Positions 1-43,512 of a stretch of DNA of 43,512 bases are shown here, one piece after another. The translations under genes were made by a program, and so were the position numbers. The stretch spans positions 1-43,512 of the IMG/VR virus record IMGVR_UViG_2563366800_000009. One strand, written 5' to 3'. Origin of the DNA: a virus. Lineage: Duplodnaviria > Heunggongvirae > Uroviricota > Caudoviricetes. The notes below the pieces were generated by a model. The model saw only the letters and a list, made by a program, of their open reading frames with translations. It had not been told where the DNA came from and did not search any database. Numbering within the stretch: the first letter of the stretch is position 1; every line of letters begins with the position of its first letter.

Positions 1-933
1 ATGGACAACGACAAAATTGATCAACACAGCGACGAAATTGAAGTTGAGAGCGAAGAAAAAGAGCGCGGCAAAAAAATAGAAATAGATGAAGACCGACTCC
101 CCTCCCGGGCGATGGCAATTCATGAGCATATCCGCCAGGATGGTGAAAAAGAGCTGGAACGCGACGCAATGGCGCTACTGTGGTCAGCCATTGCGGCGGG
201 TCTGTCGATGGGCGCTTCGTTACTGGCAAAAGGGATATTTCATGTCGAACTGGAAGGTGTGCCGGGCAGCTTCTTGCTGGAGAATCTCGGTTATACCTTT
301 GGTTTTATTATCGTCATTATGGCCCGCCAGCAATTATTTACCGAAAATACCGTGACTGCGGTACTACCCGTCATGCAAAAACCGACAATGAGCAACGTCG
401 GCTTACTTATACGGTTATGGGGCGTCGTGCTGCTGGGTAATATTCTCGGGACAGGTATTGCGGCGTGGGCATTTGAATATATGCCTATCTTCAATGAAGA
501 AACTCGCGATGCATTTGTCAAAATCGGCATGGATGTGATGAAGAACACCCCCAGCGAGATGTTTGCCAACGCGATCATTTCCGGCTGGCTGATCGCCACT
601 ATGGTTTGGATGTTTCCTGCAGCGGGTGCGGCAAAGATTGTGGTGATTATATTGATGACCTGGCTTATTGCCCTGGGTGACACCACCCATATCGTGGTCG
701 GTTCTGTTGAAATCCTCTATCTGGTGTTTAACGGTACGCTGCACTGGAGCGATTTCATCTGGCCCTTCGCACTACCTACTTTAGCGGGGAACATCTGCGG
801 CGGCACCTTTATCTTCGCGTTAATGAGTCATGCACAGATTCGTAACGACATGAGCAATAAGCGTAAAGCAGAAGCACGCCAAAAAGCAGAACGTGCGGAA
901 AACATTAAGAAAAATTATAAAAACCCGGCATAA
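1..933 (+). CDS. yfdC: Inner membrane protein YfdC, formate/nitrite transporter family; host gene flanking argW
   Basis: 310-aa ORF with multiple hydrophobic helices; recognised as YfdC; sits immediately upstream of argW as in E. coli K-12. Confidence 0.8.
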   Translation: MDNDKIDQHSDEIEVESEEKERGKKIEIDEDRLPSRAMAIHEHIRQDGEKELERDAMALLWSAIAAGLSMGASLLAKGIFHVELEGVPGSFLLENLGYTFGFIIVIMARQQLFTENTVTAVLPVMQKPTMSNVGLLIRLWGVVLLGNILGTGIAAWAFEYMPIFNEETRDAFVKIGMDVMKNTPSEMFANAIISGWLIATMVWMFPAAGAAKIVVIILMTWLIALGDTTHIVVGSVEILYLVFNGTLHWSDFIWPFALPTLAGNICGGTFIFALMSHAQIRNDMSNKRKAEARQKAERAENIKKNYKNPA

Positions 934-1008
934 ATGGCGAGGGTTTAAGCAATCGAGCGGCAGCGTACTTACCCCGCACTCCATTAGCGGGTATACTCAT
1001 GCCGCATT

Positions 1009-1083
1009 GTCCTCTTAGTTAAATGGATATAACGAGCCCCTCCTAAGGGCTAATTGCAGGTTCGATTCCTGCAGGGGACACCA
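1009..1083 (+). tRNA. argW: tRNA-Arg (anticodon CCU); prophage integration site (attL side)
   Basis: 75-nt cloverleaf read by eye: acceptor GTCCTCT/AGGGGAC, anticodon loop CTCCTAA, T-arm GGTTCGATTCC, discriminator A plus CCA. Confidence 0.9.
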
Positions 1084-1199
1084 TTTATCAGTTCGCTCCC
1101 ATCCGTACCAGTCCGCAAAATCCCCTGAATATCAAGCCTTCCGTATATTCACGGTTCGTCATGGTTCGCGTCAGATCGTTGACAGCCGCACTCCATGAC

Positions 1200-1244
1200 G
1201 GGTAAAAAGTGGATAAAATAATTTTACCCACCGGATTTTTACCC
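1200..1244 (+). promoter_or_regulatory. Repeat cluster directly upstream of intS: GGGTAAAAA (1200-1208) inverted relative to direct copies TTTTACCC (1222-1229) and TTTTTACCC (1236-1244); candidate recombination-protein binding sites or intS control region
   Basis: Repeats seen in sequence; last copy abuts the intS ATG. Confidence 0.4.
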
Positions 1245-2402
1245 ATGCTCACCGTTAAGCAGATTGAAGCAGCAAAGCCGAAAGAAAAACCATACCGCCT
1301 TCTCGATGGTAATGGCCTGTACCTTTATGTTCCTGTATCCGGGAAAAAGGTATGGCAGCTTCGCTACAAGATTGACGGTAAGGAGAAAATCCTGACCGTC
1401 GGAAAATATCCGCTTATGACTTTGCAGGAAGCAAGGGATAAGGCATGGACTGCGAGGAAAGACATCTCGGTTGGCATCGATCCGGTAAAGGCGAAAAAGG
1501 CTTCGTCTAACAACAATTCATTTAGTGCGATTTACAAGGAATGGTACGAGCACAAGAAGCAAGTCTGGTCAGTAGGCTATGCAACTGAACTTGCCAAAAT
1601 GTTTGATGACGACATTTTACCCATCATCGGCGGTCTTGAGATTCAGGATATTGAGCCGATGCAACTGCTGGAAGTAATCCGCAGATTTGAAGATCGCGGT
1701 GCAATGGAACGAGCCAATAAAGCCCGCAGAAGATGCGGCGAGGTTTTCCGTTACGCTATTGTCACCGGCAGGGCTAAATATAACCCGGCACCTGACCTTG
1801 CTGACGCCATGAAAGGATACCGCAAGAAGAACTTCCCGTTTCTTCCTGCCGACCAGATCCCGGCATTCAACAAAGCACTGGCAACATTTTCAGGAAGTAT
1901 CGTATCGCTCATTGCTACCAAAATTTTACGCTACACCGCCCTAAGAACGAAAGAGCTTCGTTCCATGCAATGGAAGAACGTCGATTTTGAAAACAGGATT
2001 ATCACCATCGACGCCAGTGTGATGAAGGGACGCAAAATTCATGTGGTCCCGATGTCAGACCAGGTGGTTGAACTTCTCACTACGCTAAGCTCCATCACTA
2101 AACCAGTATCAGAGTTTGTTTTTGCCGGGCGCAACGATAAGAAGAAGCCGATCTGCGAGAACGCGGTGCTGCTTGTGATCAAACAAATCGGCTATGAAGG
2201 TCTGGAAAGCGGTCACGGATTCAGGCATGAATTCAGCACGATTATGAACGAGCACGAATGGCCTGCTGACGCTATTGAAGTGCAACTGGCACATGCCAAC
2301 GGCGGATCTGTGCGTGGGATTTACAACCATGCTCAGTATCTCGATAAGCGCAGAGAAATGATGCAGTGGTGGGCGGATTATCTCGATGAGAGGGTGGCAT
2401 AG
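1245..2402 (+). CDS. intS: Tyrosine integrase IntS (P4-like family), 385 aa
   Basis: Protein begins MLTVKQIEAAKPKEKPYRLLDGNGLYLYVP, recognised as KplE1 IntS; ORF track extends it upstream to a GTG at 1209 but the ATG at 1245 gives the known 385-aa length; adjacent to tRNA. Confidence 0.9.
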   Translation: MLTVKQIEAAKPKEKPYRLLDGNGLYLYVPVSGKKVWQLRYKIDGKEKILTVGKYPLMTLQEARDKAWTARKDISVGIDPVKAKKASSNNNSFSAIYKEWYEHKKQVWSVGYATELAKMFDDDILPIIGGLEIQDIEPMQLLEVIRRFEDRGAMERANKARRRCGEVFRYAIVTGRAKYNPAPDLADAMKGYRKKNFPFLPADQIPAFNKALATFSGSIVSLIATKILRYTALRTKELRSMQWKNVDFENRIITIDASVMKGRKIHVVPMSDQVVELLTTLSSITKPVSEFVFAGRNDKKKPICENAVLLVIKQIGYEGLESGHGFRHEFSTIMNEHEWPADAIEVQLAHANGGSVRGIYNHAQYLDKRREMMQWWADYLDERVA

Positions 2403-2645
2403 CGCCACCTATAAACCGTGCAATAATCAAACTCACATGCGCATCGTTGATGATGTATGTGATCACCACAAATATCACATCTGGACTAGTTCCGTCTTCA
2501 TGCGTAGGTATCTGTTCACGCCTCCATTTCTGCAAATCCTAAAGATGAGGTTTTGGGATATCTTTTTATCCTCAGTTCTCTATCCATTCTACAAAGCAGT
2601 AATGAACCATCACAGTGTGATAGTGAGACATCCGCTACGTTAATT

Positions 2646-2671
2646 GCAGAGAAATGATGCAATGGTGGGCG
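2646..2671 (+). repeat. Degenerate duplicate of the intS 3' end (compare 2350-2375); integrase C-terminus remnant
   Basis: 26 bp with one mismatch to 2350-2375; would encode REMMQWWA as at the IntS C-terminus. Confidence 0.6.
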
Positions 2672-2742
2672 AACTGGTTACCATGCAAAACATCATGTCT
2701 TATAACGTAAATAATTATAGCTTCATTATATAAAGCCATTAT

Positions 2743-4695
2743 CTAACGAAGCCATTGGCTTGGTTTTTGTTTCAGTATATGTATCGCCCCTTGACCGGAA
2801 GCTGCCTGTTGTGCAGTTGCTAGCGTCACTATGTAGGTATTCCCTACTGTTCTTGGTTGAGTAAGGTTAAACTGCAGCGGTGAAGTATCACAGGATATGT
2901 ATTCTATTCCTGAATCAGAAGTCACCTGAAATTCAGTATATAATACACTACCGGAAGAGATAGAAATGTGAATTGCTATCTCACCTCCAGTGTATACAAA
3001 AGGTATACTTGGCATATTTGAAAAATCCTTAAAGTTAAGCATTGACGATGAACTAATAACCTCTTTGCCTACGTCATTAGTAAGTTGAACCGGTTTAGTG
3101 TAATCATAAGCCAGTAGAACGTAATAGTTTACAAAATTTACAAAACTTGAAGACGCCTTTGAAGAGCTATGCCATGTTTTTTTATTGTCCACACGGTATA
3201 TGGATTGGATGTTTAGAAACTCACTTGCCGTTGCTCTTTGCAGTATACCAGTACCTATGCCAAAATGGATATTACCAACGTCAAACACGTGGTCCTCGAC
3301 ATTTCCTGTAGTTGATAATATCGCGATATCAGGCTCTGCACTATCTTCAAGCGCTTCACTGCATTTTTCAAAGTACATAGAACCAACAGACCAACTAACA
3401 GCGTTAACAGTAGCTAAACCAGCGCCTGCTGTGGTTTCAGCTATTAATGTTCCTATTCTTGATGCCAATCCTTGCCCGAGAGTGACACCGGCACCTATGA
3501 GCTGTGGGGTTAAAGATGATGAATACGGATCATACCCATAGGACAAAGATTTTGATGTGTTATACGCAGCGACGACACCAAATTCAACACCATTAACGTT
3601 TACGTCTCCGGTTTCACCGGAGAAACCATGTGCCAAAGAGACACCTCTTGCACAATCAATTCCCATATATTGATTTACTTTATGATACCAACTCCCAAGA
3701 AGTACAATTCCAACTTCTGTGGCATTATAAGCATATATAATGTCTGTGACAGATTCTGCAACTACACCAAAACCATAAAAACCGTAAGGCGCAACATTGT
3801 TAGCATCAATATTTAATGTACCAATGTGCCTAATTCCACGAACTTGTTGTTCAGGCAATGAAAGATCCGGGGATGTTCCTACTGGTTTTTTGCTGGCGCG
3901 AACTACAGCCTTTCCACCCCATGAATAGCCACTCATCGCTTTAATAGTTGCGCCGTTTGTTTCCATCACTAAATACGATGGGATAACAACTTCATCGCTA
4001 ACAAAATATGTACAACCAGGCGTTAACTCAATAAACCCTGTTTTAATTGCCATGTTAATTGCATTTAAACAATCACTTTCAGAATAAGGTTTGGCGCCGA
4101 AGTTCTCTGGGGTGTTTAAGTTAAACCCATTAAGTAGTCCAACGCATATCCAATTATCATCTGGATGGCTTCCAGCATCAACATCATAACCGCCTTCTAC
4201 TATATCTTTCCTGGCATAAAAATACATGTTTCCATCAGGATCGTTATCATAAAGAACAGCATAGCGCTCATCATCAATATGTCCACCTGATGAAAAACTA
4301 ATATCAGACTTAAAATAGAAGTTAAGTCTGAAATGATTTTTTGCCCATACAGAAAATTGATCAGGATCATACTTCAGCACATTCGGAAAATAGAACTGCT
4401 GCGCCCCATACGCATCATAAACAGCCATAGAATGGCCCTGTACAGTAACGAATTTGGCAATCTGTCCGTTATATACCGGATATCCAGCAGCGTTAATGAT
4501 GATTGGCTGCGAAACAGGAACGTGAGAGCCGTCTTCGTTCTCCACATAAACCTGAATCTGGTTTTCAGGATTTACCGGGTCAGTGTCAATTTTACCGATA
4601 TAAATTTTGCCATTGGCAACCGCTTTAAAAGAACGCGCCATAGTGAAGAGTTGCGAAGGCATTGATACGATCACATTGGCTGTAATGTCTGTCAT
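2743..4695 (-). CDS. Tailspike protein; P22-type N-terminal head-binding domain with divergent receptor-binding/enzymatic domain
   Basis: N-terminus [34 protein letters not shown]...[13 protein letters not shown] matches the conserved P22/Sf6/HK620 tailspike head-binding domain; the rest is distinct. Confidence 0.85.
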
Positions 4696-4751
4696 TTAAT
4701 TTGCTCCAGATACAAGGAATCACCGAAGCATGGCTACGATGAATTTTGGGC

Positions 4752-4777
4752 ATAAAAAAACCCAGCCGAAGCTGGGT
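4752..4777 (-). terminator. Rho-independent terminator between ant and tailspike gene
   Basis: Hairpin CCCAGC-TTCG-GCTGGG followed by a T-run on the minus strand. Confidence 0.55.
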
Positions 4778-4795
4778 TGTCGCGTTGGTTATCTG

Positions 4796-5674
4796 TCAGT
4801 AGTTATGTACTGAAGGAGGTAATTCTTTATTCTTAAGTCTCATCCATGCGGAAAGATTCGCTGGTCCGTCTGGCTCATTGATATCAACATCTCGTGTGTG
4901 ATTGATTAAAACGTCTCTCGCCATTCCGATAACATACGAGAATTCATGACCGTAGTCGTAGCATCTGCCGGAATAGTTCGATTGAACTTGTTTTAATGCC
5001 GGATACAGTTCGCGGAATAATGCCTGTGAACGGTTAGCATAATCCCATAGCCATACAAGGCTGTTTGCTTCTTTTGCAGAAAGCTCGTTTGCTTTCTTCT
5101 CTTGTTTGCCGATAAACTCGCCTTCAAGCACTACCCTGTGGATGTACTCTACGGCCAGCGGGATTTGTTCAATTGAAAGTTCATCAATGCTGTCAATACC
5201 AAAACGCTGATGAACCATATTGTATGCATCGTCATAGCGAAGTCCTTTCTTTCCTACCAGCATGTTTACTGCATCGCGTAGCGGCGTTCTTTCCTCAACA
5301 GTGGTTTTCTTGCCTTTCACATACTCGCCATGTTTGCGAATTGAAGGTAGAACTTCTGCTGTTACCCACTTGCGGAATTTGTGCGGGACCGAACCTTTAT
5401 TGACAGCATCGCGGCAGCGCAGAACCAATGTATACATACCTGATTCGCTAACAATGCTTAGATTCTGCTCACCACCAAGGGTGTAACTTAAAGTTACTCC
5501 CTTTTCATCGTCATCAAGTGCAGTAAGCGCCTTGCGTGAGTTAGTCAGGGTTAAAGCATCACAAACATCTTTTGCTACAAACCACGGCTCACCGCATTTG
5601 TTGATGACGCGGATTTCACTGTCGCCGAATTTGAAGATGGTGAAATCGTTTTGTGCCTTTGCTATACTTTTCAT
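4796..5674 (-). CDS. ant: Antirepressor Ant (BRO-N plus antirepressor C-terminal domain)
   Basis: Position downstream of arc as in P22 immI; ATG at 5674 has an AGGAAA RBS; ORF-track start at 5740 is a TTG. Confidence 0.7.
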
Positions 5675-5736
5675 GTCAATATTTCCTAATCCGATTTGTT
5701 GATACCGAAGCCCTGACTGTTCCCGCAGTTGGGGCT

Positions 5737-5910
5737 TCAACTTTTTGCTAGATTACCTTTAGAACTATCCCGCCTTAAACTATCCACTAACCGCATTACC
5801 ATCTCGGTATTTATTGAGCGACCATTTTCTTTCGCTGACTTCTCGATTGCTAACTTAACCTCTAATGGGATGCGCAAAGGGTACTTTGGTGCGTCTGACT
5901 TGACTATCAT
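5737..5910 (-). CDS. arc: Arc-like ribbon-helix-helix repressor
   Basis: [35 protein letters not shown] resembles P22 Arc; GGAGG RBS before the ATG at 5910. Confidence 0.7.
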
Positions 5911-5928
5911 ATTACCTCCAATCAATTT

Positions 5929-5945
5929 GGTATAACCGTTATACC
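5929..5945. promoter_or_regulatory. 17-bp near-perfect palindrome GGTATAACCGTTATACC between divergent arc and mnt; candidate operator
   Basis: Palindrome seen in sequence in the divergent promoter region. Confidence 0.4.
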
Positions 5946-5998
5946 ATTGTGATCGCAGTGATGCAATAGTAATATCACCAAAATGCTATGGAGGTGGT

Positions 5999-6235
5999 AT
6001 GTCACGCGAAGAGCCGCAAATAAATATCAGGATTTCCAAAGAGTTAAAGGCAAAGGTTAAAGCCAGGGCGCAACATAACAAGCGTTCCATGAATGCTGAA
6101 ATAATACAGATTATCGAAGATGCTGTTTGTGGTAGATCGCTTAATAGCAATGAATTTGCTCAGAAAGAGGCTGACAAATTCAGGGATGCGCTGATTGAAA
6201 CACTGAAAACCATGTATGGTAAGGATGCAAAATGA
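5999..6235 (+). CDS. mnt: Mnt-like ribbon-helix-helix repressor
   Basis: N-terminus PQINIRISKELKAKVKARAQHNKRSMNAEIIQIIEDA resembles P22 Mnt; divergent from arc-ant. Confidence 0.7.
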   Translation: MSREEPQINIRISKELKAKVKARAQHNKRSMNAEIIQIIEDAVCGRSLNSNEFAQKEADKFRDALIETLKTMYGKDAK

Positions 6236-6441
6236 ATAAAAAACAGTTTATTAAGTCAAAAACATCAAGCAAGGAAGAGCTAGAGAAAGAGCTAAACTCC
6301 CTGAAATATGCTCTGTGTCTGGTTTACTCAAGACTGCCAATGGAAGATAAAAACGCTATTTACAATGAAATGATTAGCAGCCTTGATTTTAACGATAGAG
6401 ACCTAGCATCCCACCTCAACAGCTTCCGCGTCCCTGAGTAA
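6232..6441 (+). CDS. Hypothetical 69-aa protein, translationally coupled to mnt
   Basis: ATGA start/stop overlap with mnt; AT-rich. Confidence 0.5.
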   Translation: MNKKQFIKSKTSSKEELEKELNSLKYALCLVYSRLPMEDKNAIYNEMISSLDFNDRDLASHLNSFRVPE

Positions 6442-6601
6442 TTCTGTTGCGGATTTGCTTCTTGCGGTGGTTTAGGCTGGAGAGCTTGGCTTCTGCTTCC
6501 GATATTTGCGCATCCAGATCTTTAAGTTCAAGATCTGAAAGTCGCTGGTCAAGCAGGGTTTGATTCAACTCGATGTTGTTCAGGCGTTCTTCTATGGTCA
6601 T
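6416..6601 (-). CDS. Hypothetical 61-aa coiled-coil ORF convergent with and overlapping the 69-aa ORF
   Basis: Heptad-like sequence MTIEERLNNIELNQTLLDQRLSDLELKDLDAQ; no clear RBS. Confidence 0.3.
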   Translation of the reverse strand: MTIEERLNNIELNQTLLDQRLSDLELKDLDAQISEAEAKLSSLNHRKKQIRNRITQGRGSC

Positions 6602-6626
6602 ATTGTTACCTTAGTGGGAGGTTGGC

Positions 6627-6983
6627 GTGAATGGTCAAACAATCATCATAATATTACTGAGCTTAATAGTTGCTAAGTTATATCCCCAAATCGGTTATAT
6701 TTCCCTAGTTGTCTGTACCTTGGTGGTCTTGGTATACGGGATATATAAAGTTTTTTCTTGGCTATTGCGTTTTAATGCTGCAAGAAAAACTATTTGGATC
6801 ATATTATTAGCAGCTATTGCAGCAACACCAGTGGGAATAGGGTATATCATAGATATTTTTTACCCTTCAAAAACAAAGGCATGGGTCATCGTCATTTGCT
6901 TTTACATCGCAGGTGTTTTTTTATTTGCTTTTCATTGGTGCTTTGTAAAGATTAATGAATACATATCAAGGGAAAAAAACTAA
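6627..6983 (+). CDS. Small integral membrane protein (about 4 TM helices) at the P22 sieA position; candidate superinfection-exclusion protein
   Basis: GTG start with GGGAGG RBS; strongly hydrophobic; visibly AT-rich; between mnt and the end of the late operon. Confidence 0.6.
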   Translation: MNGQTIIIILLSLIVAKLYPQIGYISLVVCTLVVLVYGIYKVFSWLLRFNAARKTIWIILLAAIAATPVGIGYIIDIFYPSKTKAWVIVICFYIAGVFLFAFHWCFVKINEYISREKN

Positions 6984-7006
6984 TATATGCCGTCCATGGC
7001 ATTTAG

Positions 7007-8755
7007 TCACTGCTGTGTTGCCTCAGTGGCAAGCAGCGGTCTGATGGCATTTGCAGCGTTACTTAATGCTCTTTCATAGGCTGGCGTTCCTGCCTTGGTG
7101 TTTGCCAGACGTAAGAGAGCATTCCTAGCCATAGGGCTTTCATAAACCCTCGACATAAGGCCAATCCCTGTTTCCCCAGCCAATAGCGCGCCTCCGGTTT
7201 TTAGGTTACCAATAACCCTTACCAAAGGCGCGAGTGTCATGCCAGTCTTCGTCACAACATTAGCCTCAGATGCTCTTTTGGTAGCATCGAGAATAGATAA
7301 CATCCCCTCTATCTCTTTTCCGTTCTTCCCACCAAATACAGTTTTAAACACCTGACCATTTGCTTGTTTTTGCAGCTTGCCAAGCTCGGTCATCATTTTC
7401 TGAGGGCTGTCACCTACCTTGTCAGCTATTTTGCTGATATATGCCGCCCTTAGCATGTCTTTACCTTTTTGATCGAGTTTCCCGTACAATCGAGCTATAT
7501 CTGACCCATATTGTCCATACACAATGGTATTTACAGCCTCGGGAGTTAAATCTCCTTTGTTTAGAACGTTTTTAAGGCGCGTTTGAGTTACATGTGTTGC
7601 CATTTTTGCATAATCAGCTTTTCCCGCTCTCCATGCTGAAGCATCTTTTGGGCTAAGTCCTTTCGCTATAGATTTACTAAGGCTATTGGTTAGCGAGTTA
7701 TAGACCCTGTCGACCATTGTTTGCGACATTGATGGCAGAACTGTACGATCGCCTTTTACGTCAATGCGGAACTGAGTTCTCAGCTTATCAAGTAACTCAA
7801 AGGCATCATCTCCATTTGTTATCTCCTGAATGGCATTCTTATAATCATTAAGCGCAGAAATGGTCTGGGTGTCAGAAACACCTTTAAGTTTCCCAAGTTC
7901 GTTTACTGCTCCGTCGATAGCTCTTATGGCGCCACTTGTATCAACTGGCTTTCCAACCATTCTTCCTGACAGGCTGTTTAGTTTTGACTTGGCTAACGAT
8001 TTTTCCCTTGCAACGCCTGACTTTAGACTATCAACGACTACAGATGGATCGTAGTCGCCGTATTTTTCGGTGAAGCGATTAACAAGCTTGGTTCTGGCAT
8101 CCTGCTGTGCGGCTCTCATTGGTCCAGTACCAGCTATGACTCCTTCTGAGTAACCCTGCAGTTGATTGCCAAGTTTTGTTTTTGGAGGAACTACATCCGA
8201 TGTCATAACTGGTACATCTGCCGCAGCGGCACGCTTGAGCAATTGCTGATCTGCTGGTGATATTTCGCCACGAACAGCAGTAATTCCACGCCCTATTCCC
8301 TTTGCTGCTGCGGAAAGAACCCCCTGAGCGGCAAGGTTAACTCCGGCGTTTCTTGCTGCATTTTGTGCGAAATCGCCTTTCTGATTTGCGGCCTCTGCCA
8401 GTGATCCAATAGCCATACTTCCTGCCGTTCCAACTCCTGGAACTAAATACCCGCCAATTGTTTCTCCAGCTTGAGCGTAGGAGTCTGTCGGTCTGTCTAC
8501 TGGACGATAGACATCATCCAATACTTTTGGCCCGCCTAACCCCTGACTAATAGCGTTAATCAGGCTTGCACCGCCCTGCAGCACATCGAACGGAATGTTT
8601 ACCAGGCCGCGACCGGCCTGCTCTGCGCTCTGCAACAGAGACTGCTCTTGCGGTTGAGCTGGCTGCTCATCAAACTGATCAAAGAAGTTACCCTCTGCCG
8701 CTGGAGTTTCCGGTTGAGGGATGGCTTCATCAAATTGGTCGAAGAAATTCGCCAT
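7007..8755 (-). CDS. Ejection (E) protein, P22 gp16-like
   Basis: 582 aa; size and position at the end of the late operon match P22 gene 16. Confidence 0.7.
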   Translation of the reverse strand: MANFFDQFDEAIPQPETPAAEGNFFDQFDEQPAQPQEQSLLQSAEQAGRGLVNIPFDVLQGGASLINAISQGLGGPKVLDDVYRPVDRPTDSYAQAGETIGGYLVPGVGTAGSMAIGSLAEAANQKGDFAQNAARNAGVNLAAQGVLSAAAKGIGRGITAVRGEISPADQQLLKRAAAADVPVMTSDVVPPKTKLGNQLQGYSEGVIAGTGPMRAAQQDARTKLVNRFTEKYGDYDPSVVVDSLKSGVAREKSLAKSKLNSLSGRMVGKPVDTSGAIRAIDGAVNELGKLKGVSDTQTISALNDYKNAIQEITNGDDAFELLDKLRTQFRIDVKGDRTVLPSMSQTMVDRVYNSLTNSLSKSIAKGLSPKDASAWRAGKADYAKMATHVTQTRLKNVLNKGDLTPEAVNTIVYGQYGSDIARLYGKLDQKGKDMLRAAYISKIADKVGDSPQKMMTELGKLQKQANGQVFKTVFGGKNGKEIEGMLSILDATKRASEANVVTKTGMTLAPLVRVIGNLKTGGALLAGETGIGLMSRVYESPMARNALLRLANTKAGTPAYERALSNAANAIRPLLATEATQQ

Positions 8756-8765
8756 TACTCCCTCC

Positions 8766-10187
8766 TTATGGGAGATAGCCGTATTTAGCTTTGAACTGAG
8801 ACGCTAATGCCGGGTTTGCTTTCAGTGCCTGGATAGCTGCTTCCGGTGCTTGCCCTGTTGTGCCTGCCTTCTGCTGATCCTTCTGTGATTTCCTTTCTGA
8901 CACATATGTATCGTATCCCTGCGAGCTGTAGCCCATAGATTCAGCTTCGCGGCCCGCCACCTTTTGCAGTACAGAATATTGGCTGCGAATTTCTCCAAGC
9001 TGCTTTTTCACCACGTCAGCTGGTTGTGTAACATCGAGGCGGGCGATCAGGTTTTCGAGCTTGCTTCCTTCTGCGTTCGAAAGTGCTCCCAAGCCTCTGA
9101 GCATCTGAACGTTCTGAACGAAAGCGCCAGATTTCAGTTCCTCAATAGCGTTTCTGTTTTCCAGCCCTTCAGCAGAGGTCATGGCGTCAGGGTAGCGACC
9201 TTCAACCCGACCGACGCCTGCCAGGTCTCCCTTGTTCATCAGAGAGTCAATCTTCTCGATCCCCCTCTCGCCAGTGATTAGAGATTCGTTATATCCGTTA
9301 TTACCCTCAAGCCACTTTCTGGCCTGCCCCATTCGCGCGCCGGTTGCTGGCTTGCCGGTTAAAGGGTCAACTCCCGTAGAGGCGATTTGAGAGTTTAACG
9401 CCAGGGTGTCCATGTCCTGAACGTCGCCATATTTTTTAAGCGCCGCCTGTGACTGCCTGTATACGTATTTATCGTGATTCAGACGAGCCATCTGAGCGCC
9501 ATATGAGAGCTGCTGCCCCTGTCGCGTGGTGGCGTTCTGCATGTCAGCCTGACGGATGCTTTCATCCAATCGCCCTTTCTCAAGTTGGCGACCAACCATC
9601 TTGTCCTGAACAGCAAACGCATTTTCTGGTCCAAGCGCACCGAGAGACATAGTAGTCAGCATGTGTGATAGCTGCTCTGGATTCTGGATACCTGTCTGAA
9701 TCATCCAGTCAGCATTCGCCCCCACGCGATTTAACCTGTCCTTGTTGTCAGTAATGAATTTACTGTAGGCTTCCGGTCCCTGAGAAAGAGCGACGTTAGC
9801 CCTCATGGCTAAATCGCCCATATCGTTGCGTTGCTGATCATTAAGACCGGAAAACGCCTGTTGTGCCTGTGCAACAAACGCTGGATTTTCCTGGGCAAAC
9901 TTAAATAGTCCCGATGGATCACCAGAAGCCCATGCATCAGCGTGAACCTTATTGAACGCACTAATCGCTTTCTGTTGCTGTTCCTGATTGTAAATATCAG
10001 CAACTCCAGCCAGACCACGTAACGCGGTCAGACCAACGTTATTTGCACCTGAGCGAGCCAGTTCATTGTTTTCGCGGATCAGACCAAGCGTTGCGTTAAT
10101 GTCGCTTGCCTTTGGCGCATTCTCATTTTGCGTACCGATGCCAGCCAGAAAACCACCAGAATTAATACCCTGTTGCCACGTAGCCAT
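8766..10187 (-). CDS. Ejection protein, P22 gp20-like
   Basis: 473 aa, position and size match P22 gene 20. Confidence 0.7.
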
Positions 10188-10197
10188 TGATTACTCC

Positions 10198-10890
10198 TTA
10201 AAACAACGAGCCAAGCAGACCAAGACCGCCGCCGATCGCAGCCCCCCACGGAGTTGATGAACCAATTAATTTCGCAAGTCCGGCCCCAGCAATAGCACCA
10301 GACGCACCTCCGCCAATAGCAGATTGCATTGCTGATGGTCTGTTGGCATTTGCCGCTGCAAGAGCCGCACTTTGCTGCGAAATCTGACTCATGTTGTTGG
10401 CATATGTCTGCCCGGCGTTTGCCTGACCTTGCAGTGCGCCAAGACCAATATTTGCCAGATTCTGGTAGTTGTTCATCTGACCAGATAGCCATTGCTGACC
10501 AAGCGTTGGTGCGATTGTTGCTAACTGATTACTGGTTGCGGTGGAACCCAATCCACCTGTTGCTTCCGCTGCCGCCAGACTCTGATAGCGAGCCTGACCA
10601 GCAAGATCTTTGTACTGCTGAGAGTTGTAATACTGGTTAAGCGCCTGACCTTGCCCCTCCAGAGACGATAAGTTTTCGAGGCTTCCGACATACTTATCAG
10701 CCAGAGGAGTAAACGGCTTCAGGTTGTTCATGATGGTGTTGAACTGCTGATTTTGCAGGTCTGCTGCATACTTCTGAGCTTCTGCGGCATACTTTGCGCT
10801 TTTATCAGAACTGCCACCTTTCCCACCCTTTTCAGGGCAATAAGGTTCCTCGCCGCGCAGTTTTCTGCCCAGCTTAAATGCATATAACAT
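10198..10890 (-). CDS. Ejection protein, P22 gp7-like
   Basis: 230 aa, Gly/Ala/Gln-rich with hydrophobic C-terminus; position matches P22 gene 7. Confidence 0.65.
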   Translation of the reverse strand: MLYAFKLGRKLRGEEPYCPEKGGKGGSSDKSAKYAAEAQKYAADLQNQQFNTIMNNLKPFTPLADKYVGSLENLSSLEGQGQALNQYYNSQQYKDLAGQARYQSLAAAEATGGLGSTATSNQLATIAPTLGQQWLSGQMNNYQNLANIGLGALQGQANAGQTYANNMSQISQQSAALAAANANRPSAMQSAIGGGASGAIAGAGLAKLIGSSTPWGAAIGGGLGLLGSLF

Positions 10891-10892
10891 GG

Positions 10893-11348
10893 CTATCTCC
10901 CGTGATTCAGGAAGTCGATTAGTTCTTCGCGTGTGGCGCTGTAAAAAGTCACGTCATCCACGCCTTTGAAGTATTTCTTGATGGTTCCTACACGCTTAAG
11001 GCCAATCATCGCGCAATACATCTGACCGTGGCGGAATTTGCGTGCAGCGAACGATGTGACGCACTGAACGGTGGTGTTAGTCAGAATGTATCGCCAGAAC
11101 GCCAGCCCGATTTCCTTGCTGAATCCGCGAATCTCTGGCAGGTACATGGCGTGGCAATCTAATGTCAGCGGCTGAATCTCCTGATAGTAAACAATGCCGC
11201 CGAACTGCCCGTGCACGTTCACCTCAAAGTAACGGCAATCAGGTTTGTAGTCGTATCCATCACCGTTGTTGCTCCCGGCAATAATGTCAGGGTGATTTCC
11301 GACTGCTTCGATCAGGTCGATGTTTCGCGTTGGTTTGAACTGAATCAT
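10893..11348 (-). CDS. Virion assembly protein, P22 gp14-like position
   Basis: 151 aa; synteny only. Confidence 0.5.
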   Translation of the reverse strand: MIQFKPTRNIDLIEAVGNHPDIIAGSNNGDGYDYKPDCRYFEVNVHGQFGGIVYYQEIQPLTLDCHAMYLPEIRGFSKEIGLAFWRYILTNTTVQCVTSFAARKFRHGQMYCAMIGLKRVGTIKKYFKGVDDVTFYSATREELIDFLNHGR

Positions 11349-12196
11349 TACTGCTCCGCGATTATCTTGATGGTTGTGGCAGTAAACGCCGCACCATTTG
11401 ACTGAATAGTTAACGTACTGCCATTTGTGGCAAGAAAGCCGTCTTTATCCACGCTGAAGAACGTAGCTAACAGGATGTTGTCGGTTGTTGTCGCCGCATT
11501 ACGACTGCTGACCAGTGTGTCAGGAACAGAGCCGGAAAAGGTTAGCTGCATTGACCTGTTGGAGGTTCCGCTGGGCCACGTGCCGACAATCGACAACTTG
11601 AAGAGCAGGGTTTTGTTCTCGTTGAACACAACCATCTTGTTGTTAACTGTGTCGAAGAATGGTGCCAACGAGCCGGATGACGGCGTGAGCGTTTTCAGCA
11701 GGCTAACAAGGTTGGTCGGCGCTGTCGGGATGGTTACTGATACGCCAGAGTAAACAACCTCTGACTTCTTGCGAGTAGTGGCATACTCCAGAGCATCGAT
11801 GCGCGTTTCATGGTCTGAAACCTGCGATTCCAGCGACTGAACTCTGGTATCAAGCGATGCAATATCGCTTTCATTCTGAGCTATTCGTGTTTCATGTTCC
11901 TGAAGAGTTGATTCTGCCTGGCTGATTCGCTCCTCATGATTAACAAGCGTTGCTTCCGCAGCAGAAATTCGCTGCTCATGGTCAGCGAGAATCACATCCT
12001 GCTCATCGTTCCTGACTTGTGCGTCATAAGCACCCTGTCCGGCCTCGTTGGCTTTGTTCGCCACGTTACCAACATCAGTACCCTGTGCGATAACGTAAAG
12101 CAGATACGACTGCGAGAAGATATTGCGTGGAAGGACTGATGTGTCGAGCCGTGTAGCCTGAATGATTACCGGCACATTGAGATTCGAATCCGCCAT
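11348..12196 (-). CDS. Tail needle protein (P22 gp26-like) with coiled-coil core
   Basis: Coiled-coil segment [39 protein letters not shown]; position after tail hub gene. Confidence 0.65.
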
Positions 12197-13614
12197 TACT
12201 CAATCCTTATCTGGCAGCCAGACAGAGTGACAGGTGACTTCGTGATAACGCGCAATTTGAAACCAATGTTTTTCCTGATGCGCCCTACTTTCTTCCACAA
12301 AACGCGTTTGTCGTAAACGAACGGTTCATTCTGCTCAATCATCTGCTCACGCCCGTAATTGATGCCGTCAGTGGTTGCAGAGAGGAACAGGCGGTCGGCG
12401 TACTGAGCTACGCCAGTGGATGATTCCACCTCCAGATCGAAGCATCTGGCGTTATCCGCTTTGAACAGTGGAGTAAACAGCAGGTGTTCCTGTTGAAGCC
12501 CATACTGACTGCTGATATCGAACTGCAATTTCCCGGTCACGGACTCCAGCTTATCGCCGCACGTTATTTGGTTGCCTTCGTAAATGAAGTCGATAGCGCG
12601 GTACACATCGTCATACAGGCCTGTTTTCAGTACACACCATTGCGGGCCATTGGAGCTTGAAGATGCGTCGTAAACAAGAACATGGCGCGGAAGGTGGATA
12701 ATCAGCAACTCATGCGCATCAAACCGCAACGATTCCATCACGCCATCAGCCAGTTCATCAGCAGTGTAGGAGCGGAGGATTTTCTCAATGCTCGCACTGG
12801 CGATTGGTGACACCTGACCGGAGCCGATGATGTACACAGACGGCGCACCTGTTGCCGGATTGCTGATGAACGCATATGAATCAGCAAACGGCGTTTTGCA
12901 GTAGGTTCCGGCGATTCCTTTTTGCACCATCAACGATGGCTGGGCGACATACAAAGCGGCACCAACAGTGGTTGCGCCCGTCAGGGAGAAATATTCAATC
13001 GTCGATGAACCAAAGCAGACGATGAAGTCTCGCCATGTACCTATGCCGATGATGCCATCAGGCTGAGATTCTGCGCGATATTGTGCGCTGTATCGGTCAG
13101 GATGTGATTCGTCTTCAAGGTCAGTGATAAACCATGAATCAGTACCGTCTTTTGACCACGCATAACGCCCACGTAAGCGCGTAATGTCACGAACTGAACC
13201 TAACTCGTACTGTGTGAATCCGCTGTCTGTAGGCCAGTTTGAGACGGTTTTAACCGTGCCATCATAGCGATACTCGACCAGTTGACCATTAACACCTACC
13301 GCCTGTGATGTCCGACCATGAGCCATTGATACTCGACCACTTCCGGCAACATCACCGACTTCACTTTCTCCTTTGTACAGCTTCCCACCACACACACGAT
13401 AAACAGCATTCTGCGCCATGTTGTACTCGACGCCGCGCGATACGCCGTTCACATCAGAACGTTTGGCAATGCCCGGGAATGAGCGAAGATATCCGCTGCT
13501 GTTAAGGATTTCTTTTGGTGTAGCCAACATATTCACTGGCAGATAGTCGATATAGTCGGCGTTTCGAAAGTCTTTGCCGACGCCTTTCATAAGCGGAAGT
13601 TGCTGAATCGGCAT
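12196..13614 (-). CDS. Tail hub protein, P22 gp10-like
   Basis: 472 aa, same length and position as P22 gp10. Confidence 0.75.
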
Positions 13615-14114
13615 TATTCGCTCCCGTTATCGCAAGGTTCCTTTCGCTGGAAGTAATTCCAACCGTTCCACTTCGCCAACTGGTTACCACTACCAACAGG
13701 CATACGGTTTGGATAACCGGACTTACATTTAGCGGCTTTTGCTCTGTCCATTGCAGACAGTTTGACGAGTCGCTCTTTCCCGTATCTGGCAGTGGTTATA
13801 AGTTTTGCAGGTGCTTCCAGCGCATAATCCGGTGCAATGCGGCAGGCAAGGTTGAAAATGATGGCATTGATAGCGTTATTTGATAAACCGTGCTCATCGC
13901 CCGGATCCGGAGCAACATCTGCATCAGCAAAAATGTAGCCAACGTTGATACCAGGTGACGCATCACCGCCAAGCCATTCAGCCATCATCATTTCAAGGTC
14001 GTTGACGCCGTCTTCCATAGACTGCGGTTCGACATCTGTTAACGTGGCATTTGATGCCACACCGAGCTTACGTAATGCCGCAAGGACTAAATCACCCTTC
14101 GTTGTCAGGTTCAT
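13614..14114 (-). CDS. Tail accessory protein, P22 gp4-like
   Basis: [33 protein letters not shown] resembles the P22 gp4 N-terminus; start chosen at internal Met. Confidence 0.75.
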
Positions 14115-14316
14115 CTGCTGCCGCCTTAGGTTTTCGACCAGGCTTTTTACGCTGTTTTTCTTCTGGCTCTGCAACATCCTTCAAAAGGTCATCAGGATGT
14201 GAAAACCAGCCAGCATCCAGATATTCCTGAAGCTCTTCGGCTTTCACGATTTCAAAGTCGTATCCAACGCCTTTCCATTTCTTCATGTCTCCATGACGAA
14301 AGATCATGTGTGTCAT
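14092..14316 (-). CDS. Hypothetical small protein between coat and gp4 genes
   Basis: ATG at 14316 with GGAG RBS; basic C-terminus. Confidence 0.4.
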
Positions 14317-14328
14317 GCTTGTCTCCAG

Positions 14329-14353
14329 ATAAAAAAGGGAGCCGAAGCTCCCT
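14329..14353 (-). terminator. Rho-independent terminator/attenuator just downstream of coat gene
   Basis: Hairpin GGGAGC-TTCG-GCTCCC followed by a T-run on the minus strand. Confidence 0.55.
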
Positions 14354-14360
14354 CTGGTTA

Positions 14361-15656
14361 TCACGCGGTCTGGTTAGGCAGACCAACACCAATTGCCTCT
14401 GGTCGTACAGCACATGCTGAATACCACACAGCAATACGGCACTTACCAGACAGAGTGTTGATATCACCCTGCGTTGCGAAGATGCCGTTAACACCAATAC
14501 CTGGAATGCTGAAGGAAGACGTTTTCATGCCAGCAAACAGTTCATGGGTTACCGGGATCGGCTGAGACAGCAGGCGGATTGAGTCATCAGCCCAGAACAC
14601 GTTAGCGGTGGTTGTTGCCACGTTCAGAACGTTTACCGGAGTGGTATCAGCAAGAGATGTGTTTACATTAGCGTAAGCCTTCTCTTCTTTTGTCAGTGAC
14701 GCGTCATCCAGTGCAATCGGTTTCGGCGTGATTTCGATGTGAGTACCATCGATCACACGGGTGATTGAGAAAGTCGCATCATCAGTCAGCACGTTCTTCG
14801 CCATCTGAGACAGGAATTTCACACCAGTGAAGCTGATTTTGTCGCCGCGCTTAAATCCGGTGGTGGAGGATACGGTCACCGTTGCAACACGGTTGTCGAC
14901 GTTCTCTTTGTTACCATCGGTATCAAGGGTGTATGCCTGCGGCTTAAACTTCTGCGCACCAGAAACAGTTACACCAGTAGCGGTTGACTTGGTAACTGCA
15001 GGAAGTTTCGGTGAGCGAAGAATTTCATCAAAGCCAGCAATCTGACGCTGAATAGTACCGTTGCGATACGCGTCTTCAGGAACGCGACCGAAGATGTCAC
15101 CATCTACAAGATTGCGGCCTGCTTTGCGGTAATCGTCAGGGTTCAGGAAGTAACTGATGCCCATGTCGCGGTTTAGCTCACGGGAGAACATCAGACGTTC
15201 TGCATCAGACACAAAATCCCAGCCAGACAGGCCAGTAGATGGACCAATTGCGCGGGTATCGTGAACAACAAGCGAGCCCATTTCAGTTGCCTGTTTTGCA
15301 ATTGCTGACTCAATGTTATTCGCCAGTTTTTTGGCGGATGCCTGGATGCGACGACGGTAAGAACGCTCATCACGCAGGTCATCTGCACGAAGCTCGAAGA
15401 AATCGTTATCCGGATCGCCCATGTTGCATTTCACGGAGAGTTCCAGAATCCCGGTTGCGTTGCCAGTTAAATCCCAGCCAGTCTGGGTTGGCGCTTCCTG
15501 CTCAACAGGCATCCACACGGTGTTGCTTGAACGCTGCATGGATTCTGCCGGAGGGGTGTATTTTGTCACTTTGGACGCCATTGGCGTCAGGTTCTGGACT
15601 GTTTCGATGATTTCATCCAGAGCATACGTGACCAGTTGACCTTCATTTAATGCCAT
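14361..15656 (-). CDS. Major coat protein (P22 gp5-like, HK97 fold)
   Basis: 431 aa; N-terminus [27 protein letters not shown] and many segments match P22 coat protein. Confidence 0.9.
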
Positions 15657-16567
15657 TATCGAATTCCTTTATTCAGTTGCGCCTTGAGCTTGCGGTATGT
15701 CTCCACATCACCTTTGTTTGCTGCCGCTTCCATCTGCTTTTCAATCGCAGAGATATTTGCAGCAACAGCGTGTCCCTGAATGGGTTCATCAGGTAACGGG
15801 GCTTCTGAGACAGGCTTTGCTCGAGGCTTGAGAGTTAAACGTTCTGACAGTCGAGTGAGTTCAATCAGCGCGGATTGCCCGTCCATCGCCAGCAACTGGC
15901 GTGTTTTCTCAGGATTAGCACCAAGGTGATACATGAGAGCGGCGGATTTCTCCGGGAAGAGGCGCATGATGTCGGCACCGACTGCTGGCGGCACCAGTTG
16001 CATGAATGCATCCTCTTTCTCCTGATAGTCAGGGATATTGAGTTTTTCCGCTGCGTCGTAGTGCTTACGGGCTGCCTCGACGTATTGCGCTGATTGCTGG
16101 GTGAACTCCTGAGTTTTGCGACCCTGCTCGGCGACAGCCCGGCTTCGTGCGTCCATAGCCTTGATCTGCCATTCACTGTTTGCCTGCTGGAAGGCAGCCA
16201 GTGCGCGGCTCTGGTCATAGTCGTACTTAGCCAGTGCATCTTCGGAAAGATAATCGTTAGGGTCTGGTTGTTTTGGTAACTCAGGGTTCACCCGCAGGTG
16301 CTCCGGCAACTCTCCACGCTTAACCGCTTCCATCTGCTGCTCAAGCTCACGCTGGCGTTTGCGTTCAATGCGGCGACGGGCAAATTCAGCATTAGTTGCC
16401 GGGTCTTGTTTTGGTTTCTCATCGTCTTTCAGGACAATCTCGAAGCCTTCTTCCTGACCTGCGTTGTCGTTGGCATTATCGACAACTAAGCCATCAGCAG
16501 ATGCCGCTGCATGATTGCCGGGCAGGGTTAATTCTTCAGAAGCCTGAATGTCGGTGGTTTGGTCCAT
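15656..16567 (-). CDS. Scaffolding protein (P22 gp8-like)
   Basis: 303 aa, acidic, helical; between portal and coat. Confidence 0.8.
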
Positions 16568-16580
16568 GGTTAACTCTCTC

Positions 16581-18746
16581 TTATTGAGGTGTCTCGGCTA
16601 CTCCGCCGGAGGGGATTTGAACTTGACGCATAAGATTCGCGAAATCCATGCGTTGTGAATGAGTCTGGTCTGCATCTTTAAGAAGCAGCTCAGCGTTAGC
16701 ACGAGCATCTTTGCTGCGCTGTTGCTGGAATTGACCTACGAGCTTGAGGTACTCACGCAGTTCTGCCTGCTTGTCGAGGTCCATATTGTTGAAGATTTCC
16801 GCAATCTTCGCGGCGTTGAGTTGGTTTTGGGCTTCAACCTTGGCGGCTTCAACCTGAATCTGCGCCTGTTGGTTCTCTGCCTTGAGCAATTCAGCCTGAC
16901 CTTGCAGAAGGATACCCTGCGCCTGAATTTGCTCTGCTGATGGCTGCTGCGGCTGCTGTTGAGCCTGCTGTACCATCTCCATCTCTTCTGGTGTTTCTGG
17001 TTTCTTCAGCCCCATCATCACCAGTTGCTTGTTCGCGTACTCTCGCATCATCTCGACGCCTTTACCGTCAAGCAGCGTGAAGTATTGCAGCATCAGCATC
17101 TGGAACTCTGGAGTACCTTGCGGTACCTTGGTGAGCAACTCCTGAATCTCTGCGCGGTTCTGTTCCTTCATACTCTGGAAGGATGGTCCAACGTCTGTAT
17201 AGCACTCATAGCGACCGCGAATGTCGTTGAGTGTGACCACATTACCGGACTGGTAATCTACAACTTGCGCGTATAGTTGAACGTCTTTCTCGCTACCATC
17301 TTCAAGTGTCAGCGTTACATGACGAGGAACGTCATAAATATCGTTGACCATTGAGGCATAAATCTCGCCATCACGTCGCATTGCGGTAGCCAGGTTATCC
17401 TGAAACACATATGTCTCAAGGTCTGCCCGCATGTTCAGTTGATTGACGGTATCGAAAGCCACCTGCCCGTTTGCAGCCTCAGCATCAACGCCAAGGCTAG
17501 CGACTTCCTTCACTGCAGCGGTGGCGGCCTCAAGCATGTAGGCGTTGGCCTGCGGAACCTGAGGCTCCTCCATGTACGCAACTGGCGTTGGCGGTAGATC
17601 AGCTCCGTTTTCATCAGTGCGATTGATGAGATAGTACGGATAGGCGTCATCGCCACCGTACATGTGCTCATAACCGGCAATCTGCTCTGGATAGAAGAAA
17701 GGTTTCTTCTGAGGGTTCCGCGCCACGATGTCGGCGTTGAACGACATAATCATGTTGCGAAGTCGCTGCCCGTCTTTCGTCAGCCTTACCACTCCCTCGT
17801 AGCACTCCTTGTCACCAGCGAATGACCATTCTCCATACACTGGAACGATTGGGATATGCTCTCCGGCTATCTTTTCTCGGTCTTTCAGTATCTGCGTGCA
17901 GGTGATGATCGACTTATACACACGACGACGCTTCACCTTACGCTCTGCTACCTTAATGAATCCACGATTAGCCAGGTCGTCGATGACGTCTTTGATATCC
18001 TGCTGGTAATAGCTGACCGGCTCACCTGTCAGCGGGTCGCGGTAGATGAAGACTTTCTCCTTCTTCTCTTCGACCTCGTAATACTCAGCGACGTAGACGA
18101 CATCATTCGATACCCACGGAAACAGCCATGTATCGTTCGGATTCTGGAAAGATGGCAGGGTGTCAGGATCAATACCGTAATCCTCTGCGAACTCTTTCCA
18201 GCCATTGCGCGACAAGGCGTTAATCACCGTGCAGTGCTTAGCGTCGCTCTTATCCATCTGCTTGCTGTTGGCGTCCCATATGACGTGTGAGCAGGCTTCA
18301 TGAATTGGCAGGCGTCGAATTACCTGATTGTTGCTTGTTGGATCGTTGTCTTCGTACTGCGTGACCAGACGCCATGCGCCAACGCCGGACTCTATCTGCT
18401 CACGAACGCCAACGTTAACGGCAATCTTTGCCGTGTTATGGCGCATATCAGTACGATACATACCCATCAATACATCGGCTGCATCAGGATTAGCACCGTC
18501 TTTTGGTCGGAAGAGAACGTCGATAGGGTTCCGGCGCATCTCTGCGACCAGCTTCCTGACCACCGGGCGGACAACATCGAATTGTCCGCGATATTGCAGG
18601 GTGGTGTAGTTTGATAGCCAGTCATCCCATTGCGACACTCGGCTAAAATACAGGTCATTTGTCGCCTCGGTTCTGGCTTCATCGCTCGCCATCCAGTCCG
18701 CGTCAAACTTACACAGAATGGAATTGAGTCTGTTTTCGTCGGCCAT
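16581..18746 (-). CDS. Portal protein (P22 gp1-like)
   Basis: 721 aa with Gln-rich C-terminal barrel region; position after large terminase. Confidence 0.85.
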
Positions 18747-20246
18747 TTAAGTTCTCCGTGCGATGGGCCTGATTGGGGCTGGTATCTTTTTCTCTTTTGG
18801 TTTTTTGATGTCGCGCATCATTTTTGCGAAGCGGCGCATCATGTATGCATAGCGAACGGCTGAGAGAACGTCGTCGTTAAGCTTGACGATTTTCCCGTTT
18901 TCATCACGGTGATAGAGGCGGAACTCCTCAAAGAATGGCTCACAGGTGTTGAATACTTTGAAGCGACCATCGAGCATCATGTCGCGCAATTCAGTGATGC
19001 CAGGCTCAACAGCATTACCGCCATCAGGCCATGTCGCATGCTCCTGTAACATCATAAATCCAGCGTCTGCATACTGCCCTTTGAGCTGCTCACCGCCGCC
19101 CTTCTCATGCTGGTTTCCGTCATGAGGCCATGCGGTTGGCACTTTATGCGCCCATGATTTAACAGCCCCCCATGCCTGAACAGCTGTTTTTTCTTTCGCC
19201 TTCCACACGCGTGAAACGTAGATTGTGTCTGCGTCCTTATCCCACCAAAGCTGAACCTGAGCCTGTGGGTGATCCCATCCGAAATCCATCCCGCCAATCA
19301 CGTAGAAGTGATCAGGACACTCGAACGGCTGACACTTAATAGTCTCTTCCGGTATCTGGAAGATTCGACCACTACCCATCGTAGGAATACCGCGAGCACG
19401 CGCCTCTCTCTCATGCTCAGGATAAGATGCGATGATTTGCTCTTTCTGTTCGTCTGTGTAGTGCTCAGCGTCGTAGATGGTCATGTTGACCACTTTCTGC
19501 GACTTGCTGGGATTCTTCAGGAACTTGGTAACAACGTCAGACATCCCCATCAGCGGGGTAAACGTCAGAATTGAGAATTGACCGTATTTGTTGGTACGGG
19601 TAAGACCTTCGCCATAAATGCTGTATGGTGGCTCTTCGTCAAACCACACGCCGTGGATTGTGTCACCCTGCCAGCGAGCACGGCCTTGCGAGTATGGTTT
19701 GAAGTAGCAGATTGAAATGCCATCTTCAACGCCATCAGCCGTGTGATGCTTAACCAGAAGGTGATCAACAAGGTTCGGAAAGAAAGGAGACTTCTTCCAG
19801 CTAATGATGTCATCTTTCGGTATTGAACCGTAGCCCGGTTCATCATTCTCTTCAATACGACCGCACAGGATGCGTTGAGTCGTTTTGGTTACCGTCTCGT
19901 TTGTCTCGCCGCCAATCCAGAAGACAACAGGCTCATAGAAACGCCTACCTTTCCACTCACCGCCATATTTACCATCAGCAGGATAGCCTTTTGTGCCCGG
20001 ATAACGCCCGGTAAGGTGAAACGCGACTTCAGCAGCACCAGTAAATGACTTACCAATCTGGTTACCAGCCATAAAACAGCGCTCTGGATAGTCATGCCCG
20101 GCGTCGATGAACTCACGCTGTTTGCTGTATGGCGTAAATTCATATAGCAGGTGTGTGTTCCGGTAGTTCTCTTCTTCTTCGAGTAGCTCGAGCAATTCGA
20201 TTTGCTCTTCGTCGCTCAGGTTATCAAGAATCGCGTCCAGTTCCAC
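18747..20246 (-). CDS. Terminase large subunit (P22 gp2-like)
   Basis: 499 aa; overlaps small terminase end; ATPase/nuclease-type sequence. Confidence 0.85.
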
Positions 20247-20712
20247 GGTTGAATAGCTCCTTGATACGAGAGCGTCGCTTATCGCGATCTCCCTTATCAG
20301 GTGTCACGTCTTCAACTTGCGACTGCTCTTTGAGGCCCAAATCACGGGCGATGATATTAGCGTTGAGAAGGTCAGCAGCTGCGCCGGAGAATTTCTGGTC
20401 GTAGATGACTTTCTCTGCTCGCGTGGTGACCCCACAAAAATCTTCGTCAGCGCGAAATCTTCGCCATGTTTCATCGGCTATATCGAGGAACAGGCATAGG
20501 CCGGTGAGCGTCATTGCACGCATCTTGGCGATAGGCTCTTGCGTCACTTCACCCTGATACGAGAATGCTTTCATTTCCCACAGTGGATGCTCTTCCACCC
20601 ATGTGAAATATTCGCAGCATGCTTCCCACAGCACCTCAGGCGATTCGAATTTCGGGTTGCGCCCGTGACTGCTGCGGGCCTCCCAAAATCGGTTGCCCTT
20701 TGGTGCTGCCAT
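20224..20712 (-). CDS. Terminase small subunit (P22 gp3-like)
   Basis: 162 aa beginning [26 protein letters not shown], matching P22 gp3. Confidence 0.85.
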
Positions 20713-20717
20713 ATTGA

Positions 20718-20807
20718 TTATTTCCCTTCTGTTTGCTTATCCCACTCTTCGCGGAATTTGGATGGGTTGTCGAAGCCCTGAGAGCATGAACAAACTTTGA
20801 TTACCAT
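20718..20807 (-). CDS. Very small ORF (29 aa) upstream of small terminase
   Basis: ATG at 20807; below ORF-track cutoff; weak. Confidence 0.25.
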
Positions 20808-21001
20808 TACTTAGCTCCTTCCTGCTTGCCTGTGTTTGATGTCGTTTCAGCAGCAGCCCCAGAGCAATTAACGCTACCCGCAACACCATATCCATAACCA
20901 GTCTTGAAGAAATTGTTGCCAGTAAATTGGTTAACAATCTTCCCGCAGCACGGGCAGCGTTGGCATTGGCAATAAGGGGATTGATTATTCCAGTGATACA
21001 T
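20807..21001 (-). CDS. Hypothetical Cys-rich small protein (64 aa)
   Basis: ATG at 21001 preceded by AGGAG RBS; CQCQRCPCC motif. Confidence 0.45.
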   Translation of the reverse strand: MYHWNNQSPYCQCQRCPCCGKIVNQFTGNNFFKTGYGYGVAGSVNCSGAAAETTSNTGKQEGAK

Positions 21002-21374
21002 CTTGTTTCTCCTGAATGAATGGCAGGAAGTGATTAACCATCCTGTCCAGCATGTAACAGTACGTCTCGTTGGCATCTTCAGGCCTTGTCGTCACGCCGA
21101 CATCAGAGCAAACGTAAAAGCAGACGTGGGCGCACTCATGAACGAGCGTAGCGATCTGCTGATCGAATACTCCAATCAGATAGCATCTCTCACCCGTATC
21201 AGTGTTTTCATAGTTGCTTGCAAGCCCAAGATTGAATGGCTTCTCATCCCCGCTGCCGCCAAGGAATTTATCAGCGTGCTGAAACTGTTCTCTGGTTGTT
21301 GCGAGGTAGACGTGTGCACTTTGAAACAGCGGAATGGTGAACGCCGGGAGTTTGTGCCATTTGGCCTTAGCCAT
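20985..21374 (-). CDS. Hypothetical protein with HExxH motif (LVHECAHV); possible small zinc metallopeptidase
   Basis: 129-aa ORF; HExxH seen in translation. Confidence 0.5.
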   Translation of the reverse strand: MAKAKWHKLPAFTIPLFQSAHVYLATTREQFQHADKFLGGSGDEKPFNLGLASNYENTDTGERCYLIGVFDQQIATLVHECAHVCFYVCSDVGVTTRPEDANETYCYMLDRMVNHFLPFIQEKQDVSLE

Positions 21375-21375
21375 A

Positions 21376-21618
21376 TCACACTCCAGCGGTGAACAGGTCT
21401 AACGCTTCCTTCGATTTACGCACCGCTTCGATAGTACGGGTCGTGATATCTGAATTAGCGCCGCCTGACTGGAAGTGAATTTTGAATAGCTCAAGCTTCA
21501 GTTCGTCAGTGCCAATGAACTGAAATGCTTCTTCTGCTGCTGCGTTCTGGTTCATGACCAGTTTGTAAATCTCTAACTGGAATTTCTGTTCTTCAGTCAT
21601 GGGAATAATCTCTGCCAT
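21376..21618 (-). CDS. Hypothetical 80-aa protein
   Basis: ORF with GGAG RBS; adjacent to HExxH gene. Confidence 0.5.
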   Translation of the reverse strand: MAEIIPMTEEQKFQLEIYKLVMNQNAAAEEAFQFIGTDELKLELFKIHFQSGGANSDITTRTIEAVRKSKEALDLFTAGV

Positions 21619-21874
21619 TGTTGGCTCCGTTTATCCGTTAAAAGGGATATCAATTAAGTTATCCCGTATAGGGTATAAGCCATTGTCGAGACCACTCATT
21701 GAATGGCCTCTGCAATAACCGATGTCTTTCCATCAGTCCGCCACCACAAAGAATCTTTTTTGCCATAAGGCTGGAGGTTCATCTTTCAGTGGCTGCCAGT
21801 GTTATTTCCCCACTTTCTGGCTTGGGTTGTTTCGCGGTGCTGCCGTAATGCAAAAACTGGATTAACCTGCGAAA

Positions 21875-22405
21875 TCACACCATCCCGGGCAAATACATTT
21901 GCACTTCATTTGCCGCTCTCTCGCGTGCAACATGAAGCAATCTTTTTCGCCCACCAACGCCCCACTTAGCCATTTGGCTTGCGCACTGGCTTATCGCTTT
22001 GGTTTCAGTATTGATGATGTGATCGATTCTATTCAGACGGGACATTGCGCCAACGCCGAGACGGACAACCGTTTTGAAAACTTCATAAACTTCGATTTCA
22101 AATTCCGGCTTAATCCATGCTGCATATCTGATTGCCAGAAGTTCAACACCCCACACACCTGGTTCTGCACCACCTTTGATTATTTTAAGTGGTTGAATTT
22201 GTTCCAAAGTGCTTTTTTGCACTTTGGCCTCCAGTGCTTTTATGAAGCGTTTTATCTGCGCGCTACGCAAAAACTGGCTTGGGCGCTGTTGCTCTGTAGC
22301 CTCTCCATTTGCAACTGCTGCTGCATGGAGATCGTTTAAGTTGTAGCGTCCATCCTCATCAACACGAACGGACACACCATTGACAATAACTGTTGGGTAC
22401 TTCAT
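21875..22405 (-). CDS. KilA-N domain protein
   Basis: N-terminal region with YNLNDLH-type KilA-N signature; 176 aa. Confidence 0.6.
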   Translation of the reverse strand: MKYPTVIVNGVSVRVDEDGRYNLNDLHAAAVANGEATEQQRPSQFLRSAQIKRFIKALEAKVQKSTLEQIQPLKIIKGGAEPGVWGVELLAIRYAAWIKPEFEIEVYEVFKTVVRLGVGAMSRLNRIDHIINTETKAISQCASQMAKWGVGGRKRLLHVARERAANEVQMYLPGMV

Positions 22406-22549
22406 CAGTGATTACCTTTTAGTGATGAACCTTGTCACACAGGATTCCGGCCCACAGAAAGGCACCGATCACCAAACCGGCATCCTCAAGGGTCATCCTG
22501 AAAGGTTCTGTGTTCAGAAGTCGCGCGTGTGAAGCGCGTTTGTTGCAGA

Positions 22550-22577
22550 TATAAAAAAGCCCCGCGAATGCGAGGCT
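22550..22577 (-). terminator. Putative rho-independent terminator downstream of Rz
   Basis: Imperfect GC hairpin followed by TTTTTTAT on the minus strand. Confidence 0.4.
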
Positions 22578-22750
22578 AAACCCTGGTATTTGTAATGACT
22601 GGCTCTTATCTCAACGCAGCCCCTTACCGCGCGCCAGATGCTCAATATCAAGCATCAGCAATGAGATGTTTAATCTGGATTCACTCCAGAAGTGATCACC
22701 ACCCTGTCTACAGAGCCAGATGTGAAGGATGATGAGTAAAATTATCGCTA

Positions 22751-23188
22751 TCATCGAAGGCATTGCGTCCTGATGTATTCCTGCAAGTAGTTAACCTGCG
22801 CGGTTATCCTGTCGATTCCGCTTCGTAGACGGTAATAATTGAGTTCAGCATCTGCTGTAAGTCTTGGGCTTTCTCCATCGCCCATGCTGCTGGCTCCGGT
22901 CGTTGACTTTGCACAGGTGGCGGCGACTTGCAGGCGCTTACGACCAGCAGAAACATCAGCACGGAGACTTTCGATAGTCGCATTAGCATCAGCAAGCTCC
23001 TTTGTGTATCTGGCGTCAAGTTCTGCTACATCACGTTGACGCTTCTGCATGTCAGCGATTGTGGATGCGGCCTTATCGCGCTGCTCTTTGTAGGTCATGG
23101 CGTTATCACGGTAATGATTAACCGCCCATGACAGGCAGACGATGATGCAGATAACCAGAGCGGAGATAATCGCGGTGACTCTGCTCAT
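22751..23188 (-). CDS. Rz: Rz i-spanin
   Basis: N-terminal TM helix then coiled coil; directly downstream of endolysin. Confidence 0.85.
22804..22989 (-). CDS. Rz1: Rz1 o-spanin lipoprotein embedded in Rz in the +1 frame
   Basis: Lipobox-like LLVVSAC followed by Pro-rich segment, nested in Rz. Confidence 0.6.
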
Positions 23189-23661
23189 ACCTCAATCTCT
23201 CTGACCGTTCCGCCTGCTTCTTTGAATTTTGCAATCAGGTTGTCAGCCTTATGCTCGAACTGACCATAACCAGCGCCCGGCAGTGAAGCCCAGATATTGC
23301 TGCAACGGTCGATAGCCTGACGAATATCACCGCGATCAATCATCGGTAAAGCGCCACGCTCCTTAATCTGCTGCAGTGCAACAGCGTCCTGGCTTTTTGG
23401 AGAGAAGTCTTTCAGGCCAAGCTGCTTACGATAGGCATCCCACCAACGTGAAAGAAGTTGGTAACGTCCTGCGGCTGTTGATTTGAGTTTGGGGTTTAGC
23501 GTGACAAGTTTGCGAGGGTGATCGGAGTAATCAGTGAATAGCTCTCCGCCAACAATGACGTCATAACCATGATTTCTGGTTTTCTGACGTCCGTTATCTG
23601 TTCCCTCTGACCATGCCAGCATATCGAGGAACGCCTTACGTTGATTATTGATTTCCACCAT
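23185..23661 (-). CDS. R: Endolysin, lambda R-type lytic transglycosylase
   Basis: [39 protein letters not shown]... essentially the lambda R sequence. Confidence 0.9.
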
Positions 23662-23968
23662 CTTCTACTCCGGCTTTTTTAGCAGCGAAGCGTTTGATAA
23701 GCGAACCAATCGAGTCAGTACCGATGTAGCCGATAAACACGCTCGTGATATAAGCGAGATTGCTACTTAGTCCGGCGAAGTCGAGAAGGTCACGAATGAA
23801 CCAGGCGATAATGGCGCACATCGTTGCGTCGATTACTGTTTTTGTAAACGCACCGCCATTATACCTGCCGCGAAGGTACGCCATTGCAAACGCAAGGATT
23901 GCCCCGATGCCTTGTTCCTTTGCCGCGAGAATGGCGGCTAACAGGTCATGTTTTTCTGGCATCTTCAT
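23645..23968 (-). CDS. S: Holin, lambda S-type
   Basis: [39 protein letters not shown]... essentially lambda S, with dual-start motif. Confidence 0.9.
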
Positions 23969-24210
23969 GTCTTACCCCCAATAAGGGGATTTGCTCTATT
24001 TAATTAGGAATAAGGTCGATTACTGATAGAACAAATCCAGGCTACTGTGTTTAGTAATCAGATTTGTTCGTGACCGATATGCACGGGCAAAACGGCAGGA
24101 GGTTGTTAGCGCAACCTCATGCCACCCGCTTTCACGAAGGTCATGTGTAGAAGGCCGCAGCGTAACTATCACTGATGAATTCAGGATAGCCAGTGGCTAC
24201 GGCTCAGTTA

Positions 24211-24286
24211 TGGTGCTGGTTAACGGACTTGAACCGCTACCCATTCGCTTACAAGGCGACTGCTCTACCATTGGAGCTAAACCAGC
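24211..24286 (-). tRNA. Phage-encoded tRNA-Thr-like gene (anticodon UGU)
   Basis: Cloverleaf read by eye: acceptor GCTGGTT/AACCAGC, D-arm GCTC-CAATGGTA-GAGC, anticodon loop CTTGTAA, T-loop TTCAAGT, discriminator A, CCA; one anticodon-stem mismatch. Confidence 0.6.
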
Positions 24287-24291
24287 ATGTT

Positions 24292-24366
24292 TGGCGGGAC
24301 AGCGTGGACTCGAACCACGATAAGAAGGTTAACAGCCTTCCGTAATGACCTTTATACGACTGACCC
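24292..24366 (-). tRNA. Phage-encoded tRNA-Asn-like gene (anticodon GUU), possibly degenerate
   Basis: Anticodon arm GAAGG-CTGTTAA-CCTTC, T-arm CGTGG-TTCGAGT-CCACG, 3' GCCA; acceptor stem has a T-T mismatch and the D-stem is only 3 bp. Confidence 0.4.
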
Positions 24367-24457
24367 AAATAAAAAAAGCCACCGTTGCAACTTAAGAGTC
24401 ACTAACGGCAGCTTATGCGAATAGTGTTGCTCATTTGCTCAATGATGTCAACACGTT

Positions 24458-24946
24458 CTATGCTACATGTTTAATTTTCTCTACACGTTTCCGGTTTTTA
24501 AACGCACTATCCAGAACTGGGTAAATCATAAACAACGAAGCATTGAGGATTTCGTCAACTTCCCGGCGACAGGTTGCGAGCGATGGTTTTTGAATACGCC
24601 CGCCGCCCCGGCATAACATCTTGCGAGGTCTTGCGACACGATGATAGTAAGATGCAATGGCATGCTTGGAAGATCCATGAGCGTAGTAGCTGAGGAGGAT
24701 GCCAAAGGCTTTCTTGTCAATGCACATGACGGAATCGACGACCTGAGAAATCAACATTCCATCATCATCATTACACATTGGCCTTGTCATAACTCTTCCC
24801 GGCTCTACGCTCTCCATGAACTTCGCTATTACGCTGCTCATGCGCTTTTCCAGACGACCTGAATAAACCCATGCGCCCCACAGTTCAAGCCAGCCATTCA
24901 GCCAATCGTGCTGTTCTTTGGTGAGGTTTATTTCTCTTATGCTCAT
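24458..24946 (-). CDS. Q: Late-gene antiterminator Q
   Basis: WGAW and C-x-DDD motifs resembling Q proteins of the phage 21/933W type; lies between nin region and lysis genes. Confidence 0.7.
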   Translation of the reverse strand: MSIREINLTKEQHDWLNGWLELWGAWVYSGRLEKRMSSVIAKFMESVEPGRVMTRPMCNDDDGMLISQVVDSVMCIDKKAFGILLSYYAHGSSKHAIASYYHRVARPRKMLCRGGGRIQKPSLATCRREVDEILNASLFMIYPVLDSAFKNRKRVEKIKHVA

Positions 24947-25131
24947 CGTCTTCCCCTCTTGCCCTGTTTGACCATCAGGACGCCGTTAACTATTACGTGA
25001 CGCTCGCCTTTGCTGTCTCGGTTGTACTTGAGCACTGTTCCTCTTGCGCAGGAAAGCATCCTTGCCACTTCGGTCTGATTGCCTCGTGTCTGGATAAGAA
25101 GCTCTGGTATCGTTTGAATTGTGGCGTTCAT
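24943..25131 (-). CDS. Hypothetical small protein (62 aa) between rusA and Q
   Basis: ORF overlapping Q start and rusA end. Confidence 0.4.
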   Translation of the reverse strand: MNATIQTIPELLIQTRGNQTEVARMLSCARGTVLKYNRDSKGERHVIVNGVLMVKQGKRGRR

Positions 25132-25490
25132 GCGTTCTCCAGTTCGGTGATTTTTATTCCAAGCCTTCCACCTGGTACTTTCACACCACGAATTACGCGA
25201 ATGTCATCGAATTGCTCGTCGTCTTCCGCAAATCCGGCGTGGATAAGGGAGTCGAGTAAACCTTTCAGGATGTTGTCGAGGTCGCGGCGGCGGGAGTCCG
25301 GAACGTCTGCGATTACTTTGATGCGGAGTCGTGATTTGGTGAAAATGTCTAACTTAAGTTGGCGGATGATTTGCTGAACGTCTTTTCGGTATTTCTGGCC
25401 TTTATCGCTGATGTAGTATTGGCTTCCCCGTCTTCGCCAGTAGGTATTCACCGACGGCGGGTATGGAAGCACAAACTGATATTCGTTCAT
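25128..25490 (-). CDS. rusA: Holliday junction resolvase RusA
   Basis: 120 aa with RRRDLDN motif and overall match to RusA. Confidence 0.9.
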   Translation of the reverse strand: MNEYQFVLPYPPSVNTYWRRRGSQYYISDKGQKYRKDVQQIIRQLKLDIFTKSRLRIKVIADVPDSRRRDLDNILKGLLDSLIHAGFAEDDEQFDDIRVIRGVKVPGGRLGIKITELENA

Positions 25491-25777
25491 GGCTTAATCT
25501 TCCCCTCCTTCAGTAGTATCGCCTGCGTCCTGATCACGCCTTCGAGGTGGTAAAGTCTGGCGTCTTTGTTGTCGAGATTATGGGTGCGTCGGTCGATTTC
25601 ATCGTGACACGCGCTACAAGCCCATGCGCCGATCATGTCGTCAGGTTTCATTCCCGTTCCGCAAATTCCAGCCATCCGGTAATGTGCCAGAACTGTAGTT
25701 TCAGGATTGCCATTGCATATGCCGTAAATACGTACCTGGCATTCTCTGCCACGTGCTTCTTTGCGTAGATTAGCCAT
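25487..25777 (-). CDS. ybcO: YbcO-like protein (DUF1364), putative nuclease
   Basis: 96 aa, Cys/His-rich; position upstream of rusA as in DLP12. Confidence 0.65.
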   Translation of the reverse strand: MANLRKEARGRECQVRIYGICNGNPETTVLAHYRMAGICGTGMKPDDMIGAWACSACHDEIDRRTHNLDNKDARLYHLEGVIRTQAILLKEGKIKP

Positions 25778-25982
25778 TTACCTTCCCTCGCAATTGAAGA
25801 ATTGACTGAAGGTCTTTTTTAATAAATATGCGAGTGCGAATTGAGCAGTAGTTTTCCTTCATTCTGGCGTAGTAATAGTCCTTTCTTTGCTTAAGTTTGT
25901 TGGCATCCGCTGTCATCCAGTCTTTTACAGCAAACTTAATTAACCAGCGGTGGCAGAGATACCATTTCAGGTAATCACTCAT
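25770..25982 (-). CDS. Hypothetical 70-aa nin-region protein
   Basis: ORF overlapping the upstream small gene. Confidence 0.45.
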   Translation of the reverse strand: MSDYLKWYLCHRWLIKFAVKDWMTADANKLKQRKDYYYARMKENYCSIRTRIFIKKDLQSILQLRGKVNG

Positions 25983-26145
25983 CGTCTTCTTCCTCGTACA
26001 TTGAGCTATTCGGATCGCTCATCAGTTCTGCGCAGCAGTGCTCACACACATGAACTTCCAGCACATGCAGCTTCTGACCGCAGTTAGCACACGTTAAAGC
26101 TCGCTCGACGCTTTCTTGTTCGTAACTTCGATTTTGGTCAATCAC
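25975..26145 (-). CDS. Small zinc-ribbon nin-region protein (NinD/NinF-like), 56 aa
   Basis: Not in ORF track; GTG start with GAGG RBS; CANCG...CEHCC motif. Confidence 0.45.
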
Positions 26146-26324
26146 CTTGTTTTCCTCGCACGTTCTCTAAGCCACCGGATATCCCACAGGTGAGCCGTGT
26201 AGTTGAAGGTTTTTACATCAGATTCTTTTGGGATTGGCTTGCGTTTATTTCTGGAGCGTTTCGTTGGAAGGTATTTGCAGTTTTCGCAGATTATGTCGGT
26301 GATACTTCGTCGCTGTCGTCTCAT
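26142..26324 (-). CDS. ninE: NinE-like protein
   Basis: [27 protein letters not shown]... recognised as NinE family; start at internal Met. Confidence 0.65.
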
Positions 26325-26731
26325 TCGTACCTCCTGTCGGTAAATCTGACACCCTGACCAATAGCCCATGCTGTCGTGTACTCAATCAGACTTGCCATAC
26401 GCTTCACACTCATCTGCGCGCTGCTTTCGCGAATGTTGACGTATTCGCCTTCAAGCCCGGGCAAAACATCAGCTTCCTGCTTTGTTGCCACTGCATGACC
26501 GCTTATCAACAAAACCTTCCATTGCTCTGGTTTTAACCATTTGCCGCACCATTGAACCTGACAAGCGATATCCGCCAGCATCGCGTGAAATTTTGCGTTC
26601 TGGTCAAGGTTGCGCTTGTAGTCAGTAATGCGGATGGTGACTGGCTTGTCTTTATCGAGTGGTGTTGCGAGGATGGCGTTGATTGCGGCTTGCTGTTGTT
26701 GCTTACTTCGGAGGAAGATTGTTTGCTTCAT
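26321..26731 (-). CDS. ninB: Recombination protein NinB
   Basis: Resembles lambda NinB ([25 protein letters not shown]...); start at MKQTIFL. Confidence 0.85.
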
Positions 26732-26769
26732 CGTTACTCCTTCACTTTGACTCCAGCAGCGCGAATCCG

Positions 26770-27015
26770 TCATTCGCATTCACTAATTGCGTCGTTATAA
26801 CCAAATGTGACCCCATCCTCGAAATCGGTAGAAAATGCCTCACGCTCTCTTTTTCCAGGACACTCAATCTCAATAGCTGCTCGCGATGCCTGCCACGCTT
26901 GCCAATACATCTCAACCATATTGGCGTATATTTTATTTTTATGATCACATCCGGTGTAATTTTCAAACCATTCTTCAAACTGCTTTCTTGATTCGTCCAT
27001 ATTCCTCTCCATCAC
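26770..27015 (-). CDS. Hypothetical 81-aa protein
   Basis: ORF in nin region. Confidence 0.45.
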   Translation of the reverse strand: MMERNMDESRKQFEEWFENYTGCDHKNKIYANMVEMYWQAWQASRAAIEIECPGKREREAFSTDFEDGVTFGYNDAISECE

Positions 27016-27338
27016 TAGACTTTGTGCTGTTCTGAAATAACACGAGAAAATGCCTCACGCCGCCATTCTTTGCTGCGCTCAATGTCATCCTGCATATCTT
27101 TAAATTCGACATTTTTCCTTGATTTCTGCAAGGTGTAACCGCATCGGGCCATGTACCAAAGAAAGGTGTCAATAACATAGATATGCCCATCTCTGGCATT
27201 ACCGTTTTCGTTAGCATTCCCAATTGTGTCGTGCATAGCATTAAACACATCTTTCTGGTCGTGAAAGTCGCGTAGAAAGCCAGGAAGATATTCGCCGCTT
27301 TGCAACCATTCAATTAATCCATTTTCGTTACTCATCAT
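27015..27338 (-). CDS. Hypothetical 107-aa protein
   Basis: ORF in nin region. Confidence 0.45.
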   Translation of the reverse strand: MMSNENGLIEWLQSGEYLPGFLRDFHDQKDVFNAMHDTIGNANENGNARDGHIYVIDTFLWYMARCGYTLQKSRKNVEFKDMQDDIERSKEWRREAFSRVISEQHKV

Positions 27339-27362
27339 CCCTCTCCGTCAGCGTGCTGGATG

Positions 27363-27551
27363 TTAGTTAAGTAGCGTAAATGTGTAATCGTCATCGTGTA
27401 GTACTTCGTCGTGCACATAAATAAATCCGCCTTCATGTGTAATGTACAGATCGCCTAAATCATCTCGCTCAGGCTCAATATGACGCTGGCAGAATGGGCA
27501 ATACTGCGCATGTTTAGATGGTTCACTCACGCTATCACCTCTCACTTCCAA
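27363..27551 (-). CDS. Hypothetical 62-aa protein with C-x-x-C motif
   Basis: ORF in nin region. Confidence 0.35.
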   Translation of the reverse strand: MEVRGDSVSEPSKHAQYCPFCQRHIEPERDDLGDLYITHEGGFIYVHDEVLHDDDYTFTLLN

Positions 27552-27633
27552 TCCAATAAAAAAGGGCTACTGTGTAAATAGTCCCTGTTATTAGCTCAGT
27601 GATGTAGATGGTCATTGCTTCATCTCCCTTTCC

Positions 27634-27641
27634 ATTTCATC
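27634..27641. repeat. Left copy of 8-bp target-site duplication ATTTCATC
   Basis: Identical to 30083-30090. Confidence 0.8.
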
Positions 27642-27678
27642 GTAAGCGTGCAGCAAGAACCGTATTGACGGGGATGTG

Positions 27679-29217
27679 TTATTCAGTCGGCAGTGCTACG
27701 CGCCAGGGGAGCAGTTCGCCGACCCGGTTTATCGGCCAGTCGGCTATGACGTCAAGGACATAGCGGAGGTAGCTTTCTGGCTCCACTCCGTTCAGTTTGC
27801 ACGTCCCGATCAGGCTGTACAGCAGCGCTCCCCGCTCTCCTCCATGATCCGAACCGAAGAACAGGTAGTTTTTGCGGCCCAGACTGACCATCCGCAACGC
27901 ATTTTCAGCGATGTTATTGTCCGCCTCAGCCCAGCCATCATCTGCATAGTACGTCAGCGCCGGCCACTGGTTCAGGGCGTATGCGAACGCTTTCGCCAGT
28001 TCTGAGTGTCGCGACAGGGTTTTCATCTTTTCACGCAGCCAGCTTTCCAGGGATTTCAGCAGCGGTTTCGTTTTCAACTGACGTTCGGCAAGGCGCTGCT
28101 CCGCCGTCATTCCCCTTATCTCTGCCTCGATGGCGTACAGTTCGCCGATCCGTTTCAGCGCTTCCTCCGTCAGGGCTGACGGGGTGCGAACGTGCACATC
28201 GTGGATTTTACGGCGGGCGTGAGCCCAACAGGCGGCTTCCGTTATCCGGCCATCCCGGTACAGCTCGTTGAACCCGGCGTATGCATCCGCCTGCAGTACA
28301 CCACTGAACCCCGCAAGATGGGTCTGCGGATGGATGCCTTTTCTGTCCGGGCTGTAAGCGAACCACACCGCCGGCGCCAGCGTTGACCCGGCGTTACGGT
28401 CGTCACGAACGTAGGTCCATAACCGCCCGGTCTTCGTTTTCTTATTGCCTGGCAACAGCACCGGGACAGGCGTGTCATCAGCATGGAGCTTACCGTCAGT
28501 CAGCACATAGTCCTGAAGCGCTTCTTCCAGCGGTGACAGTAGCCGGCAGCATGCATCCACCCAGCCCGACAGCAGTGAACGACTCAGCTCCACGCCCTGG
28601 CGGCCGTACATTTCAGACTGGCGGTACAGCGGGGTGTGCTCTGCATACTTTGAGATCAGCACGCGGGCCAGCAGCCCCGGTCCTGCGATACCCCGCTCGA
28701 TGGGCCGTGAAGGCGCGGGGGCCTGCACGATGGCATCGCACTGAGTACAGGCATGCTTTTCACGTACAGTCCGGATAACCCGGAAGACGCTGCGCATCAA
28801 CTCCAGCTGTTCGGCGGCATCCTCACCCAGATAGCTCAGTGAGCCTCCACATTCCGGGCAGCATGACGCTGCCGGCAGCAGCCGTTTTTCATCGCGGGGG
28901 AGTGATTCGGGGAACGGTTTGCGGGTGCGGGTTTGACGCAGCGGGCGCTGCACGGCCGGGGCGTCAACCCGACCGGTAAGGGTATCACTTTCTTTCTGAA
29001 GTGCCTTCAGGTCAGCTTCCATCTGTGCGATACGACGGGAGACTTTTTCGGAGCGGCTGCCGAAGTTCATCCGGCGCAGCTTATCCAGCTGTGCCTGCAG
29101 ATGGTCTATTTCGCGTTCACGCTCGTTCAGCTTTTCCAGCAGGGCACGGTTCAGCGCCTCCTGTTCGGCAAGGAGACGTTTCAGTGCATTGATATCGTCA
29201 GGAAGTGAGCTGCTCAT
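27679..29217 (-). CDS. tnpC: IS66-family transposase TnpC (orf3)
   Basis: 512 aa with coiled-coil N-terminus, CPECG zinc motif and DDE-type core typical of IS66 transposases. Confidence 0.9.
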
Positions 29218-29265
29218 ACCGGGTATATTACCAGGCTCATTCAGCGTCGACCAGGATAAAGAGGC

Positions 29266-29613
29266 TTACAACATAGTCAGGGACGTAAGCAGTCTTTTAG
29301 GCTGCCGCCAGTCGATACCTTCAAGGAGCATCGCCAGCTGTGCCGGTGTGAGGAACACTTTGCCATCCCGGGCTGACGGCCAGGCGAAGCGGCCGCGCTC
29401 CAGCCGTTTGGTCAGCAGACACAGTCCATCGCCGGTAGACCAGAGGAGCTTTACCTGACTGCCATTACGCCCACGGAAGATAAAAACGTGACCTGACATC
29501 GGATCGTCTTTCAGCGTCGTCTGCACCTTTGCCGCCAGGCCGTTGAAGCCATTTCTCATATCGGTGATACCGGCAACCAGCCAAATTTTTGTCCCGGAAG
29601 GTAACGGGATCAT
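29266..29613 (-). CDS. tnpB: IS66-family accessory protein TnpB (orf2)
   Basis: 115 aa, MIPLPSGTKIWLVAGITDMRNGFNGLAAKV typical of IS66 orf2. Confidence 0.85.
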   Translation of the reverse strand: MIPLPSGTKIWLVAGITDMRNGFNGLAAKVQTTLKDDPMSGHVFIFRGRNGSQVKLLWSTGDGLCLLTKRLERGRFAWPSARDGKVFLTPAQLAMLLEGIDWRQPKRLLTSLTML

Positions 29614-30011
29614 CGCTTCAGTTCCTGTATCAGCAGAGTCAGGAGCTTTTCGCTGACATTGCCATTGAAGCGGAGCGTCCCGTGCCGGAACGTTACCTCA
29701 CAGCTGATACTGAGGGTTTTCGGGTCCTCTGCGAGCGATTCTGGCTGTTCGGCAGCTGCATCGAGAGTCACAGGAAGTAGCTGGGGGCTCTCTGAAGAAG
29801 GTAATAGCAGCTTTCCCTCGCGCCATTGTTGTCGCCATTTGAACAACAGATTGGCGTTAATGCCATTTTCAAGAGCAAGTTTTGAGATGGATATCCCGGG
29901 TTCACAGGAGGCAGCAACGAGCTGCTGTTTAAATTCGGGAGGATAATTAGGGCTGCCTTTTCGCCTGCCGGGAGTCACATTTTTCTGCATATCTGACACT
30001 TTGGTTCCCAC
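29610..30011 (-). CDS. tnpA: IS66-family accessory protein TnpA (orf1)
   Basis: 133 aa, overlapping tnpB as in IS66 elements. Confidence 0.8.
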   Translation of the reverse strand: MGTKVSDMQKNVTPGRRKGSPNYPPEFKQQLVAASCEPGISISKLALENGINANLLFKWRQQWREGKLLLPSSESPQLLPVTLDAAAEQPESLAEDPKTLSISCEVTFRHGTLRFNGNVSEKLLTLLIQELKR

Positions 30012-30078
30012 TACTTATTTGGTGGACACCACTTTGTCTAATTCGTCAGATTCTGACCAGACGGTTCAGGCTGTACGC

Positions 30079-30330
30079 TTACATTTCATCAATGTCAACG
30101 TCATCAGGAAGATGGGAGCAATACGCCGCTATACCATGATGATTTATCTCATACCCTTTGAACGTTACCATCTGGCGCGTAATCTCAACTTCGTTCAGGA
30201 ATCCGTCATCGCATAACTGCCTGGCTATTTTCGATTTGGTCTGGATTATTGGTAGTGCCTGTTCTTTCAAAGCGCATGATATTTGTGCATCCCATGCCTT
30301 TTCGAGAATGGCTAATTGTTTTTTATTCAT
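30079..30330 (-). pseudogene. Small phage gene downstream of helicase whose last 6 codons are replaced by the IS66 end (C-terminally truncated)
   Basis: ORF runs into the IS right end and stops at TAA inside GTAAGCG; joining the flanks restores ...DIDEMEREMKQ-stop. Confidence 0.55.
30083..30090. repeat. Right copy of 8-bp target-site duplication ATTTCATC
   Basis: Identical to 27634-27641. Confidence 0.8.
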
Positions 30331-31766
30331 CAGAATCCTCCTTTCTTCTTGGACTGAGGTTCCTCGCGTTCACGGCGGCGCATTTCAGCAGACTGTTGGT
30401 CTGTGTCATAAATAGCGCCATTTGCCTGAATGCAATACACCGTGCCGGTATTGCCATGACGATTGAGACGAAGGATTAGTTCAGTTTCACCAGGTGGAAC
30501 ACTGTCATCAAAAGCGCCTTCACGATGGATCCCAACCCAATAATCGCAATCCTGTTCAATCTGCCCTGTATCTCGTGAGTCACTTGGTAATGGGCGTTTA
30601 TTGGTTCTGCTTTCCAGTGCGCGGTTAAGCTGCGTCAGAAGCACAACAACGCAATCAAGCTCTTTGGCAAGGTTCTTCAGTCCTTTGGTGATCATGCCGT
30701 AAGCAAGGTCGTTGCGATCGGCCTTCTCAGCGGTCATTAGTGTCAGGTAATCGACCAGAATCATGCCAACACATCCTTTTTCTCGCTTGATTCGACGGCT
30801 TTCGCTGACGATTTGAGCCAGAGATAATCCCGGCGTGTCGTCGATGTAAAGCAGGTCGATTTCACTCAAGCGATTGGCTGTTTCGATCGCCCTGTTGAAG
30901 TCACCATCGTAATCACCCTGATAGCCGTCATCGGCGTCATTTGTCGCCGGAAGGTAAAAAATATTCGGGTTAACACCTGACTTCTGCCCTACCAGTTTTT
31001 CCAGTATCTGGTCACCTGGCATTTCAAGGCTGAACATCAGAGCGGGCTTTTTCTCATGCACTGCGCAGTTGATTGCCATCTGGCTGTATAGCGTCGTTTT
31101 CCCCATCTTAGGGCGAGCGCCAATGACAAACAGAGAGCCTTTCACCAGACCTTTCGGTGACAGCATCCTGTCCAGCGATGGGATCCCTGTGCTCATTCCC
31201 CGTTGTTCGCCTGATGGATCAAATCGCTTCTCAAGGTCGCTAACCCAGTCTTCCATGACCTCACCAAATGAGCGAAGGCCGCGACGCGATCCGGTTTTTG
31301 CATGGTCTGTCAGTTGCGTGAAAATCGCCTGAATAGCTTCGTACTTCTGCGTTGCAGTCATTCCATTGCGGGAATAGAGCAATTCCGTCGCTTCAGTCAT
31401 GCGGTTGATGGCGTAGCGTTCCATTGCGGTTTCGCGAACCTGCATTGCATAAGCAACGATGTTTGCTGCGCTTGGCGTGTTCTTTGCGATCTCAGCGATA
31501 TAAGCAAAACCGCCAACAGACACCGTTAACGATTTACGCTCCAGTTCATCGAAAAGCGTCAGGCCATCTACTGGCTTTTGCTCACGGTGCATTCTGGTTA
31601 TTTCTTCGAAAAGGATTTTGTGTGGTCGGCTGTAAAATGAATCAGGCTTCAGCATCGCCAGAACTTTCTGGACGCGCTCACTGCTGTCATCATCCAGAAG
31701 CAATCCACCAATCACCGCCTGCTCTGCCTCGATGCTATGGGGCGGCGCATAAAAATTATCGGTCAT
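30330..31766 (-). CDS. Replicative DNA helicase, DnaB-like (P22 gene 12-like)
   Basis: Walker A GARPKMGKT and DnaB-family sequence; start at ATG 31766 with GAGGG RBS. Confidence 0.9.
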   Translation of the reverse strand: MTDNFYAPPHSIEAEQAVIGGLLLDDDSSERVQKVLAMLKPDSFYSRPHKILFEEITRMHREQKPVDGLTLFDELERKSLTVSVGGFAYIAEIAKNTPSAANIVAYAMQVRETAMERYAINRMTEATELLYSRNGMTATQKYEAIQAIFTQLTDHAKTGSRRGLRSFGEVMEDWVSDLEKRFDPSGEQRGMSTGIPSLDRMLSPKGLVKGSLFVIGARPKMGKTTLYSQMAINCAVHEKKPALMFSLEMPGDQILEKLVGQKSGVNPNIFYLPATNDADDGYQGDYDGDFNRAIETANRLSEIDLLYIDDTPGLSLAQIVSESRRIKREKGCVGMILVDYLTLMTAEKADRNDLAYGMITKGLKNLAKELDCVVVLLTQLNRALESRTNKRPLPSDSRDTGQIEQDCDYWVGIHREGAFDDSVPPGETELILRLNRHGNTGTVYCIQANGAIYDTDQQSAEMRRREREEPQSKKKGGF

Positions 31767-32583
31767 CGTGTTCACCCTCACGAACTTTCAGGTAGGTATT
31801 ATCGTTAAGCAGGAAATCAAATCCCTTTTTGTGCCAGACAGTTCCGCGTTGATGGTTTGGGCGCTCTTCGAACATCCATCGGCAATTTTCGCCTACGTAG
31901 CTCAAATAATTTCTCCAGTCCTGCATCGTGAACCCATGCCCGTCAAGCTGGCGGGTTATCACTCCGGCTTTGCGCCAGAACGTTCGGATCTGGTTTTTAC
32001 GCTTGTCATTCAGTGCGCGGATTCTTGGCGCTTCAGGAAGGATTTCGTGGTAAGCATCGACAACATCCTGACAGCTGACGGAAGGTTTTTTCTTGTCAGA
32101 CTTTTTGTCTGCTGTGGCACTCTCTAATACGTCAGTATTAGAGATATTATTTATATTATTGTTTATGGACAACTGTTGGACAACCGTTGGACAATCTCCG
32201 CTGAGAGCCGCACCATTACTGGTGTTTGCGTTGGACAACTGTTGGACAACCGTTGGACAATTTTTTGCCTGAAAATCGTCATATTTAACGATTGTAAACA
32301 GGCTAAATTTCTTCCCCATCGAGCAAATATTAAGCATACCTTTCGACTCAAAAGTCCGTAATAAGCTCCGAACTTTGTTGTCGGGGATGAATGTTTCTCT
32401 GACCAGCGACGGGCGTCCAGTTATCATCTGACCGCGCTCAACAGTTATCGGACCGATATCCGTATTGACGACAGTAGATTCGTGATTAGCCTTGAGGATT
32501 AAGTGAAGCCAAAGATGTACTGCCTGAGAGTCCTTATAGAGCCTGCTGTCCATAAACTGGCGGTGTATAGAGACATACCCCAT
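31756..32583 (-). CDS. Replication initiator, lambda O/P22 gene 18-like, containing the origin iterons
   Basis: Iteron array lies inside the ORF; AGGAGG RBS before ATG at 32583; directly upstream of the helicase gene. Confidence 0.7.
   Translation of the reverse strand: MGYVSIHRQFMDSRLYKDSQAVHLWLHLILKANHESTVVNTDIGPITVERGQMITGRPSLVRETFIPDNKVRSLLRTFESKGMLNICSMGKKFSLFTIVKYDDFQAKNCPTVVQQLSNANTSNGAALSGDCPTVVQQLSINNNINNISNTDVLESATADKKSDKKKPSVSCQDVVDAYHEILPEAPRIRALNDKRKNQIRTFWRKAGVITRQLDGHGFTMQDWRNYLSYVGENCRWMFEERPNHQRGTVWHKKGFDFLLNDNTYLKVREGEHDDR
32165..32263. repeat. Phage replication origin iterons: two clusters of three 11-bp repeats TTGGACAAC(T/C)G, followed by an AT-rich segment
   Basis: Six tandem or near-tandem copies seen at 32165-32197 and 32231-32263. 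Confidence 0.75.
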
Positions 32584-32633
32584 ACTGGATGCCTCCTGAT
32601 GTTGTACAGGGTTATGCCTGTAATCAGCTAACT

Positions 32634-32794
32634 TAACGACGCCCATGTTTCACTCCTGCTTTGGCTAGTCTGTAAACACCAACAAGGCGCTCTGCGAACG
32701 CCCTGTTATTTGCTGCGGCTACCACTAATCCCTCAGGTGAATCAGGGTGTCGAATCTCTTCTTTTTCCTGGTATTTCTTACGACGTTTTGTCAT
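32634..32794 (-). CDS. Hypothetical small basic protein (53 aa) between cII and the O-like gene
   Basis: ATG with AGGAG RBS; not in ORF track. Confidence 0.4.
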
Positions 32795-32828
32795 AATTAC
32801 TCCTGTGGATTGATCCAGTCTTTCTACA

Positions 32829-33107
32829 TCAGGCCTCGAAGAATTCGCCGTTCTTCGGGGCTTTTTCTTTTGTCAGCATTCTGGCTACTTTCTTAGCCAG
32901 TTCCGCCAACTCCTCGTCTTCAACACCCCACTCCAGTACAGCCAGAAGCATGGCCATCTTTGGGATAAAGCTGTCTTTCCATCGCGAAATTTGCGATTCA
33001 TTGATCCCTAATGCGTCGGCCACCTTTCGCTGACCACGTACAGCAATTCGATTCAGGATGTTGCTTGTAATTGCATTCGCTTTCTTGCGAGTACTTGTAA
33101 GTTGCAT
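32829..33107 (-). CDS. cII: Transcriptional activator CII
   Basis: SQISRWK...MLLAVLEWGVEDEELAELAKKVA closely resembles lambda CII. Confidence 0.85.
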   Translation of the reverse strand: MQLTSTRKKANAITSNILNRIAVRGQRKVADALGINESQISRWKDSFIPKMAMLLAVLEWGVEDEELAELAKKVARMLTKEKAPKNGEFFEA

Positions 33108-33164
33108 ATGTAAGTATTTCCTTAACTAATAAGAAGTTATGCGCATCAACTTATGTGCGTTGTA

Positions 33165-33209
33165 TTCCCGCATTTCGGCGGGAATGAGGACCATGACTGT
33201 TAAAGAGCG
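33165..33209 (-). promoter_or_regulatory. nutR site: boxA (CGCTCTTTAACA on the transcript strand) followed by boxB hairpin (TCCCGCCGAAATGCGGGA)
   Basis: boxA matches the rrn-type consensus; perfect 6-7 bp stem hairpin; located between cro and cII. Confidence 0.6.
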
Positions 33210-33215
33210 GTGTTA

Positions 33216-33410
33216 CTATTTGTTTTTCTTGTTGCTTGGGAAAGGACGAACTTCCTCTCCAATCACACTGCCATCAGGCTTTACCGTAACCATGATGTTA
33301 CGGCCTGCCAGAATGGCCTTGCTGATAGCGCACTGGATTACACCAAAGTCACTGGCTGCTTTAGCCTGTCCATGGATTTTGGCGTAATCGGCAAGTGTCA
33401 TTCGAATCAT
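33216..33410 (-). CDS. cro: Cro repressor
   Basis: [32 protein letters not shown]...PFPSNKK resembles lambda Cro; GGAG RBS before ATG 33410. Confidence 0.85.
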
Positions 33411-33439
33411 ATGCACTCTCCGTTATTAACCATGAATAA

Positions 33440-33481
33440 AGAATACTACAGGTATTCAAAGCAATCAATACTCAGGGTATT
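33440..33481. promoter_or_regulatory. oR operator region with pR (and pRM): inverted repeats AATACTACAGGTATT (33442-33456) and AATACTCAGGGTATT (33467-33481); pR -35 TTGATT and -10 TATTCT on the minus strand
   Basis: Palindromes with the same half-site as the oL copies; promoter hexamers at 17-bp spacing. Confidence 0.55.
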
Positions 33482-33516
33482 TTTAGTTTAAGTACCTTAG
33501 CTATTAGAATTAAGCT

Positions 33517-34233
33517 ATGGAAAATAAAAAATCACTGACGACAGAACAGCTCGAAGACGCTAAGCGGCTTAAGGCTTTGTATGAGTCAAAAAAGAAAGAA
33601 TTGGGAATAACCCAATACTCAATCGCTGATGAACTGGGTATCACCCAAGGAGCGGTAGGGCATTATCTTAATGGCAGAAACGCGCTAAACGTTGAGGTTG
33701 CATCTGGTTTTGCACGATTGTTGCAAGTCTCAATTGCTGATTTTAGCCAGTCAATTGCTGCCAAGGTTGCAGAACAGGCAGAAAGCCTTAAGAGCGATGC
33801 CAACGTAAGGTATGCAGGGGAATACAGAGCAGGAAAGAGGTATCCGGTGTTAAGCAGTATCCAGGCTGGCTCGTGGTGTGAAGCATGCGAACCATACACC
33901 ATTAAAGACATAGATGTTTGGCTTGAGTCTGACGCGCATATTCAAGGTAATGCGTTTTGGCTTAAAGTGGAAGGTGATTCAATGACGGCACCGGTTGGGT
34001 TAAGCATTCCAGAGGGAACATTCGTTCTTTTCGATACCGGAAGGGAGGCGATCAACGGCAGCTTGGTCATAGCAAAACTTTCTGACTCTAACGAAGCAAC
34101 ATTCAAGAAGCTGATAATCGACGGCGGAAATAAATACCTCAAGGGACTTAATCCTGCATGGCCTCTCGTGCCAATCAATGGAAACTGCAAGATTATAGGC
34201 GTTGCAATTGAGACAAAACTAAGGCTGGTTTGA
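33517..34233 (+). CDS. cI: CI repressor (HTH N-terminal domain, S24-peptidase-like C-terminal domain)
   Basis: LTTEQLEDAKRLKALYESKKKELG and C-terminal LKVEGDSMTAP...TFKKL resemble lambda CI; divergent from cro. Confidence 0.9.
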   Translation: MENKKSLTTEQLEDAKRLKALYESKKKELGITQYSIADELGITQGAVGHYLNGRNALNVEVASGFARLLQVSIADFSQSIAAKVAEQAESLKSDANVRYAGEYRAGKRYPVLSSIQAGSWCEACEPYTIKDIDVWLESDAHIQGNAFWLKVEGDSMTAPVGLSIPEGTFVLFDTGREAINGSLVIAKLSDSNEATFKKLIIDGGNKYLKGLNPAWPLVPINGNCKIIGVAIETKLRLV

Positions 34234-34250
34234 TCACGCAAGGGGCGATT

Positions 34251-34619
34251 ATGGTTGGAACCGCTATAGCAAGCTTTTTTGGGATGTTGGCAATCTCGAC
34301 AATTTACGGCTTAGCGCATGCTTTTATTGCGAAATCTCTATCAGAAAAAATAAGCCAGGCTTGGGCGCATAGATCAGCTCGTTTCATGATTCTTGTGATC
34401 ATAGCAATACAAGGGATATCTGCATTTATCCTCTATGGATCAAGCTTATACCTATTGTATCAAGGCGCGACATTTACGCCTTACACCAGTGATTACGGAA
34501 CTCTATACGATGGTAGTGAAGACATCACTGTGGCTTGGATCGTCTTTGGTTTATCTATGGCCGTGTCTGTTGTAGCAGACATCATTAAGGTAATTCTCGT
34601 CTTAACCTTCGCTGACTAA
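34251..34619 (+). CDS. Small membrane protein (about 3 TM helices) directly downstream of cI at the rexAB-equivalent position
   Basis: AAGGGG RBS before ATG 34251, 18 bp after the cI stop; hydrophobic segments. Confidence 0.6.
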   Translation: MVGTAIASFFGMLAISTIYGLAHAFIAKSLSEKISQAWAHRSARFMILVIIAIQGISAFILYGSSLYLLYQGATFTPYTSDYGTLYDGSEDITVAWIVFGLSMAVSVVADIIKVILVLTFAD

Positions 34620-34750
34620 CCCATAATCCCGGCAGCAATAGCTATCGGGATCCACTTCACATATCCCGCATAAAAATCACTGAACAAGCAGACAGCGAAA
34701 AAATAAATATCCTTTGTATTCATTTGTTTATCATTATTTCATCAAAAATA

Positions 34751-34792
34751 AATACCTTGGGTATTTACACAATAAAATACCTACAGTATTCT
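34751..34792 (+). promoter_or_regulatory. oL/pL: operators AATACCTTGGGTATT (34751-34765) and AATACCTACAGTATT (34776-34790); -35 TTTACA (34764-34769), -10 TATTCT (34787-34792)
   Basis: Same half-sites and same 25-bp spacing as oR. Confidence 0.5.
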
Positions 34793-34838
34793 TTAGCCAT
34801 CAGCAGGACGCTGGAAGCCAAACGGAACAGATTGGCAG

Positions 34839-34879
34839 GCTCTTTAACATTGATGGGATTGTCCCGCCGAAATGCGGGA
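34839..34879 (+). promoter_or_regulatory. nutL site: boxA GCTCTTTAACA then boxB hairpin TCCCGCCGAAATGCGGGA
   Basis: Same boxA/boxB as nutR in opposite orientation, upstream of the N gene. Confidence 0.6.
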
Positions 34880-34986
34880 ACCAAAGAGTAGTTGGCTTTG
34901 GGGTGGCGTGAAGTGCAGCTGCACGACGGCAACCGGAAGATAAGCACCCGGCGCGTCACCGCCAAAGTCAATCATCGGAGGTCAAC

Positions 34987-35292
34987 ATGACAGTAGTCAT
35001 TACATATCTGGCTGACGATAACGCCAGAAATCGCCGCAGAGCACGCAGACAGGCTCAACGTGAACAGGCAATGCAAGAACAGCGATTGGCACGAAAAATT
35101 GCGCTAAAGCTCTCTGGTTGCGTCAGAGCAGATAAAGCAGCATCACTCGGAAGCCTTCGCTGCAAGAAGGCAGAAGAAGTCGAGCGTAAACAGAACCGTA
35201 TTTACTACCGCAAGCCACGCAGTGAAATGGGGGTGACTTGTGTTGGTCGCCAGAAAATGAAATCAGGCAGTAAGCTACTGTATGAGGGGTGA
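34987..35292 (+). CDS. N: Antitermination protein N
   Basis: Arg-rich motif NARNRRRARRQAQ near N-terminus; C-terminal RKQNRIYYRKPRSEMGVTCVGRQKMK resembles lambda N. Confidence 0.75.
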   Translation: MTVVITYLADDNARNRRRARRQAQREQAMQEQRLARKIALKLSGCVRADKAASLGSLRCKKAEEVERKQNRIYYRKPRSEMGVTCVGRQKMKSGSKLLYEG

Positions 35293-35295
35293 GAT

Positions 35296-35484
35296 ATGCA
35301 TAAATGTCAGTTCTGTGGATACATGTTTGAATCAAATGAAATGCAACGTATTTCGTTAAACCTTATCGGTAGGCCATACAACATTTGCCTAGGATGTAGC
35401 GAGAAATACAAAAACAAAGACATGTGGGACGACAATAAAAACGATATCGACTGGAATAAAGTGCCATGTATTGATGATAGTTAA
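35296..35484 (+). CDS. Hypothetical zinc-ribbon-like small protein (62 aa)
   Basis: CQFCG...CLGC motif; GAGGGGTGAG RBS. Confidence 0.5.
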   Translation: MHKCQFCGYMFESNEMQRISLNLIGRPYNICLGCSEKYKNKDMWDDNKNDIDWNKVPCIDDS

Positions 35485-35494
35485 AAATAATTAT

Positions 35495-35567
35495 GCCGCA
35501 TAGTCGGCCTTCTTTTGGCATAAACAACAGAATAAACACTGCACTGAATTATTTGAGGTGAGATATG
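35495..35567 (+). repeat. 73-bp direct repeat, copy 1 (ends with RBS and ATG of the downstream gene)
   Basis: Identical to 36021-36093. Confidence 0.85.
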
Positions 35568-36014
35568 GAAGAACAAGCAAACAAGATTCTCGTAGAACTA
35601 CTGCAAAAAGCCAGTAATGGAATAGACGCGGCTGTTTCATTTAGCCAGGCACAGATTCCTGATGTTGTTCATCAGTTGCTGCTATGGAATATGGTTGACA
35701 GTCTGATTAAAACATTAATGGCCATTCTAACAATCCCACTGGTTTTCTGGTTTATGAAGAAGCAGTGCCAAAGAGTTGAGACAGGTAAAATCGGTGATGA
35801 AGGATATTCATGGGAGAAAGGAAATCCCAAATACAGGCCGACAATGGTTTGGGATAGCAAAGGTGATATTAATCTTCTTATCATGCCATTGGTTGTAGTT
35901 TTGACTCTGTGGGGGATTTTTATTATTGGTGTAGTAACCAATATGACTTGGTTAAAAATTTGGCTGGCCCCAAAGCTTTACCTTATCGAATATGCAGCAT
36001 CATTGGTTAAGTAA
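35565..36014 (+). CDS. Membrane protein (2 TM helices) in the pL operon at the sieB-like position; candidate exclusion protein
   Basis: 149 aa; flanked by perfect 73-bp direct repeats; AT-rich. Confidence 0.6.
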   Translation: MEEQANKILVELLQKASNGIDAAVSFSQAQIPDVVHQLLLWNMVDSLIKTLMAILTIPLVFWFMKKQCQRVETGKIGDEGYSWEKGNPKYRPTMVWDSKGDINLLIMPLVVVLTLWGIFIIGVVTNMTWLKIWLAPKLYLIEYAASLVK

Positions 36015-36020
36015 TTTCAG

Positions 36021-36093
36021 GCCGCATAGTCGGCCTTCTTTTGGCATAAACAACAGAATAAACACTGCACTGAATTATTTGAGGTGAGATATG
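36021..36093 (+). repeat. 73-bp direct repeat, copy 2
   Basis: Identical to 35495-35567. Confidence 0.85.
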
Positions 36094-36561
36094 ACAAAAT
36101 CATGGAGCGTACCTTTTCCTGAATCAGAAACTGAACATGATGGAATGCCTGTTTTCTGGAGATTCCAAGCGACAGTTGAAGAAGATGGAATCAAAATATT
36201 CGCACTTCAATATATAGCTTTTCATCAGACAGAGCATTATGCATGGTTGGTTCCTGCGCATTGGATTGTTAATTTTAAACCAGCACCAAATCAGTGGTTA
36301 CAGGAATGGAAACAAAGGAGAAATAGATATGCAATTAAGAAAGTAGCAAAAAATGCAGAAAGATCTTTTGCGTTCCCGACGAAGAAACTTGCCATTGAAA
36401 GTTTATTGCGCCGGAAGAAATACCATTTGATGAGAATCAAACAAGATTTGGCTGTTGTATCAACTCTTGTTGATGGGATGAAGAATATTGATACATCAAC
36501 ACCAGATATTGAATATAACTTTGGACACAACCAAGAAACAGAAAATTGGGTGTTTTATTAG
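36091..36561 (+). CDS. Hypothetical 156-aa protein
   Basis: Start supplied by repeat copy 2; no recognisable motif. Confidence 0.55.
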   Translation: MTKSWSVPFPESETEHDGMPVFWRFQATVEEDGIKIFALQYIAFHQTEHYAWLVPAHWIVNFKPAPNQWLQEWKQRRNRYAIKKVAKNAERSFAFPTKKLAIESLLRRKKYHLMRIKQDLAVVSTLVDGMKNIDTSTPDIEYNFGHNQETENWVFY

Positions 36562-36704
36562 TATGAATAAGCACTGTGTATTCATTCCAACGAGTGAATA
36601 CACGGAGCAATGTCGCTCGTAACTAAACAGGAGCCGACTTGTTCTGATTATTGGAAATCTTCTTTGCCCTCCGATGTGAGGGCGATTTTTTTGATGGAGG
36701 ATAT

Positions 36705-37673
36705 ATGAGTGAAGTAACAGATTTAGTTGTTATTGAAAAAGCAAATGCAATGACTGTATTTCAGTCTGCCGACCAGATTGAAGAAATCCTTCAAAAGGTT
36801 GAACGTGAAGTTATGTCCTTTGTGCCTGATATCACAACGGCAAAGGGCAGAAAGGAGATCGCTTCTCTGGCGTATAAAGTTGCGCAGACGAAAACATATC
36901 TCGATGGTCTTGGAAAAGACCTTGTTGCTGAACTGAAGGAAATTCCAAAGCTAATTGATGCCAACCGCAAGACAGTGCGTGATCGCCTTGATGAGCTGAA
37001 ATCCAAGGCACGCCAGCCTCTTACTGATTATGAGGAGGAACAGGCACGGATTAAAGCCGAAGAAGAAGCTAAGGCAGCAGCTGAAGCTCTCGCAAAGCAA
37101 ATTGAGTCTGACCATGAAATAGCTATTTTGATGGATCGCGAATTTGACCGCCAAAGAGAAGAGGCAAGACTCAAAGCGGAGCAGGAAAAGCGAGAGCATG
37201 AAGAACGCTTAAAAAGAGAAGCTGAAGAGAAAGCCAGAGCAGAAGCCGAAGCAAAGGCAAAAGCCGAAATTGAAGCAGCAGCAAGGCGAGAAGCAGAAGC
37301 TAAGGCCGCAGCGGAACGTGCAGAGCGTGAACGCATTGAAGCCGAGCAACGAGCACAGCGCGAAGCAAAAGAGGCAGCAGAACGAGCTGAAAGAGAAAAG
37401 CAGGCGGCAATTGAAGCAGAACGCCGAAAAGCACAGGAGGAGGCTGAACGAATCCGGCGCGAGGCTGAAGCAAAAGAGCAAGCCAGAATAGCAGAAGAAA
37501 AAAGAATCAAGGACGAAGAAGAGCGTAGAGCAAAGGATAAAGCTCACCGGAAAGAAGTAAATAACAAAATACTTGCTGACCTTATCAAGGTTGGCGCATC
37601 AGAAGATGTTGCTAAAAATATCATAACAGCCATCGTAAAAGGCAAAGTATTCGCAACAAAAATAACCTACTAA
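36705..37673 (+). CDS. Coiled-coil protein with long Ala/Glu/Lys/Arg-rich low-complexity region (TolA-like repeats)
   Basis: GGAGG RBS before ATG 36705; about 150 aa of EAKAKAE/AERAERE-type repeats. Confidence 0.55.
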   Translation: MSEVTDLVVIEKANAMTVFQSADQIEEILQKVEREVMSFVPDITTAKGRKEIASLAYKVAQTKTYLDGLGKDLVAELKEIPKLIDANRKTVRDRLDELKSKARQPLTDYEEEQARIKAEEEAKAAAEALAKQIESDHEIAILMDREFDRQREEARLKAEQEKREHEERLKREAEEKARAEAEAKAKAEIEAAARREAEAKAAAERAERERIEAEQRAQREAKEAAERAEREKQAAIEAERRKAQEEAERIRREAEAKEQARIAEEKRIKDEEERRAKDKAHRKEVNNKILADLIKVGASEDVAKNIITAIVKGKVFATKITY

Positions 37674-37697
37674 TAAAACCAACATAAGGAACCACCC

Positions 37698-37844
37698 ATG
37701 ATTTACGCAATCGCGGGAGGCGCTCGCATGGGTGCCTTCCAATTAAATGAATCTTTACTTGAACGAATCACCCGTAAATTACGTGACGGATGGAAACGAC
37801 TCATCGACGTACTTAATCAGCCAGGAGTTCCAAAAAATGGATAA
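37698..37844 (+). CDS. cIII: CIII (FtsH inhibitor stabilising CII), 48 aa
   Basis: Not in ORF track; ...ESLLERITRKLRDGWKRLIDVLNQPGVPKNG resembles lambda CIII. Confidence 0.8.
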   Translation: MIYAIAGGARMGAFQLNESLLERITRKLRDGWKRLIDVLNQPGVPKNG

Positions 37845-37950
37845 AACACTTATGGCTATTCAGACTAAATTCACTATCGCCACTTTTATTGGCGATGAAA
37901 AGATGTTTCGTGAGGCCGTCGAAGCCTACAGAAAATGGAGGTCTAAATGA
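37837..37950 (+). CDS. Small protein (37 aa) immediately after cIII; Kil-like by position
   Basis: Overlaps cIII stop; called by synteny only. Confidence 0.4.
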   Translation: MDKTLMAIQTKFTIATFIGDEKMFREAVEAYRKWRSK

Positions 37951-38135
37951 TTCCGGTAGAGCTGGCGAAAACTCCAGAGTTAAGTCGATTAAAAAGAGAA
38001 TATCACATTGCTGAGGCTCGTTACTGGCGTAAAGCGGGAGATAAATCAAAGAAACAACTTTGTTTATGGCAAGCGCAAAGAGAGCGCATGAATGAGCGCG
38101 AATTTCTTTCCGCCCCATCCGAATTACCATTCTGA
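37947..38135 (+). CDS. Hypothetical 62-aa protein
   Basis: ATGA overlap with upstream ORF. Confidence 0.4.
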   Translation: MIPVELAKTPELSRLKREYHIAEARYWRKAGDKSKKQLCLWQAQRERMNEREFLSAPSELPF

Positions 38136-38143
38136 GGTGAATT

Positions 38144-38824
38144 ATGGGAACTGCGACATTAATACTCGGTGAGTCTGGCACCGGAAAATCAACCAGCATG
38201 AGAAATATCAATCCAGAGGAAGCAATACTTATAAAACCAATAGGCAAGCCGCTACCATTTAAATCAAAAGAATGGCTGGCATGGGATGCCAGAGCAAAAA
38301 AAGGAACCGTAGTTACCACTGACAAATGGGACGTAATAGTTTCCGTAATTAAGCGTGCTCACGAATACGGGAAAAGAATCGTTATTGTTGATGACTTCCA
38401 GTATGTGATGAGCAATGAGTTTATGCGCCGCTCAGAAGAAAAATCGTTTGATAAATTTACTGAGATAGGCCGCCACGCATGGGAGGTGATTAAGGCTGCA
38501 CAGGATGCACCTGATGACCTGAGAGTCTATTTTCTTGCGCACACCGAAGAAACCCCTATGGGGCGCGTGAAAATGAAAACTATCGGCAAAATGCTGGACG
38601 AGAAAATCACTGTCGAAGGCATGTTTACTATAGTTCTTCGCACTCTTACCCGCGATGACCAGTTCTTTTTCACCACGAAAAACAACGGTGCAGACACTGT
38701 TAAATCCCCAATGGGAATGTTTGATTCCAATGAGATTGATAACGATCTCTCTTTCGTCGATGCCACTGTTTGTGATTACTACGGCATCAATAATGTTCAT
38801 CAAATTAAGGAAAACGCCGCATGA
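38144..38824 (+). CDS. P-loop ATPase, RecA-core-like (Sak4-type recombination ATPase)
   Basis: Walker A GESGTGKST and Walker B IVIVDD. Confidence 0.65.
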   Translation: MGTATLILGESGTGKSTSMRNINPEEAILIKPIGKPLPFKSKEWLAWDARAKKGTVVTTDKWDVIVSVIKRAHEYGKRIVIVDDFQYVMSNEFMRRSEEKSFDKFTEIGRHAWEVIKAAQDAPDDLRVYFLAHTEETPMGRVKMKTIGKMLDEKITVEGMFTIVLRTLTRDDQFFFTTKNNGADTVKSPMGMFDSNEIDNDLSFVDATVCDYYGINNVHQIKENAA

Positions 38825-39408
38825 GCAACGTGATTTTTACTTATAACGAAGAAGCAGCACTGACCGCAGGGCAAGGTGGTTTTATTAACGAAACTGGCGC
38901 TCATATCATTACCATTACTGAAGCAGAACTAAAGCAATCAGAAAAAGGAGCCAAATTTATTGAGTTTTCTGGCGAATCCGACGACGGACGTAAAATCCAA
39001 TATCTTAGCGTCTGTGTTCAGAAAAATGACGGAACGGAAAACAAATTTGGCGCAAATGTCGTTCACGCCATGATGGGGTGTGCCGGGATTGGACAATTAA
39101 CGCAGCATATGGTTTCCGCCAGTAAATTTGTTGCACCTGAATTTCATGGAAAGAAAATCGGGTTAGTGCTTCAGAAAGTATTAACCACAAACAAAAAGAC
39201 TGGCGCAGACAGCTACCAGATGGAAATACGCATCCCGTTTATTGCACAAACAGGTAAAACCCTTAAAGAAAAGGCAGAAGGCAAGCAACCAGAAACTATC
39301 GCCAACATGGTTGCCAATCTCAAAGATAAAGACAATCGCTCTAAAAACGTAAGCCAGAATCATGCAGATGATTATGGTTACAGCCAGAACGATTACCCTC
39401 CTTTCTGA
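38821..39408 (+). CDS. Putative ssDNA-binding protein partner of the ATPase; acidic C-terminal tail ending DYPPF
   Basis: C-terminal tail resembles the SSB DDDIPF-type tip; coupled to the ATPase gene. Confidence 0.45.
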   Translation: MSNVIFTYNEEAALTAGQGGFINETGAHIITITEAELKQSEKGAKFIEFSGESDDGRKIQYLSVCVQKNDGTENKFGANVVHAMMGCAGIGQLTQHMVSASKFVAPEFHGKKIGLVLQKVLTTNKKTGADSYQMEIRIPFIAQTGKTLKEKAEGKQPETIANMVANLKDKDNRSKNVSQNHADDYGYSQNDYPPF

Positions 39409-39431
39409 TTACTGAAAATAAGGCTCCCATT

Positions 39432-39728
39432 ATGCCAGCGCCTCTGTATGGTGCGGATGACCCGCGCAATTGCTCCGGTAGCTCCAAGGCGGAGGTGCTG
39501 GAAAATATCAAAAACATTTTCGACACGTTTATCGATCTGCCACCAGAAACAAAAGCAGAACGGATGTACCGACGCGATATACAACTCGCGTTAAAAGATG
39601 AGAAGGACCGAACAAACGAAACAGCAATGAGACCGTTGCGAAAAGCGACAATAGACAAATTCCCTGAATATATCGACCCGCGCCTGCGTAATTACCGCTC
39701 ACGCTATGGCGCTATCAGTAATGACTGA
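39432..39728 (+). CDS. Hypothetical 98-aa protein
   Basis: ORF in early-left region. Confidence 0.45.
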
Positions 39729-39903
39729 GGAATTTACCATGAGAGGGCTTGCATACAATCCCGGCATTCTTCCGGCAGAAATGATTATTCGCCAACGCGT
39801 AAAGCCAATGCCATCGAGAGAGGAATTGCTTAAGAGAAATTCTTTTCCGTCAGTAAATCAAAACAAATATCTGAATGCGATGTTGCGGAGTGGGAAAAAA
39901 TGA
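39706..39903 (+). CDS. Hypothetical small protein (likely starts at ATG 39739)
   Basis: GAGGAA RBS before 39739. Confidence 0.4.
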
Positions 39904-40361
39904 AACAAATGTCACTAATTGAGATGGATGGATTTCTGAAAGGTAAATGCATTCCAAGTGATTTAAAGGTTAACGAAACAAACGCTGAATATCTTGTCCG
40001 TAAGTTCGGTGAACTTGAATCAAAACTGGAAACGGCGTTGCGGGAGTGTCGTTCTGCTGGAATCACGATTGATAACCTTGAGGCTAAATGCGCGAAGATG
40101 GCTGCTGAAAATACCTCGCTTAAGCAATCTGAGAAGGAATTTAATGACTTTTGTCGTGAGGAGTTTAGCGAATGGGAAGATGATGTTACTGAAACCCAAG
40201 CCACCGACGCTTTCCTGGCTGAAATTGAACGCAAAGCAATCCGCAAGTTCATTAACAGCATTGAACACATCCTGCGTGACAAGCTGTCTCCGTATGACAC
40301 CGAAGAGATGCTTGAGGCTATGCGTATTTTTCTGGAAGAACAGGAAGGTGAGCAAAAATGA
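39900..40361 (+). CDS. Hypothetical 153-aa protein sharing the ATDAFLAE motif with Ea22-like proteins
   Basis: Motif [15 protein letters not shown]. Confidence 0.5.
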
Positions 40362-40663
40362 CGATCACAAAACAACGTGTAGAAGAAATCATATCCCGTA
40401 TTGAAATGTATGGGCATGGTGCCGGGTATACCGCTGATGAGGTTTATGACCTTGCTGTACTGGCGCTGAATTTATCAAATATCGCAAAACTCAAGCGATA
40501 CGAGCTTGATATGGATGGTTGTGACTCGTTCGGTCAGGATTGTGGCGCTGACATGACTGAAGATTCTGATGGCGATTATGTCCTGTTTGATGACGTAGTT
40601 AAGTTGTTTGAGTTTGATACATTCGAAAGCCCAGCAAAGGAGGCAACCAGTGAGCAAGATTGA
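40358..40663 (+). CDS. Hypothetical acidic 101-aa protein
   Basis: ORF overlapping neighbours. Confidence 0.45.
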   Translation: MTITKQRVEEIISRIEMYGHGAGYTADEVYDLAVLALNLSNIAKLKRYELDMDGCDSFGQDCGADMTEDSDGDYVLFDDVVKLFEFDTFESPAKEATSEQD

Positions 40664-41447
40664 CTATCAGGCACTGCGTGAAAAGGCAGAGAAAGCAACT
40701 AAAGGAAGCTACATCGTAGGGCATACATCTGTTAACCAGCACGGCAATTTAACAGGAGTTTTTGTTTGTCAAAAATGGAAAGGAGAGCCAGGTGGCGTGA
40801 TTGCAGAATGTCACGTTAACTGCCTGGTTGAAACAGATGCTCAGGCTTATGCAAACGCTGAATTTATTGCTGCCTTTAATCCAAATGTTGCGCTGGCACT
40901 ACTGGATGAACGAGATGCATTAAATGAACGCCTAGCCGAACTGGAGGCTGATTTAGCAGGGCTGGCCGAAGACCACCAGAAAGCGACTGAGTCAATTAAG
41001 CAGGCTGATGCAGCTGTTAAGTTGGCACACGAGAAGTTTTCGGCGCTGGCGGCGGAGAATGCGGGGCTGAAAGACACTCTATCAGCAGTGATTGACCGCA
41101 GTAACGAGCCTGATTATCAAAGCATCGGAATGGGCTGTGGTGTTGAGGATAACGGTCTTCAGACTGACGGTTATAACGCCTGTGAATATGGATGGCGCGA
41201 AGCAATGGATCGCATTTACTCAGAAGTTATTCCAGACACTATTCCTGAAACCCCGGCGACAGACGCCTTCCTGGCTGAAGTGCGGGCGCATGACCTCAAC
41301 GCTTTCATTCGGCATCACAGTGCAGAACTGGATGCGCATATTAAAAACGGTGGTGAGCAGTTCGACGAAAAATCAGTACGCATCAGAGACATCATCGTCT
41401 CAGCCCGCTTGTTCAGGGAGCAGATTCGCAAGGAGGCCGCCCAATGA
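40653..41447 (+). CDS. Ea22-like protein
   Basis: GTG start with AAGGAGG RBS; coiled coil; [17 protein letters not shown] motif. Confidence 0.6.
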   Translation, partial: SKIDYQALREKAEKATKGSYIVGHTSVNQHGNLTGVFVCQKWKGEPGGVIAECHVNCLVETDAQAYANAEFIAAFNPNVALALLDERDALNERLAELEADLAGLAEDHQKATESIKQADAAVKLAHEKFSALAAENAGLKDTLSAVIDRSNEPDYQSIGMGCGVEDNGLQTDGYNACEYGWREAMDRIYSEVIPDTIPETPATDAFLAEVRAHDLNAFIRHHSAELDAHIKNGGEQFDEKSVRIRDIIVSARLFREQIRKEAAQ

Positions 41448-41821
41448 GCAACATCGACAAACAGGCGCTGCGTGAAATCGCAGCGGCAGCAGTTGGCGCA
41501 CATGAGCGCCTTAGTGTTATGCCGCCTGATGACATTTTCGATATCTCACTGGCAGAAGGAACTCAGCTTGATGCAGATATCACTGCCTTGAACGCGCTGA
41601 ACTCCGCAGCCAACCCCGCCACCGTGCTGGCGCTGCTGGATGAGCTGGAAGCCGCAGAGAAGCGAATCGCTGAACTGGAAGCGAAGCTCGATAGCGCAGA
41701 TAAATTGCAAGATAGCGCATTTCGTCATGGTCTTCAGCATGGCTTCAGTTTTGGTCAAACGGATAATCAGGCTGGATTTGAAGAGTGCTTATCTGCCTAT
41801 GGCACCGGTAAAGGAGAGTGA
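41444..41821 (+). CDS. Ea22-like N-terminal paralog (125 aa)
   Basis: N-terminus DKQALREIAAAA parallels the KIDYQALREKAEKA of the preceding gene. Confidence 0.5.
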   Translation: MSNIDKQALREIAAAAVGAHERLSVMPPDDIFDISLAEGTQLDADITALNALNSAANPATVLALLDELEAAEKRIAELEAKLDSADKLQDSAFRHGLQHGFSFGQTDNQAGFEECLSAYGTGKGE

Positions 41822-42096
41822 ATGTGAAAAATTATCTCAGCAATTTAGCCAGCATGCTTCAGGGGATTGCAGGTGTCATTTCAGACGGCGAGCGGGTGCA
41901 GAAAGAGTGCCCTGCGCACTTAAAGTCAGCACTACTCGAGGCTTCTCACGCGCTAGATGGTCAATCGGTCAGGGTCAATTATCCGCCTAATGGAAAGCCT
42001 GAAATTGTTAATGCCCGCGGACACCATCGACCGCTTACCTTCCGGGAACGAGTGGCAATCCGCTTACTTGGTGGCAGGACGGAGATTCGCCCATGA
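41818..42096 (+). CDS. Hypothetical 92-aa protein
   Basis: ORF, GTG start. Confidence 0.4.
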   Translation: MNVKNYLSNLASMLQGIAGVISDGERVQKECPAHLKSALLEASHALDGQSVRVNYPPNGKPEIVNARGHHRPLTFRERVAIRLLGGRTEIRP

Positions 42097-42899
42097 GCAC
42101 TATTACCAGAGAACTGGCAAAGCTGTTCAGAAAAATTACGAATTCTGAAATTGATGCGGAGGGTAACGCTCATGTTGTTTTATCTCCTGCTGATAGCCTC
42201 CTGATTAATAATGCGCGTATCGCGCTGGCATCGCTCGAAGCGGAGCCTGTGGCGTGGGCGCACAGATTAATCAACAAGCGTAACGGAGTCGTTCACCCTT
42301 GGGTTTACGGTAGCGCAGAGGCGTGTCCAAGCGAGGGGGATATCTTCAATATTGAGGTAATGCCGCTCTACACCGTCCCTCCAGCGCCGGTATCTGTGCC
42401 CGCTGCGATGGAAATTGATGATGACTTTGACAGCGCGTTTGAACACGGAAAAGCTGTCGGCTGGAACGCCTATCGCGCCGCCATGCTTCAGGCCGAACCT
42501 GTAAGTAATAGTGATGAGTTACCGCTGGACTATCTGCAAGGACACAAAGACGGCCTGGAGTGGGCTGCACAATTGGCAGAAGCCAATCATCCGCAAACAG
42601 GTGACTGGTTGTACGACGACCAAATCGATCTTGCCAGGGCGATTCGCAAAGGTCCGGATATGCCTACTGTTCAGGGTGGCAACTCTCCGGTGATTCCGGA
42701 TGGTTGGATTCCAGTAAGCGAGCGGATGCCAGGCTCACAAGAGTGGGTAATCGTGTTCGCTAAATGGGATAATCAGCAGGTCTTGTGCTGGGATGATGTG
42801 GCAAATCGCTGGACAGATTTTGAAGACCAATCCTACTACGCCTATATGTTCACCCACTGGATGCCGCTGCCAGAACCGCCGGAGCAGGATGGTGAATGA
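42093..42899 (+). CDS. DUF551-domain protein
   Basis: C-terminal WIPVSERMPG...THWMPLPEPP typical of DUF551. Confidence 0.55.
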   Translation: MSTITRELAKLFRKITNSEIDAEGNAHVVLSPADSLLINNARIALASLEAEPVAWAHRLINKRNGVVHPWVYGSAEACPSEGDIFNIEVMPLYTVPPAPVSVPAAMEIDDDFDSAFEHGKAVGWNAYRAAMLQAEPVSNSDELPLDYLQGHKDGLEWAAQLAEANHPQTGDWLYDDQIDLARAIRKGPDMPTVQGGNSPVIPDGWIPVSERMPGSQEWVIVFAKWDNQQVLCWDDVANRWTDFEDQSYYAYMFTHWMPLPEPPEQDGE

Positions 42900-42985
42900 T
42901 GCCGCCAGTTAAAGTTGTGATTATCACTTTGGTGATGATAGTGATTGCGAGAATCATGTCTGGTGAAATTGGGTGGATATGGTAA
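42896..42985 (+). CDS. Small hydrophobic peptide (29 aa)
   Basis: ATGA overlap with DUF551 gene; single TM-like stretch. Confidence 0.3.
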   Translation: MMPPVKVVIITLVMIVIARIMSGEIGWIW

Positions 42986-43018
42986 TGGCTAAGGCAGCAG
43001 CAGAGCGCAACTAACAAT

Positions 43019-43045
43019 CCTCGCACTCGCGGGGATTTCTTTTAT
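43019..43045 (+). terminator. Putative rho-independent terminator
   Basis: Hairpin CCTCGC-ACTC-GCGGGG followed by a T-rich run. Confidence 0.4.
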
Positions 43046-43086
43046 CTGAACTCGCTACGGCGGGTTTTGTTTTATGGAGATGATAA

Positions 43087-43254
43087 ATGCACTTCCGAGT
43101 TACAGGTGAATGGAATGGAGAACCATTCAACAGGGTTATCGAAGCAGAGGACATCAACGACTGCTATAACCACTGGATGATATGGGCGCAGATAGCACAT
43201 GCAGACGTAACCAATATTCGAATTGAAGAACTGAAAGAACACAAAGCCGCCTGA
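43087..43254 (+). CDS. ypdJ: YpdJ-like small protein (55 aa)
   Basis: GGAG RBS; sits immediately upstream of torI as ypdJ does in KplE1. Confidence 0.45.
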   Translation: MHFRVTGEWNGEPFNRVIEAEDINDCYNHWMIWAQIAHADVTNIRIEELKEHKAA

Positions 43255-43268
43255 TGGCGGTTTTTTAT
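43246..43268 (+). terminator. Rho-independent terminator
   Basis: CCGCC-TGAT-GGCGG hairpin followed by TTTTTTATT. Confidence 0.6.
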
Positions 43269-43276
43269 TGCCTGAT

Positions 43277-43292
43277 TTGCAGGTTCGATTCC
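43277..43292 (+). other. 16-bp exact copy of the argW T-arm segment (TTGCAGGTTCGATTCC; compare 1054-1069); att-core-like element upstream of torI
   Basis: Exact 16-bp identity seen in sequence. Confidence 0.5.
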
Positions 43293-43311
43293 CTATTCGG
43301 AGATAGCACTC

Positions 43312-43512
43312 ATGCAACACGAACTACAGCCTGATTCACTGGTTGATTTGAAATTCATCATGGCCGATACTGGCTTCGGTAAAACCTTCATCTATGACCG
43401 GATTAAGTCCGGCGACCTGCCAAAAGCCAAAGTTATCCACGGGCGAGCAAGATGGTTATATCGTGACCATTGTGAATTCAAAAATAAGCTCTTAAGCCGC
43501 GCCAATGGGTAA
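43312..43512 (+). CDS. torI: Recombination directionality factor (excisionase) TorI
   Basis: MQHELQPDSLVDLKFIMADTGFGKTFIYDRIKSGDLPKAKVIHGRARWLYRDHCEFKNKLL, recognised as KplE1 TorI; the window ends at its stop codon. Confidence 0.85.
   Translation: MQHELQPDSLVDLKFIMADTGFGKTFIYDRIKSGDLPKAKVIHGRARWLYRDHCEFKNKLLSRANG

Follow-up and report, generated by a model that had tools for sequence, protein, structure and literature searches.

The argW locus of this DNA raises the question of whether the element integrated there is a complete prophage, and whether it is an intact counterpart of the KplE1 (CPS-53) remnant of K-12. The window, which is the whole stretch of 43,512 nucleotides analyzed here, most probably holds a structurally intact, mosaic temperate P22-like podovirus (Lederbergvirus), which an IntS/TorI module has inserted into the 3′ end of the Escherichia coli tRNA gene argW. 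This reading, made from the sequence, is given a probability of about 0.85. The original prediction of an apparently complete prophage at argW, with lambdoid early, replication, nin and lysis genes and P22-type virion genes, is upheld, as the essential proteins are all full length.

At the left end, the host gene yfdC (1–933, plus strand; its protein is 100% identical to K-12 YfdC) is located outside the prophage, and is followed by argW, the attL core and intS. The argW gene, a tRNA-Arg(CCT) found by ARAGORN (1009–1083, plus strand), is 100% identical to that of K-12. The left flank (1–1068) is identical to K-12 at 1067 of 1068 nucleotides. The prophage starts at 1069, exactly where its sequence begins to align with the annotated attP cores of HK620 and Sf6, and likewise with IME10, and the 3′ end of argW (1069–1083) is phage-supplied. 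The 16-bp attL core, CTGCAGGGGACACCAT (1069–1084), matches the annotated HK620 core at all 16 positions. The interval first proposed for the prophage, 1009–43512, is therefore too long on the left, where 1009 is the first position of the host argW; on the right, 43512 is both the window edge and the torI stop codon.

The attL arm (1085–1244, plus strand) contains five TorI-site motifs (GTTCG at 1091, 1154 and 1164, GTCCG at 1111, and GATCG at 1174), IntS arm-type TAAA sites (1199–1245) and the intS promoter, with the TorI and IntS motifs as defined in PMC2951348. The positions of these motifs are all the same as in K-12, and the arm agrees with that of KplE1 at 171 of 176 positions. The attP repeats and the excision promoter of HK620 are matched here at 100%.

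The last letters of the window are the stop codon of torI. This leaves attR outside it, so that the completeness of the right end has to be judged from other sequence as well. Contig KE137202.1 (GCA_000408625.1) is 100% identical to the last 11,420 nucleotides of the window, and carries an identical 16-bp core 74 nucleotides past torI, followed by dsdC-dsdX-dsdA. With attR taken from this contig, the two cores are perfect 16-bp copies 42,517 bp apart. The right host flank in the contig is identical to K-12 at 1090 of 1091 nucleotides, so that both flanks are 99.9% identical to K-12. The attR arm in KE137202.1 agrees with that of KplE1 at 86 of 89 positions. At the other three, where K-12, HK620 and Sf6 all have T, the contig has C; no mapping of these three changes onto known binding sites was obtained.

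The expected placement of IntS at the argW end and TorI at the far end is borne out. The tyrosine integrase IntS (385 residues; 1245–2402, plus strand) has the Pfam domains Arm-DNA-bind_3, Phage_int_M and Phage_integrase. It shares 380 of 385 residues with K-12 IntS, with five differences (381 of 386 aligned positions when the stop codon is included), and is 98% identical to the integrases of HK620, Sf6 and IME10. The excisionase gene torI (43312–43512, plus strand) encodes a protein 100% identical to K-12 TorI, HK620 HkaC, Sf6 gp18 and the IME10 protein; the identity of TorI to HkaC and Sf6 P18 has been reported (Panis et al., PMC2951348, PMC3509656). Just upstream is the pI promoter with its cII site (43267–43305, plus strand), matching HK620 at 39/39 and 13/13 positions, respectively. 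A spacer of 340 bp separates intS from the tailspike gene and holds a 40-bp relic of the 3′ end of a second int gene (2638–2677, plus strand; 90% identical to K-12 intS 3643–3682). The spacer has no recognizable O-antigen conversion gene, whereas at this position Sf6 carries oac, HK620 a wzy-like gene beside int, and P22 gtrABC.

The P22 gene order 3-2-1-8-5-4-10-26-14-7-20-16-immI-9 is present, with every gene full length. The virion, lysis, replication and regulatory proteins are also full length, and have 73–100% identity to those of the isolated phages IME10, P22, HK620 and Sf6. The minus strand encodes TerS gp3 (20224–20712; 87% identical to P22), TerL gp2 (18747–20246; 99% to IME10), portal gp1 (16581–18746; 97% to IME10), scaffold gp8 (15656–16567; 99% to IME10), coat gp5 (14361–15656; 99% to IME10 and 73% to P22), gp4 (13614–14177; full length, 98% to IME10), gp10 (12196–13614; full length, 99% identity), tail needle gp26 (11348–12196; full length, 97% to Sf6), gp14 (10893–11348; full length, 97–98% identity), and the ejection proteins gp7 (10198–10890; 100% to HK620), gp20 (8766–10187; 84% to HK620) and gp16 (7007–8755; phrog_770 matched to the profile end). 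Coat, scaffold, portal and TerL as a group are 97–99% identical to IME10 and 73–92% to P22 over their full length. IME10 (NC_019501) thus has the closest virion module. Coat and TerL have no match in HK620, and the coat has none in Sf6 either. The description of the prophage as P22/Sf6-like holds for P22, but its head genes are of the P22/IME10 type and not of the Sf6 type. The 22-mer equivalent to the P22 pac site agrees with it at 15 of 22 positions (counted by eye from the alignment), which suggests a different pac allele. Both this allele and the small terminase have only 80–88% identity to their counterparts in the phages among the matches listed.

The lysis cassette (22751–23968, minus strand; 96–100% identical to IME10, Sf6 and HK620) consists of the holin (23645–23968), endolysin (23185–23661) and Rz (22751–23188) genes, with the Rz1 lipoprotein as an intact reading frame embedded in Rz (within 22804–23019). 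It is preceded on the same strand by phage tRNA-Thr(TGT) and tRNA-Asn(GTT) genes (24211–24366; ARAGORN), a pair found at the same position in Sf6. The late control module (24368–24946, minus strand), comprising tR′/qut/pR′ (24368–24457; tR′ matches Sf6 at 45/45 positions) and Q (24458–24946; Pfam Phage_antitermQ), is 97.1% identical to phage 21 across its full length. The nin region (24943–27551, minus strand) contains ninH, rusA, a ybcO-like gene, a 70-residue reading frame, ninF, ninE, ninB and three small reading frames; the named genes are 95–100% identical to HK620, and the small ones have PHROG matches.

The replication block (30330–32794, minus strand) includes the DnaB-like helicase P (30330–31781; 99% identical to HK620, Sf6 and IME10), O (31756–32646; 99% to Sf6 and IME10) and a gp42-like reading frame. 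The ori iterons within O (32166–32261) match the Sf6 ori at 91 of 96 positions. The immunity region (32829–35292) contains cII, nutR, cro, OR1–3, cI, an hkaS-like gene, OL1–3/pL, nutL and N. The cI protein (33517–34233, plus strand; HTH_3 and Peptidase_S24 domains) and cII are 100% identical to those of HK620, and Cro is 98% identical. The HK620-annotated operators, nut sites, pL and pRE are all matched at 100%, and pR at 35 of 36 positions. The early-left operon (35296–43254, plus strand) encodes accessory proteins, cIII/kil, Abc2, Ead/Ea22-like proteins, a DUF551 protein, a Sak4-like ATPase (38144–38824) and an HkaK-like protein (38821–39408), the last two being recombination proteins 98–100% identical to HK620 HkaL and HkaK. 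The regulators are paired with their own targets throughout: HK620-type cI, Cro, N and cII with HK620 operators, nut sites, pRE and pI; Sf6-type O with Sf6-type ori iterons; and phage-21-type Q with its own pR′/qut/tR′.

HK620 (Lederbergvirus HK620; Clark et al. 2001, cited in PMC3509656) shares with the prophage the attP core and left arm, int, torI (hkaC), the pI/cII site, the immunity region, the Sak4-like and HkaK recombination genes, most nin genes, and gp7, gp10 and gp14. However, HK620 has head genes of the Sf6 type, a lambda-like Q, a different tailspike receptor domain and a different tail needle, and at 38.3 kb without an insertion sequence (IS) it is shorter than the prophage (42.5 kb). 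The similarity to IME10 extends beyond the virion to the integrase (98%), TorI (100%), and P and O (99%). In comparison, its immunity region, Q, tail needle, gp20, gp16 and tailspike receptor domain are different, its recombination gene is Erf instead of Sak4-like, and it has no IS. Sf6 shares the attP core, the argW target, IntS, TorI, O with ori, the tail needle, the type of Q together with the tRNA-Asn and tRNA-Thr genes, the lysis genes, and an IS in the nin region, but not the type of head genes.

Known active phages carry the same recombination module. HK620, Sf6 and CUS-3, all of them active, have a conserved IntS/TorI module, and HK620 substrates have already been used in recombination assays (Panis et al., PMC2951348, PMC3509656). 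Kapi1 is a P22-like temperate prophage at argW; mitomycin C induces it in a recA-dependent way, and its attP is the Sf6/HK620/KplE1 core with one extra A at the 5′ end (PMC8787464). By its published description, Kapi1 also has int and xis at opposite ends of the prophage, but it modifies the O-antigen (PMC8787464), for which the present prophage has no recognizable conversion gene. The suggested value of the prophage, as a natural model in which to study the IntS/TorI recombination of an active phage, is not supported as stated, as HK620, Sf6, CUS-3 and Kapi1 already meet that need (PMC2951348, PMC3509656, PMC8787464). With active phages bearing this module already published, its novelty is low; the prophage is one more mosaic member of the P22-like group, with no new biology.

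The single visible lesion is one IS66-family insertion, as originally noticed. ISEc22 (2,441 bp; 27642–30082, minus strand) carries tnpA, tnpB and tnpC in the same direction as the pR operon, has inverted repeats starting with GTAAGCG, and is flanked by an 8-bp target duplication, ATTTCATC (27634–27641 and 30083–30090). It costs only about five codons of an accessory nin-region gene (83 residues; 30079–30330, minus strand), whose last codons are replaced by the IS end; this frame covers positions 1–83 of the 89 in the phrog_2239 profile, and the inverted repeat of the IS supplies its stop codon. Copies annotated as ISEc22 elsewhere are 100% identical to this one, and the reconstructed empty site has 99.5% identity across the junction to uninterrupted prophages. 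The insertion is therefore recent, with little time for decay. In Sf6 the corresponding element is IS911 (IS3 family), located in ninG and transcribed against the late genes, whereas ISEc22 lies at the 3′ end of a small gene and runs along the pR operon. With IS911 in its nin region Sf6 can still grow, and does so faster once the element is removed (PMC5630979). ISEc22, in the non-essential nin region, probably slows growth without blocking it.

The prophage is likely to be inducible, as far as its sequence allows a prediction. In the lysogen, cI would hold pL and pR off. Upon SOS induction, activated RecA would cleave the LexA-like cI, and N-antiterminated transcription from pL would reach torI. 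Recombination between attL and attR by TorI, IntS and IHF would then free a circle of 42.5 kb, which O and P would replicate, before Q turned on the late genes and the P22-type terminase packaged headfuls. The P22 headful is 43,400 ± 750 bp (PMC8402733). With the IS included, the genome measures 42,517 bp, so the expected terminal redundancy is down to about 0.9 kb (about 2%), assuming the capacity of the P22 capsid, although the coat is only 73% identical to that of P22. The prophage is larger than all 10 free genomes found with the same attP (25.2–41.5 kb, nine of them 38.3–41.5 kb).

The kinship with KplE1 is confined to the recombination module. A common attachment site and core, near-identical attL, intS and torI, and the attR region of KE137202.1 would suit a single phage lineage seen in intact and decayed states, and to this extent the prophage is a counterpart of KplE1. 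However, KplE1 is a 10.2-kb remnant without immunity, replication, lysis or head genes, and tblastx of its 8.6-kb interior against the whole window matched only a 40-residue stretch of YfdS, which largely refutes a common lineage. KplE1 also carries gtrABS-like and tail-fiber-assembly genes (tfaS, yfdK), and we know of no P22-like podovirus with the latter. A common lineage is thus very improbable. Still more remote is the idea that two elements in tandem, or an assembly chimera, have been mistaken for one prophage. At first sight, so strong a mosaicism relative to any one reference phage could give this impression, but such mosaicism is normal in lambdoid phages (Sf6 and HK620 annotations), the genes form a single complete set without redundancy in the canonical P22 order, and the 16-bp core is present solely at the two ends, next to host flanks that each differ from K-12 at one nucleotide.

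More weight has to be given to an intact-looking but functionally defective prophage, which would at best excise or lyse without producing infective particles. This is unlikely; its candidate causes are polarity of ISEc22 with too little Q, terminal redundancy too low for circularization after infection, the three attR-arm changes, or unseen missense mutations. ISEc22 is located between P and Q, in the sole transcript that reaches Q, and may be polar on Q expression; IS911 in the same region slows Sf6. On the other hand, no site resembling an intrinsic terminator was detected in the IS on the strand of the pR operon, and antitermination should carry transcription through it because N and nutR are identical to those of HK620; Sf6 is viable with its own nin-region IS. 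The genome is short of redundancy by the P22 measure, but P22-like records of 42.4–42.9 kb have been deposited. For the attR arm, a search of IMG/VR found no excised-form junction, and no free-phage contig, with the variant of the prophage. Against any such defect stand the essential proteins, all full length and nearly identical to those of isolated phages, and the recent date of the insertion.

The immI region (4796–6235) contains ant (4796–5740, minus strand; full length, 54% identical to P22 Ant, with Bro-N and P22_AR_C domains), arc (5737–5925, minus strand) and an mnt-like gene (5999–6235, plus strand), the latter two with Pfam Arc domains. At the position of P22 sieA are three accessory reading frames (6232–6983), of 69 residues (plus strand; phrog_16466), 61 residues (minus strand; phrog_7586) and 118 residues (plus strand), the last a predicted membrane protein with no PHROG or Pfam family match and no significant PADLOC match. 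The tailspike (gene 9; 650 residues; 2743–4695, minus strand) has a Pfam Head_binding domain at residues 1–113, while residues 124–650, extending to the C-terminus, are 84% identical to the tail spike of the 152-kb phage vB_EcoM_UP17. The receptor-binding domain is common to this prophage and a virulent myovirus.

The element integrated at argW is a mosaic member of a well-known kind, a P22-like prophage, and is most probably structurally intact (probability about 0.85). Its left end is the yfdC-argW locus of Escherichia coli K-12, as the protein encoded at 1-933 has 100% identity to K-12 YfdC and the flanking sequence (1-1068) agrees with K-12 at 1067 of 1068 nucleotides. The tRNA-Arg(CCT) gene argW was located at 1009-1083 with ARAGORN. 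Homology to the phages HK620, Sf6 and IME10 sets in precisely at position 1069, which aligns with the end of the annotated attP cores (1368-1383 in HK620 and 18099-18114 in Sf6). The 16-bp attL core, CTGCAGGGGACACCAT, occupies 1069-1084 at the 3' end of argW, and the same sequence is found in K-12 attL and in the attP cores of HK620 and Sf6. At attL the argW sequence is restored to the K-12 version.

The integrase gene, intS (1245-2402, 385 amino acids), adjoins attL. Its product, which carries an arm-binding, a central and a catalytic integrase domain, deviates from K-12 IntS at five residues. With the motif definitions of Panis et al. 2010 (PMC2951348), all five TorI motifs of the attL arm are kept (GTTCG at 1091, GTCCG at 1111, GTTCG at 1154, GTTCG at 1164, and GATCG at 1174). 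These motifs, the TAAA-containing IntS arm sites and the intS promoter are at their K-12 positions, and the promoter overlaps both the five TorI motifs and the arm-type sites.

At the other end, torI (43312-43512) is the last prophage gene, and the encoded protein is 100% identical to K-12 TorI, HK620 HkaC and Sf6 gp18; the identity of TorI to HK620 HkaC and Sf6 P18 was reported previously (Panis et al., PMC3509656, PMC2951348). The pI promoter upstream of torI, with its cII site, is identical to that of HK620. Because the last bases of the window are the torI stop codon, attR is outside it. Among 5,426 complete E. coli genomes, none covers either half of the window to 80% or more. A contig found via an exact-protein match (KE137202.1, assembly GCA_000408625.1) matches the final 11,420 nucleotides of the window at 100% identity and then runs on. 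In this contig a perfect copy of the 16-bp core lies 74 nucleotides beyond torI; dsdC, dsdX and dsdA come next, and the right host flank matches K-12 at 1090 of 1091 nucleotides. The distance from the attL core to this attR core gives a unit length of 42,517 bp. In the attR arm of the contig (11421-11509), 86 of 89 positions match; the other three are T-to-C changes at sites where K-12, HK620 and Sf6 all agree. The observation in the original prediction of a P22-like argW prophage, with IntS at the argW end and torI at the far end, is confirmed.

For the analysis of gene content, 73 candidate ORFs (three of them within the insertion sequence) were translated and compared with the complete genomes of HK620, IME10, Sf6 and P22 as well as the K-12 locus. 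The 13 virion genes are all present on the minus strand (2743-20712), in the order 3-2-1-8-5-4-10-26-14-7-20-16-(immI)-9, and their products are full length, with 52-100% identity to proteins of P22, IME10, HK620 or Sf6. TerL, the scaffold and the coat protein are each 99% identical to those of IME10, the portal 97%, and gp4 98%. The gp10 protein is 99% identical to its HK620 and Sf6 homologs and 98% to that of IME10, the tail needle gp26 is 97% identical to that of Sf6, and gp14 shows 97-98% identity. The identity to HK620 is 100% for gp7 and 84% for gp20. The gp16 protein is 52% identical to that of P22 and covers phrog_770 through its end. The terminase is of the P22 type, with TerS 87% and TerL 92% identical to the P22 proteins, and would be expected to package a terminally redundant, circularly permuted chromosome by the headful (pac) mechanism. 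Within the TerS gene (20224-20712, minus strand), the stretch equivalent to the 22-bp pac site of P22 matches at 15 of 22 positions by our own count, and the surrounding residues differ, which suggests a pac specificity allele different from that of P22.

The lambdoid early region is present as well, with cI/cro, divergent pL and pR promoters, N/nut, O/P-type replication genes, nin, Q, and a lysis cassette. The cI and cII proteins are 100% and Cro is 98% identical to those of HK620. The operators OL1-3 and OR1-3, together with pL, nutL, nutR and pRE, are identical to the HK620 sequences, and pR has a single base difference, which lies downstream of OR1. Pfam assigns an HTH_3 domain and a Peptidase_S24 autocleavage domain to cI, a combination expected of a RecA-cleavable, LexA-like repressor. 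The immI region encodes Ant (Bro-N and P22_AR_C domains) and two Arc-fold repressors. The P protein is 99% identical to that of HK620, Sf6 and IME10, and O is 99% identical to that of Sf6, with 91 of 96 positions of the ori iterons matching the Sf6 sequence. The Q-pR'-qut-tR' segment is 97.1% identical to phage 21 over its full length, and a tRNA-Thr(TGT)/tRNA-Asn(GTT) pair detected by ARAGORN (24211-24366, minus strand) lies just downstream of tR'; Sf6 has the same pair. The holin, endolysin and Rz proteins show 96-100% identity, and the embedded ORF for the Rz1 lipoprotein is intact. A megablast map of the element has the usual lambdoid patchwork. Each regulator adjoins its own cognate sites, as expected of a working mosaic phage rather than a decaying one.

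The one IS66 insertion noted in the original prediction is a copy of ISEc22 (27642-30082, 2,441 bp). Its inverted repeats (22 nucleotides, 86% complementary) start with GTAAGCG, its tnpA, tnpB and tnpC ORFs encode 133, 115 and 512 amino acids, and it is flanked by an 8-bp target duplication, ATTTCATC. The copy is 100% identical to annotated ISEc22 in many E. coli genomes, on both chromosomes and plasmids. Removal in silico of the element and one copy of the repeat gives 99.5% identity to uninterrupted prophages across the junction. ISEc22 is a simple and recent insertion without deletion. It sits between P and ninB, in the same direction as the pR operon, at the extreme 3' end of an 83-residue nin-region ORF that spans positions 1-83 of the 89-position phrog_2239. 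A search by consensus match, which does not cover rho-dependent polarity, found no intrinsic terminator inside ISEc22 on the pR-operon strand. The nin region is dispensable in lambda. Sf6 tolerates IS911 in its own nin region and stays viable, although its life cycle is faster once IS911 is lost (PMC5630979).

The insertion increases the genome from 40,068 to 42,517 bp. A scan of IMG/VR with the generic attP junction as a control found 10 contigs between 25.2 and 41.5 kb in length (nine at 38.3-41.5 kb), and the prophage is larger than all 10 of these free genomes with the same attP. The P22 headful is 43,400 ± 750 bp (PMC8402733). If the capsid capacity is that of P22, an assumption because the coat protein is only 73% identical to that of P22 and 99% to that of IME10, the expected terminal redundancy is about 0.9 kb (2%), compared to 1.7 kb in P22. 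Deposited P22-like records of 42.4-42.9 kb exist, and the genome size is a handicap, not a knock-out. The attP junction that carries the attR-arm variant of the prophage had no match in the IMG/VR scan, and this absence of excised-form contigs is weak negative evidence on prophage activity.

For the structurally intact prophage, production of infective virions is likely, with less confidence than the intactness itself. The main risks are polarity of the insertion sequence, the reduced terminal redundancy, the substitutions in the attR arm, and unseen missense changes. We give about even odds to the reading in which the phage is viable despite the insertion and would represent a natural P22-type headful-packaging phage that carries an apparently active ISEc22 in a genome filling about 98% of the capsid capacity, with the sharing of its tailspike (see below) as a second, modest point. 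Phages with P22-type headful packaging are known for generalized transduction. If viable, the phage would provide a phage-borne route for the spread of an IS66-family element, as well as a natural test of the minimal terminal redundancy (about 0.9 kb) that a P22-like phage tolerates.

The interpretation placed on the element in the original prediction is only partly supported. Its description as an intact counterpart of the defective K-12 remnant KplE1 holds for attL, intS, torI and attR and is misleading for the rest. A tblastx comparison of the 8.6-kb interior of KplE1 (yfdG through ypdJ) with the window yields nothing beyond a 40-residue stretch of YfdS, and KplE1 contains tail-fibre-assembly genes; only the recombination module is common to the two, and KplE1 was rejected as a decayed relative. 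The role of natural model for IntS/TorI recombination in an active phage had already been filled several times over, as active argW phages are available in HK620, Sf6, CUS-3 and Kapi1. The IntS/TorI module is also present in CUS-3, HK620, Sf6 and prophages of APEC-O1 and UTI89, and the directionality studies used HK620 substrates (PMC3509656, PMC2951348); KplE1 and HK620 substrates have already served to establish the biology of this module. Kapi1, a P22-like argW prophage, is inducible by mitomycin C in a recA-dependent manner, and its attP is identical except for one extra 5' A (PMC8787464). The public records of HK620, Sf6 and IME10 already carry IntS and TorI labels. The argW locus of this strain is occupied by a probably active Lederbergvirus prophage and not by a KplE1-type remnant, which has little weight beyond annotation and is of use in work with the strain on phage release, transduction, and O-antigen-specific host range. 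Mildly instructive features are confined to the genome, which the IS has enlarged to near the headful limit, and to the tailspike module, which a virulent myovirus shares.

The tailspike gene is located at 2743-4695 on the minus strand. The N-terminus of the protein is of the P22 type (Pfam Head_binding, residues 1-113, E = 5.6e-67). From residue 124 through the last (650), the protein shares 84% identity with a tail spike of the 152-kb phage vB_EcoM_UP17, and the receptor-binding part is also 84% identical to the tail spike of Dompiswa phage TSP7_1. The other full-domain matches in the phage collection are distant (30-40%). Among 5,426 complete E. coli genomes, only that of strain T43 has the tailspike gene at a coverage of at least 80%. 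Because the receptor domain is common to the prophage and a 152-kb virulent myovirus, the comparison points to an exchange of receptor modules between a temperate podovirus and large lytic phages.

Only 340 bp (2403-2742) separate intS from the tailspike gene. This spacer has no O-antigen conversion gene; the same position is occupied by oac in Sf6, a wzy-like gene in HK620, and gtrABC in P22. It holds a 40-bp remnant (2638-2677, 90% identical to intS) of the 3' end of a second int gene, probably the scar of a lost or replaced conversion-type module. An ORF of 85 amino acids (2386-2643) overlaps the int stop codon, lies in a convergent-terminator spacer, and is without a homolog in the five reference sequences, and it was treated as non-coding.

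Ten accessory ORFs, located at the sieA position, downstream of cI, in the early-left region and after gene 3, gave no significant match to known defence systems with PADLOC, and the Pfam matches among them were limited to a KilA-N domain and a weak hit to AAA. The ORF at 6627-6983 (plus strand), between gene 16 and mnt, encodes a predicted multi-pass membrane protein of 118 amino acids at the position and in the orientation of P22 sieA. It has no match to a PHROG or Pfam family and no significant PADLOC match, and may be a superinfection-exclusion analogue. Three ORFs after N (35296-36561, plus strand; 62, 149 and 156 amino acids) match PHROGs of unknown function and are without a PADLOC hit. 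Directly downstream of cI, a small membrane protein (34230-34619, plus strand) is 98% identical to its HK620 homolog HkaS and is probably expressed in the lysogen.

In another genome (contig ABIEMM010000022.1, assembly GCA_025162315.1, positions 11687-19278), the torI end of a related prophage is not followed by dsdC. Instead, a further integrase, an AlpA-like gene, and primase-like Toprim genes are found. This additional element looks satellite- or island-like, and the argW locus can therefore hold tandem mobile elements.

Follow-up and report, generated by a model that had tools for sequence, protein, structure and literature searches.

The KplE1 (CPS-53) work of the Ansaldi laboratory is the textbook example of an integrase promoter that lies inside attL and is repressed both by the integrase and by the RDF. 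In Panis et al. (PLoS Genet 2010; PMC2951348), the sites of the integrase IntS and of the RDF TorI on attL are referred to as 'previously characterized'. Four IntS arm-type sites, P'1–P'4, were mutated, each of them containing TAAA, and P'1 overlaps the −10 box (TAaAAa) of the intS promoter PintS, whose −35 box is TTGACA (PMC2951348). Primer extension placed the start of PintS transcription at a T and an A, MG1655 (v2) positions 2464536 and 2464537, and the cloned PintS fragment, 2464344–2464630, was described as running from −223 to +64 (PMC2951348). The five TorI sites, to which TorI binds cooperatively on attL, are 8-bp elements with GTTCG, GATCG or GTCCG, located at MG1655 v2 2464409–36 and 2464472–99 (PMC2951348). 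IntS represses PintS ∼5-fold (from 6368 to 1270 units), and this repression was still 4.0–5.2-fold when P'2, P'3 or P'4 was mutated singly; P'1 proved inseparable from the −10 box (PMC2951348). Repression by TorI, also ∼5-fold, acts via sites I4 and I5, mutation of either alone abolishing it (ratios of 1.0 and 1.7), and I3 is dispensable (PMC2951348). A narrow optimum of the integrase level for excision was also reported (PMC2951348).

Several phages carry the same or comparable arrangements. Between the −35 box and the ATG, the P' arms of HK620 (AF335538), Sf6 (X59553/AF547987) and CUS-3 (CP000711) do not differ from that described here, except that CUS-3 has a single substitution in the spacer. 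[quoted passage not shown] Lambda Int, with its sites P1, P2 and P'1–P'3, is heterobivalent like IntS, its N-terminal domain binding short repeats that lie on both arms at a distance from the core, to form an intasome, but the two systems differ in the motif, number, spacing and orientation of the sites. Since neither of the lambda int promoters, PI and PL, overlaps attL, the arm sites of lambda have no operator function. In satellite phage P4 (Piazzolla et al., as cited in PMC2951348), the integrase binds close to the transcription start of its own gene and represses it, as IntS does, and the RDF also lowers integrase synthesis, as does TorI. However, the proposed target of the P4 RDF, Vis, is the int mRNA, and that of TorI is DNA beside the −35 box (as outlined in PMC2951348).

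We analysed a 43,512-nt stretch of viral DNA (IMG/VR record IMGVR_UViG_2563366800_000009, positions 1–43,512), hereafter the window. By alignment, positions 1179–1260 of the window match the attL/PintS region of KplE1 in E. coli K-12 MG1655 at every base; KplE1 is the element described by Panis et al. (JBC 2007; Virology 2010; PLoS Genet 2010, PMC2951348). The tRNA gene, the core, the TorI sites, the promoter, the start codon and the TorI protein are common to both, but the window holds a full-length P22-like prophage of ∼42 kb where KplE1 is a 10.2-kb remnant, and a recombined attL of an integrated prophage where the HK620, Sf6 and CUS-3 genomes contain attP. The differences from K-12 are a few substitutions upstream of the promoter (1140–1157), two of them in TorI site I3; there is no difference in the repeats that are the subject of this work. 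For this K-12-identical DNA, the existence and number of the IntS sites, the transcription start, the repression by IntS and TorI and the role of I4/I5 are taken from the literature, while the sequence identity, the clustering of the repeats, their selective conservation, their presence on both arms and their concerted change were established in this analysis.

Layout of the left prophage end

The window starts with yfdC (1–933), followed by argW and the integrase ORF. The features outside the repeats are as follows.

1009–1083 (+): argW, tRNA-Arg(CCU), the integration target; called by ARAGORN, positioned relative to intS as in MG1655
1069–1084 (+): attL core, the IntS core-type site CTGCAGGGGACACCAT; the 16-nt duplicated core according to PMC2951348
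1087–1114 (+): TorI (RDF) sites I1 and I2, GTTCG and GTCCG; MG1655 v2 2464409–2464436
1150–1177 (+): TorI sites I3, I4 and I5, with 10-bp phasing; MG1655 v2 2464472–2464499
1179–1184 (+): −35 box of PintS, TTGACA (PMC2951348); invariant in 17 diverged sequences
1233–1235 (+): GGA, a minimal Shine-Dalgarno lying 9 nt ahead of the ATG; annotated as ribosome-binding site in Sf6 X59553
1245–2402 (+): intS, encoding a 385-aa tyrosine integrase that has an arm-DNA-binding domain at its N terminus; from the ORF and the K-12 annotation
43312–43512 (+): torI, RDF; 66/66 residues identical (100%) to K-12 TorI by tblastn

The same core bases are annotated as attP/attL core in the HK620 and CUS-3 records. 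A search for attR in the window found the core only once, and the window terminates exactly with the stop codon of torI. The six final bases of the window, GGGTAA (43507–43512), are where the first IntS site on the P arm of attR begins, attR itself lying beyond the window; therefore, the stop codon of the RDF gene is located inside an integrase arm site. The window runs from attL to just short of attR, giving a prophage of ∼42 kb whose structural genes resemble those of Lederbergvirus phages. Genes for tRNA-Thr(TGT) and tRNA-Asn(GTT) lie within the prophage at 24211–24366 (−). A 650-aa minus-strand ORF (2743–4695) in the structural-gene region follows intS at a distance of ∼340 bp and may, by its position, encode the tailspike. 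K-12 presumably carries yfdGHI (O-antigen modification) after intS. In the window, the interval from intS to the 650-aa ORF (within 2403–4695) is without O-antigen-modification genes, whereas Sf6 X59553 annotates oac, a gene of this kind, at that place. A 54-aa ORF on the minus strand (1088–1252) spans the att and promoter region and has a counterpart in the Klebsiella phage Chronis record (L006:705–890 (−)), annotated there as hypothetical protein gp28; this ORF is probably a spurious gene call, because it overlies the att sites.

The published limits of the PintS clone (−223 and +64) fix the A of the intS ATG at MG1655 v2 2464567, which is window position 1245. Mapped in this way, the −35 box falls at 1179–1184, the −10 box at 1203–1208 and the two start positions at T1214 and A1215, the bases agreeing at each. 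Transcription thus begins ∼30 nt ahead of the ATG. A consensus scan gave a single match in this region, ATGACG-16-AATAAT at 1195–1222, which we rejected in favour of TTGACA-18-TAAAAA on the strength of the published primer extension; the scan missed the true promoter because its −10 rule demands a T at position 6. Translation from ATG 1245 gives 385 aa, as for K-12 intS, with Pfam matches to PF13356 (Arm-DNA-bind_3; residues 2–86, E = 2e-25), PF22022 and PF00589. GTG 1209, which opens the mechanical ORF, was rejected as the intS start since it precedes the point at which transcription was mapped to begin and its frame is not kept in relatives, where frame-breaking 1-nt indels occur between this GTG and the ATG.

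The sequence-only reading had found no canonical Shine-Dalgarno ahead of intS. This is essentially right, as only the GGA pairs with the anti-Shine-Dalgarno, at a predicted −3.3 kcal/mol where 30 long ORFs of the window have a median of −6.05, but the GGA is nonetheless kept in most relatives, is extended to GGAG in two loci of a sister integrase lineage (L034 and L035; see below), and is the annotated ribosome-binding site of Sf6.

At I3–I5 the window reads GGTTCG, GGTTCG and AGATCG. Since I3 differs from K-12 by 2 nt (CACGGTTC in the window, TACAGTTC in K-12), the quantitative behaviour of this attL could differ slightly from that of KplE1. Repression by TorI is expected to be unaffected, given that I3 is dispensable for it.

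Repeats upstream of intS and their counterparts on the other arm

The 45 nt at 1200–1244 read GGGTAAAAAGTGGATAAAATAATTTTACCCACCGGATTTTTACCC and are followed directly by the ATG. The motif TTTTACCC occurs exactly at 1222–1229 (+) and at 1237–1244 (+), the latter copy adjoining the start codon (1245–1247), and its reverse complement GGGTAAAA occurs at 1200–1207. A repeat finder returned the same pairs of copies, lengthened to 9–10 nt. These are the three repeats, one inverted and two direct, from which the sequence-only reading started, and as exact matches they are real; the count was one short, however, as a one-mismatch search revealed a degenerate direct copy, GGATAAAAT, at 1211–1219, 11 bp after the first. 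In relatives this position mostly holds GGGTAAA or GAGTAAA, and also GGATAAA, with a column identity of 94%. Between the −35 box and the ATG there are then exactly four TAAA-bearing GGRTAAA repeats, the first pair (1200–1208 and 1211–1219) direct and 11 bp apart from start to start, and the second pair (1221–1229 and 1236–1244) inverted and 15 bp apart.

The clustering of the repeats is real and non-random. Over both strands of the whole window there are five exact copies, where ∼1.0 is expected from dinucleotide shuffles and 1.45 from base composition. Any given 45-bp span would hold at least three copies with a probability of ∼3 × 10−10, or ∼7 × 10−7 when corrected for the whole window, and among 1000 shuffles none had three copies within 45 bp and one had two.

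Exactly four TAAA repeats exist and the first contains the −10 hexamer, and so the three exact repeats probably correspond to P'1, P'3 and P'4, and the degenerate copy to P'2, a numbering that combines the sequence with statements in the text of PMC2951348. The boundaries of P'1–P'4 are expected at 1200–1209, 1211–1220, 1220–1229 and 1235–1244, to within 1–2 nt. The assignments, with strand, are:

1200–1208 (+): first repeat, assigned to P'1, GGGTAAAAA; contains the −10 box TAAAAA (1203–1208); core 100% conserved
1211–1219 (+): one-mismatch copy, probably P'2, GGATAAAAT; holds the transcription start T1214/A1215
1221–1229 (−): second repeat, assigned to P'3, GGGTAAAAT; within the DNA of the 5' UTR; core 92% conserved; an attP repeat in the HK620 record
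1236–1244 (−): third repeat, assigned to P'4, GGGTAAAAA; abuts the start codon; core 99% conserved

All four lie between the core at the 3' end of argW (1069–1084) and ATG 1245, the position of a P' arm. On the other arm, the motif recurs as a doublet, GGGTAAAATAGCGGGTAAAATA, with two copies 11 bp apart that overlap the torI stop codon in HK620 attP and MG1655 attR; P-arm sites were read from MG1655, HK620, the Klebsiella phage Chronis and phage g341c. The HK620 GenBank record annotates the P' repeats and this doublet alike as attP repeats. Such recurrence of a motif on either arm, at a distance from the core, is the hallmark of arm-type sites.

Conservation was assessed on integrase loci from other Enterobacterales, with integrases 58–99% identical to IntS, together with two Klebsiella phages. 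Within a set of 17 non-redundant attL sequences of the GGGTAAA type, with integrases down to 67% identity, the repeat cores were 0.92–1.00 conserved, compared with 0.56–0.80 for the intervening gaps and 0.71 for the promoter spacer, and the G/C triplet of each repeat was conserved as well as its A/T part. Variants within the E. coli population fall in the spacer (1197) and in a gap (1230), leaving the cores untouched. The 72-bp block of promoter and arm sites was present in 1895 of 5426 complete E. coli genomes, and the integrase/att region matches HK620, Sf6, CUS-3 and many other P22-like phages at 96–97%. The layout with four sites is not universal, since the Xenorhabdus loci L025 and L028 contain no more than three repeats, namely a direct pair and a single inverted copy that adjoins AATG. 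One contig binned as a Solirubrobacteraceae MAG (L015) carries an IntS 81% identical and an attL of enterobacterial type, and is probably a mis-binned enterobacterial contig.

A further exact copy of TTTTACCC, the fifth in the window, lies inside intS at 1615–1622. The HK620 GenBank record marks it as an attP repeat, and its extended similarity to P'1 is 14/16. We rejected it as an arm site; most likely it is a chance codon pattern (Ile-Leu-Pro). In relatives the amino acids are kept while the synonymous positions vary freely, even in a K-12-like strain (TTTTACCT), and the copy shows no switch to ATGCCC in the sister lineage described next.

This sister integrase lineage, of 58–71% identity and likewise next to argW, has GGGCATA/TATGCCC repeats in place of GGGTAAA/TTTACCC. 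In seven such loci (L020, L031–L035 and L039) the repeats lie in the ∼60 nt upstream of each int start, and the layout is kept, with a −35 box, a direct pair of repeats and inverted copies, the last adjoining the ATG. In the attP of phage g341c (L089:440–700), the P arm likewise has the switched motif, in an 11-bp tandem pair, and the GTTCG-type elements are unchanged. The two classes of motif are thus uncoupled, the repeats having switched while the GTTCG elements remained constant, and if the integrase recognises the repeats, they would be predicted to change in a coordinated way on the two arms, as they do. Over IntS residues 1–90, some GGGTAAA-type integrases are also only ∼57% identical, as diverged as those of the GGGCATA type, and so identity of the N-terminal domain alone does not separate the arm-motif groups.

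Proposed role of the repeats and competing explanations

The repeats are very probably four arm-type sites, P'1–P'4 (consensus GGRTAAAAW), for the N-terminal domain of IntS, in the attL of a P22-like prophage at argW. The sequence-only reading had offered them as candidates for this role, and it had also stated that the KplE1 intS promoter overlaps attL and is run by the recombination proteins; both points are borne out by the identity with KplE1 attL, for which P'1–P'4, the overlap of P'1 with the −10 box and the ∼5-fold repression by IntS and by TorI have been described.

The primary role of the sites would be architectural. IntS bound to P'1–P'4 would bridge to the core at 1069–1084 and, together with TorI at 1087–1177 and the two P-arm sites of attR, would form the excisive intasome. 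The same occupancy is expected to compete with RNA polymerase, since the −10 box lies in P'1 and the start in P'2, and this would give the ∼5-fold negative autoregulation. TorI at I4/I5, beside the −35 box and probably blocking it, adds a second, independent 5-fold repression. P'3 and P'4 fill the 30-nt leader, leaving space only for the minimal GGA; the weak Shine-Dalgarno may thus be a consequence of site packing, and it would fit the low, tightly bounded integrase level that the system needs.

The further suggestion of the sequence-only reading that the repeats control intS expression applies only in part. Because P'1 is inseparable from the −10 box, it is the only site implicated in autoregulation, and we infer that P'1 is the operator responsible; the single mutants of P'2, P'3 and P'4, by contrast, were still repressed. 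An operator role of any particular repeat is thus provisional, given that repression was relieved by none of the P' mutations made singly and that P'1 cannot be mutated apart from the −10 box.

That reading had named TorI as well as IntS as a possible ligand, and the suggestion has some appeal, given that TorI represses intS and binds attL cooperatively at five sites. Recognition of the TTTTACCC repeats by this excisionase is nevertheless extremely unlikely. The published TorI sites map to 1087–1114 and 1150–1177, upstream of the −35 box, whereas the repeats are all downstream of it, and none of the repeats flagged contains a TorI pentamer (GTTCG, GATCG or GTCCG). Loss of either I4 or I5 suffices to abolish repression by TorI, and so no further TorI operator downstream is needed. 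In the GGGCATA lineage, moreover, the GTTCG-type elements stay while the repeats switch.

An inverted repeat next to a start codon might also act as RNA, in the form of a hairpin that terminates or processes the argW transcript or that sequesters the intS start region. RNA of 1195–1250 is indeed predicted to fold with 1200–1208 paired to 1236–1244 (−15.6 kcal/mol, z = −3.1, with none of 200 shuffles as stable), and there is a T run within the 3' arm. However, the 5' arm of this hairpin is upstream of the transcription start at 1214/1215 and is therefore absent from the intS mRNA, so that the structure would be present only in argW/yfdC read-through transcripts. The actual leader and early coding region (1215–1290) shows no significant structure (z = +0.55), and terminator prediction called nothing at the hairpin site. 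A hairpin would also leave unexplained the direct copy at 1211–1219 and, on the opposite att arm, the pair of copies in direct tandem, and overall we consider this explanation very improbable. The repeats could, at the simplest, be a by-product of an A+T-rich promoter and leader, made up of the −10 box and UP-like or low-complexity sequence, with no specific recognition, the region being A/T-rich and one repeat containing the −10 hexamer. To this we assign a negligible probability: three exact 8-mers within 45 bp were obtained in 0/1000 shuffles, the G/C triplet of each repeat is conserved like the A/T part, further copies of the motif lie on the P arm, where no intS promoter is near, and in the sister lineage all copies changed together.

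Two arm motifs at argW and their implications

As IntS sites serving both the excision complex and self-repression, the repeats were already known. The finding itself is ordinary, because the sites and the experiments suggested for them by the sequence-only reading have been published for the identical sequence: the reports of 2007–2010 cover the mapping of the sites and promoter fusions with mutated repeats, the fusions using gfp.

The comparative point is, as far as the sequences indicate, modestly new, namely that two arm codes appear to be used with one argW core and an otherwise unchanged layout. Both lineages keep an identical arrangement of sites, including the operator-in-promoter arrangement. 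It is possible, although we would put the chance at somewhat under even, that these are two argW-core integrase lineages with mutually exclusive, orthogonal arm codes, GGGTAAA in KplE1/HK620/Sf6 and GGGCATA in g341c and Enterobacter. The duplexes GGGTAAAA (IntS type) and GGGCATAA (g341c type) stand for the two codes. Our literature searches, which were aimed at other questions, turned up no paper on two arm codes at argW.

If the codes are truly orthogonal, competitors for a single att site would be insulated from one another both in intasome assembly and in int autoregulation, and the pair of lineages would offer a natural means of deciphering the code by which the Arm-DNA-bind_3 domain recognises its sites. 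For annotation, the 72-bp block pinpoints where argW-borne prophages have their left end and their regulatory region. The conserved four-site layout in Enterobacterales, together with the wholesale replacement of its motif, could guide studies of specificity in arm-binding domains.

Follow-up and report, generated by a model that had tools for sequence, protein, structure and literature searches.

The 340-nt spacer between the integrase and tailspike genes (positions 2403-2742) of a P22-like prophage sited at argW is very probably a recombination fossil built in three layers, with no detectable function today. It lies near the left end of the window, by which we mean the whole 43,512-nt stretch of phage DNA that was analyzed and to which all positions refer. 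Similarity to other genomes is lost abruptly at positions 2377, ~2427-2440, 2638-2645 and 2677, and at the same nucleotide in several genomes. The spacer holds a dead humD gene on the minus strand, a second copy of an integrase 3' end, and a flank that travels with the tailspike cassette. These elements provide a stepwise history at the nucleotide level, in which the prophage gained an integrase, lost an accessory gene and changed its receptor-binding tailspike, and for which Sf101-like, ZY22049-like and T43-like forms represent living intermediates.

The window opens with yfdC (1-933), followed by argW (1009..1083, plus strand), a tRNA-Arg(CCT) gene recovered by ARAGORN and by the Rfam tRNA model (63 bits) that constitutes both the integration target and the left boundary of the prophage. 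The next gene, intS (1245..2402, plus strand), is an intact open reading frame for a 385-aa prophage integrase (NCBIfam integrase domain, E 1e-70). The order yfdC-argW-intS is likewise annotated in T43, ZY22049 and K-12, and the window gene equals the annotated intS of T43, K-12, Sf6 and HK620 in length and aligns with them without gaps. The window shares with the IntS modules of KplE1 (CPS-53), HK620 and Sf6 an attB at argW, a 385-aa integrase (~96% nucleotide identity) and a moron slot downstream of int. However, the last 25 nt of its int belong to another allele (ADYLDERVA*), a downstream terminator of the native HK620 type is missing, and the slot is devoid of a conversion gene.

A first-pass annotation of this DNA had noticed a near-copy of the last intS codons about 270 bp past the stop of the gene, and the repeat was confirmed. 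The 26-mer GCAGAGAAATGATGCAGTGGTGGGCG, which encodes REMMQWWA in intS (2350-2375), recurs with one mismatch at 2646-2671, and 100 dinucleotide-preserving shuffles produced no second match with up to 3 mismatches allowed. A repeat search extends the pair to 34 nt of 88% identity (2342-2375 and 2638-2671), with 296 nt from start to start. Copy 1 (2342..2377, plus strand) is part of intS and spans codons DKRREMMQWWA. Copy 2 (2638..2677, plus strand), the core of which begins 244 nt and ends ~270 nt past the int stop, aligns as a 3' fragment of an HK620-type intS (codons ~366-378), bordered on the left by humD codon ~46 and cut on the right at GACTGG.

The origin of copy 2 is revealed by its relatives. 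In ZY22049 (argW), mEp234, Sf101 and Stx1717 it is longer, reading AAGCGCAGAGAAATGATGCAGTGGTGGGCGGACTGG(C/A)TTGATGAAAAGGT(A/G)GAGTGA, and it translates in frame to KRREMMQWWADW(L/I)DEKVE*, the L form being the exact C-terminus of HK620 and K-12 IntS. The remnant of these relatives then runs on into ~80 nt of HK620's own downstream flank; the HK620 int 3' end and flank are 86.5-89.7% identical over 133-141 nt to the remnant and flank of sbcB-integrating phages. An in-frame integrase terminus followed by an HK620-type flank therefore identifies copy 2 as a true integrase gene fragment accompanied by its native downstream DNA, in agreement with its earlier description as an intS 3'-end remnant. 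The terminator flank (...CTTGCAATCCAGTGCAAAGCTTTG...) is present in ZY22049, mEp234, Sf101 and Stx1717 and deleted in the window and T43. In HK620, the downstream flank spans the region annotated as excision-transcript terminator. Only ~12 codons of the fragment are left in the window, with no catalytic domain and no coding capacity. The ~220 nt upstream of copy 2 were also considered as a decayed int catalytic region, a candidate that we rejected: a tblastn search with Int finds nothing past REMMQWWANWL, and the DNA upstream of 2638 is humD antisense without int homology. A 296-nt deletion between the 26-nt repeats would give an Int ending in ...REMMQWWANWLPCKTSCLIT*.

The end of intS is itself composite. 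Its final 25 nt (2378..2402, plus strand; allele ...DYLDERVA*) show 8-11 mismatches with Sf6, K-12 and HK620, against only 0-7 per 100 nt upstream, and are identical among the window, T43, ZY22049 and F1267. Megablast matches from many genomes end at ~2377. These nucleotides are part of the downstream humD-linked module and not of the int core, and the joining of core and module at the distal edge of copy 1 explains where the repeat ends. Homology of int alleles breaks at the int terminus, which supports the first-pass reading of a recombination scar there.

The same annotation had called the spacer non-coding. While it indeed contains no intact gene, ~70% of its length is a minus-strand pseudogene of humD (2409..2647; residues ~46-129 of 129), a UmuD'-like member of the S24 peptidase family that was recognized by tblastn, NCBIfam and PGAP. 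When intact HumD is compared with the window by tblastn, residues 46-78 fall at 2549-2647 and residues 79-117 at 2440-2556, in differing frames, and identity to HumD of PSS-10 is 70-79%. Homology to HumD of phage P1 and to the HumD family of translesion-synthesis subunits (NF051876, Peptidase_S24) covers residues ~46-129, whereas the start codon and the remainder of the N-terminal 45 codons are absent, an in-frame TAG replaces Glu84, and there are at least two frameshifts, one of them near codon 78 (between residues 78 and 79). Near the C-terminus, 4 nt are deleted, a lineage-specific change common to the window, T43 and F1267. Truncation, frame changes and internal stop make 2409-2647 a dead gene without its first 45 codons, from which the protein cannot be made. 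Once repaired by hand, a 68-aa conceptual translation matches positions 49-118 of the 129 positions of the NCBIfam HumD model NF051876 (E 2.6e-19), its 69.5 bits and partial length falling below the curated cut-off of 120 bits and the full length (~129 aa) of the family. In several genomes PGAP labels the homologous segment a HumD pseudogene on the minus strand, frameshifted, with an internal stop and a missing N-terminus.

Intact counterparts of this gene exist next to two kinds of attachment site. E. coli ECL27829 carries intS and an intact humD as convergent genes in the arrangement argW-intS-6 nt-humD, and window positions 2403-2476 are homologous to this intact int/humD junction, with the former humD stop at 2409-2411. 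In PSS-10 the order is dacD-att-humD, with humD again intact and followed by divergent gtrA-gtrB-gtrC. The intact proteins of both (128-129 aa) score 207-215 bits against the NCBIfam HumD equivalog and also match Pfam Peptidase_S24. In IMG/VR, 11 of the 80 intact humD loci adjoin IntS.

The humD pseudogene, a 57-nt int 3' end and the native terminator flank of that integrase together define a unit that we term X. In the alignment, the humD side of its internal joint parts between ...CATCCAC(G/T)A and C..., the int side parts between ...TATCTCGA and TAAGCGCAG..., and X of Stx1717 reads ...GCCACGA followed by TAAGCGCAG. A 3-nt CGA microhomology at the joint was read by eye from the alignment. 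Microhomology of a few nucleotides is typical of illegitimate recombination. If the joint is a fusion, GCAGAGAAATGATGCA... would not be native to the 5' part of intact humD. The humD::int junction is identical in the window, T43, ZY22049, mEp234, Sf101 and Stx1717, and its identity wherever it is found indicates that X arose once. We found no published description of this junction in the searchable literature on humD and prophage integrases, sbcB and umuD, or P22-like integrase remnants.

The unit is widespread and its contexts are few. A segment of mEp234, Sf101 and Stx phages 1717 and 2851 matches positions 2426-2677 at 86-91% identity, and the spacer is matched in 566 of 5,426 complete E. 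coli genomes, a set that excludes the window's own genome. Within this set, only T43 and ZY22049 carry intS, humD pseudogene and remnant contiguously from the int stop; the junction nearest to that of the window is the one of T43 (92.9%). F1267 has intS and the first 150 nt of the humD pseudogene, and then a differing breakpoint. A degenerate 30-nt pattern over the joint recovered 33 IMG/VR contigs; all 31 with enough left flank showed the sbcB-type att flank (sbcB/dacD) and none had IntS upstream. In every case inspected the segment of sbcB-integrating phages sits ~105 nt from their 13-bp attP core, with an unrelated integrase opposite. X-type segments were always found in the same two contexts, IntS at argW and the sbcB att flank. 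The joint pattern had no match in a scan of one genome per species, which gives no evidence of the junction beyond the E. coli/Shigella phage pool. Compared with the window, the sbcB-integrating modules of Sf101, mEp234 and Stx phages 2851 and 1717 share the humD pseudogene and the int remnant, but they have an unrelated integrase across attP and no full intS, and their remnant is complete to the stop and keeps the terminator flank.

At the right edge, the spacer belongs to the tailspike. This gene (2743..4695, minus strand) encodes a 650-aa protein with a Pfam Head_binding match at residues 1-113 (E 5.6e-67), and is divided into a conserved P22-type head-binding domain (4348-4695) and an exchanged receptor-binding part (2743-4347). 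ZY22049 is homologous to the window over 2300-2677 (93.8%) and again over 4348-4710 (91.5%), with no homology between (2678-4347). Conversely, a non-P22-like prophage of E. coli CE0021a has a gene for an 815-aa tail protein whose 3' flank is matched at 100% by positions 2675-2742 (68 nt), and the match carries on into that gene (2675-4011, 82% overall). The gap in homology with ZY22049 and the match to CE0021a indicate that a receptor-binding cassette together with its 65-nt 3' flank (2678..2742) displaced an older one, and this swap cut the int remnant after GACTGG and removed the terminator flank. The int fragment meets the cassette flank at a TGG microhomology (2674..2676). The sequences at the joint are ...GCGAACTGGTTACCATGC in the window, ...CAATATTGGTTACCATGC in CE0021a and ...GACTGGCTTGATG in the int remnant elsewhere; aligned on the TGG, ...GCGAACTGG in the window and ...CAATATTGG in CE0021a are both followed by TTACCATGC.

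The DNA found behind the remnant varies. It comprises gtrA-gtrB in six IMG/VR loci (206-233 nt past the remnant start and ~150 nt past its stop), oacB in Sf101, nleG7 in Stx phages (Stx phage 1717), a tail fibre gene in mEp234, and a P22-type tailspike directly in many IMG/VR loci, ZY22049, T43 and the window. The gap of 152 nt between intS and yfdG in K-12 equals the spacing from remnant stop to gtrA. Behind the one invariant joint the distal end of the remnant also varies, with termini EKVE*, EKVV*, EKVA*, EKTQ* and EKV* and three truncated forms; EKVV* is the terminus of ECC-1470 IntS and EKVA* that of ECL27829, Dewey and IME10. This variety of ends would be expected if homologous crossovers recurred in the remnant's conserved ~35 nt.

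The claim that the int-tailspike interval is the site of conversion genes holds for Sf6 (oac), and also for HK620 (an O-antigen modification gene) and K-12 CPS-53 (gtrA after intS). It does not hold for P22, in which gtrCBA lie between the tailspike and attP and int lies across attP; with int and gtr at opposite ends of the prophage, P22 is only loosely comparable and not topologically equivalent. The slot of argW P22-like prophages can also be empty. No open reading frame of 90 aa or more occurs in 2403-2742, and hence no gene for GtrA, GtrB or an acyltransferase separates int from tailspike. Searches by tblastn with Oac (Sf6), OacB (Sf101), GtrA, GtrB and the HK620 O-antigen modification protein had no match in the 43.5-kb window, which ends before attR and so leaves the far end of the prophage as a place where such genes might still lie, and the earlier view that the short spacer is free of O-antigen conversion genes is upheld.

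We propose the following chronology. The most ancient layer would be an illegitimate join of humD codon ~46 (minus strand) to codon ~366 (plus strand) of an IntS-type int, giving rise to X; the alignments document this event, with the CGA detail less certain. In the next layer, a P22-like IntS phage with the layout attP-intS-terminator-gtr/oac-tailspike, as in HK620, Sf6 and CPS-53, likely swapped its attP-intS for the int2851-attP-humD of an sbcB-integrating phage, so that X and Sf101-like phages would be the products. Later, an intS-convergent-humD module of the ECL27829 type may have re-entered by a crossover at the humD 3' end, near 2427-2440. This re-entry would set a complete intS upstream of X and create the direct repeat, a state kept in ZY22049. 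In the most recent layer, which the comparisons with ZY22049 and CE0021a document, the tailspike receptor-binding cassette (2678-4347) replaced its predecessor with one end inside the int remnant at TGG, removing the rest of the remnant, the terminator and anything else up to the tailspike; this is the condition of T43 and of the window.

The order of the first two layers is the part of this chronology for which a serious alternative exists. X may have formed inside an IntS phage and been exported later to sbcB-type phages by crossover within humD, a history we regard as possible though rather unlikely. A single unequal illegitimate crossover between humD codon ~46 of one element and intS codon ~366 of another would have sufficed, the partners being either two co-resident IntS phages or two elements arranged in tandem at argW, an intS-convergent-humD type paired with an intS-terminator-gtr type, with intS-humD pseudogene-int' as the product. 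The remnant is itself of IntS origin, the convergent arrangement is common (ECL27829 and the 11 IMG/VR loci), and both histories need the same number of events. We tried the similarity of the X pseudogene to intact humD alleles as a guide to origin and discarded it. The sbcB-linked allele of PSS-10 is closer than the IntS-linked allele of ECL27829, but in IMG/VR a linkage to IntS is also seen for PSS-10-like alleles, the closest intact kin of X. The search turned up no intact humD with over 80% identity to X, and since the closest intact alleles (75-79% at the nucleotide level) occur in both contexts, similarity does not settle the order. Against an origin within IntS phages, IntS-linked X is rare (2 full and a few partial cases among the 566 E. 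coli genomes, and none among the 31 IMG/VR loci). Neighbor joining (NJ) on the ~210 nt of the humD body, with intact alleles as root, recovered X as monophyletic in 200 of 200 bootstraps and nested the three IntS-linked copies within sbcB-linked diversity in 188 of 200. Moreover, in the window IntS-type flank yields to X-type sequence at 2427-2440, beside the lineage-specific 4-nt deletion, which resembles a secondary crossover. Tree and abundance together moderately favor the history in which X would have arisen through the swap to an sbcB-type module, although both the ~210-nt tree and database abundance can be distorted by recombination and by sampling (e.g., of clonal O157).

Explanations that invoke neither a humD::int fusion nor its inheritance fare worse. 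The first-pass annotation had read the remnant as a scar of module exchange at the integrase terminus. This was right in kind, for the remnant is a recombination scar, but its origin predates this prophage: the recurrence of one junction in hundreds of genomes, almost always in sbcB/dacD phages with an unrelated integrase, implies that it was inherited as a unit. The loss in situ of an oac or gtr cassette from between the two int ends, which that reading implied, would account for a short spacer in a slot that carries such genes in Sf6, HK620 and K-12, and the tailspike swap did strip whatever lay distal to the remnant. We nevertheless consider it very unlikely. What separates the copies is a humD pseudogene that keeps the colinearity of intact intS/humD junctions; relatives in which the junction is identical do carry conversion genes (gtrA-gtrB or oacB), but downstream of copy 2 (~150 nt behind the remnant) and not between the copies; the same junction exists in phages without any IntS; and ZY22049 has the full remnant and terminator followed at once by the tailspike, conversion genes being absent. 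A ~270-nt segment between direct repeats of 26-34 nt could also recall a small mobile insertion into the int 3' end, bordered by a target-site duplication or att-like repeats, or the repeat could simply be a chance match. The probability of these origins is close to nil: chance is excluded by the shuffles, the intervening DNA is an ordinary gene fragment with an intact homologue at the same place and without terminal inverted repeats, and in ZY22049 copy 2 follows an int allele colinearly through 57 nt and on into the flank, as expected of a gene fragment.

An inherited relic may still have been kept by selection, and X could be maintained in ~10% of E. coli as a small protein (e.g., Sf101 ORF17), a regulatory RNA, or a cis element (terminator or promoter) serving int or morons. 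Its presence in 566 genomes, the fact that gtrA, oacB or nleG7 directly follows it in many phages, the retention of the HK620 terminator flank in relatives and the annotation of ORF17 at this place speak for such a role. We regard it as improbable given the following observations. Copies of X vary by indels of 1, 3, 4 and 8 nt that break every long open reading frame on both strands, and they diverge by 5-12% among themselves, against ~3-4% between the window int core and other int alleles. The open reading frames of the spacer (85 aa on the plus strand; 48 and 87 aa on the minus strand) match no Pfam family; ORF17 of Sf101 likewise matches none and resembles the 85-aa frame only in the middle, where the underlying DNA is similar. 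An Rfam 15 scan of 900-5000 recovered only the tRNA-Arg, the best hit in the spacer being an archaeal snoRNA model (19.7 bits against a threshold of 45 bits). No sigma-70-like promoter was found in 2250-2900 and no terminator-like site within 2403-2742, and folding of the spacer is unremarkable on both strands (z-scores of -0.66 and -1.18). The terminator part of X is deleted in the window. The nearest terminator-like site lies at 2749-2761, in the 3' end of the tailspike, and the only terminator-like hairpins are inside this gene. Overall, the spacer shows no sign of present function, on computational evidence that is entirely negative. We propose that the dead humD and the 35-40 nt of non-expressed int fragment are usable today only as patches of homology for exchange between sbcB-type and IntS-type phages. 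These patterns call for a correction of annotations. ORF17, which overlaps the junction, was treated as a novel gene in the description of Sf101 (PMC4159516); this and similar hypothetical frames are probably not genes but antisense to the humD pseudogene.

The spacer is an ordinary, if unusually legible, case of phage mosaicism and leaves the current understanding of mosaicism unchanged. As at other mosaic boundaries of lambdoid and P22-like phages, similarity shifts sharply where genes end, otherwise differing modules have short conserved patches in common, and novel joints come about by illegitimate recombination at microhomologies of a few nucleotides and spread by flanking homologous recombination. 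Boundary sequences have reportedly been described for HK620. The Sf6 record NC_005344 likewise annotates such sequences (bsq2 and bsq3) in its int-proximal region. Unlike known boundaries, the patch described here is a recognizable integrase gene fragment with a pseudogene fused to it, it connects integration modules that are unrelated (IntS at argW, Int2851 at sbcB), and in the window a second swap set the fragment beside a full copy of its own gene, creating a direct repeat. At least five int terminus alleles and three truncated forms, with differing cargo, lie behind one humD::int junction, which partly suggests that the int fragment (35-57 nt) and the humD pseudogene act as a working 'universal joint' for repeated RecA- or Red-type crossovers. 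We put this forward tentatively. If true, P22-like and lambdoid phages would swap argW/IntS and sbcB/Int2851 modules on one side of the joint and conversion, effector or tailspike cargo on the other. Relatives that share the exact scar bear a type III effector or genes that glucosylate or acetylate the O antigen, and the shared relic ties argW (IntS) to sbcB (Stx2c-phage 2851-type) modules, which bears on prophage typing and recombination in STEC and Shigella.

The receptor-binding cassette in the window (positions 2678-4347) is composed of the receptor-binding part of the tailspike and a 65-nt 3' flank. This same cassette is found in E. coli CE0021a (positions 3501-4837 of its locus), with 82% identity overall and 100% in the flank, where it matches an 815-aa tail protein from a prophage that is not P22-like. 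In ZY22049, an E. coli argW prophage with the same junction of humD pseudogene and int remnant, an unrelated cassette occupies its place, and the similarity between window and ZY22049 returns exactly at the head-binding domain, at window position 4348.

A terminator-like hairpin, AAGCCATTGGCTT followed by a T-run, is located at 2749-2761 on the plus strand, within the final codons of the tailspike gene, which converges on intS, and is the sole terminator-like hairpin downstream of intS. Since the HK620-type terminator was deleted here, int transcripts may read through antisense into the 3' end of the tailspike gene.

The spacer also bears on ORF17 of Sf101 (plus strand, positions 2941-3189 of its locus), described as a novel gene without phage homologues (PMC4159516), which runs antisense to the humD pseudogene. 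Its counterpart in the window is an ORF at 2386-2643 on the plus strand, with likeness confined to the central 45 residues, and a Pfam search recovered no family for this window ORF. Sf101 ORF17 is probably a spurious ORF.

Further humD sequences were revealed in relatives. In IMG/VR 2609459861_000003, an int remnant with a different int terminus (…DEKTQ*) is followed, about 50-500 nt downstream, by a convergent, distant and apparently intact HumD-like gene with 32% identity to the HumD of PSS-10; the int/humD arrangement is here re-created behind an older humD pseudogene. E. coli F070 carries a second humD fragment (about 3380-3500 of its locus; about 75% identity to window 2438-2551) about 120 nt past the unit of humD pseudogene, int 3' remnant and terminator flank, with an IS3 element after it. 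In phage Dewey, too, the 239 nt between int and tailspike (3654-3892 of its locus) appear to hold an ECL27829-type humD remnant, with 79% identity over 295 nt covering the int end and the 3' part of humD. If truly present, this remnant would indicate independent decay of humD in several P22-like lineages.

Among 5,426 complete RefSeq genomes of E. coli, a set without the window's own genome, the nearest int-tailspike region was that of E. coli T43 (about 92-93% identity). The argW 3' end does not recur as attR anywhere in window 1-43512, and the right prophage end therefore lies beyond 43,512. Genes for tRNA-Thr(TGT) and tRNA-Asn(GTT) are located within the prophage, at 24211-24286 and 24292-24366 on the minus strand.

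Follow-up and report, generated by a model that had tools for sequence, protein, structure and literature searches.

The 43,512-nt stretch of DNA analysed here, referred to below as the window, carries on its minus strand (2743..4695) a tailspike gene that probably encodes the single receptor-binding protein (RBP) of a Lederbergvirus-type E. coli prophage inserted at tRNA-Arg(CCT), and the protein would most plausibly use the O21 O-antigen as receptor and act on it as an endoglycosidase. The gene appears to be a recombinant of four modules, namely a head-binding anchor, a neck of the P22 lineage, a beta-helix and a C-terminal beta-sandwich. An initial annotation of this DNA had described a mosaic tailspike, with a conserved head-binding domain fused to an unrelated distal domain, and both of these elements are borne out by our data, but the modules number four and not two.

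The gene consists of one open reading frame of 650 codons with an ATG start, an intact stop and a ribosome-binding site, GGAG, located 9 nt 5' of the ATG. A protein with exactly this sequence is already recorded under the name 'phage head-binding domain-containing protein [Escherichia coli]', and the window corresponds to scaffold KE137202.1 of assembly GCA_000408625.1. A chance open reading frame was also considered, and is ruled out by the domain scores and by synteny. The gene had further been called AT-rich, and indeed its G+C content is 40.4%, as compared with 47.8% across the window. Within the gene, the G+C fraction is 0.436 for the head-binding part and 0.397 for aa 115-650, with the minimum of the gene, 0.359, falling in aa 115-242.

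The surroundings of the tailspike gene are those of a P22-like prophage, and the features that define them are:

4796..5740, minus strand: gene for the antirepressor Ant (immI region), the upstream neighbour (PHROG 245, E = 9e-114; Bro-N and P22_AR_C domains)
4759..4778, minus strand: terminator-like hairpin AACCCAGCTTCGGCTGGGTT followed by the T-run TTTTTTT, between ant and the tailspike gene
1209..2402, plus strand: gene for a tyrosine integrase (IntS-type), the downstream neighbour (Pfam Phage_integrase and Arm-DNA-bind_3)
1009..1083, plus strand: tRNA-Arg(CCT), found with ARAGORN, containing the attL core at 1054-1069
43277..43292, plus strand: attR core repeat, the 16-bp TTGCAGGTTCGATTCC, a second copy of 1054-1069

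The att repeats bound a prophage of approximately 42.2 kb that lies wholly within the window. Its gene order is P22-like and runs from a gp16-type ejection protein through two Arc/Mnt-type regulators, Ant, the tailspike and the integrase to tRNA-Arg(CCT) and yfdC. The prophage also encodes a tail needle knob, as well as ejection proteins. The location of the hairpin is that of the intergenic region between ant and gene 9 in P22. Synteny with the annotated locus of E. coli T43, in which the counterpart of the integrase is annotated as prophage integrase IntS, suggests that the integration site is argW. The integrase gene lies only 340 bp from the tailspike stop codon, leaving no room between the two for seroconversion (O-antigen-modifying) genes.

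The four modules were mapped from segment-wise protein identity together with 90-nt sliding DNA identity, and are laid out as follows:

4354..4695, minus strand: module 1, aa 1-114, the P22-type head-binding (tail-attachment) domain (Pfam PF09008) or anchor, common to P22-like tailspikes generally
4138..4353, minus strand: module 2, aa 115 to approximately 186, a linker and small beta 'neck', shared only with other P22-like tailspikes
3064..4137, minus strand: module 3, aa 187-544, a predicted helical cap and right-handed parallel beta-helix, occurring with all anchor types and presumed to be the body that binds and cleaves O-antigen
2743..3063, minus strand: module 4, aa 545-650 plus the stop codon, a predicted C-terminal beta-sandwich, exchanged separately and of the UP17 type rather than the T43 type

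The identity of the anchor is clear, as the Pfam Head_binding family (PF09008) matches aa 1-113 with an E-value of 5.6e-67 and a score of 223.6 bits (cutoff 24). When aa 1-114 are compared, identity amounts to 100% with vB_EcoP-611R6, 98% with CUS-3 and 92% (105/114) with Sf6 gp14, while the values are 75% (85/113) for P22 gp9 and 73% over aa 1-157 for HK620. Thus, the statement in the initial annotation that the N-terminus is near-identical to those of P22, Sf6 and HK620 fits Sf6 (as well as CUS-3), but is too strong for P22 and HK620. The accompanying statement that the sequence diverges completely past this domain agrees with our searches, since likeness to solved tailspikes stops around residue 114: matches to PDB sequences (Sf6 7sg7, P22 2xc1/2vky and HK620-type) end at aa 115-132. 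At the DNA level, the stretch from nt 1 to about nt 340 of the gene, and nothing beyond it, has a match in approximately 1150 of the 5426 complete E. coli genomes. With its PF09008 anchor and its P22-type gene position, the tailspike is P22-like (Lederbergvirus-type).

The neck follows the anchor and not the remainder of the protein. It is 98–100% identical within the family of 650-aa head-binding proteins (P0003, P0005 and the T43 protein), whereas aa 124-185 are only 21–32% identical to relatives that carry the distal module on other anchors (P0008-P0024). The 739-aa tailspike of CUWW11 shows the converse, in that its neck DNA is 76–78% identical to ours and its receptor-binding domain is unrelated. 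In module 3, identity to the tail spike of phage vB_EcoM_UP17 climbs from approximately 60% to at least 94% around nt 680-720 of the gene. In comparison with T43, DNA identity is complete (100%) for nt 361-1350, but only 44–54% past nt ~1711 (around position 2985 of the window), and the same drop to 44–54% from nt ~1711 is seen with the tailspike gene of E. coli CE0021a. For UP17, by contrast, identity in the region past nt ~1711 is 92% and later 73%. As T43 identity is lost and UP17 identity is kept at the 3' end, the gene looks like a T43-type spike with a UP17-type C-terminus. The beta-sandwich of the UP17 type would then have taken the place of one of the T43 type, and judging from the alignments it looks as if this C-terminus came from a donor that has not yet been sampled.

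The distal domain had been called unrecognised. This is correct with regard to domain families and solved structures, but not with regard to sequence databases, which hold many close relatives. Beyond aa 253 we found no match in Pfam, NCBIfam or the sequences of the PDB, and none among the 25 PHROG families listed out of 27 that matched. The only Pfam signal other than the anchor was a sub-threshold, pectate-lyase-like one at aa 198-302 (E = 0.026), NCBIfam gave no match to the tailspike or to Wzx and Wzy, and when the homologue alignment was used as a profile against the sequences of the PDB, matches were confined to the N-terminal anchors of other members and did not extend to the beta-helix. 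In a tblastn search against phage genomes, aa 124-650 were 84% identical to the tail spikes of UP17 and of phage TSP7_1, and a pairwise comparison with the UP17 protein resolved this figure into ~97% identity over aa 243-650 and ~45% before aa 243. This makes the UP17 spike, which is annotated but uncharacterised, the closest relative of the C-terminal domain, and we found no characterised tailspike to which that domain is near-identical.

Other relatives carry the module in quite different settings. A wider protein collection contains 650-aa head-binding proteins with the same module that are 90% identical to ours. Spikes of 661 aa with the module occur in 44-kb contigs of siphovirus type, where their genes directly follow those for the tail tube, chaperone, tape measure and tip. 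Spikes of 815 aa are 77% identical in E. coli and 69% in Salmonella (carrier assemblies GCA_013559405.1 and GCA_032301745.1); their first 218-286 residues are 63–81% identical to the epsilon15/phiV10 tailspike anchor, and their genes adjoin holin and GH19 endolysin genes in another type of prophage. More distant relatives, at ~40% identity, occur in T7-like phages. The module is thus found on at least four anchor types (head-binding, epsilon15-type, Phapecoctavirus and siphovirus-type), and the same RBP subtype has spread across phage genera by horizontal transfer. The beta-helix in particular appears to be common, at 97% identity or more, to lytic Phapecoctavirus, siphovirus-type spikes and an epsilon15-type prophage spike. 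In the searchable literature we found no paper that gives a receptor for the distal module; the paper describing UP17 contains no serotypes or receptor data, and the papers on Ackermannviridae TSPs mention neither UP17 nor TSP7_1.

To assign a receptor we turned to the hosts. When the gene body was searched against the 5426 complete E. coli genomes by blastn at high and at low stringency, only two genomes matched, T43 and CE0021a. The O-antigen cluster of T43, between galF and gnd, contains annotated wzx and wzy of the O21 family, a name that derives from RefSeq annotation and from one wzy-positive record labelled O21:H9. Of the 5426 genomes, 35 (0.65%) contain the O21 wzy, in all cases with at least 99.6% identity, and both carriers of the module are among them, which would occur by chance with a probability of ~4e-5. 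The association comprises these two carriers; the O-antigen cluster of the strain from which the window derives (GCA_000408625.1) lies outside the window. In this small sample, the prophage carriers of the module share one O serogroup, O21 (2/2). CUWW11, which shares the anchor and neck but has a different receptor-binding domain, served as a negative control, and it is not one of the O21 genomes. [quoted passage not shown] The most likely receptor, given this host association, is the E. coli O21 O-antigen. A paper by Li et al. (2011), listed among the references of PMC7685785, reports by its title a close relationship between the O21 antigen of E. coli and the O38 antigen of Salmonella, and this kinship would account for the Salmonella orthologues, for which, by extension, the related O38 antigen would be the receptor. 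A Salmonella Wzy homologue (P0045) is 65% identical to the O21 Wzy. In the searchable literature no tailspike is assigned to E. coli O21; the papers in which O21 is mentioned together with a tailspike concern Salmonella O21 and CBA120 TSP1.

The same observations bear on whether the distal domain might instead target another polysaccharide, such as a K capsule, a group 4 O-antigen capsule, colanic acid or ECA, with the co-occurrence with O21 being due to shared ancestry or chance. We consider this unlikely. A capsule-specific module can sit on a P22-type anchor, as the endosialidase of CUS-3 does, and the labels given to spikes with related anchors in PHROG and GenBank include 'colanic acid degradation', but these labels rest on a match to the N-terminus only. 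RBP subtypes that span several serogroups have been described by Pas et al. (PMC10408124), and only two serotyped carriers of the module are at hand. Yet both are O21, in spite of the rarity of this serogroup among the genomes, and one is of human origin from China (T43) while the other is bovine, from New Zealand (CE0021a). In addition, the anchor, the prophage type and the chromosomal site of the module all differ between the two carriers, so that common host descent does not explain the O21 match and clonal ancestry is unlikely.

Structure prediction of the distal part had been proposed as a check on its nature, and when carried out it returned a standard tailspike beta-helix that has no close solved relative. 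The AlphaFold2 monomer of aa 110-650, computed with an alignment of 21 sequences, had a mean pLDDT of 83.1 and a pTM of 0.70. In this model, aa 110-125 are of low pLDDT, as for a disordered linker, and are followed by six short strands at aa 128-186. After this neck come two short helices and a long run of short strands that extends to approximately aa 526, with pLDDT mostly above 90, and then a low-confidence linker at aa 527-542 and a C-terminal beta domain. The nearest structures found with Foldseek were right-handed parallel beta-helix proteins, namely the Klebsiella K2-2 TSP (E = 1e-8) and CBA120 TSP4 (E = 1e-7), and local matches of the C-terminal part were to beta-sandwich domains of ~100 aa; sequence identity to the solved fold neighbours was 9–16% throughout. 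Accordingly placed in fold space, the central receptor-binding domain is predicted to be a right-handed parallel beta-helix.

The fold neighbours include hydrolases, lyases and epimerases, so that more than one chemistry is compatible with the fold. Conserved residues provide the following candidates:

3604..3756, minus strand: candidate catalytic carboxylates E314, D318, E361 and D364, proposed from conservation only

E314 and E361 are present in 21 of 21 homologues down to 26% identity, D318 in 20 and D364 in 19 of the 21. The pairs E314/D318 and E361/D364 are the candidates that we would put forward for a catalytic role. In the same homologue alignment D208 and E235 are also invariant, and D297 and D389 nearly so.

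An endoglycosidase is what we expect the domain to be, and this is the activity of the O-antigen tailspikes that have been characterised in the P22 group, namely those of P22, Sf6 and HK620. The alternative, that the domain does bind O21 but is a lyase, a deacetylating esterase or an adhesin without catalytic activity, fits with the fact that the tailspike matched no glycoside hydrolase family by sequence, and yet it seems to us improbable. To our knowledge, esterase tailspikes use domains of the SGNH type rather than the beta-helix itself, and the invariance of several carboxylates down to 26% identity suggests catalysis over binding alone, which speaks against an adhesin. That the gene is a mere relic in a defective prophage, with no function in the virion, is very improbable, for although an IS66-family transposase is found in the early region of the prophage, the open reading frame is full-length with its start, ribosome-binding site and stop intact, a second, independent sequencing run contains an identical protein next to different genes, the prophage retains its structural genes as well as attL and attR, and the module is at least 97% conserved with lytic phage spikes.

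By analogy with known systems, the O21-directed endoglycosidase that we favour would work as follows. Homotrimers would dock on the tail hub through aa 1-114, as in P22, Sf6 and HK620, and the beta-helix body (aa ~190-545) would bind the O-polysaccharide lengthwise and cleave it endolytically, presumably as an endoglycosidase that employs the conserved carboxylates. Through cleavage of the O-polysaccharide the virion would advance to the outer membrane, and there the needle and the ejection proteins would come into action. Trimer formation, the identity of the receptor, the enzymatic activity and the catalytic residues are all, in this scheme, things that we infer.

The difference between the C-termini of the window's spike and the T43 spike could alter binding. 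We also entertain, as a serious possibility that falls just short of our favour, a more far-reaching reading, in which the module is the founding member of a structurally unsolved family of O21/O38-specific depolymerases that has a catalytic arrangement of its own (E314/D318/E361/D364) and an exchangeable C-terminal beta-sandwich that tunes receptor range or trimer maturation. Such a tuning role would account for the presence of two C-terminal types in combination with one beta-helix. If the assignment to O21 is true, the module and its copies in lytic phages (at least 97% identical) would be reagents with which to detect, type and strip the O21 O-antigen, and the module could be transferred to other scaffolds, of phages or of tailocins. 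The breakpoints between the four modules provide a further worked example of tailspike recombination sites.

Comparison with known systems shows how the parts of this spike are distributed. Sf6 gp14 (7sg7) and the CUS-3 tailspike have anchors of 92% and 98% identity, the same gene position next to ant and int, and likewise integration in a tRNA gene, but past aa ~115 no sequence similarity is detectable. The Sf6 tailspike is an endorhamnosidase acting on the S. flexneri O-antigen, and that of CUS-3 is a K1 endosialidase. The uncharacterised spikes of UP17 (CAA7332709.1) and TSP7_1 (QPX71899.1), two phages of the genus Phapecoctavirus (Stephanstirmvirinae), present the reverse case: they are ~97% identical to ours over aa 243-650, their DNA is 92–100% identical over nt 721-1800 and they have the same type of C-terminus, but unlike the spike of the window they have another anchor, of ~170 aa, and another neck, and they belong to a lytic myovirus of 150 kb that has several other RBPs. 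The tailspike of the argW prophage of T43 (WP_343365146.1), from an O21 host, is the nearest relative of P22 type, being 91% identical, equal in length and encoded at the same integration site; it differs in its C-terminal ~80-100 aa (DNA break at ~aa 571), which are of another type with ~50–60% protein identity, and in scattered positions of the head-binding domain. In the 815-aa spikes of Uetakevirus type, the beta-helix is 86–100% identical in E. coli (including CE0021a, O21) and 73–82% in Salmonella enterica, but the anchor (~280 aa), the prophage type and the integration site all differ. The solved beta-helix depolymerases CBA120 TSP2 (5w6p, O157-specific), K2-2 TSP (8iq5) and HK620 (2vji) share only 9–16% identity with the domain.

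Exchange of RBP modules is in itself well known. The tailspikes shared by P22, Det7 and 9NA show that an RBP module can move between podo-, myo- and siphoviruses (PMC8432352), and the 4s/O22 RBP subtype is common to the Phapecoctavirus SKA64 and a Lederbergvirus prophage (PMC10408124, supplement); in both cases the modules and the serogroups are other than those of the window's spike. Because P22-like prophages and lytic phages are already well documented to exchange their receptor-binding domains, our findings leave the general view of tailspikes unchanged. What they add to it is an uncharacterised module, a predicted specificity for O21 and an extra swap at the C-terminus.

We found that the neck module of the tailspike also occurs in E. 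coli CUWW11 (locus L015), in a P22-type spike of 739 aa:

4138-4353, minus strand: neck module, spike residues 115 to ~190
L015 3001-5220: CUWW11 739-aa spike

The neck DNA of the two spikes is 76-78% identical, while the body of the CUWW11 spike is unrelated to that of the window. A neck shared with an unrelated body means that these genes recombine elsewhere besides the anchor/body junction. At the C-terminal end (residues ~571-650; window 2743-2985, minus strand), we observed two types, carried by beta-helices that are otherwise almost identical: the first is common to the window, the lytic myovirus UP17 and the siphovirus-type spikes, and the second to the E. coli prophage spikes of T43 and CE0021a and most 650-aa relatives. 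The switch between them is abrupt, at nucleotide ~1711 of the spike gene.

Two 40-kb genomes labelled 'Enterococcus phage EFA-1/EFA-2' (MT350292.1, MT350293.1) encode a tail fibre that is ~40% identical to the enterobacterial spike module of the window and almost the same as in Escherichia phage TM1. Enterococcus as their host looks doubtful.

The prophage lies entirely inside the window, with ~42.2 kb between two copies of the 16-bp direct repeat TTGCAGGTTCGATTCC, which mark attL (1054-1069, within tRNA-Arg CCT) and attR (43277-43292). Between them, we also noted:

6627-6983, plus strand: AT-rich 118-aa ORF (G+C ~0.36), four hydrophobic segments
24211-24286 and 24292-24366, minus strand: phage-borne tRNA-Thr(TGT) and tRNA-Asn(GTT)
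27679-29217, minus strand: transposase of the IS66 family, with four IS66 Pfam domains (E=1e-106)
30330-31781: DnaB-type helicase gene, adjoining the transposase
40608-41447 and 41444-41821, plus strand: adjacent Ead/Ea22-like genes (PF13935)
42093-42899: DUF551 gene

The last three genes are close to the attR end. The transposase is located in the early region and may have inactivated the prophage. The 118-aa ORF gave no match in Pfam or PHROG; it is flanked by a gp16-type gene and Arc/Mnt regulators, the interval that holds sieA in P22, and is a candidate superinfection-exclusion gene or other moron.

Lastly, a 66-aa ORF (43312-43512, plus strand) immediately past attR has a weak HTH_17 (excisionase-like) match. 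The ORF is similar to TorI from KpLE1/CPS-53, a K-12 element at the same site; such a likeness would point to elements occupying argW in tandem or one after another.

What the first reader, a model, noticed from the sequence alone, without database searches (positions are those of the whole stretch)
6232..6983. AT-rich cassette at the P22 sieA position: mnt-coupled 69-aa ORF plus 118-aa four-TM membrane protein
In P22 the superinfection-exclusion gene sieA lies between mnt and gene 16. Here that slot holds a 69-aa ORF coupled to mnt and a small polytopic membrane protein with a strong RBS, convergent on the late operon and visibly AT-richer than its neighbours. I could not match either to a protein I know. 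This is a plausible lysogen-expressed exclusion or abortive-infection module of unknown type.
Basis: inference. Interest (0 to 1): 0.7.

Follow-up and report, generated by a model that had tools for sequence, protein, structure and literature searches.

The report
Orphan membrane gene in P22 sieA slot
An E. coli P22-like prophage carries, exactly where phage P22 keeps its superinfection-exclusion gene sieA, a rare, unrelated four-helix membrane protein gene that is probably a new kind of entry blocker; the 69-aa ORF beside it is a separate, common module.

Summary
The ORFs are real, but they do not form one cassette. The window is a P22-like prophage of E. coli integrated at argW/yfdC. Between mnt and gene 16 lie three independently assorting pieces:
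- ORF69 (6232-6441, +), start-stop coupled to mnt. It is common: the ORF69-ORF61 pair is in 74 of 5426 complete E. coli genomes and in phages Kapi1 and Emek.
It overlaps the ORF69 3' end.
- ORF118 (6627-6983, +), with a GTG start and a GGAGG ribosome-binding site. At 33.6% GC it is the most AT-rich stretch of its length in the window.

ORF118 is a real gene (dN/dS 0.13). It is predicted to have four transmembrane helices, N-in/C-in. Its family is tiny: 5 hits among 1.84 billion representatives, none in 50,697 phage records, 1 of 5426 E. coli genomes.

In all 28 relatives' loci the gene sits immediately next to, and convergent with, gene 16. The upstream neighbours and the gp16 types vary, and no SieA type A or B was found within the sequence fetched for any of these loci. 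ORF118 has no detectable sequence homology to SieA types A or B and lacks the SieA motif.

Best reading (about 0.4): a non-homologous positional analogue of SieA that blocks DNA entry. This function is inferred, not shown.

The parts
5999..6235 (+). mnt-type Arc/ribbon-helix-helix repressor gene (78 aa), first gene of the plus-strand, lysogen-oriented transcription unit
   Evidence: Pfam Arc PF03869 E 5.7e-13. 98% nt identity to phage Kapi1 'Arc family regulatory protein'.
6232..6441 (+). ORF69, a soluble 69-aa protein of unknown function. Its ATG overlaps the mnt stop codon (ATGA).
   Evidence: PHROG 16466 over its full length, E 4.6e-51, function unknown. Same gene in Kapi1, Emek, L006 and L022. 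4-5 synonymous against 0-1 non-synonymous differences. The ORF69-ORF61 pair is in 74 of 5426 E. coli genomes.
6416..6601 (-). ORF61, a conserved 61-aa coiled-coil protein with a basic C-terminus, on the late-operon strand. It overlaps the ORF69 3' end by 26 nt.
   Evidence: PHROG 7586 over its full length, E 3.3e-44. Annotated in Emek (orf61), Kapi1 and RefSeq WP_000151196.1. 6-7 synonymous against 0-1 non-synonymous differences in this frame. Only weak XhlA/DUF3847 similarity, below cut-off.
6576..6604 (+). Candidate weak own promoter for ORF118: -35 TTGTTC (6576-6581), 17-nt spacer, -10 CATATT (6599-6604). It lies inside the ORF61 5' coding end.
   Evidence: Inference from sequence. It scores 7 of 12 against the consensus, below the 9 of 12 threshold of the scan. 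CATATT lies where Salmonella relatives and L016 have a shared TGnTAT(C/G)CT extended -10-like element about 31 nt upstream of the start codon.
6617..6629 (+). Ribosome-binding site GGGAGG plus GTG start codon. This conserved 'linker' forms the left boundary of the ORF118 module.
   Evidence: (A/G)GGAGGTTGG(C/T) followed by a GTG or ATG start codon is conserved in relatives down to 47-50% protein identity. Nucleotide homology to Salmonella prophages begins at 6617. The same linker starts a different cargo gene (a signal-peptide protein like Sf6 gp38) in L022.
6627..6983 (+). ORF118, a 118-aa protein with four predicted transmembrane helices (about 5-16, 22-40, 55-75, 86-106). Predicted N-in/C-in, with conserved periplasmic turns KLYP and D-x-F-Y-P-x-x-T-E-R-W. 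It occupies the sieA slot.
   Evidence: dN/dS 0.13 at dS 0.55 against Salmonella copies. Four helices by AF2 and hydropathy. Positive-inside charge counts. Orphan family. Always adjacent to gene 16. 33.6% GC.
6987..7002 (.). Small inverted repeat ATGCCGTCCATGGCAT in the 23-nt spacer between the ORF118 stop and the gene 16 stop. It is the right boundary linker of the slot.
   Evidence: Terminator-like on the minus strand. Variants of the GCCGTCCATGGC core are present after ORF118 relatives, after Kapi1_059 and after P22 sieA. The fold is weak: -10 kcal/mol, z -1.3.
7007..8755 (-). Gene 16 homologue (ejection protein, 582 aa). It is the constant neighbour of the slot and the proposed target partner.
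   Evidence: 52% identical to P22 gp16 by tblastn. RefSeq names the 98% identical copy 'P22-gp16 family phage DNA ejection protein'. It is followed by gene 20 (Inj_translocase PF16928, E 4e-108).

Best explanation
ORF118 is an independently mobile 'moron' cassette that occupies the gene-16-adjacent slot of the variable 'ant moron' region of P22-like prophages. This is the slot that holds sieA in P22 and in prophage HS1.

The cassette runs from 6617 to 7000: ribosome-binding site, GTG start, 118 codons, then a short hairpin. The protein is a small polytopic inner-membrane protein, predicted 4 TM and N-in/C-in.

Proposed mechanism (inferred):
- It is made in the lysogen, either by read-through from Pmnt (mnt, then ORF69, then ORF118) or from a weak promoter of its own.
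- It inserts in the inner membrane.
- Like SieA, it prevents superinfecting P22-like phages from delivering DNA across the inner membrane, by interfering with the gp20/gp16 ejection-protein conduit.
- It does so with a non-homologous protein whose most conserved loops face the periplasm, whereas the conserved SieA motif is predicted to be cytoplasmic.

ORF69 is not part of this unit. It is a separate, common gene of unknown function in the mnt operon. ORF61 is a separate gene on the late-operon strand.

Shown: gene reality, membrane character (predicted), orphan status, slot fidelity, absence of SieA A/B from the fetched loci, lack of detectable sequence homology to SieA A/B.
Inferred: expression in the lysogen, inner-membrane location, exclusion activity and its target.
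For: 1. Position and orientation match sieA. In P22, sieA is convergent with gene 16 across 22 nt. In HS1 the type B sieA is 21 nt from gene 16. Here the gap is 23 nt.
2. Slot fidelity. In all 28 loci carrying a family member (39-100% identity; E. coli, Salmonella, metagenomic and IMG/VR contigs) the gene is immediately adjacent to and convergent with gene 16. The upstream genes vary: ORF61, P63C, YafO toxin, DUF1902, ClpP, Arc genes. In L016 the tailspike lies directly upstream.
3. The associated gp16 types are very different. Identical ORF118 copies sit beside gp16 proteins 98%, 54% and 38% identical to the window's; others are undetectable by tblastn. This parallels the published breadth of SieA against divergent ejection proteins (PMC10883804).
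4. No locus with ORF118 carries SieA type A or B within the fetched sequence (the whole window; about 4-6 kb on each side of the gene in relatives), although types A and B detect each other at E 1e-19.
5. It is a real gene under purifying selection: dN/dS 0.13.
6. Four predicted transmembrane helices with positive-inside support. SieA is a 3-4 TM inner-membrane protein (PMC10883804).
7. It is antisense to the late operon, so it cannot be a late gene. No intrinsic terminator is predicted between mnt and ORF118.
8. It has typical moron composition: 33.6% GC, the window minimum.
9. [quoted passage not shown]
Against: - There is no experimental or expression evidence of any kind.
- There is no detectable sequence homology to SieA: hhalign probability 0.2% against type A and 4% against type B. 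The SieA motif FxRYPxEAxxFNK is absent.
- The structure models are low-confidence (pLDDT 63-66, pTM 0.35-0.43), and Foldseek found nothing against viral models. Fold-level similarity is therefore untested.
- The same slot also holds secreted, non-membrane proteins in other phages (Kapi1_059; the Sf6 gp38-like protein in Emek and L021). Slot occupancy alone does not prove an exclusion function.
- The neighbouring cargo in relatives includes toxin-antitoxin-type genes (YafO, Panacea). Other defence modes are therefore plausible for this region.
- No strong sigma-70 promoter is seen upstream in the window.
- Several relatives are frameshifted, so the gene is dispensable.
Confidence: 0.4

Rival explanations
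1. ORF118 is a defence effector of another type. It would be a small membrane protein that kills or depolarises the cell on infection (abortive infection, in the style of RexB or a holin), or that excludes phages unrelated to P22, rather than an entry blocker aimed at the ejection-protein conduit.
For: The region between mnt and gene 16 carries toxin-antitoxin and defence-like cargo in relatives: YafO toxin, Panacea-domain protein, DUF1902/HicB-like, P63C. ORF118 is a small 4-TM protein like RexB by architecture. There is a weak PADLOC hit to candidate PDC-M48A (E 0.005, 15 bits).
Against: There is no partner or sensor gene that travels with it; its upstream neighbours change freely. There is no hit to RexB, holins or other PADLOC, PHROG or Pfam models. 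The strict linkage is to gene 16, which fits an entry-level function better.
Confidence: 0.15
2. ORF118 is a lysogenic-conversion or fitness cargo gene unrelated to phage defence. It might affect envelope physiology, stress tolerance or colonisation. On this view it sits next to gene 16 only because the conserved linkers there make the site a recombination-permissive insertion point.
For: The slot is bounded by conserved linkers: the GGAGGTTGGnGTG start linker and the GCCGTCCATGGC hairpin. Unrelated cargo genes are exchanged there, including secreted proteins. Morons often encode host-fitness factors (general knowledge). The gene is AT-rich and looks foreign.
Against: The family is confined to P22-like prophage contexts and is never seen elsewhere. 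The scan of one genome for each of 185,579 species gave no hit, and the exhaustive HMMER search gave only 5. That argues for a phage-specific role. The characterised occupant of this slot is an exclusion protein (PMC10883804).
Confidence: 0.2
3. ORF69 plus ORF118 form one functional two-gene module.
For: Both lie on the plus strand downstream of mnt, with no predicted terminator between them.
Against: ORF69 occurs without ORF118 in Kapi1, Emek and 74 E. coli genomes. ORF118 relatives occur without ORF69 in nearly all loci. The minus-strand gene ORF61 lies between them. Nucleotide homology blocks break at 6602-6617.
Confidence: 0.03
4. ORF118 is silent or decaying cargo with no current function in this prophage.
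For: There is no strong promoter. The AT-rich composition may attract H-NS silencing (general knowledge). Frameshifted relatives exist (P0020, P0021, P0025-27). The gene is very rare (1 of 5426 E. coli genomes).
Against: The reading frame is intact with a conserved strong ribosome-binding site. dN/dS is 0.13 across E. coli and Salmonella copies that differ by 14% in nucleotides. Intact copies occur in many independent E. coli and Salmonella assemblies.
Confidence: 0.1

Closest known systems
SieA superinfection-exclusion protein of phage P22 (type A) and prophage HS1 (type B) (Leavitt et al. 2024, PMC10883804)
   Same: Same genomic slot and orientation in a P22-like prophage: immediately convergent with gene 16, about 22 nt spacer, same spacer hairpin motif. 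Small polytopic membrane protein with 3-4 TM. Expected prophage expression. Found beside very diverse gp16 types. Where one is found the other was not, within the sequence fetched for each locus.
   Different: No detectable sequence similarity (hhalign probability 0.2-4%; no tblastn hit). Lacks the conserved cytoplasmic FxRYPxEAxxFNK motif. Shorter (118 aa against 164-212 aa), with no long soluble loop. Its conserved non-TM residues are predicted to be periplasmic. Function untested.
Other small inner-membrane entry blockers encoded by phages: HK97 gp15 and T4 Imm (named from my own knowledge, not tested directly here)
   Same: Small membrane protein. HK97 gp15 is moron-encoded, expressed from the prophage or early, and blocks DNA translocation across the inner membrane.
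   Different: No PHROG, Pfam or PADLOC match links ORF118 to them. They have 2 TM rather than 4, and sit in different phage groups and genomic contexts.
The 'ant moron' of P22-like phages (Villafane et al. 2008, PMC2629481)
   Same: [quoted passage not shown] The region is known to hold immI, sieA and unique genes of unknown function.
   Different: The ORF118 family itself was not mentioned in the three papers consulted here (PMC10883804, PMC8022706, PMC2629481). None of the 50,697 phage records searched carries it.

Membership tests
SieA (types A/B/C; Pfam PF26849) | Detectable sequence homology to SieA proteins | tested here: not met
   BLASTP against P22 SieA gives E 2.3. hhalign of the ORF118 family against the type A alignment gives probability 0.2-0.3%, and against HS1 type B 4%. 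tblastn with SieA A and B finds nothing in the window or in any ORF118 locus, while A and B find each other at 1e-19. Type C was not tested. The local Pfam copy lacks PF26849, so the Pfam negative is not a test.
SieA (types A/B/C; Pfam PF26849) | Conserved C-terminal motif FxRYPxEAxxFNK (PMC10883804) | tested here: not met
   The ORF118 C-terminus is ...FAFHWCFVKINEYISREKN. HS1 SieA shows FNRYPGEARKFNK, and the type A alignment keeps F144 G R Y P .. E A .. F N K.
SieA (types A/B/C; Pfam PF26849) | Located in a P22-like prophage between genes 16 and 9, next to gene 16 | tested here: met
   Window layout. All 28 family loci. P22 and HS1 used for reference.
SieA (types A/B/C; Pfam PF26849) | Integral inner-membrane protein with 3-4 transmembrane helices | tested here: inconclusive
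   Four hydrophobic helices by hydropathy and AF2 secondary structure, with a positive-inside pattern consistent with N-in/C-in. This is prediction only; localisation is not testable here.
SieA (types A/B/C; Pfam PF26849) | Blocks DNA injection by P22-like phages; escape mutations map to gp16 and gp20 | not testable with these tools
   Requires plating, K+ efflux and escape-mutant experiments.
Phage moron | Self-contained unit inserted in an operon, present or absent among relatives, deviant base composition, transcribed independently of the surrounding late operon | tested here: met
   The homology block 6617-7000 has sharp boundaries. It is absent from Kapi1, Emek and P22 at the same site. 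GC is 33.6% against 47.8%. It is antisense to the late operon. The promoter is only inferred.
RexB and other PADLOC defence proteins | Match to a PADLOC-DB model | tested here: not met
   The only hit is a weak one to candidate PDC-M48A (E 0.0049, 15 bits). There is no RexB hit.
GtrA-like 4-TM flippase (about 120 aa, PF04138) and holins | Match to the Pfam or PHROG family | tested here: not met
   There are no such hits, even at E up to 10. Only sub-threshold DUF4149 and DUF2975 hits appear. The gene is antisense to the late (lysis) transcription.

The most novel reading that the evidence does not exclude
The ORF118 family is a fourth class of gene-16-linked inner-membrane exclusion proteins, evolutionarily unrelated to SieA. 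The site next to gene 16 would then be a dedicated, linker-flanked swap site. At this site P22-like prophages exchange unrelated envelope proteins (SieA A/B/C, ORF118-type, secreted gp38-like or Kapi1_059-like proteins) that all target the ejection-protein DNA conduit, from different sides of the membrane.
Probability: 0.3. Interest if true: 0.6.

Novelty: new variant of a known kind. Interest (0 to 1): 0.42.

Why it matters
How SieA blocks the gp7/gp20/gp16 DNA-delivery conduit is still not understood, and SieA acts despite extreme diversity in the ejection proteins (PMC10883804). A second, unrelated membrane protein fixed at the same slot would help in three ways if it also excludes P22-like phages:
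- It would be an independent probe of the conduit, through different escape mutations and a different contact surface. Its conserved loops are predicted to face the periplasm.
- It would show convergent recruitment of exclusion functions to one site.
- It would flag the gene-16-adjacent slot as a place to mine for new entry-level defences.

If it does not exclude phages, it is one more uncharacterised moron in a region already known to be hypervariable.

Tried and rejected
Searches that found no family of known function for ORF118:
- Pfam, PHROGs, NCBIfam and PADLOC gave nothing significant for ORF118. ORF69 and ORF61 hit only PHROG families of unknown function.
- A PDB sequence search with the family profile gave 0 hits at E up to 10. 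For ORF69 it gave only noise.
- AlphaFold2 was run twice, with 4 and then 9 sequences. pLDDT was 62.6 and 66.2, too low for a trustworthy tertiary model. Foldseek against BFVD gave a best E of 3. Further fold searches were not run, because the model is unreliable.

Searches for relatives:
- The word-indexed search of 5.8 billion proteins gave 3 clusters.
- Exhaustive HMMER over 1.84 billion representatives gave 5 hits.
- The profile search gave 19 hits, many of them fragments or frameshifted.
- The GTDB representative-genome scan gave none.
- IMG/VR gave 4 loci.
- tblastn against 50,697 phage records gave none.

Ideas considered and rejected:
- The 129-151-aa annotations of relatives are not the real protein. 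Their N-terminal extensions are not conserved, and the window has an in-frame TAG.
- An intrinsic terminator between ORF69 and ORF118 was looked for and not found.
- The spacer hairpin is not significantly stable.
- The idea that ORF118 co-varies with one gp16 type is rejected.
- The two-gene cassette idea is rejected.

Not tested:
- SieA type C was not compared, because no sequence was in hand.
Full report
**Setting.** The window is a complete P22-like (Lederbergvirus-type) prophage of E. coli.
- Bases 1-933 are the host gene yfdC (100% identical to E. coli chromosomes; FNT transporter family).
- tRNA-Arg(CCU) lies at 1009-1083, followed by an integrase at 1209-2402.
- The phage then runs in reversed orientation: tailspike 2743-4695(-), ant, sar antisense RNA (Rfam RF00262, 71.6 bits, 5676-5742+), arc 5737-5925(-), mnt 5999-6235(+), and the ejection-protein genes 16 (7007-8755-) and 20 (8766-10187-).
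- In P22 itself, sieA (164 aa, with its own promoter) lies between mnt/orf59a and gene 16. It is convergent with gene 16 across a 22-nt spacer.

**What is in 6232-6983.** There are three genes, not two.
1. ORF69 (6232-6441, +). Its ATG overlaps the mnt stop codon (ATGA). It matches PHROG 16466 (function unknown) over its full length, E 4.6e-51.
2. It matches PHROG 7586 over its full length (E 3.3e-44) and is annotated in Emek (orf61), Kapi1 and RefSeq. Against relatives it shows 6-7 synonymous and 0-1 non-synonymous differences in this frame, so it is a real gene. It lies on the late-operon strand, overlaps the ORF69 3' end by 26 nt, and is a coiled-coil protein with a basic tail. It has only sub-threshold XhlA/DUF3847 similarity.
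3. ORF118 (6627-6983, +). It has a GTG start 4 nt after GGGAGG. An in-frame TAG at 6612-6614, together with the non-conserved N-terminal extensions of database entries (129, 143 and 151 aa), shows that the conserved GTG is the true start.

**Composition.** ORF118 is 33.6% GC against 47.8% for the window, the lowest of all 357-bp windows. ORF69 is 38.6% (6th percentile). ORF61 is 47.3%, which is average. The 'AT-rich cassette' is really an AT-rich ORF118, a mildly AT-rich ORF69 and an ordinary gene between them.

**The pieces are separate mosaic modules.**
- The mnt-ORF69-ORF61 block is 98% identical to phage Kapi1. ORF69-ORF61 is 96% identical to phage Emek. Homology stops at about 6602.
- The ORF69-ORF61 pair occurs in 74 of 5426 complete E. 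coli genomes.
- ORF118 DNA is in none of 50,697 phage records, by megablast or tblastn, and in only 1 of 5426 E. coli genomes (NCCP 13717).
- The ORF118 homology block with Salmonella prophages is 6617-7000, at 86% nucleotide identity. It runs from the ribosome-binding site to a small inverted repeat, ATGCCGTCCATGGCAT (6987-7002), in the spacer before the gene 16 stop.
- In E. coli relatives the order is a gp38-like signal-peptide gene, then ORF61, then ORF118, with no ORF69.
- In Salmonella relatives the upstream neighbour is P63C, YafO toxin plus a 188-aa ORF, DUF1902 or ClpP. In L015 it is four Arc-family genes. In L016 the gene sits directly between tailspike and gene 16, with no immI region.

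**Both ends of the slot carry short conserved linkers.**
- Upstream: the string (A/G)GGAGGTTGGn followed by a GTG or ATG start is kept down to 47-50% protein identity. In L022 the same linker initiates an unrelated gene, a signal-peptide protein like Sf6 gp38.
- Downstream: the GCCGTCCATGGC-type hairpin also follows P22 sieA and Kapi1_059.

**ORF118 is a real, orphan membrane protein.**
- Against the Salmonella copies (14% nucleotide divergence), dS is 0.55, dN is 0.073 and dN/dS is 0.13.
- Hydropathy shows four peaks. AF2 predicts four helices (2-18, 20-47, 50-78, 80-117), broken at P20, about N50 and P80.
- K and R residues concentrate in loop 41-54 and in the C-terminus, while loop 76-85 is neutral or acidic in relatives. 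One subfamily has a 41-residue, highly charged C-terminal extension. Together these support an N-in/C-in topology.
- Invariant residues cluster in TM1 (GQ-IIILL-LIV-KLY) and in the predicted periplasmic TM3-TM4 turn (P68, G70, Y73, I75, D76, P80, W86).
- The family is tiny. There are 3 clusters among 5.8 billion proteins, 5 hits at E up to 0.001 among 1.84 billion representatives by exhaustive HMMER, and 19 by profile search, many of them frameshifted fragments. There are none in one genome for each of 185,579 species and 4 loci in IMG/VR.
- No family match of known function was found in Pfam, PHROGs, NCBIfam, PADLOC or by PDB sequence search.
- The structure models are low-confidence (pLDDT 63-66), and Foldseek against viral models found nothing.

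**Relation to SieA.** According to Leavitt et al. 2024 (PMC10883804):
- It is sufficient to block DNA injection by P22-like phages.
- Escape mutations map to the C-terminal regions of gp16 and gp20.
- All lie between genes 16 and 9 of P22-like prophages.

ORF118 shares the slot, the orientation, the spacer and the general architecture. In 28 family loci the adjacent gene is always gene 16. Identical ORF118 copies lie beside gp16 proteins that are 98%, 54% or 38% identical to the window's gp16, and other gp16 neighbours are not detectable at all. None of these loci carries SieA type A or B within the fetched sequence (the whole window; about 4-6 kb on each side of the gene in relatives), whereas A and B detect each other at E 1e-19.

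ORF118 is nevertheless not a detectable SieA homologue. BLASTP gives E 2.3. hhalign gives probability 0.2-0.3% against type A and 4% against HS1 type B. The motif is absent. The local Pfam copy lacks the SieA model PF26849, so that negative result is not informative. Type C was not compared.

**Expression (inferred only).**
- ORF118 is antisense to the late operon, so it cannot be made from the late message.
- No intrinsic terminator is predicted on the plus strand between mnt and ORF118, so read-through from Pmnt is possible.
- Relatives carry a conserved TGnTAT(C/G)CT extended -10-like element about 31 nt upstream of the start. At the same position the window has CATATT (6599-6604), with TTGTTC 17 nt upstream. 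This is a weak candidate promoter inside the 5' end of ORF61 and falls below the scan threshold.

**Interpretation.** The most economical explanation is that ORF118 is a non-homologous positional analogue of SieA. [quoted passage not shown]

Several points count against certainty:
- There is no functional or expression evidence.
- Other phages hold secreted, non-membrane proteins in the same slot (Kapi1_059; the Sf6 gp38-like protein).
- The wider region carries toxin-antitoxin-type cargo in relatives.
- Some relatives are decaying.

The rivals are another defence mode (0.15), a non-defence conversion function that happens to use a recombination-permissive site (0.2), and silent cargo (0.1).

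ORF69 remains a conserved gene of unknown function in the mnt operon. ORF61 is a conserved gene on the late-operon strand, also of unknown function.

**Verdict.** ORF118 is a rare, uncharacterised family that would be a new variant of a known kind of system (SieA-type exclusion at the gene 16 slot). It lies inside a region already known to be hypervariable, the 'ant moron' (PMC2629481). Interest is moderate: it is a clean, cheap experimental target that could give an independent handle on the P22 DNA-entry conduit, but nothing here is mechanistically surprising yet.

Noticed in passing
window 6416-6601 (-): ORF61 is a conserved 61-aa coiled-coil gene on the late-operon strand (PHROG 7586). It overlaps the 3' end of ORF69 by 26 nt, and its start codon is only 25 nt from the ORF118 start, in divergent orientation. 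Its position suggests it is expressed from late read-through transcription towards the tailspike gene. Function unknown.
   Followed up: partly
window 6617-6629 and 6987-7002; L022:2540-2575; L001:4205-4235; L004 about 13314-13335: Short conserved linkers flank the slot next to gene 16: the GGAGGTTGGnGTG start linker and the GCCGTCCATGGC hairpin. Different phages carry unrelated cargo genes between them (ORF118, an Sf6 gp38-like signal-peptide protein, Kapi1_059, sieA). This looks like a cassette-exchange site with junctions right at the start codon.
   Followed up: partly
window 5676-5742 (+): A full-length sar antisense RNA (Rfam RF00262, 71.6 bits, E 3e-14) lies between arc and ant, with its terminator hairpin at 5707-5738. 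The immI region (ant, sar, arc, mnt) therefore looks complete. The longest ant ORF (TTG at 5740) probably starts further in, at the ATG of MKSIAKAQ (about 5674).
   Followed up: partly
window 5929-5947: A perfect palindrome, TGGTATAACCGTTATACCA, lies in the arc-mnt divergent intergenic region. It is probably the Arc/Mnt operator. A candidate Pmnt (TTGTGA, 17 nt, TAATAT) lies just downstream.
   Followed up: no
window 1-2402: The left prophage end is host yfdC, then tRNA-Arg(CCU) at 1009-1083, then the integrase. The integrase lies directly next to the tailspike, with no gtrABC O-antigen conversion operon between them, unlike P22.
   Followed up: partly
window 24211-24366 (-): Two phage-borne tRNA genes, tRNA-Thr(UGU) and tRNA-Asn(GUU), lie inside the prophage.
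   Followed up: no
L005-L014, L021 (relatives), region between mnt and the ORF118-type gene: The same interval in related Salmonella and E. coli prophages carries toxin-antitoxin or defence-like cargo: YafO toxin with a 188-aa partner, a Panacea-domain protein, DUF1902/HicB-like, P63C and a ClpP-family protease. This suggests the 'ant moron' is a defence-gene hotspot.
   Followed up: no
L017-L019, L034-L035 (E. coli relatives, 39-40% identity): A divergent ORF118-type gene sits next to genes 16 and 20 in what looks like a degraded or atypical element: a primase gene lies close by, PerC and Peptidase_M78 genes lie upstream, and host genes are adjacent. Many copies are frameshifted (P0020, P0021, P0025-P0027).
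   Followed up: no
P0028 (L023:1695-2090), P0030: Two proteins share only the N-terminal TM1 motif M(Q/K)GQT(I/V)IIILLxLIVAKLYP with the ORF118 family and diverge after it. P0028 has four TM helices and is also convergent with a gene-16-like ORF. P0030 has two TM helices plus a charged tail. TM1 may be the functional core, or the site may be a recombination junction.
   Followed up: partly

What the first reader, a model, noticed from the sequence alone, without database searches (positions are those of the whole stretch)
6416..6601. Convergent, overlapping 61-aa coiled-coil ORF inside the sieA-locus cassette
A minus-strand ORF with clean heptad-like coiled-coil sequence overlaps the 3' end of the 69-aa plus-strand ORF by about 26 bp. 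Its start lies only 25 bp from the membrane gene start. It lacks a Shine-Dalgarno, so this may be a genuine small protein, an antisense regulator of the cassette, or a spurious frame.
Basis: seen in the sequence. Interest (0 to 1): 0.4.

Follow-up and report, generated by a model that had tools for sequence, protein, structure and literature searches.

The report
Real small phage gene, function unknown
The 61-codon minus-strand ORF is a genuine, conserved small gene of P22-like prophages that encodes a single long helix; databases already list it as a hypothetical protein, so it is ordinary except that nobody knows what it does.

Summary
It overlaps the 69-aa plus-strand ORF by 26 bp, and its ATG lies 25 bp from the GTG of a 118-aa membrane ORF.

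It is a real coding gene.
- 57 distinct 186-nt versions carry no stop codon. pN/pS is 0.16 in its frame against about 1-1.9 in the frames that do not share its wobble positions.
- 25 different DNA sequences encode the identical protein.
- Mosaic joints fall at its start and stop codons.

It does have a Shine-Dalgarno: TAAGGT, 6 nt before the ATG. All but one of 85 related loci have one too.

The gene is already catalogued as PHROG 7586, phage Emek orf61, Kapi1_061 and RefSeq WP_000151196.1, with no assigned function. It occurs only in P22-like prophages of Escherichia, Salmonella and Serratia. It always sits on the late-operon strand, between the ejection-protein genes and mnt-arc-ant. Variable cargo genes on the opposite strand flank it.

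AlphaFold2 predicts one helix (residues 3-59): an acidic N-terminal part and a basic tail. A search of 1.84 billion representative proteins found no distant relatives.

My best reading is an accessory protein made in the lytic phase from read-through late transcription. Expression timing and function are inferred, not shown.

orf69 is also a real gene and never occurs without orf61. orf61 often occurs without orf69.

The parts
6416..6601 (-). orf61: 61-aa coding gene (PHROG 7586 family). Predicted single long helix with an acidic N-terminal 43 aa and a basic C-terminal 18 aa.
   Evidence: ORF. PHROG 7586 match, E = 3.3e-44, 61/61 positions. pN/pS 0.16, no stops in 57 distinct versions. 25 distinct DNA sequences encode the identical protein. 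AlphaFold2 helix 3-59, pLDDT 94. Charge -6.5 / +5.8 for the two parts.
6608..6613 (-). Shine-Dalgarno of orf61 (TAAGGT on the minus strand), 6 nt before the ATG.
   Evidence: Sequence. An SD-like motif lies 5-8 nt upstream in all but one of 85 loci.
6602..6626 (.). 25-bp linker between the divergent start codons. It carries back-to-back ribosome-binding sites: GGGAGG at 6616-6621 (+) for the membrane ORF, and TAAGGT (-) for orf61.
   Evidence: Sequence. Near-identical linkers sit next to at least five unrelated divergent cargo ORFs (118, 74, 99, 129 and 164 aa) in related loci.
6416..6441 (.). 26-bp convergent overlap of the 3' ends of orf61 and orf69. It stays part of orf61 even where orf69 has been replaced.
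   Evidence: Across the last 8 codons, synonymous change is reduced and pN/pS is raised (0.65).
6232..6441 (+). orf69: 69-aa coding gene (PHROG 16466). Its start overlaps the stop of the mnt-like gene (ATGA).
   Evidence: PHROG match, E = 4.6e-51. pN/pS 0.16. 37 of 37 IMG/VR loci with orf69 also carry orf61. AlphaFold2 three-helix model, pLDDT 77. No fold match.
5999..6235 (+). mnt-like ribbon-helix-helix repressor gene, on the strand of the P22 lysogeny gene mnt.
   Evidence: Pfam Arc PF03869, E = 5.7e-13. Same position as P22 mnt.
6627..6983 (+). 118-aa membrane ORF with four hydrophobic segments. Variable cargo in the position of P22 sieA, but not a SieA homologue.
   Evidence: No family hit. 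BLASTP against P22 SieA, E = 2.3. The slot holds different genes in related loci.
5737..5925 (-). arc-like ribbon-helix-helix gene. The likely true start is the ATG at 5910, as annotated in Kapi1.
   Evidence: Pfam Arc, E = 2.6e-12. Kapi1_064 annotation.
5676..5742 (+). sar antisense RNA of the immI region. It marks the window as having a P22-type immI module.
   Evidence: Rfam RF00262, 71.6 bits against a gathering score of 43, E = 1.7e-14.
4796..5740 (-). Antirepressor (ant) ORF. The likely true start is the ATG near 5674.
   Evidence: Pfam P22_AR_C and Bro-N. PHROG 245, anti-repressor Ant.
7007..8755 (-). Late-operon gene in the gp16 (DNA transfer / ejection protein) position, upstream of orf61 on the same strand.
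   Evidence: Its 3' end matches phage genes annotated as DNA transfer protein. The neighbours are gp20 and gp7 by Pfam.
6648..6676 (-). Weak promoter-like site (TTAGCA-17-TATTAT) 46 nt upstream of the orf61 ATG, inside the membrane ORF. A candidate only, and specific to this cargo context.
   Evidence: the count of such sites is no higher than in shuffled sequence. Of 23 upstream contexts scanned, only the two variants of this 118-aa-ORF context carry the site; one other context has a site that abuts the ATG.

Best explanation
orf61 is a real small gene of P22-like (Lederbergvirus) prophages. It lies in the variable accessory region between the ejection-protein genes (7, 20, 16) and the mnt-arc-ant-sar immunity module. 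It is on the same strand as the late operon.

Shown:
- It is under purifying selection as a protein, strongest over residues 1-30.
- It has its own ribosome-binding site in every genomic context.
- It moves as a discrete mosaic unit whose joints fall at its start and stop codons.
- It encodes one long amphipathic helix with an acidic N-terminal part and a basic tail.

Inferred:
- It has no conserved promoter of its own. In about a quarter of loci an intrinsic terminator sits 13 nt before its start. So it is most likely translated from the anti-terminated late transcript that runs from gene 16 through immI to the tailspike gene. That would make it a lytic-phase accessory protein.
- The product probably acts by forming a coiled coil, with itself or with a partner, through the conserved N-terminal half.
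- Its neighbours on both sides (orf69 with mnt; the membrane cargo) are on the opposite, prophage-expressed strand. Their transcripts and its own are therefore mutually antisense, which would tend to restrict orf61 to lytic growth.

Its biochemical function is unknown.
For: Coding:
- 57 distinct 186-nt versions, no stops. pN/pS is 0.16 in frame against 1.0-1.9 in four other frames. Variable sites by codon position: 30/22/53.
- 25 distinct DNA sequences encode the identical protein, differing at 20 synonymous sites.
- Homologues at 67-80% identity keep start, stop and length.
- pN/pS is 0.08 over codons 1-30.
- In L058 the ATG is lost and an in-frame upstream ATG is used instead.

Translation signal: an SD lies 5-8 nt upstream in all but one of 85 loci.

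Discrete module: matches in E. coli genomes begin at window 6416 and end at 6602-6604, 6623 or 6631. At least 8 upstream and 4 downstream contexts exist.

Late strand:
- Terminase, coat, gp7, gp20 and the tailspike are all on the minus strand.
- Every related locus has the same orientation.
- In two loci orf61 follows the preceding plus-strand late-operon ORF (the gene 16 position) directly.

No own promoter:
- Of 23 upstream contexts, the window's context (two variants) has a promoter-like site of at least 9/12 upstream of the ATG; one other context has a site that abuts the ATG.
- 21 of 85 loci have a hairpin plus T-run ending 13-14 nt before the ATG. The Emek record annotates this as a terminator.

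Indirect expression data: in a stranded RNA-seq study of the Kapi1 lysogen, mnt was undetected while Kapi1_061 was not among the undetected genes. Diffuse late-strand transcription was seen across the last third of the genome (PMC12922286).

Structure: single helix 3-59, pLDDT 94.
Against: - No transcript, ribosome-footprint or proteomic data for this gene were available to me. The Kapi1 expression table is not held.
- Weak sigma-70 promoters are hard to predict, so prophage expression cannot be excluded. The window's own context does have a 9/12 promoter-like site 46 nt upstream.
- The gene is absent from P22, Sf6, HK620 and most other P22-like phages (one search found it in only 4 phage records). 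It is therefore not needed for virion formation, and a lytic-phase role has no known target.
- The single-helix model says nothing about oligomeric state or partner.
- The pN/pS values come from summed pairwise counts on related sequences and are therefore rough.
Confidence: 0.6

Rival explanations
1. orf61 is a prophage-expressed accessory (moron) gene. It works with the adjacent membrane or secreted cargo protein, for example as a cytoplasmic partner or regulator of a superinfection-exclusion function.
For: It lies in the region where P22-like phages keep prophage-expressed genes such as sieA and mnt (PMC10883804). It is very often 25-31 bp from a divergent membrane or secreted-protein gene. 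The window has a 9/12 promoter-like site 46 nt upstream. Kapi1_061 was not among the genes undetected in a lysogen culture.
Against: The neighbouring cargo genes are unrelated to one another (118, 74, 99, 129, 153, 164 and 60 aa). In 21 of 85 loci the upstream neighbour is instead a same-strand gene followed by a terminator. In two loci no cargo gene is present at all. A cargo-specific partner is therefore unlikely. No conserved promoter was found. The strand is that of the late operon.
Confidence: 0.2
2. orf61 and orf69 form a two-gene switch. orf69 is made with mnt in the lysogen and orf61 is made late. The two antagonise each other through their 26-nt complementary 3' ends (RNA duplex, or convergent transcription), through protein-protein binding, or through both.
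For: The 26-bp overlap is kept in all 49 loci that have orf69, including homologues at 75-84% identity. orf69 never occurs without orf61 (37 of 37). Both are real genes encoding helical proteins. The same region already uses antisense control through sar.
Against: orf61 occurs without orf69 in about 35 of 85 loci, where unrelated convergent genes take orf69's place. orf61 therefore does not depend on orf69. The overlap is retained simply because it is the C-terminal coding part of orf61. No interaction or RNA data exist. No fold or family clue was found for orf69.
Confidence: 0.12
3. The conserved element is really DNA or RNA: a promoter, 5' leader and SD platform that drives whichever cargo gene is inserted divergently, or an antisense RNA. 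On this reading the ORF is incidental.
For: The 25-bp double-SD linker is shared by unrelated cargo genes. In P22, the putative sieA promoter was carried on a segment of only 85 bp upstream of the start codon, and it lies inside the first 30 nt of the divergent late-strand ORF. A weak antisense promoter-like site, TGGAGA-17-GATATT (8/12), is present in 56 of 60 variants. The plus-strand RNA folds somewhat better than shuffled sequence (z = -2.4).
Against: Substitutions follow the codon pattern of the orf61 frame. Synonymous sites in the first 30 codons are not unusually conserved (pS 0.26 against 0.23). The candidate -35 box nearest the cargo gene falls on the most variable residues (N8, N9). 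The inverted repeat decays without compensating changes. No Rfam family matches. An embedded promoter could coexist with coding but cannot replace it.
Confidence: 0.04
4. The ORF is a chance open frame with no function.
For: A 61-codon ORF is common by chance in a 43.5-kb window. Pfam, NCBIfam and PADLOC give no significant family hit.
Against: No stops in 57 distinct versions, whereas the other five frames accumulate 83-318 stops. pN/pS is 0.16. Start, stop and SD are conserved across Escherichia, Salmonella and Serratia.
Confidence: 0.01

Closest known systems
PHROG 7586: Salmonella phage vB_SemP_Emek orf61 (AFM54335.1), Escherichia phage Kapi1_061 (QOC59577.1), RefSeq WP_000151196.1
   Same: Same protein, 98-100% identical. 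Same position and orientation between the ejection-protein genes and mnt. The same convergent 26-bp overlap with an orf69 homologue.
   Different: Nothing substantive. Kapi1 and some NCBI (PGAP) calls extend the N-terminus to 89-92 aa into the neighbouring divergent gene. That extension exists only in that one upstream context and is not conserved. No member has an assigned function.
HK620 hkcC (PHROG 1365). P22 has the same 121-aa ORF at 13861-14226, which is unannotated in NC_002371.
   Same: Positional analogue: a small late-strand ORF set divergently about 30 bp from the sieA start, inside the block of prophage-strand genes between gene 16 and mnt. Function also unknown. It can sit in tandem with orf61 (L003, L063).
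   Different: No sequence similarity. It is 121 aa with an HExxH motif rather than a 61-aa helix.
XhlA (Pfam PF10779), the name some pipelines give to the N-extended version
   Same: Weak similarity to the N-terminal coiled-coil part of the profile (residues 3-53 against profile positions 2-47).
   Different: The score is 14.1 bits against a gathering score of 34.7, E = 0.056. From my own knowledge, XhlA has a C-terminal membrane segment. orf61 ends instead in a highly basic tail of charge +5.8. The name should not be used.
P22 sar RNA / ant antisense control in immI
   Same: The same genomic region already uses overlapping opposite-strand transcription for regulation, and sar is present in this window. 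The convergent orf61/orf69 layout could have similar consequences.
   Different: sar is a short non-coding RNA with a defined Rfam structure. orf61 is a translated gene, and no RNA-level function has been shown for it.
P22 SieA (PF26849), for the neighbouring membrane ORF
   Same: Same slot (after gene 16, divergent from a small late-strand ORF) and a multi-pass membrane protein. In locus L005 a true SieA homologue sits next to an orf61 homologue.
   Different: The window's 118-aa ORF has no detectable similarity to SieA.

Membership tests
PHROG 7586 (Emek orf61-like small phage proteins) | Full-length sequence match to the family profile | tested here: met
   E = 3.3e-44, 149.6 bits, residues 1-61 on profile positions 1-61 of 61. 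100% identical by tblastn to Emek and Kapi1.
PHROG 7586 (Emek orf61-like small phage proteins) | Same genomic position: late strand, between ejection-protein genes and mnt/arc/ant in a P22-like phage | tested here: met
XhlA (PF10779) | Score at or above Pfam's gathering threshold | tested here: not met
   14.1 bits against 34.7, E = 0.056. No NCBIfam support.
XhlA (PF10779) | C-terminal transmembrane segment after the coiled coil (feature recalled from my own knowledge of the family) | tested here: not met
   The C-terminal 18 residues are NHRKKQIRNRITQGRGSC, charge +5.8, GRAVY -1.88. There is no hydrophobic stretch.
Non-coding antisense RNA regulator (sar-like) | Match to a known RNA family, or conserved structure with compensatory changes and no codon-pattern conservation | tested here: not met
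   No Rfam hit within 6416-6626. The inverted repeat is lost without compensation. Substitutions are concentrated at third codon positions.
Toxin-antitoxin pair (orf61 + orf69) | Obligate co-occurrence of both genes, normally co-directional in one operon | tested here: not met
   The genes are convergent. orf61 occurs without orf69 in about 35 of 85 loci. No hit to a defence or toxin model beyond coiled-coil noise.
P22-type immI region (context of the finding) | Divergent Arc-family repressor genes, ant, and sar RNA between gene 16 and the tailspike gene | tested here: met
   Two Arc-family proteins and Ant. sar at 71.6 bits. gp20, gp7 and the tailspike head-binding domain.
SieA (PF26849), for the neighbouring 118-aa ORF | Sequence similarity to P22 SieA or a Pfam SIEA hit | tested here: not met
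   No Pfam hit. BLASTP E = 2.3.
Late-operon gene of a P22-like phage | Transcribed from P-late under gp23 antitermination | not testable with these tools
   Only orientation, the absence of a conserved own promoter, and the upstream terminators support this. It needs RNA data from induced and uninduced lysogens.

The most novel reading that the evidence does not exclude
orf61 is one half of a lysis/lysogeny-partitioned pair. The late-strand helix protein (orf61) and the prophage-strand three-helix protein (orf69, co-translated with Mnt) would bind or silence each other, coupled through their conserved 26-nt 3' overlap. In addition, the orf61 coding sequence plus the 25-bp double-SD linker would serve as a fixed expression platform into which unrelated exclusion-type membrane genes are swapped exactly at their start codons.
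Probability: 0.1. Interest if true: 0.5.

Novelty: already known. Interest (0 to 1): 0.2.

Why it matters
Practical value:
- The analysis settles that both small overlapping ORFs are real genes.
- It corrects a misleading database name: the 'XhlA family' label on an N-extended call.
- It shows that orf61 is a fixed anchor in one of the most variable accessory regions of P22-like prophages.

About 2.4% of complete E. coli genomes carry the gene (130 of 5426). A protein this conserved, restricted to one phage group and with no relatives elsewhere, is a reasonable target for a knockout or interaction screen. Nothing found here contradicts what is known about how lambdoid phage genomes are organised.

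Tried and rejected
- Family searches of orf61 against Pfam, NCBIfam and PADLOC gave only sub-threshold coiled-coil matches: DUF3847, MscS_porin, XhlA, SMC-like, JetC, PbeC.
- A profile search against PDB sequences gave only leucine-zipper noise, best hit HY5 at E = 0.012.
- An HMMER profile search of 1.84 billion representative proteins found no relatives beyond the close family.
- A scan of GTDB representative genomes found none.
- Foldseek with the orf61 model against viral structures, and with the orf69 model against PDB, gave no matches. A single helix is uninformative in any case.
- Rfam found nothing at the locus.
- I tested the perfect 8-bp inverted repeat inside orf61 (CAGATCTT-N7-AAGATCTG) as a possible operator or hairpin. 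It decays in diverged homologues with no compensating changes, so I attribute it to the repeated D-L codons.
- I looked for a conserved antisense promoter for the membrane cargo inside orf61. Only a weak 8/12 site is kept, and it may reflect coding constraint alone. Synonymous sites in the 5' half are not unusually conserved.
- I looked for a conserved promoter upstream of orf61 and found none across 23 contexts.
- I tried to obtain Kapi1_061/062 expression values from the supplement of PMC12922286, which is not held.
- The Kapi1 genome paper does not discuss this region.
- I checked whether the membrane ORF is a SieA. It is not.

Full report
**Observation.** The window carries a P22-like (Lederbergvirus) prophage with its late operon on the minus strand. 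Large terminase, coat protein, gp7, gp20 and a tailspike with the P22 head-binding domain are all minus-strand ORFs. Between the gp16-position gene (7007-8755, -) and the tailspike (2743-4695, -) lies an immI-type region:
- ant (4796-5740, -)
- arc-like gene (5737-5925, -)
- sar RNA (5676-5742, +; Rfam 71.6 bits)
- mnt-like ribbon-helix-helix gene (5999-6235, +)
- a 69-aa ORF whose ATG overlaps the mnt stop (6232-6441, +)
- the reported 61-aa ORF (6416-6601, -)
- a 118-aa ORF with four hydrophobic segments (6627-6983, +)

The claim that a Shine-Dalgarno is missing is wrong. The minus strand reads TAAGGT 6 nt before the ATG.

**Is it a gene?** A 61-codon ORF is not remarkable in itself. The comparative evidence is decisive.
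- I collected 85 loci with a homologue from phage records, IMG/VR, metagenomes and assemblies.
- They give 58 distinct nucleotide versions and 29 distinct proteins.
- Among the 57 versions of 186 nt, the orf61 frame has no stop codon. The other five frames accumulate 83-318 stops.
- Summed pairwise pN/pS is 0.16 in frame, against 1.0-1.9 in four other frames. The exception (0.33) is the antisense frame that shares wobble positions, and it carries stops.
- Variable sites by codon position are 30/22/53.
- 25 different DNA sequences encode exactly the window's protein, differing at 20 synonymous sites.
- Homologues at 67-80% identity, including one from Serratia, keep the same start, stop and length.
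- In one locus the ATG is mutated and an in-frame ATG three codons upstream takes over.
- All but one of 85 loci have an SD-like motif 5-8 nt upstream, although the upstream sequence falls into at least eight unrelated contexts; the exception is that same locus.
- In complete E. coli genomes, matches start at window 6416 (the stop codon) and end at 6602-6604, 6623 or 6631. The gene is therefore a discrete mosaic unit.

The same tests show that orf69 is also a real gene (pN/pS 0.16).

**Already catalogued.**
- orf61 matches PHROG 7586 over its full length (E = 3.3e-44).
- It is annotated as orf61 in Salmonella phage Emek, and as Kapi1_061 in Escherichia phage Kapi1, where it is N-terminally over-extended to 92 aa.
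- NCBI's PGAP pipeline calls it a 61-aa hypothetical protein, WP_000151196.1.
- 130 of 5426 complete E. coli genomes carry it.
- Some pipelines name the N-extended version 'hemolysin XhlA family protein'. That name is not justified. The Pfam XhlA score is 14.1 bits against a threshold of 34.7, and the protein ends in a strongly basic tail rather than a membrane segment.

**The protein.**
- AlphaFold2, run with the family alignment, predicts one continuous helix, residues 3-59, at pLDDT 94.
- Residues 1-43 are acidic (charge -6.5). Residues 44-61 are very basic (+5.8).
- Constraint is strongest in the N-terminal 30 residues (pN/pS 0.08) and includes many surface polar positions (E4, E5, R6, E11, Q14, D18-S22, E25, K27). 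This suggests a specific binding surface rather than a generic zipper.
- The last eight codons, which overlap orf69, show reduced synonymous change and relaxed protein constraint (pN/pS 0.65).
- A profile search of 1.84 billion representative proteins found no relatives outside the close family.
- Pfam, NCBIfam, PADLOC and PDB give only coiled-coil noise.

**Context across loci.**
- orf61 is always on the late-operon strand, between the ejection-protein genes and mnt/arc/ant.
- Upstream contexts:
  - 22 loci have a divergent membrane or secreted-protein ORF 25 bp away, with a shared back-to-back SD linker. The cargo there includes unrelated ORFs of 118, 74, 99 and 129 aa and a true SieA.
  - 15 loci have a Kapi1-type 60-aa signal-peptide ORF.
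  - 21 loci have a same-strand gene followed by an intrinsic terminator that ends 13-14 nt before the ATG.
  - The rest fall into other contexts.
  - In two loci no cargo gene is called between orf61 and the preceding plus-strand late-operon ORF (the gene 16 position).
- Downstream, the neighbour is always convergent:
  - orf69 in 49 of 85 loci, always with the same 26-bp overlap
  - a 105-aa secreted ORF in 14
  - a ClpP-like ORF in 14
  - a 129-aa ORF in 5
- orf69 never occurs without orf61 (37 of 37), but the reverse is not true.
- In P22 itself, the equivalent slot and orientation are occupied by an unrelated 121-aa ORF. It is HK620 hkcC (PHROG 1365) and is unannotated in NC_002371.

**How it most likely works.** These steps are inferred.
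- orf61 has no conserved promoter. Of 23 upstream contexts, only the window's own (two variants) has a promoter-like site of at least 9/12 upstream of the ATG, and one other has a site that abuts the ATG. That count is no higher than in shuffled sequence.
- In a quarter of loci a terminator sits immediately before the SD.
- The simplest reading is that orf61 is translated from the gp23-antiterminated late transcript. In P22-like phages that transcript runs from gene 16 through immI to the tailspike gene (established P22 biology, from my own knowledge).
- A stranded RNA-seq study of the Kapi1 lysogen fits loosely. mnt was not detected, Kapi1_061 was not among the undetected genes, and diffuse late-strand transcription covered the last third of the genome (PMC12922286). 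The per-gene values were not available.
- The flanking genes are on the prophage-expressed strand. No terminator is predicted between orf69 and the membrane ORF. Transcripts from Pmnt may therefore run antisense across orf61 in the lysogen, and late transcripts run antisense across mnt, orf69 and the cargo during lytic growth. This could sharpen mutually exclusive expression, but it is untested.
- The product probably acts by coiled-coil formation with itself or with a partner. Its target is unknown.

**Alternatives.**
- A prophage-expressed partner of the membrane cargo is possible. It is disfavoured because the cargo is unrelated from locus to locus and is sometimes absent.
- An orf61/orf69 switch is possible, but orf61 is frequently found without orf69.
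- A purely DNA/RNA element does not fit the codon-pattern conservation, the unsuppressed synonymous variation in the 5' half, the decay of the internal inverted repeat without compensation, or the lack of any Rfam match.
- A weak antisense promoter-like site (TGGAGA-17-GATATT, 8/12) is kept in 56 of 60 variants. It lies on conserved codons and may be a by-product of coding.
- By analogy with P22, whose putative PsieA promoter lies within the 85 bp upstream of sieA that sufficed for expression (PMC10883804), an embedded cargo promoter may coexist with the coding function.

**Verdict.** This is a real small gene, already annotated, with unknown function. It is of low to moderate interest: ordinary mosaic phage architecture, with an uncharacterised but clearly selected helical protein restricted to one phage lineage.

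Noticed in passing
L008 (P22 NC_002371) 13861-14226 +: The P22 RefSeq record has no annotation for a 121-aa late-strand ORF with an HExxH motif. The ORF lies divergently 30 bp from sieA. It is HK620 hkcC (PHROG 1365) and is present in 82 phage records. The annotated putative sieA promoter lies inside its first 30 nt.
   Followed up: partly
L006 4001-4177 and 5983-6168 (Salmonella assembly GCA_032301735.1): One prophage carries two orf61 paralogues, of 58 and 61 aa. Each is preceded by different cargo. This suggests that orf61-like sequences mark repeated cargo slots.
   Followed up: no
P0040 (E. coli, 58 aa): An in-frame fusion of orf61 residues 1-28 to the C-terminal about 30 residues of Ant. 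It is evidently a deletion that removes orf69, mnt, arc and most of ant.
   Followed up: no
window 5676-5742 +: A clear sar antisense RNA (Rfam RF00262, 71.6 bits) overlaps the arc-ant junction, as in P22. The ORF finder's TTG start for ant at 5740 is therefore probably too far upstream. An ATG near 5674 is more likely.
   Followed up: partly
window 6602-6626 and the equivalent linker in L003, L005, L018, L054, L056: A nearly identical 25-bp linker with back-to-back ribosome-binding sites sits between orf61 and at least five unrelated divergent cargo genes. The cargo is exchanged exactly at its start codon.
   Followed up: partly
L050 and L063, about 80 nt downstream of orf61 (minus strand in those loci): In 14 of 85 loci a 178-aa ClpP-like ORF (Pfam CLP_protease, E = 4e-7 on a 90-aa fragment) replaces orf69 as the convergent neighbour, upstream of mnt.
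   Followed up: partly
L002 (Emek) and L006, upstream of orf61: A SocA/Panacea-domain gene and a partner ORF, a probable toxin-antitoxin cargo, lie on the late strand upstream of orf61. A strong intrinsic terminator 13 nt before the orf61 ATG closes them off.
   Followed up: no
window 6515-6537: A perfect 8-bp inverted repeat containing two BglII/Dam sites (CAGATCTT-N7-AAGATCTG) lies inside orf61. It is not conserved in diverged homologues and is probably a by-product of repeated Asp-Leu codons.
   Followed up: yes
L001 (Kapi1) 787-1287: Kapi1 has an HNH endonuclease gene inserted between ant and the tailspike gene. The window has none.
   Followed up: no
L124 3346-4466 (E. coli CAVP773): In this E. 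coli prophage an IS3-family element (ISSen4) occupies the cargo slot immediately upstream of orf61.
   Followed up: no

Follow-up and report, generated by a model that had tools for sequence, protein, structure and literature searches.

In phage P22, the interval that separates the lysis genes from those for DNA packaging houses the pid moron (PMC3573128; also PMC8835761), whose promoter has been described as weak, and P22 lacking orf25-orf80 yields viable phage (PMC11016777; bioRxiv 10.1101/2023.08.15.553423). Hypervariable, non-essential cargo is already known as a feature of this position in P22-like prophages. Here, we analysed the homologous interval in a 43,512-nucleotide stretch of viral DNA (the window). 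We consider it likely, at a probability of roughly three in four, that the interval is the cargo region in the late operon of a P22-like (Lederbergvirus-type) prophage and the positional homologue of P22 rha-orf25-pid-orf80-orf59c. What goes beyond the known type of site is a small predicted zinc protease together with two conserved micro-genes, which genome annotations usually miss.

Results

Position and boundaries of the cluster

The initial annotation had described an accessory cluster of four ORFs (a KilA-N protein, an 80-aa ORF, an HExxH protein, and a Cys-rich 64-aa ORF with a strong RBS) between an Rz-proximal terminator and the small terminase gene. This placement was borne out on the minus strand, where the cluster lies between the terminator at 22577-22558 and gp3, and all four ORFs proved to be real, as documented by domain matches, an AGGAG RBS, and coding constraint. 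The flanking genes Rz, gp3, TerL, and portal were identified by Pfam and PHROG, and the minus-strand order is Q antiterminator, two tRNAs, holin, lysozyme, Rz/Rz1, cluster, gp3, TerL, and portal in one co-directional run. The boundaries are defined by the following features:

24458..24946, minus strand: Q-type antiterminator, upstream in the same transcription unit (Pfam Phage_antitermQ, E 1.1e-24)
22751..23188, minus strand: Rz i-spanin, the upstream boundary (Pfam Phage_lysis, E 5.7e-37; phrog_13, E 1e-72)
22804-23019: Rz1, embedded in Rz
22611..22763, minus strand: 50-aa ORF with a hydrophobic N-terminus, overlapping the 3' end of Rz (phrog_11822, E 3.9e-38)
22558..22577, minus strand: intrinsic terminator downstream of Rz and the 50-aa ORF (8-bp stem (6 GC), 4-nt loop, TTTTTTAT)
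20224..20712, minus strand: small terminase gp3, the downstream boundary (Pfam GP3_package, E 9e-30; phrog_606, E 2e-69)
18747-20246: TerL (Pfam matches; 23-nt overlap with gp3)

The terminator hairpin is part of the RNA fold, the homologous sequence of epsilon34 carries a Rho-independent terminator annotation, and a second hairpin lies on the opposite strand at 22522-22538. The 50-aa ORF belongs to the epsilon34 gp67/Sf6 gp65 family, is annotated in E. coli E62 and epsilon34, and was found in 10 of the 80 loci that we anchored on gp3. An Rfam scan of positions 20000-25000 returned the two tRNAs only. The GC content of the cluster (0.45-0.50, against 0.49-0.53 in the flanks) dips mildly, and base composition does not mark it off as a clear island.

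Exchange of cargo at three sites

Among 66 gp3-anchored viral contigs, the distance between Rz and gp3 spanned 283-4723 bp and 32 architectures were distinguished, and cargo was wholly absent in one contig; the junction thus differs in cargo across P22-like phages rather than being uniformly conserved. In the larger set of gp3-anchored loci (n=80), no gene of the region was more constant than DUF2560 (73 loci), followed by Dec (49), KilA-N and the 129-aa gene (23 each), Rha (16), and the Cys-rich ORF (1). The region was covered to at least 80% in no deposited phage and in a single one of 5426 E. coli genomes.

Cargo is exchanged at three slots with conserved linker DNA between them, i.e. slot A after the Rz-proximal terminator, slot B at the pid site, and slot C after DUF2560. 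In the window, slot A is occupied by the KilA-N protein, slot B is vacant and followed by the DUF2560 anchor gene, and slot C holds a predicted 129-aa mini-zincin, a 64-aa Cys-knuckle microprotein, and a 29-aa peptide. The features from slot A to the anchor gene are:

21875-22405, minus strand: KilA-N protein, 176 aa (Pfam KilA-N (PF04383), E 7e-18, 64.8 bits against a cut-off of 23.8)
21660..21846, minus strand: conserved linker after slot A, 93% identical to P22 40180-40368
21659-21766: 35-aa ORF in the linker, matching the N-terminus of ST64T Orf118
21631-21699: orf25-like remnant with the first 9 codons of the P22 orf25 homologue, recognised by translation
21633..21659, no strand: slot B, empty, 27 bp, delimited by BLAST breakpoints against P22
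21376-21618, minus strand: DUF2560 (PF10834) protein, 80 aa (Pfam E 1e-43, 147.7 bits against a threshold of 25)

The segment containing orf80 (21632-21371) is 93.5% identical to P22, and homology resumes at 20718 with gp3. The DUF2560 protein itself is the orthologue of P22 Orf80, with 97% identity. The counterpart of slot B in P22 is the 631-bp pid moron in the opposite orientation (pid coordinates from PMC3573128), and a Gp49/Sf6-gp66 gene is inserted near slot B in E. coli LSC52 and phage Huey with a breakpoint at ~21720. We also considered an obligate pairing of DUF2560 with the 129-aa gene; this was ruled out because either gene occurs without the other (DUF2560 alone at 51 loci, the 129-aa gene alone at 26).

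Slot A of relatives contains Rha, the PHROGs of which are labelled 'anti-repressor', a T5orf172/GIY-YIG protein, a Tad2-like protein, or nothing. The Tad2-like (Thoeris anti-defence 2) protein in slot A of phage Huey (E 1.7e-24), together with the Rha and T5orf172 alleles elsewhere, would fit an island devoted to anti-defence or inter-phage conflict. Its products, whether carried over or synthesised late, would disarm the immunity of the host or rival prophages; the mini-zincin would be the protease effector, and the KilA-N protein would induce or silence other elements in the manner of an antirepressor. We regard this as possible but doubtful: known anti-defence families gave no match to any protein of the window, late timing would be odd against early-acting defences unless the product is packaged, and the argument is by association alone, guilt by association with Tad2 being a weak one.

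The KilA-N protein in the slot of Rha

The KilA-N domain spans aa 9-113 (22067-22381) and is followed by a 60-aa C-terminal module. The protein matches phrog_129 'transcriptional regulator' (E 1.6e-60) and its C-terminus matches phrog_10441, while a search against PDB sequences gave nothing significant. Copies with 92-100% identity are present in ST104/SE1-type phages and viral contigs, and at the DNA level the gene is ~94% identical to ST104 orf45 and the SE1 gene. A direct BLASTP comparison with P22 Rha detected no similarity, and Pfam detected no ORF11CD3 module in the KilA-N protein; the C-terminus of P22 Rha weakly matches the PHROG of the KilA-N protein's C-terminus (E 7.7e-4), and hhalign of the two C-termini gave E 9e-4 but a probability of only 23%, which is suggestive at most. 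Hybrids of KilA-N and ORF11CD3 are present in relatives. The KilA-N protein sits in the slot of P22 Rha, and its C-terminal 60 aa resemble the ORF11CD3 module of Rha only weakly. By analogy, the protein is most likely a DNA-binding regulator comparable to Rha, and the role of antirepressor hinted at earlier is a plausible analogy.

A predicted mini-metallopeptidase and two micro-ORFs in slot C

Slot C comprises the following features:

20985-21374, minus strand: 129-aa HExxH protein of the ST64T Orf-129/epsilon34 gp70 family (phrog_1365, E 2e-37)
21126-21140: HECAH motif of the 129-aa protein
21066-21068: invariant E103 of the 129-aa protein
20807-21001, minus strand: 64-aa Cys-rich microprotein with 6 Cys (AGGAG 7 nt before the ATG)
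20939-20971: invariant motif [FY]C-x-CQRCPCCGK of the 64-aa ORF
20718..20807, minus strand: 29-aa micro-ORF with an AAGGAG RBS (its ATG overlaps the stop of the 64-aa ORF (TAATG), and it ends 5 nt before gp3)

In the 129-aa protein, H79, E80, H83, and E103 are invariant across 32 homologues. The AF2 model (pLDDT 84) has the order b-b-a-b-b-a(HExxH)-a(E), with helices at residues 74-91 and 103-128, so that the HExxH motif is combined with a conserved Glu on the next helix as in zincins. This order agrees with the published MPTase core, in which the HExxH helix is preceded by a small beta sheet and an N-terminal helix and followed by a Glu-bearing helix (PMC5512222). BFVD matches lend support to the fold and reach E 3e-11, a few of them named SprT-like, PolyVal, IrrE, or metalloprotease; Pfam and the PDB gave no match and no significant match, respectively, and similarity to solved zincins was below significance. 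Judged by its model, the protein looks like a minimal zincin-type metallopeptidase, and as a predicted Zn metallopeptidase it would most likely act late in infection by cleaving a protein of the host or the phage. The conflict-associated PolyVal/SprT-like group includes stand-alone zincin MPTases (PMC5512222), a further point in favour of the island of conflict genes considered above.

In other lambdoid phages, the 129-aa gene stands immediately before small terminase genes of unrelated type, where the structural module begins, and in ST64T, L, and epsilon34 the gene for the head-decoration protein Dec comes after Orf129. Both observations would be consistent with an accessory morphogenetic role of slot C, the mini-zincin and the microproteins processing or decorating virion components. 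However, no similarity to structural proteins was found, the 129-aa gene is absent from P22 and from 57 of the 80 gp3-anchored relatives, and the Cys-rich ORF is absent from 79 of the 80; because these genes are missing in most relatives, such a role cannot be a required one, and we consider it unlikely.

The 64-aa ORF overlaps the 129-aa gene by 17 nt and ends in a Gly/Ala/Ser-rich C-terminal tail. Its versions in relatives are 35-91% identical, their pN/pS is 0.18-0.53, and a 6-nt indel among them keeps the frame, arguing that it is more than a chance ORF; it is under purifying selection but very rare. A search of 5.8 billion protein sequences retrieved only 6 protein clusters, and an HMM of the family retrieved from 1.84 billion representative proteins just one family member in addition to low-complexity matches to giant proteins, so that no credible relative emerged beyond the family itself. 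The Cys-rich motif was present in 15 of 2.9 million viral contigs, in one GTDB species genome, and in 20 of 5426 E. coli genomes, while tblastn gave no match in deposited phages. The ORF is left unannotated in LSC52 and its product is a hypothetical protein in one GenBank E. coli record. AlphaFold (AF2) was uninformative for this protein (pLDDT 40).

The 29-aa ORF has a core pS of 0.90 and pN of 0.17 in the comparison with one relative (L098), and divergent phages hold versions of 22-31 aa with their own ATG and a core pS well above pN; the substitution pattern thus indicates that this ORF, too, is under purifying selection. It was without annotation in every record examined.

The 129-aa and Cys-rich ORFs adjoin and overlap, and wherever the context was readable the Cys-rich ORF was clustered with a 129-aa homologue, with a related motif-bearing 74-aa ORF (L175) as the sole exception. 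This raised the idea that the HExxH protein is a modifying enzyme and the Cys-rich peptide its precursor in a RiPP-like pair, the more so as the HExxH region weakly matches TIGR04267, an aKG-HExxH peptide hydroxylase (E 0.002). We rejected this idea because the match, the only one in Pfam and NCBIfam for the 129-aa, 64-aa, and 29-aa ORFs, is sub-threshold, scoring 18 bits (cut-off 40) across just 30 residues. The pairing is made very improbable also by the zincin-like predicted fold, by 129-aa genes without a Cys-rich partner (66 of 80 in the set anchored on the 129-aa gene, 22 of 23 in the gp3-anchored set), by the separation of the two genes in L047, and by the lack of a leader/core organisation, an export gene, or an immunity gene. 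We may also speculate that slot C is an unrecognised late module of a zincin, a CxCxxCxCC zinc-knuckle microprotein, and a 22-31-aa peptide, in which the microproteins would serve as cofactors, substrates, or inhibitors and the protease would either process a component of the virion or cleave a protein of host defence or of a competitor; we give this proposal little weight.

Expression of the cluster

A scan for sigma-70-like promoters, which sees near-consensus sites only and may therefore miss a weak or alternative promoter, counted 4 candidates where chance alone predicts 5.9; neither the KilA-N nor the DUF2560 ORF had one upstream. No minus-strand terminator was detected between 22405 and gp3, the sole convincing one being that at 22577-22558 upstream. 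The junctions DUF2560/129-aa/64-aa/29-aa/gp3 measure 1 nt, -17 nt, -1 nt, and 5 nt, and by this spacing the four ORFs are start/stop-coupled into gp3. Because the cluster has no detectable promoter of its own, is oriented like the late operon, and is translationally coupled into gp3, it is probably expressed late by Q-dependent read-through; mechanistically, Q-modified RNA polymerase would read through the 22577-22558 terminator such that the cluster is transcribed late in lytic growth. If so, its genes would not be prophage-expressed conversion genes.

The initial annotation had called the junction a moron-type insertion point, and one part of this stands: the variable gap, the published pid moron, and the viable P22 deletion support a site for variable, dispensable cargo. 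The other part, i.e. that the genes found here are morons, is not supported; with their co-directional and coupled arrangement, promoters no more frequent than chance, and no terminator before gp3, they do not look like self-contained morons. The same features bear on the proposal that the cluster consists of prophage-expressed morons conferring superinfection exclusion or abortive infection on the lysogen. KilA-N domains are found in proteins that are toxic or regulatory on expression, the terminator insulates the cluster from upstream transcription, and in P22 the site is a proven moron site (PMC3573128). Against these points stand, in addition to orientation, coupling, promoters, and the missing downstream terminator, a composition shift that is only mild and the PADLOC defence models, which matched none of the five cluster proteins at E 0.1 or below. 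The hint at abortive infection drawn from KilA-N thus received no support, and we consider prophage-expressed morons quite unlikely.

Discussion

Taken as a whole, the cluster is most likely dispensable cargo. By analogy with the Tad2-like gene in the corresponding slot of relatives, its probable function is to adjust lytic growth or to act against systems of the host or of competitors. To our knowledge, no function has been demonstrated in any phage for DUF2560, Orf129, or this KilA-N protein.

The lysis/packaging boundary of P22-like phages emerges as a place of gene exchange at three sites with sharp breakpoints, which in relatives are home to pid, a gene for host manipulation, to the decoration protein Dec, and to a Tad2-like gene for Thoeris anti-defence. 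With the slot boundaries known, the region becomes a practical hunting ground for further genes of accessory or counter-defence function, and a safe site for cargo engineering in these phages. The 129-aa family is flagged as a testable, widespread phage mini-metallopeptidase, and the conserved 64-aa and 29-aa micro-ORFs directly upstream of the terminase genes are absent from those RefSeq and phage records that were checked. The current understanding of P22-like phages is unchanged by these results.

Comparison with known systems

Like classical morons (Juhala/Hendrix; Cumby et al. 2012; P22 pid, lambda bor, lom), the cargo occupies a fixed site, varies by presence and absence, and is dispensable; unlike them, the cluster has no detected promoter or terminator of its own, follows the orientation of the late operon, and is translationally coupled to gp3. 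The 129-aa protein shares with SprT-like proteins and with the zincin MPTase domains of polyvalent (PolyVal) proteins from phages and plasmids (Iyer et al. 2017, PMC5512222) the HExxH helix, the Glu helix after it, and the N-terminal helix and small sheet before it, and the zincin-like MPTase fold is widespread in phages (PMC5512222). PolyVal MPTases are domains of giant polyproteins, whereas the 129-aa protein stands alone and matches no SprT-like or peptidase model of Pfam. The arrangement (KilA-N or GIY-YIG)-DUF2560-Orf129-Dec-gp3 of ST64T, ST104, SE1, L, and epsilon34 agrees with the window in the order of KilA-N, DUF2560, and Orf129 and in the Orf129 family, and differs in that its Orf129 allele is 59% identical at the protein level and that Dec stands where the Cys-rich and 29-aa ORFs stand here. 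P22 rha-orf25-pid-orf80-orf59c, between gene 15/Rz1 and gene 3, differs in having Rha instead of KilA-N in slot A, pid, which is absent here, and orf59c instead of the 129-aa/64-aa/29-aa genes in slot C; it is alike in its flanking genes, the 93% identical linkers, Orf80, and the start of orf25, and it, too, is a locus of non-essential, polymorphic cargo (PMC3573128; PMC11016777).

Organization of the accessory cluster

The window is a P22-like prophage, the minus strand of which carries, in this order, a Q-type antiterminator, two tRNA genes, holin, lysozyme, Rz/Rz1, the accessory cluster, gp3, large terminase, and portal. All elements that the initial annotation had listed for the cluster (terminator, KilA-N, 80-aa, HExxH, and Cys-rich 64-aa ORFs) were found where it had placed them, and the observation of an accessory cluster is confirmed.

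Features of the cluster and its surroundings
24458-24946, minus: Q-type antiterminator (Pfam E 1e-24)
22577-22558, minus: terminator (8-bp stem with 6 GC pairs, T-run)
21875-22405, minus: KilA-N protein, 176 aa (KilA-N domain E 7e-18)
21376-21618, minus: DUF2560 protein, 80 aa (DUF2560 E 1e-43)
20985-21374, minus: 129-aa ORF (HECAH motif; member of phrog_1365)
20807-21001, minus: 64-aa ORF (six cysteines; AGGAG 7 nt 5' of the ATG)
20718-20807, minus: 29-aa micro-ORF (ATG overlaps the 64-aa stop, TAATG; stop 5 nt before gp3)
20224-20712, minus: small terminase gp3, downstream neighbour of the cluster

The terminator hairpin was recovered in the predicted RNA fold, and its epsilon34 counterpart, 96% identical, carries a Rho-independent terminator annotation. 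On the opposite strand, 20 nt away (22522-22538, plus), there is another GC-rich hairpin, this one with a weak T-tract, and the two could jointly form a bidirectional stop. Long antisense ORFs run opposite the 129-aa gene (21003-21392, plus, 129 aa; also retained in a related locus, L003) and the KilA-N gene (21899-22339, plus, 146 aa); we took them for shadow ORFs of the coding strand and set them aside as genes. The phage-borne tRNA-Thr(TGT) and tRNA-Asn(GTT) genes (24211-24286 and 24292-24366, minus) occupy the late-operon leader between the Q antiterminator and holin genes. At the prophage end, tRNA-Arg(CCT) (1009-1083, plus) adjoins a 397-aa ORF (1209-2402, plus); they probably mark the site of integration and encode the integrase, respectively.

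Expression of the cluster

The initial annotation had described a moron-type insertion point. The promoter scan returned 4 sites versus 5.9 expected by chance, with none preceding the KilA-N or DUF2560 ORF; weak promoters may still be present in the cluster. No terminator separates the cluster from gp3, and the GC dip across the cluster is small. The label 'moron' is, therefore, unsupported for these genes. The junctions are tight (DUF2560/129-aa, +1 nt; 129-aa/64-aa, -17 nt; 64-aa/29-aa, -1 nt; 29-aa/gp3, +5 nt), and gp3 and TerL overlap. In lambdoid late transcription, intrinsic terminators are read through by Q-modified polymerase. Because promoters do not exceed chance, no terminator precedes gp3, and the junctions are tight, we infer that the cluster is probably transcribed late by such read-through and not from the prophage.

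Three small proteins upstream of gp3

The 64-aa ORF had no match in Pfam, PHROG, NCBIfam, or PADLOC. In relatives at 91%, 64%, and 35% identity its frame is kept, along with a 6-nt indel, and the motif [FY]C-x-CQRCPCCGK is retained; with pN/pS of 0.18-0.53 against these relatives, the ORF is a genuine gene. It is also very rare: a search of 5.8 billion protein sequences recovered six clusters, a profile run against 1.84 billion representatives gave no credible relative outside the family, and no deposited phage encodes it. Of 2.9 million IMG/VR contigs, 15 carry the motif, as does one GTDB species genome; the gene itself is present in 20 of the 5426 complete E. coli genomes, and in E. coli LSC52 it is unannotated by RefSeq. 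A 74-aa Cys-rich ORF in L175 (1835-2059 of this locus, from the unrelated phage IMGVR_UViG_3300047552_000377) has the identical YCQCQRCPCCGK motif plus extra CxxC and CxCxC pairs and lies in the replication module, upstream of a 777-aa primase/helicase-like ORF. Because of this occurrence, the Cys knuckle may be a small mobile, putatively Zn-binding unit.

In the 129-aa protein, H79, E80, H83, and E103 are invariant among 32 homologues (40-97% identity). In its AlphaFold model (pLDDT 84) the elements follow one another as strand-strand-helix-strand-strand-helix(HExxH)-helix(E103), an arrangement that agrees with the zincin MPTase core described in phage polyvalent proteins (PMC5512222). Foldseek against predicted viral structures gave 31 hits (E <=0.001), spread over very diverse phages; a handful carry the names SprT-like, PolyVal, IrrE, or metalloprotease. 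Because no solved structure or Pfam model matched significantly, a minimal zincin-like peptidase is a well-motivated prediction rather than a proven membership. The gene is not obligatorily paired with DUF2560 or with the 64-aa ORF, and in other lambdoid phages it lies immediately upstream of unrelated terminase genes. In three lambdoid loci whose terminases are quite different (L020, L026, and L036; ~3986-4372 in each) it is directly 5' of the small terminase gene; in L036 a second HExxH-type protein follows (212 aa, HELYH motif).

In divergent phages the 29-aa ORF has versions of 22-31 aa that all start with an ATG of their own and share the core GF[DN]NP[SN]KFR[DE]EWD. Synonymous change far exceeds non-synonymous change (e.g., pS 0.90 versus pN 0.17). 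In five related loci (L103, L122, L129, L109, and L085) a variant (MSAEGFNNPSKFRDEWDSSVKSK) is found upstream of DUF2560 and not beside gp3, an arrangement indicating that the micro-ORF moves between slots.

Cargo variability and the defence question

For the comparison across relatives that the initial annotation had proposed, we took 80 gp3-anchored IMG/VR loci; Rz is also present in 66 of them. These 66 have between 283 and 4723 bp from Rz to gp3 (median 1860) and show 32 distinct architectures, and cargo is absent in one. DUF2560 is present in 73 of the 80 loci, followed by Dec (49), KilA-N and the 129-aa gene (23 each), Rha (16), orf59c (12), the 29-aa ORF (9), and the 64-aa ORF (1). The reading of the site as a variable, dispensable insertion point is correct and was previously published for P22 (PMC3573128; PMC11016777; bioRxiv 10.1101/2023.08.15.553423). 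At >=80% coverage, 20600-22900 is matched by no deposited phage and by 1 of 5426 E. coli genomes, which additionally carries a Gp49 gene in slot B (the pid site, empty in the window).

In slot A, the KilA-N position after the terminator, relatives carry Rha+ORF11CD3, KilA-N+ORF11CD3 hybrids, a T5orf172/GIY-YIG protein or, in phage Huey (PQ850609.1; 997-1497 of its locus, L088), a Tad2-like (Thoeris anti-defence 2) protein (Pfam E 1.7e-24). The record of Huey, a close relative, calls this protein 'anti-CRISPR' and likewise labels a Gp49/Sf6-gp66 family gene in its slot B. Alternatives in slot C, the site of the 129-aa, 64-aa, and 29-aa ORFs, include the Dec head-decoration gene (ST64T, L, epsilon34). 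The KilA-N protein has a 60-aa C-terminal module only weakly resembling the ORF11CD3 end of Rha, and we regard it as an analogue of Rha in position. PADLOC gave nothing in favour of a defence or abortive-infection role of the cluster proteins, leaving the suggested abortive-infection label unsupported.

Relationship to P22

Breakpoints from BLAST of the window against P22 have sharp edges. Positions 21846-21660 correspond to the P22 segment from after rha to 40 nt inside orf25 (93% identity), and 21632-21371 to orf80 (93.5%; the proteins are 97% identical); P22 homology restarts at 20718, immediately ahead of gp3. Because these segments and breakpoints match P22, the interval is homologous to rha-orf25-pid-orf80-orf59c, with three exchange slots around a DUF2560 anchor. 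ST64T Orf118 (2869-3225 of its locus, L006) joins DUF2560 to a 38-aa N-terminal extension. In the window this extension persists as a separate 35-aa ORF (21659-21766, minus) that lacks an obvious RBS and ends 40 nt short of DUF2560, probably the remnant of a fusion or split.

The novelty is modest and lies in an unreported cargo combination, a Cys-knuckle microprotein of rare occurrence, the conservation of a second micro-ORF, and structural grounds for naming Orf129 a predicted mini-metallopeptidase. In P22, orf25 and orf80 are reported to be dispensable for lytic and lysogenic growth (bioRxiv 10.1101/2023.08.15.553423), and an orf25-orf80 deletion to yield viable phage (PMC11016777). The pid site has been described as a true moron locus where relatives have a different insert or none (PMC3573128; PMC8835761). 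Whereas P22 carries the 631-bp pid insert and orf59c, the window has neither: 27 bp stand in place of the former, and the 129-aa, 64-aa, and 29-aa ORFs take the position of the latter.
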